A stretch of 63,873 nucleotides of DNA, filler included, from Octopus bimaculoides (lineage: Eukaryota), in the NCBI RefSeq assembly GCF_001194135.2. It is 7 parts of 6 records of this genome, joined end to end, with 100 filler letters (N's around TTAATTAATTAA, not from the genome) between each part and the next. Parts side by side here need not be neighbours in the genome. Positions count along the whole stretch, not along the records: positions 1 to 5,631 come from NC_068990.1; positions 5,732 to 26,330 come from NC_068994.1; positions 26,431 to 33,900 come from NC_068985.1; positions 34,001 to 42,389 come from NC_068993.1; positions 42,490 to 57,858 come from NC_068996.1; positions 57,959 to 62,253 come from NC_068991.1; positions 62,354 to 63,873 come from NC_068996.1. One strand, 5' to 3'. Within the stretch, counting starts at the first letter, position 1; each line of letters starts with the position of its first letter. Below are positions 1 to 63,873 of this stretch, one piece after another. The notes beneath the pieces were generated by a model. That model was not told the DNA's origin. It made no database searches and saw nothing but the letters and a program-made list of their open reading frames with translations. The translations under genes were made by a program, and so were the position numbers.

Positions 1-90
1 ACATATGTTTATGATTATTAATTTAATGTATAAATTACCAATAAACTTTTATAGCATGCTGACTGTTTGATAAAACTATTCTATTATGAA

Positions 91-143
<53 letters not shown>

Positions 144-237
144 ATATATACATATATATATACATACATATATATATATGCATACATACATATATACATA
201 TATATATATAAACATATATAGTTATGTGTATACATAC

Positions 238-270
<33 letters not shown>

Positions 271-364
271 CATATATATATATACATAAACATATATATG
301 CATATAAGAAAATTTAGAAAATGGAGATGTAGCATTGATATAATTTATTCAATGCAAAAATCCA

Positions 365-465
365 ACATATCCTCTTACAGCTATTTCAATTTAGCCTAAA
401 AATTAAATTACAATGATTAAATCATTGTATTAGGCAAAATCTCATCAGTGGGGTAGAAAAGATAT
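365..465 (-). ncRNA. Type I hammerhead ribozyme motif HH1 (core intact)
   Basis: Minus strand: CTGATGA (448-442), stem II GATTTTGCCTAA..TTAGGCTAAATT capped by a TACAATGATT/AATCATTGTA hairpin, then GAAATAGCTGTA (387-376); proximal stem I is weak. Confidence 0.68.
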
Positions 466-556
466 GCCATTTGGTTATTAGGTGTTCTGTTGTCAAATCA
501 TCTGAGCAGATTAGTCTTCTGAGAAGATTTCACATCACTACACCTAATTACCAAAC

Positions 557-661
557 AGTATGTCTTTTCTACTCCTCTGATGAGATTTTACCTAATACAA
601 TGATTCAATTATTGTAATTTAATCTTTAGCCTAAATTGAAACAGCTGTAAGAGAATATGCT
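557..661 (+). ncRNA. Type I hammerhead ribozyme motif HH2 (core intact)
   Basis: CTGATGA 577-583, long stem II 584-637, GAAAC-AGCT-GTA 638-649 (palindromic stem III, GUA site); stem I imperfect with a distal helix AGTATGT/ATATGCT. Confidence 0.72.
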
Positions 662-997
662 GGATTTTTGCAGTGAATAAATTATATTAATGCTACATCT
701 CCATTTGCTAAATTTTCTTTTCAATATTTATAAGCCAAGATTTATATTTAGACTTATTATCTAATGAATATTACTATTCACAAAAAAAATACGAGGCAAT
801 GAACCAGTAATTCATTGGAAATTATTATACCGTAATGAGGCTACTTTAACCTGTATATATACGCACGCTAGATCGCTAGCCACTAAACTTTTTTCTATAT
901 TCTCTTCCTGTTTACTTCTGTGTTTCTTTCTGTGAAAGGGAGTAGGCGCGAAATCGGAGTATATACATATACCACTATGATGATGATGATGATGATG

Positions 998-1034
<37 letters not shown>

Positions 1035-1196
1035 TACATATATATATGCATACATATATATATTTACATATATATATACATATATATACATATATATACA
1101 TATACATGTATATACATATATACATATATATATGCACATTTATATATATACATATATATACATATATATACATGTATATGTATATATATACAGGCA

Positions 1197-1286
<90 letters not shown>

Positions 1287-1357
1287 TACATATATATACA
1301 TATATATATATGCACACACATATATAACACACACATACATATATATAATCAAACACA

Positions 1358-1663
1358 CAGGGGTTGGACAAAATTACGGAAACACCTAGGATCATAGCAT
1401 CATAATTTTGAAATGTCTATAAACCCCTCAAAAGCTTATGTTTTTTTTAATTTATTATTAGTGTTGCTTAATATGTTTTGCTAAAATTACAGTTTCTTTT
1501 CAGATATCATCAGAAATGCTAACGAAAATTCATTAAAATGACAGAGCTATCGGACTTTCAAAGAGGTCAAATTGTTGGTGCTTGTAAGGCTGTTTTCTTT
1601 ATATTTAATTATTTACGTTATAGTTTTATTTACTCCATGTACCCAGACTTTGTGGACACCCTG
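1358..1663 (+). mobile_element. Tc1/mariner relic: Tc1-type left end with transposase start, joined to a different mariner-type TIR
   Basis: Starts CAGGGGTTGGACAAAATTACGGAAACACC; MTELSDFQRGQIVGA resembles a Tc1 transposase N-terminus; ends GTACCCAGACTTTGTGGACACCCTG|TA, a TIR also seen at about 44776. Confidence 0.65.
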
Positions 1664-2026
1664 TATATCCATCCTTTAATGCAGCTCTATCACACCACCA
1701 CTGCTCACATGTCTCACACTCTTTTACTCTTTATCCTCTCATCTCTTCCTCTTTCTCCCCCTCACCTCTCCCTTCCTTCTATCATTTTATCCTGACCACT
1801 AGCTAACACACCTCTTTCTTCACTTGTTTATTTTTTTTCCACTTCCTCCCATTCTTTCCCTGTCTTTGATTTGATCTTATAAACACATTCCCAATTTTTA
1901 AGTCACTCCAAAAAAAAAACACCTTCGATCGAATAACACAGTTTACAAGACTCTATGCTTGGAATGACCAAATATAAACACCATTAGAACTCACATAGAA
2001 GGTGCATGAAACATATATATATATAC

Positions 2027-2270
2027 ACCATTCTGCTTAAATAATGGAACTGCAAATACAATATCCTTATGCATCTCACTTCTATTTTCATTCCTTCACT
2101 TCCCTCTGTATTTCATATCTTCTCTACGATAATTATTACTCGAACATTTTCTCGCACCGTCTCTGGTGAAGGGATATTTAAAATATCCCGGAAACAGCTG
2201 TAAGACCTCTTTATAAATGCTCTGAAAACTATTTACAGCCTTGGATTTTTTTTATCTCATTCTGTCAATT
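2027..2270 (+). mobile_element. Short HHR-containing element (Penelope pLTR/retrozyme-like) between (TA)n tracts
   Basis: Non-microsatellite 245-bp block flanked on both sides by (TA)n and containing HH3. Confidence 0.55.
2159..2206 (+). ncRNA. Minimal type I hammerhead motif HH3 (core A6G, probably inactive)
   Basis: GTCT-CTGGTGA-A-GGGATATTT/AAATATCCC-G-GAAAC-AGCT-GTA-AGAC; stems I, II and III all pair. Confidence 0.75.
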
Positions 2271-2306
2271 CATATATATATATAGGGCCAATTAAAAAAC
2301 ACCCTT

Positions 2307-2641
2307 CAATCATCGGGCAATATGCCGTACTTGTGAAGACTTGTTGAAATAAGTGATAATGTAGTCGTGGCCGATGCCAGTGCCGCCTGACTGGCACTCG
2401 TGCCGGTGGCACGTAAAAAGCACCATTCGAGCGGGGTCGGGCGTGGTTCCCATGCCGGTGGGACGTAAAAAGCAGTCACTACACTCTCGGAGTGGTTGAC
2501 GTTAGGAAAGGCATGCAACTGTAGAAACCTTGCCAAATCAGATTGGAGAGTAGTGCAGCCTACCGGCTCGCCAATCCTCAATCAAACCGTCCAACCCATG
2601 CCAGCATGGAAAGTAGACGCTAAACGATGACGATGATGATA
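2307..2641 (+). mobile_element. SINE/non-autonomous element with RTE-type 3' tail (family 2)
   Basis: GTGCCGGTGGCAC modules, then ...GGAGTGGTTGACGTTAGGAAAGGCAT...AACCCATGCCAGCATGGAAAGTAGACGCTAAACGATGACGATGATGAT; many copies in the window. Confidence 0.85.
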
Positions 2642-2680
2642 TATACATATACATGTATATATATATAGATACATATACAT

Positions 2681-2713
<33 letters not shown>

Positions 2714-3988
2714 NNNNNNNNNNNNNNNNNNNNNNNNNNNNNNNNNNNNNNNNNNNNNNNNNNNNNNNNNNNNNNNNNNNNNNNNNNNNNNNNNNNNNNN
2801 NNNNNNNNNNNNNNNNNNNNNNNNNNNNNNNNNNNNNNNNNNNNNNNNNNNNNNNNNNNNNNNNNNNNNNNNNNNNNNNNNNNNNNNNNNNNNNNNNNNN
2901 NNNNNNNNNNNNNNNNNNNNNNNNNNNNNNNNNNNNNNNNNNNNNNNNNNNNNNNNNNNNNNNNNNNNNNNNNNNNNNNNNNNNNNNNNNNNNNNNNNNN
3001 NNNNNNNNNNNNNNNNNNNNNNNNNNNNNNNNNNNNNNNNNNNNNNNNNNNNNNNNNNNNNNNNNNNNNNNNNNNNNNNNNNNNNNNNNNNNNNNNNNNN
3101 NNNNNNNNNNNNNNNNNNNNNNNNNNNNNNNNNNNNNNNNNNNNNNNNNNNNNNNNNNNNNNNNNNNNNNNNNNNNNNNNNNNNNNNNNNNNNNNNNNNN
3201 NNNNNNNNNNNNNNNNNNNNNNNNNNNNNNNNNNNNNNNNNNNNNNNNNNNNNNNNNNNNNNNNNNNNNNNNNNNNNNNNNNNNNNNNNNNNNNNNNNNN
3301 NNNNNNNNNNNNNNNNNNNNNNNNNNNNNNNNNNNNNNNNNNNNNNNNNNNNNNNNNNNNNNNNNNNNNNNNNNNNNNNNNNNNNNNNNNNNNNNNNNNN
3401 NNNNNNNNNNNNNNNNNNNNNNNNNNNNNNNNNNNNNNNNNNNNNNNNNNNNNNNNNNNNNNNNNNNNNNNNNNNNNNNNNNNNNNNNNNNNNNNNNNNN
3501 NNNNNNNNNNNNNNNNNNNNNNNNNNNNNNNNNNNNNNNNNNGTGTCTCTAAAAATTTCACGGTAATTTTTGGCCATGCGACACCAAAAATCAACGATAA
3601 GAAAGGCACTTACGAATTCATCGGCTAGTGAGTTCAGGCATCTCACCTCAAAGAAATCTATTCCATGTGCGTCACAAATAGTCCCGTATGAAAAAAAGTC
3701 CCGTGTGGAGGGATTACGGTTTAACCATCTCACTTAGAGGTATCAAATATAAAATATACAAGAATAAGGGTAGGGAATCGTCAATTAATAATAGGATTAA
3801 TAATTAATAATTTTGCCAAGTAGTTCAGTATGAAAAAACCTTTATCGGTAAAACCATTTATCATCATAAATATAGCATTGAGTTGCTTCTCCAACATACT
3901 GAAAATTTAGTGTGCCATAAATATCGCCATCCGTTTAGAGAAAAATTTGTAGTTTAGAATCAGTAGTTCTTTGACTGCTATTTCTAAA

Positions 3989-4030
3989 TTTAAAGCCTAA
4001 CCGGGCCCATGAGCCTGGTTAGGCTTTAAA
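3989..4030. repeat. 18-bp stem hairpin inside an unclassified CpG-containing block
   Basis: TTTAAAGCCTAACCGGGC-CCATGA-GCCTGGTTAGGCTTTAAA, one mismatch. Confidence 0.8.
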
Positions 4031-4730
4031 AGGGCGCATTTATTTATACATATATATATAATGAAGTATTGAACTAAAATGAATTTGTGGTATTTGGTTC
4101 CGTCTCGGTTAGATCTTCTTACGGCCAGGCAAATTTTGTCTTTTTCCCATCAAAGGAAGGTAAGTAATTACGGCCAAAATTCTGGGATTGTTATGGGCAC
4201 TAAAACCCTTCAAATGCTCAAAGACAGCAGTTCAATGACAGAAACCAATAAAAGAATAACGACATAATTTTGTTTGCTTAGCTACAAATAATTTCCGTTG
4301 GATGAATATTTTGCTAGTTTAATGCTGAGTCCGAATTGGTTTAAACTTGCGATAGGCTAGGATCATATCCAAGAGGGTGTGGCATCTTTCAAACGCTTGA
4401 ACGACAGGAAAAACTGGAAAAAATTTCCGCATGCTATAACACTTGTCAGAAGTGGGAACAGGATAAACAGAATATAAAACGTGAGATATGTATAAAATTA
4501 ACATAAACTTTCAAAAACGCTTACAATCTCAAACATAAGTTTAATTTGTTATGACGAAAAAGAAAAGGCAGCACCTGACGTTTATATCTTTGCAGTGACG
4601 TTACCGATATAAACGAAGCAATAAAATTTCGGCTGAGAGTCGAAACAATGTTGGTGGTTCGATAGGCGAGTACTGACTGTTTTATTACAGTGTCTGCTAT
4701 TATAATCATAATGTTTTTTTCTAGCATACA

Positions 4731-5135
4731 GGCGTAGCTATGGGATAAGAAGTTTGCTTCCGAATCACATCGTTCCGGGTTCAGTTTCACTGCGTGGAAC
4801 CTTGACCAGGTGTCTTCTGCTGTAGCGTCGGGCCGACCAGAGCCTTGTGAGTGGATTTGGTTGACGGAAACTGAAAGAAGCCCGTCCTATATGTGTTATG
4901 TGCGTGTGTGTGTCTTGATTTACATCTGTATTTGTCCTCCACCAGCGCTTAACAACCGGTGGTGTTGTGTTTACGTCTCCGTAGACTAACGGTTCGGTAA
5001 AAGAGACCGATAAAATATGTACGAGGCTTTAGATAGAATAAGTACCGGGGCCGATTCGTTCGACTAAAATTCTTCAAGGCAGTGCTTCAGTATGGCCGCA
5101 GTCTAATGACCGAAATAAGTAAAGGATAAAAGATA
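4731..5135 (+). mobile_element. tRNA-derived SINE (family 1), full length
   Basis: A-box/B-box-like head GGCGTAGCTATGGG...GGGTTCAGTTTCAC, internal TG/TA tract, 3' half ending CAGTATGGCCGCAGTCTAATGACCGAAATAAGTAAAG; more than ten copies in the window. Confidence 0.85.
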
Positions 5136-5631
5136 CACAATGACGTCACACGTCTAGGATGCAATTACATCAGTTTAAACTGCCTCAGTAATTTATTGGC
5201 TCTATATTTGATAGACTTCAATAAGGAGAAGTTGACTGATAATAATAATAATTTTTTGTTGTGCGCCTTGGGTATGTGCTGTGGTTTGCTGTGGTGCTCT
5301 TATGTTTACTGTATTGAAAGTGTTTTGCGTAGAATGTGTGCAGTACCCAGTAGTGCAATTTTCTGTATGTTATATATATTTGTAAGTCCTGGTGTTTTTG
5401 TTATGTATTTGTCTGAAATTTTTTTTATTATACCTAAGGCACCTACTATGATCGGAATTGTTTTCTTTTAGAGAAACGTTGTCATCTGCTGGTATTGATA
5501 TATCAATTAGAAAGCATTTTTTTCTTCATGATCTTTGACAACTATATCTGGTCTATTTGCCTTAATTTCTCTATCTGTGTGTATTGGCATATCCTAGAGT
5601 ATGGTTGGTTTCTCGTTTTCTGTGACCTTTT

Positions 5632-5731
5632 NNNNNNNNNNNNNNNNNNNNNNNNNNNNNNNNNNNNNNNNNNNNTTAATTAATTAANNNNNNNNNNNNN
5701 NNNNNNNNNNNNNNNNNNNNNNNNNNNNNNN
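5632..5731. other. Artificial scaffold linker (44 N + TTAATTAATTAA + 44 N)
   Basis: Same 100-bp structure recurs at 26331-26430, 33901-34000, 42390-42489, 57859-57958 and 62254-62353; the 12-mer has stops in all six frames. Confidence 0.92.
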
Positions 5732-6050
5732 GTTATGGCTTTATTGATCAATAATTGATCTTTACAGCCGTATGAGCCCTTGCAGCATCCCTTCTGCTCT
5801 TCTGGAAACAGGTTGTTATTTTCCAGGTGTTTACTCAATCTCTGCGATATTATTGCAGTAAAGGCTTTGTAGATCGTAGGGAGACAGGTTATAGGTCTAT
5901 AGTTTTGTGGTTTCTCCGTTTCCGTGGATTTGGGGATTAAGATGGTTTTCCCTTTTGTGAGCCATTCAGGCATTGTCTCTGGATCTGCTATTATGTTGTT
6001 AAAGTTTTCTGCCAGCTTTTTATGCATTGCTGGCAGGTGTTTTAACCAGA

Positions 6051-6051
<1 letters not shown>
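5732..6051 (-). mobile_element. R4/Dong-like non-LTR retrotransposon RT fragment, 5'-truncated
   Basis: WLTKGKTILIPK..NYRPITCLPTIYK..PEEQKG..GCKDQLLINK RT motifs of restriction-like-endonuclease LINEs; 5' junction abuts (TAA)n. Confidence 0.85.
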
Positions 6052-6091
<40 letters not shown>

Positions 6092-7000
6092 TATTATTAT
6101 TATAATTATCATCATCATTATTATTATTACTGTATCACTAGTGGAACCTGTGAATATTTCATAGAATTAATGGTAAACCTATTGGATTATTTCTGAAAAC
6201 TTTATCCAAAAAACCTGAAAGCATAGCCTATCTTGTGCCTGTATGGAAAAATAGTTGCTCATCTGACATTCACTCTTATTTTTCCATTTCCCCATAAACA
6301 AAACAAAAATATCCTGTACACATGATACATTTTGTTAAATTGCATATATCTGCCATGTAAATGAGAGTGAATATTTCATGGAATTGCACTTATGCGGATG
6401 CTTTAAGTGATAGGTGATATAAAAAACTTAGTTCAATTAAAAAAAGATATATACTTTTCATGATCCAGTCACTACCACTACCTCCACCACCACTACCACT
6501 GCCATCACCACCGCCACCGCCACCGCCGCCNNNNNNNNNNCTTTTCATGATCCAGTCACTACCACTACCTCCACCACCACTACCACCACCACCAATTGGC
6601 TTGTATCACTCTCTCAGTACAAAACTAATGCTGTCCATCAGGTAAAGACAGACTAAGACATATTGGCATTAGTGTCACACTGCAGTGGATGGCTGGATGA
6701 TAGATTTGTTTATCTTTGCCCTAGGGTGATGTCACAGGTCACCATCTGGAAGTGATCTTTCATAGACATATATACACATTATTGGATGGCCATTGACTCT
6801 TATGAGTTACTTCTCCCTTTGTTGGGTTTTGTTTTTAGTCCTGCAGCGTGTCCAAAATCACCCTCCTCACTAAGCAAACTTGGTGGGGTTGCCAGTTTCA
6901 TCACTGACAACCTGACCATGCAACAAGTTGTACTGGAGTACATGTTACCTGTAGCATTGCAAAGTGACCTAACACACACTTACTATCAATATATATATAT

Positions 7001-7310
7001 GCTGAGACCTCCTTCGGTCATGACTGACCATGGGATTGCACCTAGAAAGTTACCCTCCCAGGCACAAGTCCTGGCAAAGTTGTTTATGGAAGACCAGCAG
7101 TCACCCATGCATACCAGCCTCCCCTCTCCATGCCACCAAGGAAAAAGCAAAGGCCAATACAGCTTGGCACCTGTGATGTCGCAACTCATTTCTACAGCTG
7201 AGTGAACTGGAGCAACATGAAATAACACAAGACACTGCCTGGTCTGGGATTCAAACTCACAACCTAGCGATTGTAATCTCAATGCTCTAACCACTGAGCC
7301 ATGTGCCTTC
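7001..7310 (-). mobile_element. tRNA-derived SINE (family 4) with CORE-like central block
   Basis: Minus strand TGGCTCAGTGGTTAGAGC (A box), GAGTTTGAATCCC (B box), CTCCAGTTCACTCAGCTGTAGAAATGAG. Confidence 0.75.
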
Positions 7311-7959
7311 ACACACACACACATATGTATGTATGTATGTATATATATATATATATATNNNNNNNNNNNNNNNNNNNNNNNNNNNNNNNNNNNNNNNNNN
7401 NNNNNNNNNNNNNNNNNNNNNNNNNNNNNNNNNNNNNNNNNNNNNNNNNNNNNNNNNNNNNNNNNNNNNNNNNNNNNNNNNNNNNNNNNNNNNNNNNNNN
7501 NNNNNNNNNNNNNNNNNNNNNNNNNNNNNNNNNNNNNNNNNNNNNNNNNNNNNNNNNNNNNNNNNNNNNNNNNNNNNNNNNNNNNNNNNNNNNNNNNNNN
7601 NNNNNNNNNNNNNNNNNNNNNNNNNNNNNNNNNNNNNNNNNNNNNNNNNNNNNNNNNNNNNNNNNNNNNNNNNNNNNNNNNNNNNNNNNNNNNNNNNNNN
7701 NNNNNNNNNNNNNNNNNNNNNNNNNNNNNNNNNNNNNNNNNNNNNNNNNNNNNNNNNNNNNNNNNNNNNNNNNNNNNNNNNNNNNNNNNNNNNNNNNNNN
7801 NNNNNNNNNNNNNNNNNNNNNNNNNNNNNNNNNNNNNNNNNNNNNNNNNNNNNNNNNNNNNNNNNNNNNNNNNNNNNNNNNNNNNNNNNNNNNNATATAT
7901 ATATATATATATACGCACACACACACACTTTTTGATACAACTTCATAATTCTCTAATTC

Positions 7960-9230
7960 TCTGCTGCTCCCATTCTTCCAGGCTTTCAGGCCTGCCTCTT
8001 TGTTTTTATAGCTGTGCCTATCTCATTGTTCCAACAGCACATCTGTAGACTGGAACTTTGCACCAGCCACAAATTTGATTTGTACCCTCAACAGGTTGTT
8101 GTTTCATAGGAACTTATAGTTATTCTCTCTGTTATACAGCTCTTTCTTCTCCTTCTCTATATTTCTGACTTTTCAACAGATCTTTAAACTTCTATATGCT
8201 CCAGATTGGTTAGTGTATCTGAGTCTTTCTACCTCTAAGTCTGATGTCACTAACCTCTAACTTCAGTTAGGTTGTACATTCTTCGTCATACAAATATGTT
8301 ATATTCACAACAAACCAACTACCTTGTTTTCTGGAGAGGATGTAGTCAATCTGGCTTGTGTGGTCACCATATTGACAAATGATCAAGTGAATAGCTGGTT
8401 TCCTGCATCACAGAACTCCAAGAGCCTTTTACCTCCTCATCTCTAGAACCAAATCTTTAGCCTCTATGTACCCAGTGGTTCCCAAAGTGGGCAGGACTGT
8501 CCCTTGGGGGGATAGTGGAAAGACCCAGTGGAGGATGGCTTTGAAGAAAAGTAGGGTGATAATGGGGTGGCCAAAAGTGGGTAAACTCAAGTTTAGAAAA
8601 TAGAGTTTAAAAATCAATATGAAAAAAGTTGTTTAAGAAAGCTAACTTCAAGCAAGAGCAGAGAGCAAAAATAAATAACTAAAAAACTCCAAAAGTTTAT
8701 TGATGAAGCTGGTCATAAAATTTGCGAGAGAATTCCCCAGAAAGATGAAAACATCTGACACTGAACAAGTCAACAATAATGATGGCAATAACAACAGCAA
8801 CAACAAAATGAAAAGAACACACACACACGTGTGCAAGTGTGCACCAAGAAATCCGTTGGAGTGTTCTTCAGCATCTTTATTGAAGTCACTTATCATGTAG
8901 GTTATTTGTCATTGAGCTAAATTTGCAGAAGGTCGTGCAAAATCATTCCTTCCATTCTTCTGCTAGTTCAGATTGAGGAGCATATGCTGAGATAAATGCA
9001 GCTGCAATATTTTCTGAGCCTAGTCTCAGCTTAATTAGCCTGTCACATACTCTGACTGCCTTGCTCCTTCAACAAAAGTATGCCTACACTATTGCTATTA
9101 CCTACCCAGAAGAATTTATACCTTTGTTCTTTTCCCAAGAGGAGTTTGGTTGTACTCAGTACACATCTATTATCCTTCTGCTCTAGCATTTCAAAAATCT
9201 CCTTAGACTTACCTTTCATTGTGTTAAAAA
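7960..9230 (-). mobile_element. Decayed RTE LINE APE-endonuclease fragments, interrupted by an hAT-like piece
   Basis: NTMKGKSKEIFEMLE..KFFWVGNSNSVGILL (9050-9230) and an RLVTSDLEVE-like tract at about 8225-8260; CAGTGGTTCCCAAAGTGGG hAT-type TIR at about 8474. Confidence 0.55.
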
Positions 9231-9790
9231 TAAGTTCCCCACACTTTGGGGATGTGACCCTTTGAGGCAAATGTGTTCATTAGTAGTAAAATGTAGTGGT
9301 TAATTCAGAAAAGAACTAAATTTATAGTAAAAAAAAGACTACTGGAAATCATTACATGCTCTATCTTACAACATTATATAGATAAATGATTTTTAGTGAT
9401 GGCCTTTCTGGAATTCACCTGATGCTGTTATAATAATCAGTACTTCTGAGAGAGTATCATCTACTACTAGGAGCAGCCCCATCAAAATGACTCATTACAT
9501 TCATCTTTCTGATTGCAGTTTTCACTCCTTGAATTTAACTCCTTTTTAAACTAAATATTATCTGTAATCCTTCGTTGTGAGGACTATAATTCTGTGATCC
9601 TCCCTTCCCCTCCCACTCTATCCTAGTCTGTCAACAATACACTAAATTTCCATGCTTCGGTATTCCCAACAGTTATAGTTTCCTTTCTCCCTAAGATAAA
9701 AATATTTATAGCACTATCACTCTAATTTATTCAGAAAATGTGTTTCTCATTTAAGACCCTCTAGGCCTTCCGTACTTCTATTACTTTCCC

Positions 9791-9924
9791 CCACTCACGT
9801 TGGCGTCAGCTATGACGTAGGTGGTCAAGGACCGTAACTCTGATCTTATTTCCGTTTGATGAGATCTTTTATTAAATTCACGTGTCGTCTAGAAATTTCT
9901 CCTTAAATTCATAGGGAAGTTTCT
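9791..9924 (+). promoter_or_regulatory. HSP110 proximal promoter: heat-shock elements plus CRE/ATF half-sites and an E-box
   Basis: cGTCt-aGAAa-tTTCt at 9886-9900 (three units, one mismatch); gGAAg-tTTCt at 9915-9924; GGCGTCA 9802-9808; TGACGTA 9813-9819; CACGTG 9879-9884. Confidence 0.7.
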
Positions 9925-10057
9925 TCATGGGAGACGCATTCAGATAGATATTTTATAGTGTAAAAAGGATTTATTTTATTTGTTTTTGCACTTGGTCCAC
10001 TTTCTCTGTATTACCTCTATTATAATTCCATTTACAAACTAGTGACTTTTAAAAAAA

Positions 10058-12538
10058 ATGTCTGTGGTCGGCATAGATTTCGGTAGCCAGTCCTGTTATA
10101 TATCGGTTGCCCGGGCTGGTGGCATAGAGACCATATCCAACGAATACAGTGATAGATGCACACCGAGTTATGTTTCATTCAACGAAAAGTCTCGATGCAT
10201 GGGCAATTCATCCAAAAACCAGTCTGTAAGTAATTTCCGTAATACTCTGTTTAATTTCCGATGTTTACTTGGTCGTAAATTCAATGATCCTCAAGCTCAG
10301 GAAGAGATAAAACATTTACCATATACTGTTCGGTCGGATAATAAAGGTAATGTTCTTATTGAGGTTAATTACATGAATGATGTTTATCCATTTACACCAG
10401 AACAAATATCTGCTATGTTATTAACAAAACTAAAGAAAACCGCTGAAGTAGCGTTAAGCGCTAAAGTTGTTGACTGTGTTGTATCTGTACCTTGTTATTT
10501 CACTGATTCTGAGAGGCGTGCCCTACTTGATGCGACCGGCATGTGCGGCCTCAATTGTTTGCGACTTCTTAACGATACTACTGCAGCATCTCTTGCGTAT
10601 GGTATTTACAAACAAGACCTACCCGATGAAAAGCAAAAATCAAGAAATGTTATATTCGTCAACATGGGTTACTCTTCGCTTCAAGTATGTGTGACTGCTT
10701 TTAACAAAGGTAAACTTAAAGTACTTGCCGTGGCTTTTGACTCTCATCTTGGTGGTCGCGATTTTGATCAAGTTCTTGTTGAATACTTCATAGAAGATTT
10801 CAAACAACGTTACAAACTGGATGTTCGCAGCAAAGTTAAACCTCTCATTCGTCTTAAGTCTGAATGTGAGAAAATGAAAAAGATAATGAGTGCCACTACG
10901 CAACCCGTACAGCTAAATATTGAATGCTTTATGGAAGATAAGGATGTTTCTGGAAAACTAGAACGGGAAGTATTTGAAGACATGTGCCAACCTTTGTTTA
11001 AAAGAGCGGAAGATACAATGCGTTCTATTCTACCCCTGTCAAAATTACATTTAGATGATATTCATTCTGTGGAAATTGTTGGCGGTGTTACGAGAATCCC
11101 TGCTATAAAATGTCTTATCAAAAAGATGTTTGGAGTTGAACCAAGCACCACATTGAATGCTGATGAAGTGATTGCTCGTGGTTGTGCGTTACAATGTGCT
11201 ATACTATCGCCAACATTCAGAGTTAGAGATTTTTCTATTGTTGATTGTCAACCATATGCTGTTTCAATGAAATGGTTAGGAGGTGGTACTAGCGAAGATA
11301 ACGTTCTTGAAGTTTTCCCAAAATTTCATGTTTTTCCTTTTACTAAAATGATGACATTTTATCGGAAAGAATCCTTCCAACTTGAAGCTTTCTATTCCCA
11401 GCAAGAAACTGTTTCTACTTGTCAACCCACTATTGGCTCTTTCAAAGTCCAGAATGTTACACCTCAAGCCACTGGAGAAAGTTCTAAAATAAAAGTTCAT
11501 GTAAAAATTAATATTCATGGAATATTCAGTGTTCCTTCTGCTTCAATGGTAGAAAAGTTGGATAGTGCAGATTCTAGTGGAGAACCAATGGATTTAGATG
11601 AGAAAAAGGAAGAGGAAGACGACATGGAAACTCAAACTAATACTAGTAAAAATCCGGAACAAACAGACTCTTCTGAAACATCAATGCAAACTGATGATGG
11701 GGGAAAGCAGTCAGGCGACAAGAAAGAGCAAACCAATAAGAAAGTAAAGAAAGTGAAAATGATTGATTTACCTGTCGAAAGTATTGTTCCACAACTTAAT
11801 AAAACCCAGCTTCATGCTTGTGTTGAAAAAGAAAACCAAATGATAATGCAAGACAAGCTTGAGAAAGATCGTGTAGATGCTAAAAATGCCGTTGAAGAGT
11901 ATGTTTATGAGATGCGTGATCGTTTATATGGTCCACTTGAGCAGTTTGTTGAAGAAAGTCACCGAAGCGAGTTCAGTAAAATGTTGGATGATGTAGAAAA
12001 TTGGCTTTATGATGAAGGAGAAGATCAGTTAAAACAAGTGTACATAGACAAACTTGCACATCTTCAGAAATACAGTAATCCTATTTGTAAACGATATCAG
12101 GAAGCAGTAGACAGGCCAGCTGCCTTCCAATCACTGGGTAGTGTGTTACAACAGATACGTAAGTTTTTAGATTTGTATGCCAAGAAGGATGAACAATATA
12201 GTCATATTAGTGATCAGGATGTGAATACAGTGAGTAAGGCTTTGAAAGAGAAGAGCGAGTGGTTTGAAAAAAGTCAAAATCAGCAGAACCAAAGAAGTCC
12301 TTTTGAAGACCCTGTTGTTACTTGCTCTGAGATCAATTCTCAACAACAAAGCTTGGAGTCAACATGTATGCCAATTATAAATAAACCAAAACCGGAACCA
12401 AAGAAAGAACCACCACCTCCTGAAAGTCAAGAAAAGAATTCTGTTCCAAATGAACCAACAACACAGCAACAGAGCCAAACTGACCCATCTTCTCAGCCCA
12501 AACCTGAAGAATCAGATCCAACTATGGAAGTTGATTAA
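10058..12538 (+). CDS. HSPA4: HSP110-family chaperone/nucleotide exchange factor (HSPA4/HSPH1-like, 826 aa), intronless CDS
   Basis: MSVVGIDFG, IETISNEYSDRCTP, YGIYKQDLP, EIVGG.TRIP, STTLNADE..ARGCALQCAILSP, acidic insertion, DAKNAVEEYVYEMR, WLYDEGEDQ and C-terminal PTMEVD; uninterrupted frame; the symbol is family-level, paralog identity is not established. Confidence 0.97.
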   Translation: MSVVGIDFGSQSCYISVARAGGIETISNEYSDRCTPSYVSFNEKSRCMGNSSKNQSVSNFRNTLFNFRCLLGRKFNDPQAQEEIKHLPYTVRSDNKGNVLIEVNYMNDVYPFTPEQISAMLLTKLKKTAEVALSAKVVDCVVSVPCYFTDSERRALLDATGMCGLNCLRLLNDTTAASLAYGIYKQDLPDEKQKSRNVIFVNMGYSSLQVCVTAFNKGKLKVLAVAFDSHLGGRDFDQVLVEYFIEDFKQRYKLDVRSKVKPLIRLKSECEKMKKIMSATTQPVQLNIECFMEDKDVSGKLEREVFEDMCQPLFKRAEDTMRSILPLSKLHLDDIHSVEIVGGVTRIPAIKCLIKKMFGVEPSTTLNADEVIARGCALQCAILSPTFRVRDFSIVDCQPYAVSMKWLGGGTSEDNVLEVFPKFHVFPFTKMMTFYRKESFQLEAFYSQQETVSTCQPTIGSFKVQNVTPQATGESSKIKVHVKINIHGIFSVPSASMVEKLDSADSSGEPMDLDEKKEEEDDMETQTNTSKNPEQTDSSETSMQTDDGGKQSGDKKEQTNKKVKKVKMIDLPVESIVPQLNKTQLHACVEKENQMIMQDKLEKDRVDAKNAVEEYVYEMRDRLYGPLEQFVEESHRSEFSKMLDDVENWLYDEGEDQLKQVYIDKLAHLQKYSNPICKRYQEAVDRPAAFQSLGSVLQQIRKFLDLYAKKDEQYSHISDQDVNTVSKALKEKSEWFEKSQNQQNQRSPFEDPVVTCSEINSQQQSLESTCMPIINKPKPEPKKEPPPPESQEKNSVPNEPTTQQQSQTDPSSQPKPEESDPTMEVD

Positions 12539-13031
12539 TTTTACATTTTCTTCCAAATCAAAGTTGCTGTTAGTTATGTAAGTTTGTGTTGTTGTTTATT
12601 TCACATCTTTTTTGTTCTTATTATTCAGCTAGATCAGCATATATTTTCAGAATATTTTACTTTTGAAACCAAGAAATATTTCAGTGTGGAAAAAAACCAC
12701 TCTGCATTATTTGAATTTTCAGTAAGATTTTAATCTTGTGAAAATGACTGAAAATATATTAGAACATTATTTTTAAAAAACTGTCTAGAACAAGGGAAAA
12801 AAAATGAAATGCTTCTAAAATGCTAAGGAACATTGCACATGTAACAAAAGTTTCCTTTAGGAAAATATTTGATGGAAATGTACTGTTTTTTTCTAATTTT
12901 TTCAGTTTTTTTTTTTCCATGCTAGCATGGATTGGATAATTCCACAATTTGAATTATTTGTAAAAATTTATAAATATCTGTAAGACTTTTTTTTTTAATT
13001 ATACATTGATAAAAATATAAATAACCTCAAA

Positions 13032-13037
13032 AATAAA
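13032..13037 (+). terminator. Candidate HSP110 polyadenylation signal
   Basis: AATAAA about 500 bp after the stop codon, followed by GT-rich sequence. Confidence 0.4.
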
Positions 13038-14397
13038 TTGAGTTGTTAGTTCATGTTGACAGTATTTTTATTGAGACTACAAATAATTTTTTTTTTTTTT
13101 TTTTTTTNNNNNNNNNNTTTTTTTTTTTTTTGTTTTTGAAAAGTTAAAAATAAATTAATTAATTACGCCAATAAAATTAGGGATGATTAATAATTACAAT
13201 CTGATATGTTTTATGTTTACATGGATTTTTAGTAACTATTGCCTGATTGTTGCAAGGCATTTCTAAACAAGACTTTATTCAATGAATAATGCTACAACTT
13301 AAGGGAGGCCACTTGACCATTACGTTAGACAATTGTCTAAGTCATGCAGAATCACAACAGAAGAAAAACTATAAAAGTAGCAATAGCAAAATTCTCACTG
13401 GAATTGAATTTTATGTTTATACAATTTAATGTAGTGAAAGTGAAATGAAAATATTATAAATGAAGTCTTTCAGGTTGTTTGATAGTTCTGTTTGAAAAAT
13501 AAAATTCACCAGTAGGAGTGATAACCATTGCAGAGTTCAATGAGATAATCTCAGTGTCTCTTCCACTCTAATGGTCTCTATTATCATGGAATGAAAAATA
13601 AGAGCCAGGAATGTTACTGATGTCCGGAATAGAAACAAAAAATGGTAAGTCCAAATCTGCAATCTTAAATGTTTTACCTGGAGACATTCAGCATCATCAC
13701 AAGTCTTGAAGTGAGACCATCTTTACAAGTTCTTTACTTTTCCACACAAAGCAAACTTGTTATTATATTTCAATAGTTCACTTTCCTCTGCTTAAGGATT
13801 CACTTTTGCATGCTGTGCATGTTTTTTTTTTTTTATAAGAATAGGTTTTGGGAGAAACCAGCCAAGACGGTGTCTAAAAATGAATGGAGTGTCATTGGCA
13901 ATAGTTAAGAGCAGATACTAAATTGGATGCAGTTCCCCCAAAAATATCTTCCCAATGAAAAGTCTTGTAGATTCTCTGACTTTGAAGCCAAAATATTGAC
14001 TTCCATAGTATTTGATTACCTGTTTCCTCTAGGGTTATAAGGGTTGATTTGTATGCATTATACAATTTCTTGTTTTATAAAATTCCATACTTTGTAAATA
14101 TGACTTGAGTTCCTCTGTCACTGTGGACAGCTAAAGGATAGTTTTTTGAGATGTCAAACATGTGTTTGAGAAAGGATATCAGCTCAAGGAAAAAACGAAT
14201 AGGCAGTGGTGAGTTTTCATCAACTACTGTTAAAATATTCACATTACCTTTCTTTTAAGATACCAACTGTTTTGGTCCCCAAAATACAATGAGATGTGTT
14301 TCATAGTTGGAATAGCTTTTTCCAGGTATTGATATTAAGAATTGTAAAATTTAGGTCTTATTTCAGCATATTTGGAAGTCATAATAAATTTATGAAT

Positions 14398-14555
14398 ACA
14401 GGTGTGGTTGTGAAGCTTGCTTCCCAACCATATGGTCCTTAGTTCAGTTCTACTGCACAGCACCTTGAGCGTCTTCTACCTATAGTTTTGGGCTAACCAA
14501 AGCCTTGATAGTGAATATTTAGATGGAAACTAAAAGAAGCCTATTGTATATCTCT
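14398..14555 (+). mobile_element. SINE family 1, 5' half
   Basis: GAAGCTTGCTTCCCAACCATATGG..AGTTCAGTTCTACTGC..GGAAACTAAAAGAAGCC. Confidence 0.7.
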
Positions 14556-15299
14556 CATATAAAATGCAATATTTCACAATATGGTCACGCTAGTAGAGGG
14601 AAACTAAAATGACAAATAGAATGGGAGTGAGTGACAGTCAATGATGCTAAATGCAAGTGAAATGTAGTGAGTGATTGTGCTCTGAATTAGCTGCTGCAAT
14701 ATATTTCAGATCCAATCACGTTGGTAGAGGGGAAAGTAAAATGACAATTCGAGTGGAAGTGAATTGGGAGAAAGGAAAGTATAAGAAATAAAGTGAGTGG
14801 GATATCTGAGTTTGTGTTTACCCTTGTCTAGGCATCATTTGATGGTTGTAAATGAGTATCATCACTGTACAAGTGATGTTTGTTTCTAGCTTTCCATGAA
14901 AAACTTGTCTAGCTGTGGGAAAATATTACCTTACTTGGAAACAGGTGAGTGTTGGTGACAAGAAGGGGCATTTAGTCATAGAAAGTCTGCCTTGACAAAT
15001 TCTGTCTTAGCCATGCAACCATGGTAAAGAGTATGTTAAAATGGTGATTAATAGAAAATGGAAGTTTTTTTTCTTTTACATTATGCAACAATCTTCTTTT
15101 GCTTGGCCTGCATATCAAATTTTATCAGGAATTGTAAAGAAATTTCTTCACAATTCATGAAGGATTGCAAAGCATTTTGTTGAGCAACATAGCCCATTTG
15201 AAACAAGACATTAATTAATACATTCATTCTCTTTTCTATGTGAATAAAACTTCAATTCTCCAATATTTTCCATTCTTTATCGTACATTTTACAAGATTT

Positions 15300-18200
15300 C
15301 ATCATCATTATTCAACATTTGTCTTCTATGCTGACATGGGTTTGGCAGGTCAACAGGATCTGATGAACATGAAGATTGCATTGAGCTCCAATGTCTTTGG
15401 TATGGTTTCTATGACTGGATACCCTTCTTAACACTAACCACTTTACAGGGTGTGGTGGATTTTTTCCATGCCACTGGCAGTAGTGATGTCACCAAGTAAC
15501 TTTCAAGACTCAGCCCATTGACATTGTAGGGTGCATAACTGAGGGAGTGGCTTTGTGTCAAGATTTGAAAGGCTAAAGTATGATAGAAGGACAGGAACAG
15601 ATGTCTTGCAGTGGAAGAGATACATGGCTGTCCCAGCAGGAAAGGAAGAAAAGAAATGAGGTTTTTGGGTGTACCTTCAAGGTACAGGAAAGTGGATAAG
15701 CAGAGAATTGAGGATGACTAGGTAGGTCGGTGAGAGTATGAATGGAGAGTAACAAATGGTTAGAGATCGGGATAAAGGTGAGTGGCAAACATTGGTAGAG
15801 GCATGGCCAATTGGGACTCAGTTTGGGGAAGTTAAAGGAAAATAGGAGTCAGGAAGAAGGAGGTCGTAGGTAGCAATACATTAAAAGGTGGAAAGGTAGA
15901 GAGCAACAATATAATAAAACCTTGAGATAGATGGAAAATAGATCATGTGAAGTGTGAAGAAAGGAGATGCAAAGAGGCACTTAAAAGATGGATAGAGCAA
16001 ATGACAAAAAAATAGGGGATGCTGCTAATGACACATGCATAGTTCTGGGAAAGGGATGTCAAGTGTGCAGGATGAATGACAAGAGAAATGGTTCCAAGAA
16101 GCAGGATGACTGGTAGCACAAATATGGGGATTGACAATGTGCAGTTCTACTCTCATAATTACAGCAGCTGGGCAAATAGTGCCATAGTTAAAAAGGTGAT
16201 TAGTGATCGAGGGATGGGTGTTATGAAGATGAGTTGTGGAGAAGGCTTGACATATACAGATTTGACATATAGACAATGATATGCTTTTAGGTCCTAATTT
16301 TTACTGAGCTTGATGTGTCTTCTCAAGCAAGGTGGATTGTCAATCATCTTGGCCTTTGTCATCTCTTACATGAGGCTCAACAACCTGAGGTTGGTCTTTA
16401 TTTAATTTCTTGTCTTCTTAAGCCTCACCTCTTCAACAAGTTCCAGACATATCAAATGGTTATATGAGCACAATCACACTACACCCAATTTCTCTTACAA
16501 CTAATTTTTTTGTCAATACATTTGCACTTTGTCATACATTCTCACTGACATTGGTCATCCAGCAGAGTATACTTGTTTCATTTCTTTCTAGTCTTTGCAT
16601 GTCCTCTGCATTCATGGCCTACCATGTACCATTGTTGTTCATACACAAGCATCTCATCAGCTTTTCACTCTGTAGGGCCTTTTGTTACTAACTGACGTTA
16701 TACCTCTGTGAACTTTCTCCAGCCAATTCATATCCGAGCAACTATACTTTCATAATATCTTCCTCCACTGCTAATTCACCTAAGTAACAGAAACTGTCTA
16801 CTATGTCAATGGGTCCTCTTGGGCATTCAAGAGAGTCTATTTACCCTGAGTTCTTGGTGCTTATTACTCCGTGCATCAGCCACAAAGTCTTCTTTCTGTG
16901 TTAATCGTCTTGTGATTCCATCACACCTCTTGTGTCTAAACTTTGGTACTGGGTACACAGTATGGAATTTTTTCTACTTATACCTTTTCTACATATCGAA
17001 CAGTGCTATTTTCCTGAACTGATTAGCATACTGTCTGTTTGTAAGACTTTGGTCTTTGTCAAGCTAACTGTAAAGGCCTTTCATTCCAGGTTTTGCTTCC
17101 ACACCTCGAATTTATTTTCTAATTCTACTGCAGATTCAGTTATGGACAACTGGTCCTCAGTTATTTCTGGATGTCTTTGATGAATGGGAGGGGATTGAGA
17201 GCCAAGCCTTGGTGAACTCTTACCCGCACTTCAAATTTGTTACTGCACTTATTACTAACTTTCACCCTACTGACCACATCTCTATACATTGCTGGGACAG
17301 CTCTTGCCATTCATTTATCTACTAGCTTTTGCCATGACTACAGATCAAAGAGTGAGAGACCCTGTTAAAGGCTTTCTCCAGGTTAGTGAAAGCCAAGTAC
17401 AGTAAATATTTCTGAAATTGCCTTACTACAAAGACAACAGTAGTAATTCTCCCTGGCACAAAACCAAACTGCATTTCATCTAGTCTTATTCTCTTTAGAA
17501 CATCTTTCTGTAACACTCGTGACCTGGTCCAGCATTTTGATACTTTTTTAACTACTACTCTATAAGTCATTCCTATACAACCTGATTGATGATAAAGTGA
17601 CTTTGGTATATCCCACTCTGCCAAATATTTTAAGCTCCTCAACTATAATTGCTGATGGATCAGGGCTTTCTCTGTTTTCATATTCTTAATTGCTTTATCC
17701 ATCAAACTGCTGTAAACTAGAATTGCTGGTCTCTCTGTTGGGTTCACATTTGGAAGGCTCTGTTTCTTCCATACTTTCTCCACATTTAGTAGCCTTTCAT
17801 AGCATTTGCATTCTCCCTTTCAGAATCAAGTGTAATGTACTATGACCCCATAATAAATCCATGCACATTTTTCTCCCTTAATGTCTCCATTTCTTTTGAC
17901 TCTTTGTCTTGCAATGCAAAACACCTTGTGCATCTTGTCCTCTGGTACTCATGCTGTAGAACAGGGCTGGCCAACCTGAGGCCCACAAGCTGCATGTGAC
18001 CCACAGACTTTTATCTTTTGGCCCACTTGATACTTTCTTGAAATGGGTTTATTTAAACAAACCTTTTTAAAATTTTATCAAAGATTAAAGATTGTAATAA
18101 AAAGTAAAAAAGATACTACTGTTTTTCCAATGACGATATTTCATGTTGAATCAACGATCATTCATTCATTCATTATTGTAATAATAGCATGAGAAAGCAA

Positions 18201-18330
18201 AATGCTTTCAATTCTGCCAGTATACAAGCGGCCCTCAAAAACCTTTTCGTGATTAAAGTAGCACGCAATGTAATTTGAGTTAGCCAGGCCTGCTGTAGAA
18301 CATCAGCAAACCTCTTCCTTTCTGCACTTC
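15300..18330 (-). mobile_element. Decayed RTE-clade LINE (RT, C-terminus and long 3' UTR with GAT tail)
   Basis: Minus strand RIRLDEMQFGFVPGR..LEKAFNRV, IVDSFCYLG; 3' tail shared with family 2 at 15300-15530; many stops and frameshifts. Confidence 0.8.
17962..18292. mobile_element. hAT (Charlie-like) MITE, 331 bp, with 8-bp TSD
   Basis: TIRs CAGGGCTGGCCAAC / GTTAGCCAGGCCTG; identical TSD CTGTAGAA at 17954-17961 and 18293-18300; nested in the RTE. Confidence 0.88.
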
Positions 18331-18499
18331 CATTTGCTATTTTTACTTATCTATCTATTTATGTTTATATCAGTAATGCTTATATAGCACTCACTTTGAA
18401 TAGATGCAGCAATTGTAACATGAATGAATGATGGTAGATTAATATGAGGACAACTGATACAATATGTCTGTTGGCAAACGCTCATTGAAACCTTTTCAG

Positions 18500-20985
18500 A
18501 TTCTGAATGCCATCCCCCCTCTCCATGTCCCTTACCACTTTCTCAGTTGGTCCTCTCAATGTAGGCATATTGAAAGGTAGGTCTGGAGAGATTGTTCAGA
18601 TGCTTGAATGGAGGCATGTTGATGTGTGTATTGCATTCAAGAAGTAAGGTGGAGGGGAGCTTCAGCCAGGTTCCCCACAGTCAAGAAACATAAGTATAAA
18701 ATCTTCTGGGACGGTAACAGTGACAGAGTAGGTGTGTGGGCATACTTCTAGCAGAGAAATGTGTGGATGAGGTGATTGAGGTAGTAAGAATTTATGATAG
18801 AGTATTTAAGTTTAAACTAGTTTTGAAGAGTAGTACAGCAACAATTCAGCCTATGCCCCACAAGTGGGTCTGCCAGATGAACAAAGTGACCGTTTTTATG
18901 ATATTCTTTTGCAGGCTACCTCAAAGACAAATGAAAATGACCTCATCTTCAGGGCTGGTGATTTCAGTGAACATGTTGGGCAGAAGCTGGGTATGGGGGC
19001 CATGGAATTGGTTCTCGAAATGAGGAGGGAACAAGTTTACTGGAGTTCTGTGATGCAAATAACCTAAAGGTCTGCAACATCAACTTCAGGAAACCAGCCA
19101 GTTACCTGATAGCATCAATCAAGTGACCATGCTAGCCAGGTTGATTACATTCTCACCATACAGCGAGATGCATGGTTGCTCATAAATGCAAAGACTTTCT
19201 CTGGTGAAGTGTGCATCCCCCAGCATAGATTAGTCACTAGCGACTTCAGGCCAGAAGGATTCAAAGAAGCAGACCACACTGGAAATGAAGGATTTGGAAG
19301 CTTAAGGCTCTTTTAAATGATCAGAGATTTAGGGACATTTAATTGAGAAATTTAACAAGGGGGAGGAACTACAGACAGGTAACATAGAGGGCAACTGGTT
19401 GTCCCTATGGAACAGCTTGCTGAGGGTTACAGATGGAATCTGTGGCTGGTGCAAAGTCCCAACTAAACCTAGGGTGATGTGGTGGTGGAACAGTTGTTGA
19501 CAAGGCCATCAGAGTGAAAAAAAAGTAGCAGCAGAGAACTACATCAGGTAGCTAGAAGATAGGCATACTTAGCCAGGGAAGAAGTTTATCAATGTTCTGT
19601 GACTTGAGGTGTTTTGGATTGCAAGACAGTGTGTCAGAAAATTGTGATGTAGGAAAAAGGTGTGTGTTCACTTGCAGTTAGTGATTTTGCAAAGAAGGAG
19701 GCTTGGAAGTGTGCCACTATGAAAGGTTGCTAAATGTAGAGAATTCATGGGAGAAGGAGAACCTGCCTGACTTGGACCAAACAGAGGGACTGGCTATCCA
19801 AATCAACATTAGCCTAATGGATAAAGTAATTAAGGATATGAAAACAGAAGATCCCTGGCCCTTCAAGAATCACCACTGAGATGCTTAAAATATATGGTAG
19901 TGTAGGTTATGATCTAGTCACCTGTATACTTAATCAGATTGTTCACGAGGGAGTCGTATCCTACAACTGGTGTAGCAGCATTATAGTCAACTGCTACAAA
20001 GGTGAAGCAGAAATACAGAAGCATCAAATTGCTGGACCAAGTACTGAAAGTTACAGAAAGGGTCATAGCTCAGTTGATAGGTAGAGAGTTAGCCTAGATG
20101 AGATGCAGTTTGGATTTGTGCCAAGAAGATGCACCACCAATGCTAACTTCCTGGTGAGGCAACTGTAGGGGAAGCAATTGGCCAAAAATAAACCTCTGTA
20201 CTCAGTTTTTGTTGACATGGAGAAAGCCTTTGACTGGATCCCCTGCTCTTGTGGGCGATGCAGAAGATAGGGAAAGTTGAGAGCTGTTCAAGCCATGTAC
20301 AGGGATGCTGTCAGTAAGATCAATGTCACCAATGAGTATAGCAACGAATTTAGTGGGAGTCCACCAAGGATTCAGTTCTCAGTCCCCTCTTGTTTATCAG
20401 TCTTCCAGGCTATAACAGAAATTTAAGGTTGGCTGCCCCTGGGAGCTCCTCTATGCCAATGACCTTGTTCTTATTGCTGAATCACTATCAGAATTAGAGA
20501 AGAAATTTCAGCTATGAAAGCACAGACTGGAATCAAAGGGCCTTAGAATTAATTTAGCAAAGACCAAAGCCCTAGTAAGTTGGAAAACAAACAAATCACA
20601 AGTCCCTTCAGGGAAATGGCCCTGCTCAGTGTGTAGAAAAGCTGTTGGTAGAAACTCCATATAGTGTACCCAGGACAAGGTATGGACACATAAGAGGTGC
20701 AGTGGTATCACTGGAAGATCAACAGAAAAAGACCTCTCTACATGTGGCAGATGTGCAAGTACATTAAATACCAGGAATGTACAAGAAAAAAAGAATAGTC
20801 TAAGTGGTGGAGGTAACGAAGCACCTCTCCCTCAGAATGAAAGGCAGATTGTATGATGCCTGTATACAAACAGTTATGCTACATGGCAGTGAGATATAGG
20901 CTGTGACTATTGAGGATATGTGAATGGTTAAAAGAAATGAAGCCAGTATGCTCTGCTGGATAGGTAATGTCAGTATGCATATATG
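18500..20985 (+). mobile_element. Decayed RTE LINE (APE endonuclease + RT)
   Basis: LNVG.LKGRSGEIV, GILLAEK, AGDF, QHRLVTSDF, LDEMQFGFVPRR, FVDMEKAFD, LLYANDLVL, KGRLYDAC; frameshifted. Confidence 0.88.
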
Positions 20986-20987
20986 AC

Positions 20988-21140
20988 AGGCTTCTTTCAG
21001 TTTCCGTCTACCAAATCCACTCACAAGGCTTTGGTTGGCCCGAGACTATAGTAGAAGATACTTGCCCAAGGTGCCACGCAGTGCGAATGAACCCGGAACC
21101 ATGTGGTTGGTAAGCAAGCTACTTACCACACAGCCACTCG
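20988..21140 (-). mobile_element. SINE family 1, 5' half
   Basis: Reverse complement of GTGGCTGTGTGGTAAGTAGCTTGCTTACCAACCACATGGTTCCGGGTTC...GAAAGAAGCCTGTC. Confidence 0.85.
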
Positions 21141-21767
21141 CAGCATAAATTATTTTTGAGATAACATATACTTAGATAAATTGGTACTTCTATATAAAAT
21201 CACAGTTTTTTGATTCTACTTAACTTTGTCGCTTTCATTATCTTTCCCATGGCATGTGGAACTGTGGCAGCTAGAACCTCTGCTTATTAAATTAGAATTG
21301 ATTGATGTAAGAAGAAGAAAGGCTAAAGATAATAATATGAAGTGGATTATGAAATAGAAAGGTTTCAAGTTTGTTGTTGGTGATTTCATCAAAGTATTTT
21401 TGATTTTTAGATCAATCCATTTCTTGTCAATATTGAAAAAAACAAACAATAAATAAATGAAAAAAAAAAAACTACTGAAAAACAAAACATAAAATCAACA
21501 TTTAGAACTATGATCTGATTTCTTGAGATATCTCATCAACGATAATTATCTCTCAATCATTGCCTTTAAACAATACTTAAGTTAGTGTTAACCTATTCAA
21601 TGAACGAAGCAATTAAAAAATTGATATGAAATGATTATGCAGAGAAGGAAAATAATCAATATTAATCAATAACTAATATTATTTTAATTATTTCATCATT
21701 GCATAATTATTTCTAATTAGCTTCTAAATACTCTCTTCATTAAATATGTTAACAGTAAACTGAACTA

Positions 21768-22197
21768 TTGTTTTTCACCCATGCCAATGTCGTCTCCTTC
21801 ATTGGACACATAACTCGGCTTGCGAAGACCTGTTGGGGCAAGCGAAAGCGAAATTGTGATGGCACCTGTGCCCAGCGTCGCCTTCCTGGCACGTGTAAAG
21901 ACATTTGAGTGAAATCGTTGCCAGTGCTGCTGGACTGGCTCCTGTGCAGGTGGCACGTACAATACACCATTTTGAGCGTGGCCGTTGTCAGTACCGCCTG
22001 ACTGGCCTTCGTGCCGGTGGCACGTAAAAGCACCCACTACACTCTCGGAGTGGTTGGTGTTAGGAAGGGCATCCAGCTGTAGAAACTCTGCCAAATCAGA
22101 TTGGAGCCTGGTGTAGCCATCTGGTTCACCAGTCCTCAGTCAAATCGTCCAACCCATGCTAGCATGGAAAGCGGACGTTAAACGATGATGATGATGA
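21768..22197 (+). mobile_element. SINE family 2 (RTE tail), young copy
   Basis: Ends CATGCTAGCATGGAAAGCGGACGTTAAACGATGATGATGATGA. Confidence 0.88.
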
Positions 22198-22520
22198 GAC
22201 ATCAGAAGTAGTGTCCAAGAGGGAAGACTGTGCTAGTATGTGTATGGATGAGGACAGCAGCTGCATCAAGAAGTCCTGATTTTTAATTATGGAGGGAATG
22301 TGTGGAAGTCATAGACCCCGAAAGATATGGGATGAAGTGGTGAGAAAGTATCTTTAGATGTCAGATGTTGGGCCTCACAGAGTTTGCTGTGCTTGAGAAG
22401 GTATGTCAAGCCAAGTAAAATCGTGGTTGTCTTTGCATACAAGCATGACCCCCAGCATCCTTTTTCAGTTGAGCAATCCTAATCTTGCAGGCTTGTGGGT
22501 GCTGATGCTATGTAAAAAGC
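22196..22520 (+). mobile_element. RTE LINE C-terminal fragment, probable continuation of 18500-20985
   Basis: DIRSSVQEGRL..SCIKK..HRPRKIWDEVVRK resumes about 15 codons after the upstream break. Confidence 0.65.
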
Positions 22521-22524
22521 ACCC

Positions 22525-36465: not shown

Positions 36466-37313
36466 TACATACATACATACATACATACATACATACATGC
36501 ATACATACATGCATATGCATACATGTATTCAGAAACACGTGAAGAGCTGGAGACCAGCAACCACAGCAATAACAAGAACACTGACGTTGATGGTAACAAC
36601 AACAACAGCAATGACAGCGATGCAGAGAAAGCGTAACGGATTAAAGGGCTGACACTGATCAAATCGAGGGATCAGTTGTAAATATCGATCGTCTGATTTC
36701 GGTTCGGAAGAACTTTGGTTTTTCTGCTGGAATTGAGATTGATTTCTTATGTAACCAGAAAAATCCAGGCGTATTTGGGAAAGGAAATAAGCTTGTGTGA
36801 CATTGATATCTTATTTCAGGAAGATAAGAAACATGTTGTAGCATTCTTTTACCCTTGTTTTTCTTCCTTTCGGTGCCAAGATATCTTTTCTATTTTTTTT
36901 TGTCATCTCTTTTTCGTTTTAACGGACATTTAGATTGATACCTTACCGTTCTATTAAATAACATTGACGCTGGCTTCCGGTTGGTTTGAGGTTTAGCGAG
37001 GAAAACTTTGCGAACGTGAAAATAAAATTTCTCTAGTGATGTAACACACTTATCAATTTGTGGTACAAACGGAGAGCAAAGAGCTATGACAGAATGCCAA
37101 ATTCCATCGCTGAAATTCTGAACTCTGCACTCTTTTCCTTCACACGACAGCAAAATTCGATGTAATCGCTTTAAAAAAATTGTCTCTTTTCTAAACGAAC
37201 ACCAGAAACATAGAATATTTTTAAATTCTCATTTCACCCACAACGAAATTTTGTTGACGAACGGAAACGTGAAACTCTGAGTAACAGATTTTGTGATGAT
37301 TTTGCAACTTCAG

Positions 37314-37364
<51 letters not shown>

Positions 37365-37369
37365 GCATA

Positions 37370-37655
37370 CATACAGTTCACATCCGGTGATTGTCACACG
37401 CTGATGACGGATCAATACCCAGAAACTCGGGTCCGTGTGTATCACATCAGGTTGGAGGTGGGAAGGATGGCTTCCCTTTGCAAATATTCATAGGGCACAG
37501 AAAGTGTGTCAATATCCAACTGGAAGGGGTGTTCTCCTGGGACTACAAGCTACAGTAGCATCCACCCTTAAGGGTTAGCCACATTTAAGTGGCAAATATA
37601 CTTCACGATGTCGTACAGCTACTGTTTATACCTCGTTCAGGGATTTATTATTGCT
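37370..37655 (+). mobile_element. Short (about 285 bp) HHR-led element between (TA)n tracts (retrozyme-like)
   Basis: Non-microsatellite block that starts with HH6 and is flanked by (TA)n on both sides. Confidence 0.55.
37387..37445 (+). ncRNA. Type I hammerhead motif HH6 (core intact, GUC site)
   Basis: GTGAT..CACACG-CTGATGA-CGGATCAATACCCA-GAAAC-TCGG-GTC-CGTGTG..ATCAC; 6-bp stem I plus 5-bp extension; stem II weakened. Confidence 0.8.
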
Positions 37656-38030
37656 TATATATATATATATATATATATCATTCGAAAACTTCAGGACTGT
37701 GACAAAGCGCATTGTGACCAGCGGTGTTTGATATCCGATACAGTGTTACTGTAAGGGCATGTATATCTGTGTGAATATGTGTTTATGTGATTGTTCCCCA
37801 CACACACACCATCACTTGAAAACCGGTTTTGGTTTGTTTACGTTCCTGTAACGTCGCGATTCGACACAAGTGTACGATAGAGTATTACCAGACTTATTTT
37901 TTTAAATAAGTACTGGAGTTGATTTTTTTCGATTAAACTCTTCAAGGCGGTGCCCCAGCATGGCCGCAGTCTAACGGTTCGCGTAAGTAAAACACAATCA
38001 GATCTTGCACATTAATACCTACGCGCGCAC

Positions 38031-38114
<84 letters not shown>

Positions 38115-38173
38115 GAGAGAAGAGAGAGAGAGAGAGAGNNNNNNNNNNNNNNNNNNNNNNNNNNNNNAGGGGG

Positions 38174-38204
<31 letters not shown>

Positions 38205-39445
38205 GAGAGAGAGAGAGAGATGTAGATAGGCAGATAGATAAATAGATATATATACTGTAAAGGTGTGAACGAAATACACTGAAAATACAGAACAAACGGA
38301 AAGACAGGAGAAAACTACTACTACTACTAGTAGTAGTAGTAGTAGTAGTAGTCGTTGTTGTTGTTGTTGTTGTTGTGTCGCTGTTGTAAAGCAAACAATA
38401 AGGAAACACAAAAAGAGAAAGATGGAAGAAGAATTGATAGAAACAGTTAAGATAAATTGGCACCGCTTGCTAATAATGATAAATGAAAGAAGCAGACGAT
38501 ACAATTTTTCTTGCTATTCCGTTTTATCAGCGATTTTCGAGCTAACTAACTGAATGAAATGTTATCAGAAGCCTAAATCATTATATATTGGACTCTTAGT
38601 GAAATGCTGAGGCGCCTCTATGTAACTTTACCAAAAACAAAACTCTACAAAATGTACGACGACTTTGCATTTAAAAAGATTGTCTGAACGCTAATGGAAA
38701 TTTCCTATTGTGTTTAGTTCTTTTTGTTTTGTTGTAGTTTTTGTTAACTGTTTTCATTTAATTTTCTTTTGTTTTTTCACTTTTAGATAATATTTATTGA
38801 AATAACATTTAAAATATTTATATTATTAGCTTCTTAGTTTTCAATTTTGTTCAACGGTAGAACGAAAGAAGATAGACAAAAAGGCGGATATATAAAGCGA
38901 TAGATAAATAGTAAGTTATAGCTTGAGAAGTATATACATACACGTATACACATATACATATATATACATACATACATGCACGCACACTCATACGCACGCA
39001 CGCACACTCACACACACTCATACACACACACTCACACACACGTATACACACACACTCACGCACACGTATACACACATACACACACAAACTATGCTACGAT
39101 TCTGATGAACTATCACCAGTCACAAAAAACAGTATCACCTTTCTATGAAATTTCCTTATTAACCTCTAATTTACATTCTACGAAGATCAATAAAAAAGTA
39201 TAGGAATCTGCAATGATACAGGTATGTAAAAGAAAGCAAATAGTGGGTCTGAGAATGAACGGAGACATTAAGGAGAGAGCGGAACATTAAAAAGAGACTA
39301 TATGTAACACAGTCATAGAACTTCCTTCCTCAGTTGTCAATCAGATAACGATATAATTCCGACAGCTTTTATATGTGTGTGTGTGTATATGTGTCATACA
39401 TGTATGTGTGTGTGTGTATACATGTATGAATGTACAGATATAGAC

Positions 39446-39512
<67 letters not shown>

Positions 39513-39994
39513 AATACTTTATGTATAATTTTATACTATAAAAAATCTTTCATACATGCACTTAAACAATAACCTCACAAAATGAATTCATTTTCCCGAC
39601 CCACCACTTTCATGCCAAAGCAAATTGAATCTATTATCTACAGCTATCGCTGTCCTTGGCTAATTTCTAATGTTACGTTAACGTGTTCTCTATGACTGTC
39701 ATCGTTTCATTTGCCAATTCATTTTTCATTCGCCATTGTTGTGGCTCTTTATATTTTTGAGATAGGTTTATTCGGTCATTTTTTTTTGTTTTTAATTGCT
39801 TATCTGCATATTGTTTCCTACTGGCATGCATGTTGGTGAGCACTTTGTATAGGCGCAAACATGATGGAGTGTCTTTGAAGTTCGCTTCGCATTCATGAAG
39901 TTTGGGATTCGATTCTACAGAGTGTAGTTTTGTACCAGTAACTTTTACAATAGCTTCAGTCTAGTATGTAAAAATTAGTAGACGGAAACTGCAG

Positions 39995-40230
39995 AGCTTA
40001 ATTACCACTTCGGGAACCCAGTTTCCACAAAAACTGCTCGCCGGGAGCTGCACAAAGCCGGATTTCACAGGAGGGCTACGATCAGAAAACCACTACTTTC
40101 AAAAAGAAATGTTGCAAAGCTTTTTTAGAGTGGAGTAAAACCCTACAGAATTGGTCCCTACAGCAATGGAAGGATGTTATTTTCTCGCACGAGCTATCCT
40201 TTACCTTATTTCCGACCACTGGCTGAGAAT
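39995..40230 (+). mobile_element. Tc1 transposase fragment
   Basis: NPVSTKTARRELHKAGFHRRATIRKPLLS..WSLQQWKDVIFSHELSFTLF (SDES motif degraded). Confidence 0.8.
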
Positions 40231-40639
40231 TCGTGTGGAGAGAGCCAAATAGAGCTTCTTACCAGACAGCCACTCCCGTGTCATATTTGTGAATATATAA
40301 GTGTGTATTGTGTATATACACTTCTCGTATATTCAGTATGTATGTCCATGTGTATATATTTTAATAAAAGCTCAAGTGTGTATTAATTGTGGGGGGTGGG
40401 GTGGGGGAATTGCGTGTTGTGTATATGGAAGTTTGTCTACATGGAGTCTGCATGAGTGGTTCTTTATGTATTAGAATGATAAGATACTTCTAGTTTCGAA
40501 ACAACGATGACAGTAAATTATGCAAATGTATCGGTGATGATTATGATTATGATGATGACGATGATGACGGCGACGACAACGAAAACGACGATGCCGATGA
40601 TGATGATGATGATGATGATGAGAAGGAGGAGGACGAGGA

Positions 40640-40800
40640 GGAAGGAGGAAGGAGAGGAGGAGGAAGGAGAGGAGGAGGAGGAAGGAGAGGAGGAGGAAGG
40701 AGAGGAGGAGGAAGGAGAGGAGGAGGAAGGAGAGGAGGAGGAAGGAGAGGAGGAGGAAGGAGAGGAGGAGGAAGGAGAGGAGGAGGAAGGAGAGGAGGAG
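40640..40800. repeat. Pure polypurine 15-mer minisatellite (GGAGAGGAGGAGGAA)n
   Basis: About ten near-perfect units with no pyrimidines. Confidence 0.9.
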
Positions 40801-41051
40801 GACACAGAAGAGTGGGGAGTGGAAAAGAAAGGATGATGACGAAGAAAACGATGACGTATTAATATGTATTTATAAAGCTTACGTTTAACGATACTGGTAT
40901 CATAGCTATGCGGCACACACGCACACACACACACACACACACACAGGTGCACATACACACCCACACGCACTCAGGTAAACACGAACATATATTTATGTGT
41001 CTGATTGTGTGTGTGTGTGTGTAGATATAAGAGAGATATACACATATATAT

Positions 41052-41084
<33 letters not shown>

Positions 41085-41706
41085 AACACACGCATATATA
41101 TAATGCATGCATATATATGCAATATATGTATACATGCATATATGTATATATATNNNNNNNNNNNNNNNNNNNNNNNNNNNNNNNNNNNNNNNNNNNNNNN
41201 NNNNNNNNNNNNNNNNNNNNNNNNNNNNNNNNNNNNNNNNNNNNNNNNNNNNNNNNNNNNNNNNNNNNNNNNNNNNNNNNNNNNNNNNNNNNNNNNNNNN
41301 NNNNNNNNNNNNNNNNNNNNNNNNNNNNNNNNNNNNNNNNNNNNNNNNNNNNNNNNNNNNNNNNNNNNNNNNNNNNNNNNNNNNNNNNNNNNNNNNNNNN
41401 NNNNNNNNNNNNNNNNNNNNNNNNNNNNNNNNNNNNNNNNNNNNNNNNNNNNNNNNNNNNNNNNNNNNNNNNNNNNNNNNNNNNNNNNNNNNNNNNNNNN
41501 NNNNNNNNNNNNNNNNNNNNNNNNNNNNNNNNNNNNNNNNNNNNNNNNNNNNTATATATGCATATATATGTTTATACATATATGCTTATACATATATACA
41601 TGTATGTATATGTGTATATATATATGTATATGTATATATGTATATATATATGTGTGTGTTTGTATATGTGTATATATATGCATATGTATATCTATGTATA
41701 TCTATG

Positions 41707-41759
<53 letters not shown>

Positions 41760-42518
41760 TAGATGTGTCGTTTACGATGTGTACATATATTATGAATGGA
41801 TATGCACACACATATATACATGTATATGTATGTGCACATGCGTATGCATGTGTGAATATACATGAATACACACGCACACACACACACATATGTATGTATA
41901 TATTCATACACAGTACTCAGTATTCACATACGTATGCGTGTATGCACTGAATGCTTATTTCTATGCATGTGTGAGTATGTATCTGCGTGTGTGTGTTTGT
42001 GGATTGTGTGAGCGTGAATAGAAAGACGTGTGTATAACGTAACGAAGCTTATCAATGGGAGAATGCCTTCTTGGATATTTCTTCCTTGTTATTATAATCT
42101 CTTATACCGATTAGAAGATTAAAAATACGACCACAGCAACAGCAGCAACTGCACCAACAACAGCAGCAACAAATACGACATATAAACGAGACATCCATCG
42201 AAGGGAAAACAGCCTATACATACATACATATGTATATATATATATATAAATACTCACACACACACACATATGTATATATATAAAAATATGTATATATATA
42301 AAAATATGTATATATGTATATGTAGGTATATAGGTATATGTATGTATATGTATATATATATATGTATATAGATAAATAGATATATATATNNNNNNNNNNN
42401 NNNNNNNNNNNNNNNNNNNNNNNNNNNNNNNNNTTAATTAATTAANNNNNNNNNNNNNNNNNNNNNNNNNNNNNNNNNNNNNNNNNNNNTTTAAGCTTAT
42501 AAAATATTATTGTTTATA

Positions 42519-42555
<37 letters not shown>

Positions 42556-42556
<1 letters not shown>

Positions 42557-42921
42557 CCACTACACTCTGAGTCACCCACTACACTCTGAGTGGTTGGCGT
42601 TAGAAAGGGCATCCAGCTGTAAAAACTCTGCCAAATCAGATTGGAGCCTGGTGTAGCCATCCGGTTTCACCAGTCCTCAGTCAAATCGTCCAACCCATGC
42701 TAGCATGGAAAGCGNNNNNNNNNNTCCTCAGTCAAATCGTCCAACCCATGCTAGCATGGAAAGCGGACGTTAAATGATGATGATGATGATGATGATGTGG
42801 CTGTGTGGTAAGAAGCTTGCTTCCCAACCACATGGTTCAGGTTTCAGTCCCACTGTGTGGTGCCTTGGGCTGACCAAAGCCTTGTGAGTGGATTTGATAG
42901 ACAGTAACTGAAAGAAGCCTG

Positions 42922-42971
<50 letters not shown>

Positions 42972-43142
42972 NNNNNNNNNNACCGATGTTGGTGTGTTTA
43001 CGTCCCCCGTAACTTAGTGGTTTGGCAAAAGAGACCGATAGAATAAGTACCAGGCTTACAAAGAATAAGTCCAGTGGTTGATTTCTTCGACTAAAAGGTG
43101 GTGCTCCAGCATGGCCACAGTCAAATGACTGAAACACGTAAA
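42556..43142 (+). mobile_element. SINE family 2 3' part followed directly by SINE family 1
   Basis: RTE-type tail with (GAT)n running into GTGGCTGTGTGGTAAGAAGC; tail duplicated around a 10-N gap. Confidence 0.8.
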
Positions 43143-44295
43143 AAAAAAAAAGAATATATATATATATATATGAGAAGTTGAGAATCACATTATGTTCCAA
43201 CTTGTTCTTTTCTGAGACAGTAGTGTATGATGCAATGAAGGTATTTTTGCTTTGCTGCTATTTCTAACGGGTGGAATGATCATGTAGAGACTCCATTAAT
43301 GATTGGAGTAATGATGCAGACGTAGTAATCAGTGAATTAATTAATTGATTAATTAATTAATTAATAAAAGAGTTCTCACTGGTTGGGATAGGTAAAGTGG
43401 GCTATGACACTTGTCTGAATTAACGAAAAAAAAATATATATATAAAGGGGCAACAGAAAATTCTGTGTGCTCTTTCACATCTGCACCTGGGGTAAGGTGA
43501 GATGGGGTGGTGGTGGTGGGAGTGAGGTGGAACTACTCTCTTCACCCCCCCCCACTCCCAACAACCACTTGCTACATCACAGATAGTGGCAGTAGTAGTA
43601 GTGCCTCAGATAGTAGTAGTCTGCAGTTGTTGTTTTTGTTTTTGTTTAACCCTAGGTCATCTCTGACTGAGCAGACCTATGATCAGAGACATTCTAGTCA
43701 TGACCATATTTACATTTTTATTCTTATTTTTAATTTATTTATATTTTTCCAGGCATCGCCATGTCCTGGGTTGCATTAATTTAATGTTGTCCTTTAAGAC
43801 TGTAGAAAGTGGTTTCAGAGAGATTTGGCTGCTATTTCTAACAGTGGAACATCCATGTAGAAGCTCCCTTTGTGGGTTTACCTTGATATTAGTTTAATTT
43901 CACATTAGTGTCTTTGGCATGTATGTATGTATGTATGTATGTATGTATGTATGTATGTATGTATGTGTGTGTTTTTTTTTGGGGGTGGGGTGGCATACAT
44001 GCTGTAATCTTTTTTGTGAAAGATTTTACATTATATGTCTTAATGTGCGTGCGTGTGTGTGTGTGTTTTGTCTGTTTTAAGTTGAATATTTAACTTGCAA
44101 TTTTAGTTTCACAGTGGCAATTTTCAGCTTTATTCTAAAGATTGTAGCAATGTGAATCTCAAGTCACGGGATGCATATTTATTTCAAATAGACTTCGTTC
44201 TCTACCACAATCATTGAGTACACCGCTTTTTAATTTACTTGGCATACATCAATATTTGGACTATATACATAATGTACAACATGCAGATGTATTAA

Positions 44296-44720
44296 TCATC
44301 ATCATCATCATTTAACGTCCGCCTTCCATGCTAGCATGGGTTGGACGATTTGACTGAGGACTGGCGAACAAGATGGCTGCACCAGGCTCCAATCTGATTT
44401 GGCAGAGTTTCTACAGCTGGATGCCCTTCCTAACGCCAACCACTCAGAGAGTGTAGTGTGTGCTTTTATGTGCCACCGGCATGAATGCCAGTCAGGCAGT
44501 ACTGACAACGGCCACGCTCGAAATGGTGTATTTTACGTGCCACCTGCACAAGAGCCAGTCCAGGGGCACTGGCAACGACCTCGCTCGAATGTTTTTTTTT
44601 CATGTGCCACTAGCACAAGTGCCAGTAAGGCAACGCTGGTAATGATCACACTCAAATGGTGCTATTTATGTGCCACTGGCACAGAAGCCAGACAGCTGCT
44701 CTGGCAATGATCACGCTCGT
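44296..44720 (-). mobile_element. SINE family 2
   Basis: CATCATCATTTAACGTCCGCCTTCCATGCTAGCATGGG... with repeated GTGCCACT/GGCAC modules. Confidence 0.87.
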
Positions 44721-45307
44721 GTGTATGTATACTATATATATGTGTATGTATGTCTATTATGTGTATACATATATACAGCGTGTCCACAAAGTCTGGGTAC
44801 GCTGAGTAAATAAAATCATAACATAAACAATTAAATATAAGAAATGATGTACTATTAAAGCCTATTATCTTCCATGCTCCTCTTATATTATTCATGTGTT
44901 AATCTTATGCATAGAGGAGTTCTACATGTGTATCCAACCCTGGAAAATATTCCACTGTAGAATGACATGTGGTAACCAAATAATGTCATAAGAGCTCTTG
45001 AATGCATGTTACAAGGTTTTTAACCGAATTATAATAAACACACATATATATTATATGTGTGTATACATATATATATTACCTATATGTGTGTGTAAATTTA
45101 TAATTCTTTAACAAGAATAGTGTTGACTGACTTTGAAATCTATTTCATTATATACATTTTATATGAGAGGGTCTCTCAAGGGAAATACCATAGTATTCAT
45201 TGTTCTAATAAAACATTCCCATTCAGTAGGATATAAAGAATGCCTTTCTGCATTTATACTGCTTCCATTGCTGAAGTATATTATCGTTGTTATTATTATT
45301 ATTATTA

Positions 45308-45510
45308 AGCCGATGAGCTGGCAGAATTAGTTGCACGTTGGGCAAAATGCTTAGCAGTATTTAGCCTGTCACTACATTCTGAGTTCAAATTCTGTGGAGG
45401 TCAACTTTGGCTTTCATCCTTTGGGGATCAATTAAATAAGTACCAGTTATGCACTGAAATTGATGTAATCGACTTAATTCCTTTCCCCAAGCTACCCTTG
45501 TGGCAAAAAT
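45308..45510 (+). mobile_element. tRNA-derived SINE family 3
   Basis: GAGCTGGCAGAAT..GAGTTCAAATTC..GTCAACTTTG; copies at 45650-46205 (split), 48062-48295 and 51775-51990. Confidence 0.8.
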
Positions 45511-45515
45511 TTGAG

Positions 45516-45554
<39 letters not shown>

Positions 45555-45732
45555 TGTTTTAAAGCCTTCGTATCATTGTTTTGTCATTTCATATTGTTTT
45601 TATGTAAGCCCTCATGGACAATGAAAGAATTATTATCATTATTATTAAGGTATCAAACTGGCAGAAACCATTAGCAAAATGATTAACAGCGTTTCATCTG
45701 TTCTTGCATTCTGATTTTGAATTCCACTAAGG

Positions 45733-46066
45733 TAGACGGGCTCTGAAAGGGGTCTCGGGGAGTAGCGTCCCTGCTTTCCTGAGCTAGTTTTCCACCACAT
45801 TTATTAAAAATTGTGGTAGAGGCCTTGGTTTCGGGGACCACTCACATCTAGAAATTGAGGTTGGGGGTAAGCAAGGGCATGCTCCCCGTAGAAAATCCAG
45901 CTCCAAAAAAACCTCATGATAGCAAAGGAGATTGGGCACTAGCCAGCCAGTCCAAAGATTGGGGTGGGTTGCACCAGCCTACCTTGGTTGCTATGGCATT
46001 GAGGTAGATCCAGCCACCCCAGTTAAGGGGGGCAAAACCCGGATTTAAAACACTGGATAATGATGA
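45733..46066 (+). mobile_element. 334-bp retroposon (TGA tail) inserted into a family 3 SINE
   Basis: TAAGG at 45728-45732 and 46067-46071 as TSD; the SINE3 sequence resumes after it. Confidence 0.75.
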
Positions 46067-46202
46067 TAAGGCCAACTTTGCATCTCATCCTTTTGGGGTT
46101 GATGACATTACCAGCCAAGCATTGGTGGTAGGGGGGAGGGTTAATGTAATCTATTGCCCCCCCCCCCAATTTCAGGCCTTGTGTCTATCTATAATAGAAA
46201 GG

Positions 46203-46234
<32 letters not shown>

Positions 46235-46368
46235 GAGTAATGTTAGTAGTTACTTGGAAGTTTATTACATATGTTGTATAATAAACTGTATGTATGTATA
46301 CACACACACACAAACACACATATCTATATTTATATATATTTGTTATTCTTTGACAAGAATTGTGTTGA

Positions 46369-46411
46369 CAGTGACTTCAAAGTTTCAGCCTGCTTAGCCT
46401 TCATCAGACTG
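46369..46411 (-). ncRNA. Minimal type I hammerhead motif HH7 (core intact, GUC) within an 89-bp palindrome
   Basis: Minus strand CAGT-CTGATGA-AGGCTAAGCAGGCT-GAAAC-TTTGAA-GTC-ACTG; degenerate mirror copy on + at 46409-46451. Confidence 0.8.
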
Positions 46412-47585
46412 AATGCTAAGCAGTTCAGAATTTTCGAAGTCACTGTCAACATTATTTTTGTTAAACCATAATGAATATGTACTCTACCATTTGTATTGAG
46501 TAATCTTCAGTTTAACGTAATATTGTTCTTATTATAACATAAAAACAAACATATTTACATTTATATATAGTGATAAGGAGAGAGAGAGAGAAAGAGAAAC
46601 ATTCTTGAATTTACAAACAAACAAAAAAAAAAAAGGGATCCAAGCCAAATTTATTGAGCTTTTTATTATGTGTACTGAAGTCATTCTCTATTACTACTCA
46701 ATCTTGTATAGTAGCAATATACACACATATAACCAAACGCACACACATACATGCATGTATGCAGACACAGGCACACACACACACACACATACATATTTGT
46801 GTTTGTGTGTCCGTGCGCATGTGTTATGATGATGAAGAATGACACATCTCTCGTTACCTATAAATTATTCCTCCTATTCTCTCCTCTACATACTACTCCC
46901 ACTCCGTTTCCCCTCCCCCACAGTCGTTCCCTTCCCTTTCATCTCTCTCTGCCTTATTCAGGAATTCCATTCATGAGACATAGCGTTATTTATATATCTG
47001 CCAAGATGATACACAGATATATGTTGGATCATTCTTCTAACCATCTTCCTCTCATTGGCTTCAATCACTCTTTTCTATATCTTATTGATTTTGATGTATA
47101 TTTGTTTTTTTTGTTTTTTTTTTTTTATCTGATTTTATTTTAAGAATAATACAAGAAGAAACTTCTACTTTGGCCTGACGGTGCCATGTGAATGGAATTT
47201 TGTTATTTCCATGGTTTTGATTTTAATTATGTTAGCATCATTGTATTGCCAAAAACAATTTTTTTAATTTTTGTTTAAGGGTTTTTATTTTTCTGTCTAG
47301 AGGAAGGAACTGCACTCCATGGCATTAGCAGGCAGTTAGAAATTGGTGAAATTCATTCAGTCAACCCTTTAGCATTTAAATCAAATATTCTGCTTGTTTT
47401 ATATTCAAACTGGCCAGATCCAGCCTTTCGCGCCTACTCTACAATGTCATTCTAAAAACATGATGTGACATACTAAACCAGTGAAAAAAAAATCAAAAGA
47501 ATTCTATTGGCCATATCATCTTATTTGGCCAAACCTCTCCTTCAAACATTGATGTAAAATTTCCTACCTTAATTTCCTTAATTAA

Positions 47586-47990
47586 TCATCGTTTAACGTC
47601 TGCACTCCATGCTGGTATGGGTTGGACAGTTTGACATGGAACTCGTTAGCAGGGAGCTCCCCAAGTCACAGCTGTCTGATTCGGCATGGTTTTCTATGGC
47701 TGGATGCCCTTCCTAATGCCAACCACTTAGCAGAGTGTATTGGGTGCTTTTTATGTGACACCATTATGGGTGTGTTTATGCAGCGCCAGCAAGTGTGCAT
47801 TAACACGGCACCAGCATGGGTGCTTTTCAAGTGGCGCCAACACCTTGAAAGGTCAAACCTGTATGTGTGGAAGATAGCATTTTTACTTAGCTTGACATGT
47901 CTTATCAAATAAAAAAAATCTCCACATCTCCCTTGTCCCTTGTCATTTTCTCAGTCAGGCCCAGCATATGAAGATCCGTTCTCACTACTT
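47586..47990 (-). mobile_element. RTE 3' end / SINE family 2-type tail
   Basis: TCATCGTTTAACGTC..CATGCTGGTATGGGTTGGAC..GGATGCCCTTCCTAATGCCAACC. Confidence 0.8.
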
Positions 47991-48393
47991 TGTCCCACGT
48001 TTTCCTGGGTTTACCCCTTCCACATTTAGAGCTCAGCACTTCTTTATGCAGCTGTCCTCAAGGTGGGGACTTGGCAGAATCGTTATCAGGTTGGACAAAA
48101 ACACTTAGTGACATTTCGTCCATCTTGGACATGAGTTCAAATTCTGCTGAGGTCAACTTTGCCTTTCATCTTTTTTTTTTTTTGTTGGGGGGATCGATAA
48201 ATTAAGTACCAGTGATACACTCGGATTGATGTAATCGACTTACCACCTTGTTCATACTTGTTGGCCTAATGCCAAAATTTGAAACCAATATTTGTTTCTT
48301 GTTTTAAAGGATCCCCCCTCCTCCTCCTCCTCCTCTTCTTCCTCCTCCACTTCTTCCTCCTCTTCCTCCTCCTCCTCCTCTTCTTCCTCCTCC

Positions 48394-48425
<32 letters not shown>

Positions 48426-48659
48426 ACCTTCCTCCTCCTCTTCCTCCTCTTCCGCCTCCTCCTCCCTCATGTTTACATGATTCAGGCAGTTTATCAGCAG
48501 ATTTTTTACAATTAGATGCTCTTCATGTCACCAACCCCTACCTTTTTTCATGCAATGTAATATCTCACCCACTTATTATGGGTAGACTGGAAACAAACAA
48601 CCGCCCTTGTTTGATGCTGCTGCTCATTTACAATTATCCTGTAATGTCTAAACAAGAAT

Positions 48660-48718
<59 letters not shown>

Positions 48719-48723
<5 letters not shown>

Positions 48724-49058
48724 TGTCTAAGTACCAATCTTGAGAAATTGGGCTTCTTAAAACCAGAAAGGTGAAAGCTGATTTGGAGACTACAGATCCA
48801 AACCATCAGTGGAACTGTAAAAATCTGTAAAACTTTTCTGAAGTTTATCATTTAAGTATATATGCGCATGTCTATACATGCAACTATCATATACAAAACA
48901 TATAAATATGCACATGCACTGACTGCACACATACATACATACATGCAAAAATACCCTGTTGATGTTGGTGAAATTTCAATGAAGGAGCCTTGGATCTAAG
49001 TTAGAAACCAGCTCTTTCTTTATTGGCAAGAGATCTTGAAATAGTATTGAATAATGAC
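48719..49058 (+). mobile_element. Second, short copy of the R4/Dong-like 3' end
   Basis: Aligns with 28506-28866 and ends GAATAATGAC; 5' junction lies in (CA)n. Confidence 0.82.
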
Positions 49059-49127
49059 ACCAGCATGGGTGTATATGTACATACGTGTATACATCATCAT
49101 CATCATATGCATACATATATATGTATG

Positions 49128-49169
<42 letters not shown>

Positions 49170-49506
49170 ATGTGTTTCTTTCAGTATCCATTCTCAGGGC
49201 TATAACAGAAGACACTTGGCCACGGTGTCATATACTGGGACTGAACTCAAGGCCCCATAGTTGGGAAGCAAGCTACTTAAACACACAGCCACCCCTTCAC
49301 CTATAAGGATTAGTCTCATCAAACTGTCAATCACATTATTAAGGCTTCTTCTGTTTCTGAGTCCTAGCAAATTTTTAGCATATTTCCTCTTTTGAATTAC
49401 GTTATTCTTTCCTTTAATTGATTACATGTCAATTAATTCCGCTTCTTGATTACAAGTACGTGATTGACACAGTCTAATTAGTGTTGGTTATCTGAAATAT
49501 ACATAT

Positions 49507-51075
49507 AGGTGCAGGAGTTGCTGTGTGGTAAGTAGCTTGCTTCCCAACCACATGGTTCTGGGTTCAGTCCCACTGCATGGCACTTTGGGTTGACCAGAGC
49601 CTTGTGACTGGATTTTGGTAGACAGTAACTGAAAGAAGCTTGTCATATGTGTGTGTGTTTGTCTCACATCTCCACCACTTGATAACCGGTGTTGGTATGT
49701 TTATGTCCTTGTAACTTAATGGTTCAGCAAAAAAGAATAAGTACCACGCATTACAAAAAAAAAAATAATAACAAGTACTGGGATCAATAAGCTTGGTTAA
49801 AATTCTTCAAGGTGGTGCCCCAGCATGGTCGCAGTCTCATGATTAAACAAGTAAGAGATAAAAGATAAATTGTAAGCTGAAATCTAGGTGCTTTATGACA
49901 ACTGTACCTTGCAAATCTTAGTTCAGATTCCACCTGGAATGGCATTGCTATCTACCTCCTGGGGTACATAGCAATGCTGGATGTCAAGAAAACAAGCATG
50001 AAGAATGGGTATGGAATTTTTTTGTAAAGAGGGCACAGGAGTGGCTGTGTGGTAAGTAGCTTGCTTACCAACCACATGGTTCTGGGTTCATTCCCATTGC
50101 GCGGCACCTTAGGCAAGTGTCTTCTATTATAGCCTCGGACCAACCAAAGTCATGTGAGTGGATTTGGTAGATGGAAACTGGAAGAAGCCTGTTGTATACA
50201 ATACAAACAGTATAAACAGAAAAATACACATTTACTCATATACATATATACATATAAACCTCTATACATATAAAACATATATCTATATATACACATNNNN
50301 NNNNNNTGTCTGTGTTTGACCCCCCAACATCACTTGACAACCAATGCTGGTGTGTTTACGTCCCCGTAACTTAGTGGTTTGGCAAAAGAGACCAATAGAA
50401 TAAGTACTAGGCTTACAAAGAATAAATCCTGGGGTCAATTTGCTTGACTAAAGGCAGTGCTCCAGCATGGCCGCAGTCAAATGACTGAAACAAGTAAAAA
50501 GAGTAATACGGTTGTGTGGTTAAGAAGCTTGCTTCCCAACCATGTGGTCTTGGGTTCAGTCCCACTGCATGGAACCTTGGGTGAGTGTCTTCTATAGCCC
50601 AGGCTAACCAAATCTTTGTGAGTGGATTTGGTAGATGGAAACTGGAAGAAGCCTGTTGTATACAATACAAACAGTATAAACAGAAAAATACACATTTACT
50701 CATATACATATATACATATAAACCTCTATACATATAAAACATATATCTATATATACACATACACGTGTGTTTGTGTGTGTGTATGTGTGTGCATGTGGAT
50801 ACATATACAGATGTTTGTGTATGTATATATCTATGAGTGTATCTTTGTGTTTGTATTGTTTCCCACCACCACTTGACAACCAGCGTTGGTTTGTTTACAT
50901 CCCCCATAGCTTAGCGCTTCAGCAAAAAGGGAACCGATAGAATAAGAACCAGGCTTGAGGAAAAAAAAAAGTACTGGAGGGAAGGGGGGTGATGGCAATC
51001 AATCCATTCGACTGAAACCCTTCAAAGCAGTGCTCCAGCATGGACACAATCAAATGACCGACCGAATCAAGCAAA
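49507..51075 (+). mobile_element. Cluster of three family 1 SINEs (49507-49868, 50032-50500, 50508-51075)
   Basis: Repeated tRNA heads and CAGCATGGCCGCAGTC-type 3' ends. Confidence 0.85.
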
Positions 51076-51641
51076 AGGCAAAATCTAAATGACCTATGAC
51101 TATTATCACGAGTAAAGAATTTCGGAGTGATGTTACTGAAGAATTGGTCTTACGGTCTAGGCGAGGCAAAGTGGGAGTGATGGAGGTGAGGGTTCGAAAC
51201 CCCCCCCCCACTTTTTTTCCTATTATGTAGGANNNNNNNNNNNNNNNNNNNNNNNGCCGTTGACTGTTTGCTAGGATTGCAGGTATGAGGGTGTACAAAC
51301 GAAGTATATTCGTTACAACCAGGAAATGAAAATCCCTGGCAGTGCAGCATCAGCAGTAATGACTCACCATGAGTCTATTATCACCATGGGTATATATATT
51401 CAATTCATTGCTGCCGCCGTGATTGCCGTCATCGTTGTCGTCATCATTTCTGGATACCACATTTATTGCTCCACTCCACTTCCACCTCCAACGGCAGCAG
51501 CAGCAGTGTTGCCACTGCCAACAACACCACCACCACCACCACCATTAGTATCACCACCATGTACAGCATCAAGCACCACCACCATTGTCAGCACCCACCA
51601 CCACCACCACCATCATTACCAGCAGTAGCACCACCACCACC

Positions 51642-51672
<31 letters not shown>

Positions 51673-52130
51673 AAACTGACCCTTTGCTTTTTCTGTGCCC
51701 TCCTACTTAACATCACAATTGTGATCCTGATGATGATGATCATTGTGATCATCATCATCATCATCATTATCATCAAGGCAGCGAGCTGGCAGAATCGTTA
51801 GCACGACGGGCGAAATGCTTAGCGGTATTTCGTCTGCCGCTATGTTCTGAGTTCAAATTCCGCCGGGGTCGACTTTGCCTTCCATCCTATCAGGGTCGAT
51901 TAAATAAGTACCAGTTATGCACTGGGGTCAATGTACTCCCTACTTACTCCCTTCCCCCAAATTTGAGGCCTTGTGCTTCCAGTAGAGAGGATTATCATCA
52001 TTATCATCTTTCCTTTTTATTGCCCACAAGGGGCTAAACATAGAGGGGACAAACAAGGACAGACAAAGAAAGAAGGTCATCATCATTATCATCATCATTT
52101 GTTTGGTTTTCCTTCTGATTTCCTACAGGA

Positions 52131-52192
<62 letters not shown>

Positions 52193-52897
52193 NNNNNNNN
52201 NNNNNNNNNNNNNNNNNNNNNNNNNNNNNNNNNNNNNNNNNNNNNNNNNNNNNNNNNNNNNNNNNNNNNNNNNNNNNNNNNNNNNNNNNNNNNNNNNNNN
52301 NNNNNNNNNNNNNNNNNNNNNNNNNNNNNNNNNNNNNNNNNNNNNNNNNNNNNNNNNNNNNNNNNNNNNNNNNNNNNNNNNNNNNNNNNNNNNNNNNNNN
52401 NNNNNNNNNNNNNNNNNNNNNNNNNNNNNNNNNNNNNNNNNNNNNNNNNNNNNNNNNNNNNNNNNNNNNNNNNNNNNNNNNNNNNNNNNNNNNNNNNNNN
52501 NNNNNNNNNNNNNNNNNNNNNNNNNNNNNNNNNNNNNNNNNNNNNNNNNNNNNNNNNNNNNNNNNNNNNNNNNNNNNNNNNNNNNNNNNNNNNNNNNNNN
52601 NNNNNNNNNNNNNNNNNNNNNNNNNNNNNNNNNNNNNNNNNNNNNNNNNNNNNNNNNNNNNNNNNNNNNNNNNNNNNNNNNNNNNNNNNNNNNNNNNNNN
52701 NNNNNNNNNNNNNNNNNNNNNNNNNNNNNNNNNNNNNNNNNNNNNNNNNNNNNNNNNNNNNNNNNNNNNNNNTCTATTCTTTTTGGGCTGGCCTAGAAAT
52801 GGTATTTAGCAAAAAACAAAATTGAATTTCTGTTGTAGATATTTAATTCTTAGTGCAATTGTTAATGTTGTTGCTGTTGTTATTGTAGCAGCAGTAA

Positions 52898-52952
<55 letters not shown>

Positions 52953-53198
52953 GGTGGTGGTGGTGGTAGTAGTAGTAGTTGCTGCTGTTTGTAAAATATT
53001 TCTACTGTTATGTTGAAATGTTGCAGTTCTTGTAGCTGTTTCTTCTGAAGTTGTCGCTGATATTTCTACAGCTGCAGCAATTGCATCGGTTATGTTGTTG
53101 TTGTTGCTAAAGCTGTTTAGTTTTATTTTTTTATTTTTTGTTATTGTATTCTCCCCCCACCACCCACTACAACCACCACCTTCCCCTCTAATGGCAGA

Positions 53199-53229
<31 letters not shown>

Positions 53230-55025
53230 CGTATAGTAATTTGTTTATTTATTTCTTGGTGAGGTGAATCTTCAGACAGGTTAATTCCAGGTTCTGAAAA
53301 TAAGGGACACTTTTAAGTCAATAGCATAAAAGAGAGAGTGGGTCACATGGAGGTACCTTCAGCAGTGGTAGAAGTAAATAGAAGATATTGAAATTGTGTG
53401 TGTGTGTGTGTGTTGGAAATTGGAGGGTGGAAAAAAATATCTAGAGATATTCTTTCATTCTTATATTTCTTTATTTGTTTCAGTCATTTGACTGTGACCA
53501 TGCTGGAGCACCGCCTTTTGTTGAACAAATTGACTCCAGGACTTATTTNNNNNNNNNNNNNNNNNNNNNNNNNNNNNNNNNNNNNNNNNNNNNNNNNNNN
53601 NNNNNNNNNNNNNNNNNNNNNNNNNNNNNNNNNNNNNNNNNNNNNNNNNNNNNNNNNNNNNNNNNNNNNNNNNNNNNNNNNNNNNNNNNNNNNNNNNNNN
53701 NNNNNNNNNNNNNNNNNNNNNNNNNNNNNNNNNNNNNNNNNNNNNNNNNNNNNNNNNNNNNNNNNNNNNNNNNNNNNNNNNNNNNNNNNNNNNNNNNNNN
53801 NNNNNNNNNNNNNNNNNNNNNNNNNNNNNNNNNNNNNNNNNNNNNNNNNNNNNNNNNNNNNNNNNNNNNNNNNNNNNNNNNNNNNNNNNNNNNNNNNNNN
53901 NNNNNNNNNNNNNNNNNNNNNNNNNNNNNNNNNNNNNNNNNNNNNNNNNNNNNNNNNNNNNNNNNNNNNNNNNNNNNNNNNNNNNNTTTTGAGGGGGTGG
54001 GGTGGATAATGTTATTTAAATGATATTGACTGGTTGAATTTGCAAAGTTGAGGTTATTGAATTTAAGAAAAAAATAAAATCATCATTATTATCATCATCA
54101 TCATCACCACCACCACCACCATCATCATCATACCACTGCTATTATTACAATCATCGTTATCATACTATAGTGGTTAATTAGTACCGTCTGTTCAGTTTAA
54201 TATGTCCTAATTTAAAAATTTTTTTCTTAGTAATATCATCATCATCATCATCATCATCACTACTACCACCACCATCATCATCATCATCACCACCACCATC
54301 ACCACTATTATCATCATCATCATCACCATCATCATCTGTCCACTTTCCCATGCTTGCATGGATTGGACAAATTTTTCATGTGCCATTTTGTGTGTGTGTG
54401 AATTGTTATAGATATGTTATGCGTTATTATTTGATGGGTTTTTTTTTTGTATTTTCTCTTAATTACAATGGTTGTATTCCCTTCCGTAAGTAAAGCACCG
54501 AACCGATTTCACAGTACAGTAGAGTGCTACAATGTCAGTGGTGTCTGTAAATATTTAGAGAAGTATAGCATAAGGAAGGAACCTGTACATGGCTACTTGG
54601 CCTTCCAGAAATGGCAGCCAAACGTCCCCCAAATCTTATCCTACTGTCATACTTAAGAAGAGCAAACATTGGCTATAGTAGCCCTGGATAAGTTTGAAAA
54701 GATGAGATTGTGCCAACTTAAATGTTTTTGATTGCAAATCTGTTCAACCAGGTCTAGCCTAGGGTTAAACAACAGCCAAGCTGACATTTACAGATTAATG
54801 ATAACTTGCAGGACCTGTGAAAATTCCACAGCCTAAGTCAGCACATTTGGGAGCATTATGTTAGTATATTAAACATAAGCAAGGAGTTTTAAAAAATTCA
54901 TTTGATATCCTACCATTTAATAAGGTATTGCATATTTACATCCTTGTAATATGTTTGGCAGATATGACGTGCTTTATATCTTAAGGAAATAAAAAGATGA
55001 ATTAAAGATAAAACTTATATATATA

Positions 55026-55522
55026 AGGCACAAGAGTGGCTGTGTAGTAAGTAGCTTGCTTACCAACCACATGGTTCAGGTTCAGTCCCACTGCGTGGCA
55101 CCTTGGGCAAGTGTCTTCTATTATAACCTCGAGCCAACCAAAGCCTTGTGAGTGGATTTGGTAGACGGAAACTGAAAGAAGCCTATCATATATATATATA
55201 TATANNNNNNNNNNNNNNNNNNNNNNNNNNNNNNNNNNNNNNNNNNNNNNNNNNNNNNNNNNNNNNNNNNNNNNNNNNNNNNNNNNNNNNNNNNNNNNNN
55301 NNNNNATATATATATGTGATGTGTGTGTCTGTGTTTGTCCCCCTAGCATTGCTTGACAACCGATGCTGGTGTGTTTATGTCCCCGTCACTTAGTAGTTCG
55401 GCAAAAAGAGACCGATAGAATAAGTACTAGACTTACAAAGAATAAGTCCCAGGGTCGATTTGCTCGACTAAAGGCAGTGCTCCAGCATGGCCGCAGTCAA
55501 ATGACTGAAACAAGTAAAAGAG
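55026..55522 (+). mobile_element. SINE family 1 (another full copy at 56448-56820)
   Basis: Full head, internal microsatellite and 3' half. Confidence 0.88.
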
Positions 55523-55554
55523 TGTATTGATTAAATATTTATTATTTACAATTT

Positions 55555-55740
55555 TGTTAGATGTCTGTCCCTGTGCTTTATTCATCGTCAGAGAGTAGGG
55601 CAGCCTTACAGGGAACTGAACTCGTTCTGAATCAAAATGAAGGATGGAGTCATTTGGAACCAGCTTCAGGCTAGCTCTTAGGAAGTGCATTCCTTCTTGT
55701 GCACCTGTTTATCAAAGTGGCTTCAATGCAATTATTGTGA
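55555..55740 (-). mobile_element. Helitron Pif1-helicase C-terminal fragment
   Basis: RVQFPVRLPYSLTMNKAQGQT resembles RRQFP..AMTINKSQGQT. Confidence 0.8.
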
Positions 55741-56326
55741 AGACTGACACATCCTACATGTATAATGTATAATGGCTGTGATTAAGATTATTATCAATAT
55801 TATTATCATCATTATTGTCATCCTTGTCGTTATTGCTATCGCCATCATGTTTGCCATTATCATTATCATCATCATCTTTGTTTTAACATCAATGTTTTTG
55901 TTTTTTTTTTGGTGTCACCTATTTCTAGCCAACATTCTTAATGTTTTTTTTTTTTTGGTAGTTTGGCCAAAGATAAAAGAAAAGAAGGAGAAAAAAAAAA
56001 AGAAAAGAAGCCAGATTTGATATGAATGAAGTGTTAGTCATGTTATTTATCATCAACTAGCTAATCTGCTTGTTGCAGCATACAACAGGCCTGCTTCAAT
56101 GGAATATATATATAAAGCTTTGTGTAGCTACTGTGATGGCAGACTTATTTCTGTGTTTGTGTGTCATTTTTAGATAGAGAAGAAGCTTTTCCACAATCTA
56201 ATTAGTTGATCGATATTGGTGACAGTATATTATATTGCAAATTCTGCTTAGAAAATTATACTCTTTTCCCAATCACTGTCAGATGACATGTTCACTGTAC
56301 AGTGTTTATTTTGATGTGCTTGTGTA

Positions 56327-56419
<93 letters not shown>

Positions 56420-57189
56420 TTACACACACACACAATATATAGTATATGCGCAGGAGTGTCTGTGTGGTTAGTAGCTTGCTTACCAACCACATGGTTCCGG
56501 CTTCAGTCCCACTGCGTGACACCTTGGGCAAGTGTCTTCTACTATAGCCTCGGGCCGACCAAAACCTTGTGAGCGGATTTGGTAGATAGAAACTGAAAGA
56601 AGCCTGTCGTATATGTATATGTATATATATATGTGTGTGTGTGTATGTTTGTGTGTCTGTGTTTGTCCCCCGTAACATCACTTGACAACCGATGCTGGTG
56701 TGTTTATGTCCCCATAACATAGCGGTTCAGCAAAAGAGACCAATAGAATAAGTACCAGGCTTACAAAGTCCCAGGGTCGATTTACTCGACTAAAGGCGAT
56801 GCTCCAGCATGGCCACAGTAGAAGAGTATATAATGATAGACAACAAAGTGAATGTTAAAGTGATAAACAGATAATTATTTATCATTGGCAATGATTAGCA
56901 AGTCTAAAAAAGAATTTTAAAAATCCACAAAGACACACACACGCACCTTTTACTTGTTTCACTCATTGGACTGTGGCCATGCTGGGGCACTTTCTTGAGG
57001 GATTTTATCAAACATATCAACCTTAATACTTATTTATTTTTAAGTTTGATACTTTTTCCATTGGTCTCTTCTGCTGCACCACTAAGTTACAGGAACATAG
57101 ACAAACTAACTCTGGTTGTCAAGTGGTGGCAGGGAGACAGAATCCAAACGTAAAAACACACATGTATGAATATATATATGTGTGTGTGT

Positions 57190-57673
57190 ATGTGATTGCA
57201 CATGAGGACAGCTGCATTAAGAAGTGCCAAGCTCTAATTGTGGAGGATACCTATGGAAGGGGTAGACCCAGGAAGACATGGGACGAAGTGATGAGAAAGA
57301 ATCTTTGGGTGCTGGGCCTCACTTAGGAAATGACATGGCGGTTTGCTGTACGTGTCAAGCTAAGTAAAATTACGGTCTTCCATACAAACAGACTCATCCT
57401 TTCAGGTACCAGTGCCTCATAAAGAGCACCCATGCTGGTGCTGTGTAAATGCACCCACACTGGTGCTGCATTAGCATACCCATGTCAGTGGCATGTAAAA
57501 AGCACTCAGCACACACTGTTAAGTGGTTGGGGTTAGGAAGGGCATCCAGCCATAGAAACCACGCCTCAACAGACAGCTGGAGTCTGGACAGCTCCCTGCT
57601 AGACAGCCCTGTGTCAAACCATTCAAACCATGCTAGCATGGAAAGTCGACATTAAAGAAGATGATGATGATGA
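57190..57673 (+). mobile_element. RTE LINE 3' end (coding tail + UTR)
   Basis: EDSCIKKCQALIVEDTYGRGRPRKTWDEVMRKNL followed by the tail shared with family 2. Confidence 0.85.
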
Positions 57674-57792
57674 TAGGCTCTTGTCTTATGTGCCATGTGG
57701 TAGGACTGAACTCAAAGCCTTGTGATTGGGAAACAAACTTCTTATCACACAACCATACCTGTGCCTATATATGTATGAATGTAATGTATGTG

Positions 57793-57843
<51 letters not shown>

Positions 57844-58461
57844 TTCTTTTTCTTTCTTNNNNNNNNNNNNNNNNNNNNNNNNNNNNNNNNNNNNNNNNNN
57901 NNTTAATTAATTAANNNNNNNNNNNNNNNNNNNNNNNNNNNNNNNNNNNNNNNNNNNNATATATATAGGAACTCATATATGCAGGTACACATGTGTATAT
58001 ATACATAACATACATAAATGTGAGCATAGATTTGTATGTAGATCAAGATACACATGTACGTGCAAAACTAAACTAGACACACACATGTAAATACACTCAG
58101 GTATGCACATAGATATATGTGTGTGTGTGTGTGTGTGTGTGTATGTCTGTCCCCCCAACATTGCTTGACAACCGATGCTGGTGTGTTTATGTCCCTGTAA
58201 CTTAGTGGTTCGGAAAAAGAATATGACAGAATAAGTACGAGGCTTACAAAGAATAAGTCCTGGGTTCGATTGGTTTGACTAAAGGCAGTGCTCCAGCATG
58301 GCCACAGTCAAATGACTGAAACAGGTAAAAGAATATATATACATATATACACATACACATATACACACATACACACATGCATATATGTATATATATTAAT
58401 ACATATATTTGTTATTTATATGTACCAATACACCCATACATACATATATATATATTATATA

Positions 58462-59203
58462 TCAGGTCATCCCATAAGTTCTGTCGGAATTTTGAATAAA
58501 GAAAACAAGTGATCATATGTTATATTTAATTGAAATTTAATCAGCAATGTACTTTCCTTGATTATCTATGACTTCGTTCCATCTACTTACAAGCTTTTTA
58601 ATCCCATCAATGTAAAACTCTTTTGATTTCAAAGCAAAGAACTCTGAAATGTCAGTTTCAACCTCCTCCTGCTTGGGAAAGTTATGTCCCCCAAATGATT
58701 CTGTAAACTACGAAACAAATGGTAGTCTGAAGGAGCAAGGTCAGGAGAATAAGATTGATGAGGAATGTTTTCCCAACCAAGCTCTTCGATCTTCTGTGAT
58801 GTGATCTTTGCAGTGTGGTGTCATGCATTGTCCTGGTGAAACATCACTCCTTTTTAATTCACTAAAGTGGGTCTTTTTTCTTCAAAGCTTGGTTCAAACA
58901 CTCTAATTAGGTGGTAACAATTCAAAGTGAATTACTCCTTTGCAGTCCCACCAGATAGAGAGAAGAACCTTTTTCCCTTGAAGTTCCCTTCTTGGTTGTG
59001 GCTGAGCTTTTTCCCTTTTACCAAGCCACTGTTTACGATATCTAACATTTCGATAGAAGATCCATTTTTCGTCACCACTCACAAGTCTATCCAAAAAGGG
59101 TGAAATGAGTTCGCAAGAATGGGGAGAAGAACAAATGTCAACTTGGGATTTGCAGTTGCTTTTGGACAATTCATGAGGCACCCATTTTCCAAGTCTAGGA
59201 ACC
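58462..59203 (-). mobile_element. Mariner element, 3' half with TIR
   Basis: MPHELS, VSGDEKW, SIWWDCKG, HQDNA, SPDLAP-like; end TA|TCAGGTCATCCCATAAGTTC. Confidence 0.9.
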
Positions 59204-59362
59204 NNNNNNNNNNNNNNNNNNNNNNNNNNNNNNNNNNNNNNNNNNNNNNNNNNNNNNNNNNNNNNNNNNNNNNNNNNNNNNNNNNNNNNNNNNNNNNNNN
59301 NNNNNNNNNNNNNNNNNNNNNNNNNNNNNNNNNNNNNNNNNNNNNNNNNNNNNNATATATAT

Positions 59363-59401
<39 letters not shown>

Positions 59402-59647
59402 TAGATATATATATATAGGTGTATAAAGGTTGAATGTGGATCCGTCCTTTAATTAGATGCTTCCAAAAAAGATTTCTAATGTTGATTCTTCATACTTTGC
59501 TGGGAGTTTACAGGCATAAATTTGAGAAGATATGGAAGTAGTACTTGTATATAATGTATGGTGAATTTATGGAATGAAGTTCCATAAATCCCATCAATTT
59601 TGTTAAGAATGGAGGAAACAAGTTGTTAAAATTTATAAAAAGTTTAA

Positions 59648-59742
59648 TTCTTGCAGACAATCGTTTCATACAGAGATATAATAATATAAATTCATGACTG
59701 AATTAAATTAAATAAATATTGACGTACTCTTCAGTGCAGGAA
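59648..59742 (-). ncRNA. Type I hammerhead motif HH8 (core intact, GUC)
   Basis: Minus strand TTCCTGCA-CTGAAGA-GTAC..AT-rich..GTAT-GAAAC-GATT-GTC-TGCAAGAA; stem I 8 bp with one mismatch. Confidence 0.8.
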
Positions 59743-61427
59743 GGAATGAAACCATAATACAAGGGACTCAAAAAAGAATAGAGCAGAAAAAATTGGATCT
59801 AGGATAGTCATATTGGTATCCATGTGAGAAAGAGATGGGAGTCATGTTGGATATTGAACCATAACTAACGGCTTCAATGGTTATTTGAAGATATAAGTAA
59901 AGAGGTATCGGAGGTGTTCCCGCTATAGATGAGTGTGGAAATTAGAGTCATAGCTCCATATATGTAGTGCAGGGCACTAAGTAGTAGAAATGTTCAATGG
60001 GAAGACAATACCAAATATAAATTAAAATTAAAGCTAACCATTGAAATCAGTATGTAGTATAATATATTTTTTTTAAATCTATACAGAAGAATAAAGTTTA
60101 GCGTGAAAAAGTTGCATATAAGAAGCTAATACTAGATAGTTAACATAAACAAATGGCAAGAAATAGAGGAATGAGAATGAGTTAAAGAGAAAGGATGATG
60201 TATATAAAGGACTCATGTTTACATAAAAAAATCATATTAAGTAACATGTATTAATAATAAAGGAGAAAATAAGTAAAAACAGAGAAGCAGTTATTAATAT
60301 TACAATTAAAGTAGAATGTACTTTCAGTGTTTATAAAGATAAAAATGTGAATTTAAAAATAATAATATGAAGTTAGAAAGACCAAAATAACTGTAGGGGA
60401 GATAAATGAGCAGAGAAAAAGATGAGTAAAAAGATAAAAATTTAGATAGGGATGTGTGGGTTACACAGAAGGCATATTTTAGTATATATATAAAAAAGGG
60501 TTATTTCAGAGGTATTAATCCAGGTTAGTATTATGTGAAGGATATAGAATGGCAGTATGGTCGTAATGGTATTCGAGTTGTAGGGGTGCCATGCCAGTAT
60601 AAACCACGAGTAGGAGGGTACACATAAGTGTACAAAGATTTACACATAATATAGAAGAAAGATAATCTAATAAGGAGAAGAATGTGTGTATGATTAGTCA
60701 TGCGTGTATAGAGGCATATTTACACATGAGTATATAGATACAGGAATTCGTGTAGATATACAATTAAGGTATACATTAAAAAAAAACTGTACAAATATAC
60801 CCATACATGTGCAAAAAGAAGGGCACACAGGCACACAATAAATTGTATATATATTTATATATATATATATATGCGAACATACATATATACGCAGATACAC
60901 ACGTTCATATTAATATACATGTCTTACTTACATATATGCATAAAAATAATCACATATACATATATATAAGTTTATACACATGGGTACATATAAGATCAAT
61001 ACCTAGATATGTATACATGGACGTGGACATGTAGATTACCTTAAAGTCATGCATGTGCATACATGTGTACATAAAACCAGTAGTAAAGTATACGTAATTA
61101 TTAGGTATACTAACTAATAGCATAAACAAATGATAGTTAGAATAGGTATGTTAAGAGCGGGGAGTACATGGACACAGTATACAAATAAAATACAAAAATG
61201 TATAGGTATATTACATACTAAAGAAAGATATAAGTTCCTATATCCAAACATGTGAAGGGAAAAAGTATAGGAAGACACAGATAAATTGATGGCCCTATAT
61301 ATAGGGGGTCATGCAATTGCCAGAAGGAAATGTTAAAGAAAGAATCTACAAAGATAGTATAAGATATAATAATGTAAAGGGGATATTTAAAAAAAAATTC
61401 AAACTAAACAAAAGGCGAGTAAAGAGT

Positions 61428-61815
61428 TATTTTAGATTAATGAATAGGAATTTGATCATGTGTATACATAAAGAAATTTTTTCATCCCTAGTATAAACCA
61501 AATTGCCATTCATTCTCAATATGTTATAGCTTTCTTCTAAACATAACCTACAAATGTTATTATTATTTGTATAAGAGGGGGCAGAAGATAGGATTTTCCA
61601 AGAAATGGAGAAATTAATACTGTTTCTTAGGAGGTGCCAAATATTTTTAGATAGCCCTGTACTATTCTCTTTTCGATGGTCCCTAAAAGAAGATTTATGG
61701 TCAGAAATTCTCGATTTAATTGAGTTCTGGGTGCAACAGAGGTGTCCTGAGTTATAGTAGTTGCTTGGTATACAACTTCTTTCATTTTACAATTTCTATC
61801 TGCTTCACAGGCATT
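61428..61815 (-). mobile_element. Penelope-like element (Neptune-type) GIY-YIG C-terminal fragment
   Basis: My translation: CKMKEVVYQA (frameshift) IKSRISDHKSSF..STGLSKNIW..SWKIL..CRLCLEE..CIHMIKF*. Confidence 0.75.
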
Positions 61816-62159
61816 ATATAAATATATATGTATATACATATACACATTATATAAATATACATATGTATACACATATACACACTCACACACCTATATACAT
61901 ACATACATATAAATAAACTCACAATTATGTAGATAAATATGTAGATACATATATAAATATTTATAGAGAGATAGATCTAGATTGTAAAATTAGATGTCTA
62001 AATACAAGTTGATCAAATACAGTTCCTTAGGTTCAGTTGGATTAATCAGAGTTGTGGGTGTTATGTTCACATTAGTTATGTATGGGCAGGATTGTAATAT
62101 GTGAATGTGTGTTTAGTTGTGTTTAATTTATTTATAATGCGCTCCTTTGTTAACATTTT

Positions 62160-62253
<94 letters not shown>

Positions 62254-62428
62254 NNNNNNNNNNNNNNNNNNNNNNNNNNNNNNNNNNNNNNNNNNNNTTA
62301 ATTAATTAANNNNNNNNNNNNNNNNNNNNNNNNNNNNNNNNNNNNNNNNNNNNATATATGGGTTACTTAGAGCTTAAAATATATCATTGATCATTACAAA
62401 AATATGGCAACTCTTTTCATTGCTATTT

Positions 62429-63490
62429 AAAGGAGAACTGGAAGAGGTATTTGGACGATTGCTTTATACTTTGGAAAGACAGCATGGACAAACTCCTCGA
62501 TTTCAAAATAACGCTTAACAATATTAATAGCAACATACAATTCACTATGGAACACAGCAGTAAACAACTCCCTTTTCTTGACATCCTAATTAAAGTAGTC
62601 AATAACCACATAGAAACAGACATCTTCTACAAACCCACAGATTCTAAACAATACCTATTATTTAACTCATGCCACCCCAAACACATAAAAATTAATATAC
62701 CTTATAATCTAGCGGAAAAAATCTGTACCATAGTTTCGGACTCCGATACTCGTAAACGAAGACTCCTTGAACTCAGATCAATACTACTCAAAAGATATCA
62801 CCCAATATCTTTAATAAATGATGGAATCAAACGAGCTAAAGAAATAGATATACAAACATTAAGGGAAGTCAACCAAAATACTAAACCAGGCTTAAAAGTA
62901 CTCGCATACATCTCCACACATAACCCTAGAAACAACGAAGCCTTTAACGTTATCATCCAAAATCTTCCCATTCTAACAAGAGATAAAACAATGAACAAAA
63001 TTATCAAAAGTAAAATGCAACCTAAATCACCGAAAAAAATATTAACCAGTGCAAGACTGTATCCATTTACAACAGAACCAAAAGTAAAAAAATGTGGTCG
63101 ACCTAACTTTGGAACTTGACCCACCTTTTGGAGGGTTCTGAGTTCCACTTTAAACAAGGTGAAATATTTAAAATTAAGTCAAATTTCACCTGTGCCTCGG
63201 AAAATCTAATCTATGCCATTACATGCTTAGGGTGCAGTAATAACTATATTGGCCAAACAGGAAAATCACTCCGCAGAAGAACTACTCTCCACAAAGAACA
63301 AATCCACCACCCACATTACAGACAGATGCAGGTCAGTGGACACATAGACAGATGTGCGAGGAATCTTAATCCTAATTTCCTAATTTTTCCCTTCTATCAA
63401 TGTTCACAGAACACATCAACACAACAAAGAATGAATAAAGAGGCAATTTTCATCAATAAATATCTTCCTCAACTAAATATAAATACATAA
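62429..63490 (+). mobile_element. Penelope-like element: RT C-terminus + GIY-YIG endonuclease (one frameshift)
   Basis: WKRYLDDCFILW, LPFLDI, FYKPTDSKQYL..SCHP, NLIYAITC..NYIGQT..R..H, KE..FINKY.PQLN. Confidence 0.92.
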
Positions 63491-63678
63491 CATAATATAG
63501 AACACCACTAATTTTCCATTTAATATCACTAACCCCCATACACGCCATACACCATTCACACTACAAATCCAGATCTACCCTAATTGCACCAAATCCAGAA
63601 CTACTTACCTCCCTTACACATAATCTTTTTACTAAGGGACTAATAGACATGACACCGTTCAGAAATCGGTGTATACTC

Positions 63679-63717
63679 AAAGCAATGACTAGTAATATTA
63701 CGAAACCGGTATGCTTT
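63679..63717 (+). ncRNA. Degenerate minimal hammerhead HH9 in the Penelope 3' region
   Basis: AAAGCA-ATGACTA-GTAATATTAC-GAAAC-CG-GTA-TGCTTT; all three stems pair, core has C3A and G8U. Confidence 0.65.
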
Positions 63718-63873
63718 TAAATCTCTTTAACAACTCACATTAATGACTTTTATTACCCTTATTCCTACCTAAGTTCATCTAATTGTATATATCTATCGTT
63801 ACTTTTCATAAAAAGCCTTACCTTCTTTTTGATTTCCAATGTGCATTTTCGCTTATTTTTCTGCTTACTATCC

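What the first reader, a model, noticed from the sequence alone, without database searches (positions are those of the whole stretch)
365..63717. Dense, structurally diverse hammerhead population (about nine motifs in 64 kb)
Seen: HH1 to HH9 at 365, 557, 2159, 33008, 34990, 37387, 46369, 59648 and 63679 on both strands; six keep intact cores. Stem II ranges from about 10 nt to about 55 nt and the stem III loops differ (AGCT, GATC, GAGT, TCGG, TTTGAA, GATT, CG), which points to several independent families. Two lie downstream of PLE ORFs on the same scaffold and strand. Inference: HHR-bearing retroelements are a major repeat class here that protein-based annotation misses. The motifs lie on several artificially joined scaffolds, so this reflects genome-wide abundance, not a physical cluster.
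Basis: partly seen in the sequence, partly recalled or inferred. Interest (0 to 1): 0.75.

Follow-up and report, generated by a model that had tools for sequence, protein, structure and literature searches.

The report
Abundant Penelope hammerheads, one core-swapped lineage
The nine motifs are real hammerhead-ribozyme-shaped sequences from eight multi-copy repeat families, likely mostly tail ends of Penelope-type jumping genes (a known arrangement, up to three or four times sparser in random genome samples than in this window), and one lineage has swapped a core base pair twice while keeping it paired, which suggests it still self-cuts, though cutting is untested.

Summary
All nine motifs are present and are type I hammerheads from eight dispersed repeat families. 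Genome-wide abundance is far above chance: 51,845 core-pattern matches against 9,653 controls, and 13 strict motifs in 692 kb of random DNA against 0 in five shuffles. That gives about 19-30 per Mb, or an estimated 40,000-60,000 motifs. The window's ~120-150 per Mb overstates this up to 3-4-fold. HH3, HH8 and HH9 lie in 3' ends of Penelope-like elements; HH6 is a retrozyme-like tandem unit. This architecture is published (PMC4209133). The notable part is HH9. It is not decayed: its family carries A3-U8 instead of C3-G8 (88 of 100 listed copies), a nested subfamily switched to G3-C8, sister families share A3-U8, and the closest outside relatives keep C3-G8. This scan noted purine-3 cores before in other genomes. 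Within families, most changes break pairs (326 pair-breaking single changes against 23 compensatory doubles). RNA reads show no cleavage-site ends, and cleavage is untested.

The parts
306..719 (.). Inverted pair of one element's 3' end, holding HH1 and HH2 in divergent orientation
   Evidence: 87% arm identity; 13 of 21 unique family loci hold such a pair, but the query held both arms
365..460 (-). HH1: exact core, 54-nt domain II, palindromic stem III with a U-G wobble, stem I mismatched
557..660 (+). HH2: same family as HH1, exact core, short or interrupted stem I
2159..2206 (+). HH3: window copy has A6G, family majority is CUGAUGA; end of a likely Hydra-clade PLE 3' UTR
   Evidence: two family loci share colinear DNA to about -2,400 that includes a same-strand GIY-YIG-like hit
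33009..33110 (-). HH4: window copy has U4C, family majority is CUGAGGA; 73-nt domain II; no ORF link found
34992..35075 (-). HH5: exact core, stem I decayed in this copy (family GACC/GGTC), A-G mismatch at the base of stem II; only a weak upstream Hydra-like hit
   Evidence: E 2e-7, 25% identity, one locus fetched twice as L173/L489
37338..37656 (+). ORF-less retrozyme-like unit (350-374 nt) holding HH6 at about 37390-37445, bounded by (TA)n
   Evidence: head-to-tail dimer with 374-nt period in L105, partial tandems in L086, L088, L099
46333..46481 (.). Fold-back element; HH7 (46367-46413, minus) plus a decayed mirror copy; old family
   Evidence: 23 of 23 unique loci are fold-backs, but the query held both arms; 5 of 45 rows keep an intact core
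59652..59738 (-). HH8: intact core and stems, 60-nt domain II
59356..61890 (-). 5'-truncated likely Hydra-clade PLE: GIY-YIG remnant (61430-61890), about 1.7 kb of 3' UTR, HH8
   Evidence: family loci share DNA continuously from HH8 up to 61378-61391 (L213, L221) and in pieces to 61816; clade motifs read by eye against PMC8557442 section 11; no Pfam hit
62358..63487 (+). Broken RT + GIY-YIG ORF of a Neptune/Nematis-type PLE
   Evidence: PF01541 E 8.7e-07; 86-90% identical to a 509-aa open copy in L333; 426 homologues, named ones including oysters and mussels
63679..63717 (+). HH9: A3-U8 core, 6-bp stem I, 10-nt domain II, palindromic ACCGGT stem III, predicted cut after 63711

Best explanation
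These motifs are type I hammerhead-shaped sequences in multi-copy repeats, likely mostly 5'-truncated ends (pseudo-LTRs) of Penelope-like retroelements plus at least one retrozyme-like tandem unit, predicted to self-cleave mainly as dimers in the active parent elements. Shown: each motif belongs to a dispersed family with a shared 3' end and variable 5' ends; HH8, HH9 and HH3 continue upstream into PLE coding remnants; inverted partners always point away from each other. Inferred mechanism: a tandem PLE transcript carries two motifs whose palindromic stem III lets them pair, cut and release unit-length RNA. The element's RT and GIY-YIG nuclease then copy it from its 3' end into AT-rich or (TA)n DNA, often with truncation and a 5' inversion. 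The genomic copies then decay neutrally, so most are likely inactive. In the HH9 lineage the C3-G8 tertiary pair became A3-U8 and later G3-C8, and both forms then multiplied, which is best explained by selection on the ribozyme fold in active elements.
For: Families of at least 40 scored copies each, 243-2,443 first-look candidates. Core columns are better conserved than other non-CpG columns in 7 of 8 families (0.945-0.981 against 0.870-0.943). Stem III is palindromic or nearly so in most family majorities, the dimer signature in PMC4209133. Inverted partners: 55 of 167 unique loci divergent, 0 convergent; 19 of 123 without the two biased queries. HH9 pattern with positions 3, 7 and 8 left free: 150 genome matches, 0 controls; of 100 listed, 88 A-U, 7 G-C, 1 G-U, 4 mismatched, 0 C-G (hand count). 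All 11 G3-C8 copies form one clade with positions 3 and 8 masked (support 0.81). The purine-3 elements form a clade (UFboot 99) whose sister group (97) has C3-G8. In 97 loci from other organisms all 32 motif hits have a Watson-Crick 3-8 pair: 28 C-G, 2 A-U (one weak), 1 U-A, 1 G-C. Stem I covaries across the lineage.
Against: No ORF link was shown for HH1/2, HH4, HH6 or HH7, and only a weak one for HH5. Within families, 326 single changes break pairs against 23 compensatory doubles, many of them CpG-type; HH7 shows no core excess (0.835 against 0.827). Three RNA runs from one study gave low counts in both read orientations and no begin/end pile-up at predicted cut sites. PMC11167929 found PLE hammerhead cleavage dispensable for insertion in vitro, and no RNA-seq ends at the site. 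A generic purine-3 pattern gave no excess over its control (1,551 against 1,535), although that control lacks the depleted CpG. The G3-C8 switch is one event, and all purine-3 ingroup sequences come from one genome.
Confidence: 0.85

Rival explanations
1. Most families are ORF-less non-LTR retrozymes that make abundant circular RNAs and borrow a PLE reverse transcriptase.
For: HH6 has a 350-374-nt unit with head-to-tail copies, and unit end-to-start joints occur in 4, 4 and 1 RNA reads. Four families have no ORF link.
Against: Same-strand pairs occur in only 4 of 167 loci. HH3, HH8 and HH9 run into PLE coding sequence. The joint also stands in contigs of a run not on record as RNA, and 73-78% of laid reads run on into unlike sequence.
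Confidence: 0.2
2. The motif no longer catalyses in these lineages. It is kept as a folded signal, such as a protein-binding or priming site, and the 3-8 swap reflects structure only.
For: No cleavage-site ends in RNA. Hammerhead mutants do not affect PLE insertion in vitro (PMC11167929). Low in vitro activity of minimal PLE hammerheads (PMC4209133).
Against: The invariant catalytic positions are kept while N7 varies freely (C, A, T in HH9). The 3-8 pair is a tertiary contact of the active conformation (PMC3088659 passage).
Confidence: 0.2
3. The density is chance motif matching in AT-rich, low-complexity DNA.
For: Loose patterns have real background: 9,653 control matches, and 27-40 shuffle hits at the lowest relaxed threshold.
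Against: Strict score of 22 or more: 13 real against 0 in five shuffles of 692 kb. Each window motif is a family feature.
Confidence: 0.01

Closest known systems
Minimal type I hammerheads in pseudo-LTRs of metazoan Penelope-like elements (Cervera and De la Pena 2014, PMC4209133)
   Same: Type I topology, tiny palindromic stem III, extra nucleotide after A9 in several families, many consensus families per genome, mostly solo truncated copies, opposite-strand pairs 100-700 bp apart, a 3-8 covariation.
   Different: The 3-8 variant reported there is U3-A8; here A3-U8 and G3-C8 run through a lineage. Domain II reaches 54-73 nt in four families. HH3, HH5 and HH6 have a 1x1 mismatch in place of G10.1-C11.1 (also seen in L388, L394, L468). 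The estimated 40,000-60,000 motifs exceed the 2,000-9,000 given there, but descriptors differ.
Hydra-clade PLEs, including Hydra-1_Obim (Craig et al. 2021, PMC8557442, section 11 and supplement)
   Same: [quoted passage not shown] The HH3-linked ORF piece resembles Hydra-1_Obim by eye. Hammerheads and (TA)n targets are reported for the clade.
   Different: The Hydra-1_oBim hammerhead row in File S2 differs from all window families, and four short window-family motifs had no match in that supplement (line breaks could hide one). 3' UTRs here are about 1.4-1.7 kb.
Neptune/Nematis-type EN+ PLEs (as described in PMC8557442)
   Same: RT, then a CX4CX2C linker, then a C-terminal GIY-YIG with internal cysteines (L333, L334); hammerhead about 200 nt after the stop.
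   Different: Purine-3/pyrimidine-8 core. Not placed in a tree with named reference elements.
Metazoan non-LTR retrozymes (PMC7229834; bioRxiv 10.64898/2026.07.22.740005)
   Same: HH6: ORF-less unit of 350-374 nt, type I hammerhead with 6-bp stem I and 4-bp stem II, monomers and dimers.
   Different: Mostly solo or inverted copies; no abundant circular RNA shown here.

Membership tests
Type I hammerhead ribozyme | Core CUGANGA...GAAA...UH with a Watson-Crick 3-8 pair | tested here: met
   All 8 family majorities have it, HH9 with A3-U8; window copies HH3 and HH4 each carry one core change
Type I hammerhead ribozyme | Stems I-III around the core, ends joined in stem I | tested here: met
   Family majorities pair; stem I is weak in HH1/2 (one C-A mismatch in 4 pairs)
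Type I hammerhead ribozyme | Covariation in stems | tested here: inconclusive
   Weak within families (23 compensatory doubles against 326 breaking singles); clear between families of the HH9 lineage
Type I hammerhead ribozyme | Site-specific self-cleavage after N17 | not testable with these tools
   No in vitro test; RNA reads show no pile-up
Rfam hammerhead families | Covariance-model match | tested here: not met
   0 gathering hits in the window; no hammerhead hit at E<=10 for HH3, HH6, HH9
EN+ Penelope-like element end (HH9) | RT plus C-terminal GIY-YIG upstream in the same element | tested here: met
EN+ Penelope-like element end (HH8, HH3) | GIY-YIG or RT remnant upstream, same strand, colinear in several loci | tested here: met
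EN+ Penelope-like element end (HH1/2, HH4, HH5, HH7) | Coding remnant upstream in the same element | tested here: inconclusive
   None, or single weak hits, in about 20 loci per family and a few extended loci
EN+ Penelope-like element end | Shared 3' end, variable 5' truncation, 5' inverted copy | tested here: met
   (55 divergent, 0 convergent)
EN+ Penelope-like element | Full-length copy with two pseudo-LTRs in this genome | tested here: inconclusive
   Five extended HH9 relatives were all 5'-truncated; seen only in the outside relative L389
Non-LTR retrozyme (HH6) | ORF-less 150-450-nt unit in head-to-tail repeats, each with a type I hammerhead | tested here: met
   L105 dimer, 374-nt period; 2 of 22 unique loci hold same-strand pairs
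Non-LTR retrozyme (HH6) | Abundant circular and linear unit RNA | tested here: inconclusive
   147-300 reads per about 12 million; the joint also stands in contigs; library selection not known

The most novel reading that the evidence does not exclude
A whole Penelope-like lineage runs an active hammerhead with a purine at position 3 and has changed the core tertiary pair twice (C3-G8 to A3-U8 to G3-C8) while still transposing. All four Watson-Crick pairs occur naturally in PLE hammerheads, so C3-G8/U3-A8 descriptors miss whole lineages, and this genome, probably an octopus, carries one of the densest and most varied hammerhead populations yet counted.
Probability: 0.5. Interest if true: 0.58.

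Novelty: new variant of a known kind. Interest (0 to 1): 0.42.

Why it matters
The abundance extends a known pattern to this genome with a measured figure of about 19-30 motifs per Mb. The core swap gives natural, phylogenetically ordered evidence that PLE hammerheads are selected for the catalytic fold, which is open because cleavage looked dispensable in vitro (PMC11167929). It offers a ready test set (A3-U8, G3-C8, G3-U8 and a C3-G8 outside relative with the same stems) and shows that standard searches undercount these ribozymes.

Tried and rejected
Rfam: 244 matches at E<=5; the 150 shown held no hammerhead family and were almost all miRNA models, on microsatellite-like sequence in the 10 alignments shown; 94 were not shown. 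None reached gathering. The first HH5 search matched only a neighbouring repeat and was repeated with a tighter query. One search timed out and was rerun faster. The generic purine-3 count was uninformative against its control; by hand, 52 of its first 100 rows belong to the two purine-3 groups. The random sample held no A3-U8 hit, so purine-3 motifs are a small share of the total. Window family profiles found few relatives in the random 692 kb (0 for HH1/2, HH6, HH8, HH9; 1 each for HH3 and HH5; 3 for HH4; 7 for HH7), so no window family dominates. The run search listed no holder on record as RNA. Papers not held: Lunse et al. 2017, Hammann et al. 2012, Przybilski and Hammann 2007, Seehafer et al. 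2011. Searches for a natural A3-U8 or G3-C8 report listed none, but those unseen papers and their supplements may hold one. Rejected: chance; a physical cluster; HH9 as a decayed core; the window density as a genome figure.
Full report
Setting. The window is a pack of seven stretches (joints). The six that hold motifs map to C10, C5, C13, C16 (two) and C11 of G000, a 2.34-Gb genome. The organism is probably an octopus; this is inferred from mollusc homologues, a by-eye likeness to Hydra-1_Obim and earlier scan notes. Six of seven stretches hold a motif. How the stretches were chosen is unknown.

Observation. All nine motifs are present with the stated loops. Six have an exact core. Domain II spans 10-73 nt. 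HH1 and HH2 are the arms of one inverted element. Each motif belongs to a dispersed family: the DNA searches gave 243-2,443 first-look candidates, of which 40 were scored each time. Family majorities restore CUGANGA for HH3 and HH4 and stem I for HH5. Rfam does not detect these motifs.

Density. I fetched 80 evenly spread 10-kb chromosome stretches, 691,839 non-N bases. A strict descriptor gave 16 hits, 13 of them at score 22 or more, against 0 at that score in five local shuffles: 19 per Mb, 95% interval 10-32. A relaxed descriptor, written after seeing the window's motifs, gave 23 (background about 2.4; 30 per Mb, interval 18-46) against 7 in the window's 60,123 bases (116 per Mb); it scored HH4 at 18 and missed HH5. 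The window is enriched on the relaxed test (P 0.005-0.008) and not on the strict one (P 0.31). A genome-wide pattern with an exact core and domain II of 8-38 nt gave 51,845 matches against 9,653 controls. Minus-strand sites are partly listed twice (14 doubles in the first 100 rows, hand count), so the forward-strand excess doubled gives about 37,000. Assuming about 2.0 Gb of non-N sequence, the estimate is 40,000-60,000 recognisable motifs. Published counts, with other descriptors: about 9,000 in Xenopus tropicalis, 4,000 in coelacanth, 2,000 plus 1,300 minimal motifs in Schistosoma (PMC4209133); over 6,000 in a coral, about 5,000 in a mussel, 126,247 in axolotl (PMC7229834). The number here is high but of the same kind.

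What carries them. HH9 lies about 200 nt after the stop of a broken RT + GIY-YIG ORF. Its relatives share the 3' end and differ in 5' truncation. Better-preserved copies show a CX4CX2C linker, which PMC8557442 gives for Neptune and Nematis. HH8 shares DNA with its relatives across about 1.7 kb up to a GIY-YIG remnant with Hydra-clade marks read by eye. Two HH3 loci are colinear to about -2,400, including a same-strand GIY-YIG-like hit, and a third has a Hydra-like piece upstream. HH6 is an ORF-less 350-374-nt unit with head-to-tail copies spaced by (TA)n, like non-LTR retrozymes. HH1/2, HH4 and HH7 gave no clear ORF link, and HH5 only a weak one. Inverted partners are divergent in 55 of 167 unique loci and never convergent; without the two queries that held both arms the figure is 19 of 123. 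This matches the 5'-inverted copies described for PLEs (PMC8557442).

Selection. Core columns are better conserved than other non-CpG columns in seven of eight families, but pair-breaking single changes (326) far exceed compensatory doubles (23), with 15 broken doubles (rows include the window copies and a few duplicates). Covariation shows between lineages.

The core swap. A pattern leaving positions 3, 7 and 8 free found 150 HH9-type sites and 0 controls. Of the 100 listed, 88 are A3-U8, 7 G3-C8, 1 G-U, 2 A-A, 1 A-G, 1 U-U and none C-G (hand count). The seven G3-C8 loci are the same PLE, 79-88% identical to the window stretch. With positions 3 and 8 masked, all 11 G3-C8 copies among 52 sequences form one clade inside the A3-U8 copies (FastTree 0.81). 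A second group of A3-U8 families, 53-66% identical in protein, turned up (27 of the first 100 rows; HH9 family 25) and lies downstream of PLE ORF remnants. Stem I covaries across these families. In 97 related loci from metagenome and genome contigs, all 32 motif hits had a Watson-Crick 3-8 pair. A protein tree of 34 of 35 loci puts the purine-3 elements in one clade (UFboot 99), sister to five C3-G8 elements (97), with a separate A3-U8/U3-A8 pair further out. Caveats: the ingroup all comes from one genome, rows were projected on an ingroup query, the root is a midpoint, and the G3-C8 switch is a single event. U3-A8 is in print as natural (PMC3088659, PMC4209133). An engineered G3-C8 partly rescues a PLE hammerhead (PMC11167929). 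From recall, Przybilski and Hammann 2007 found any Watson-Crick pair tolerated in two type III ribozymes. Searches listed no natural A3-U8 or G3-C8 report, but four key papers were not held. This scan noted A3-U8 families in other genomes; those notes are unchecked.

Expression. Three RNA runs of one study, about 6% of each read, gave 240, 300 and 147 reads on an HH6-family unit and 174, 121 and 92 on the HH9 3' end, in both orientations, with no pile-up at the predicted cut sites. Unit end-to-start joints (4, 4 and 1 reads) also occur in contigs of a run not on record as RNA, so circles and tandem transcripts cannot be told apart.

Mechanism. Shown: motif anatomy, family membership, three PLE links, truncation and inversion pattern, the 3-8 swaps. 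Inferred from PMC4209133 and PMC11167929: dimeric, possibly protein-assisted cleavage of tandem transcripts, and copying by the element's RT and nuclease into AT-rich DNA. Untested: cleavage and circles.

Papers seen. PMC4209133: parts 1-2 of 4 and three supplement passages (file 1 not searchable). PMC11167929: parts 1-2 of 4. bioRxiv 10.64898/2026.07.22.740005: parts 1-2 of 5. PMC8557442: passages, section 11 and supplement search hits. PMC7229834, PMC3088659, PMC6765202 and PMC3884650: passages. Lunse 2017, Hammann 2012, Przybilski 2007 and Seehafer 2011: nothing seen.

Verdict. A real, known class at high density that the window overstates, with one worthwhile variant: a purine-3 hammerhead lineage with a nested second swap. 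Interest 0.42.

Noticed in passing
window 10046-12538 (+): Uninterrupted 830-aa Hsp70-family ORF (PF00012, E 3.8e-178), HSP110-like by recall, with no intron in the reading frame.
   Followed up: no
L134, L135, L147, L266, L284; G000 C1 rows: The most frequent hammerhead family in the random sample and in the first rows of the genome-wide list (minimal, no loop III) is absent from the window.
   Followed up: no
L433:1969, L453:117, L440:2216: PLE hammerheads from other organisms with A3-U8, G3-C8 and U3-A8 cores, separate from this genome's lineage.
   Followed up: partly
L389:58 and L389:3757: Full-length-looking PLE with identical C3-G8 hammerheads 3.7 kb apart and the same stem III as HH9; a good control construct.
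   Followed up: partly
HH3, HH5, HH6 families; L388, L394, L468: A 1x1 mismatch (A-G, C-A or U-U) closes stem II in place of G10.1-C11.1 as a family-wide state.
   Followed up: partly
HH9 loci L296-L325: 11 of 30 pattern-selected copies begin within about 40 nt upstream of the motif, suggesting a preferred 5' end (hand count; the selection requires the motif).
   Followed up: no
window 45103-45149 (-): A further remnant of the HH7 family without the core.
   Followed up: no
window 58903-59202 (-); 27964-28639 (+); 55436-55708 (-): Mariner transposase fragment (PF01359), a non-LTR element end with a weak zf-RVT hit, and a Helitron-like helicase fragment (label recalled, no Pfam hit).
   Followed up: no
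L468-L484; P0031, P0043, P0060, P0079, P0080: PLE-like ORFs in records labelled as bacterial assemblies, likely host contamination.
   Followed up: no
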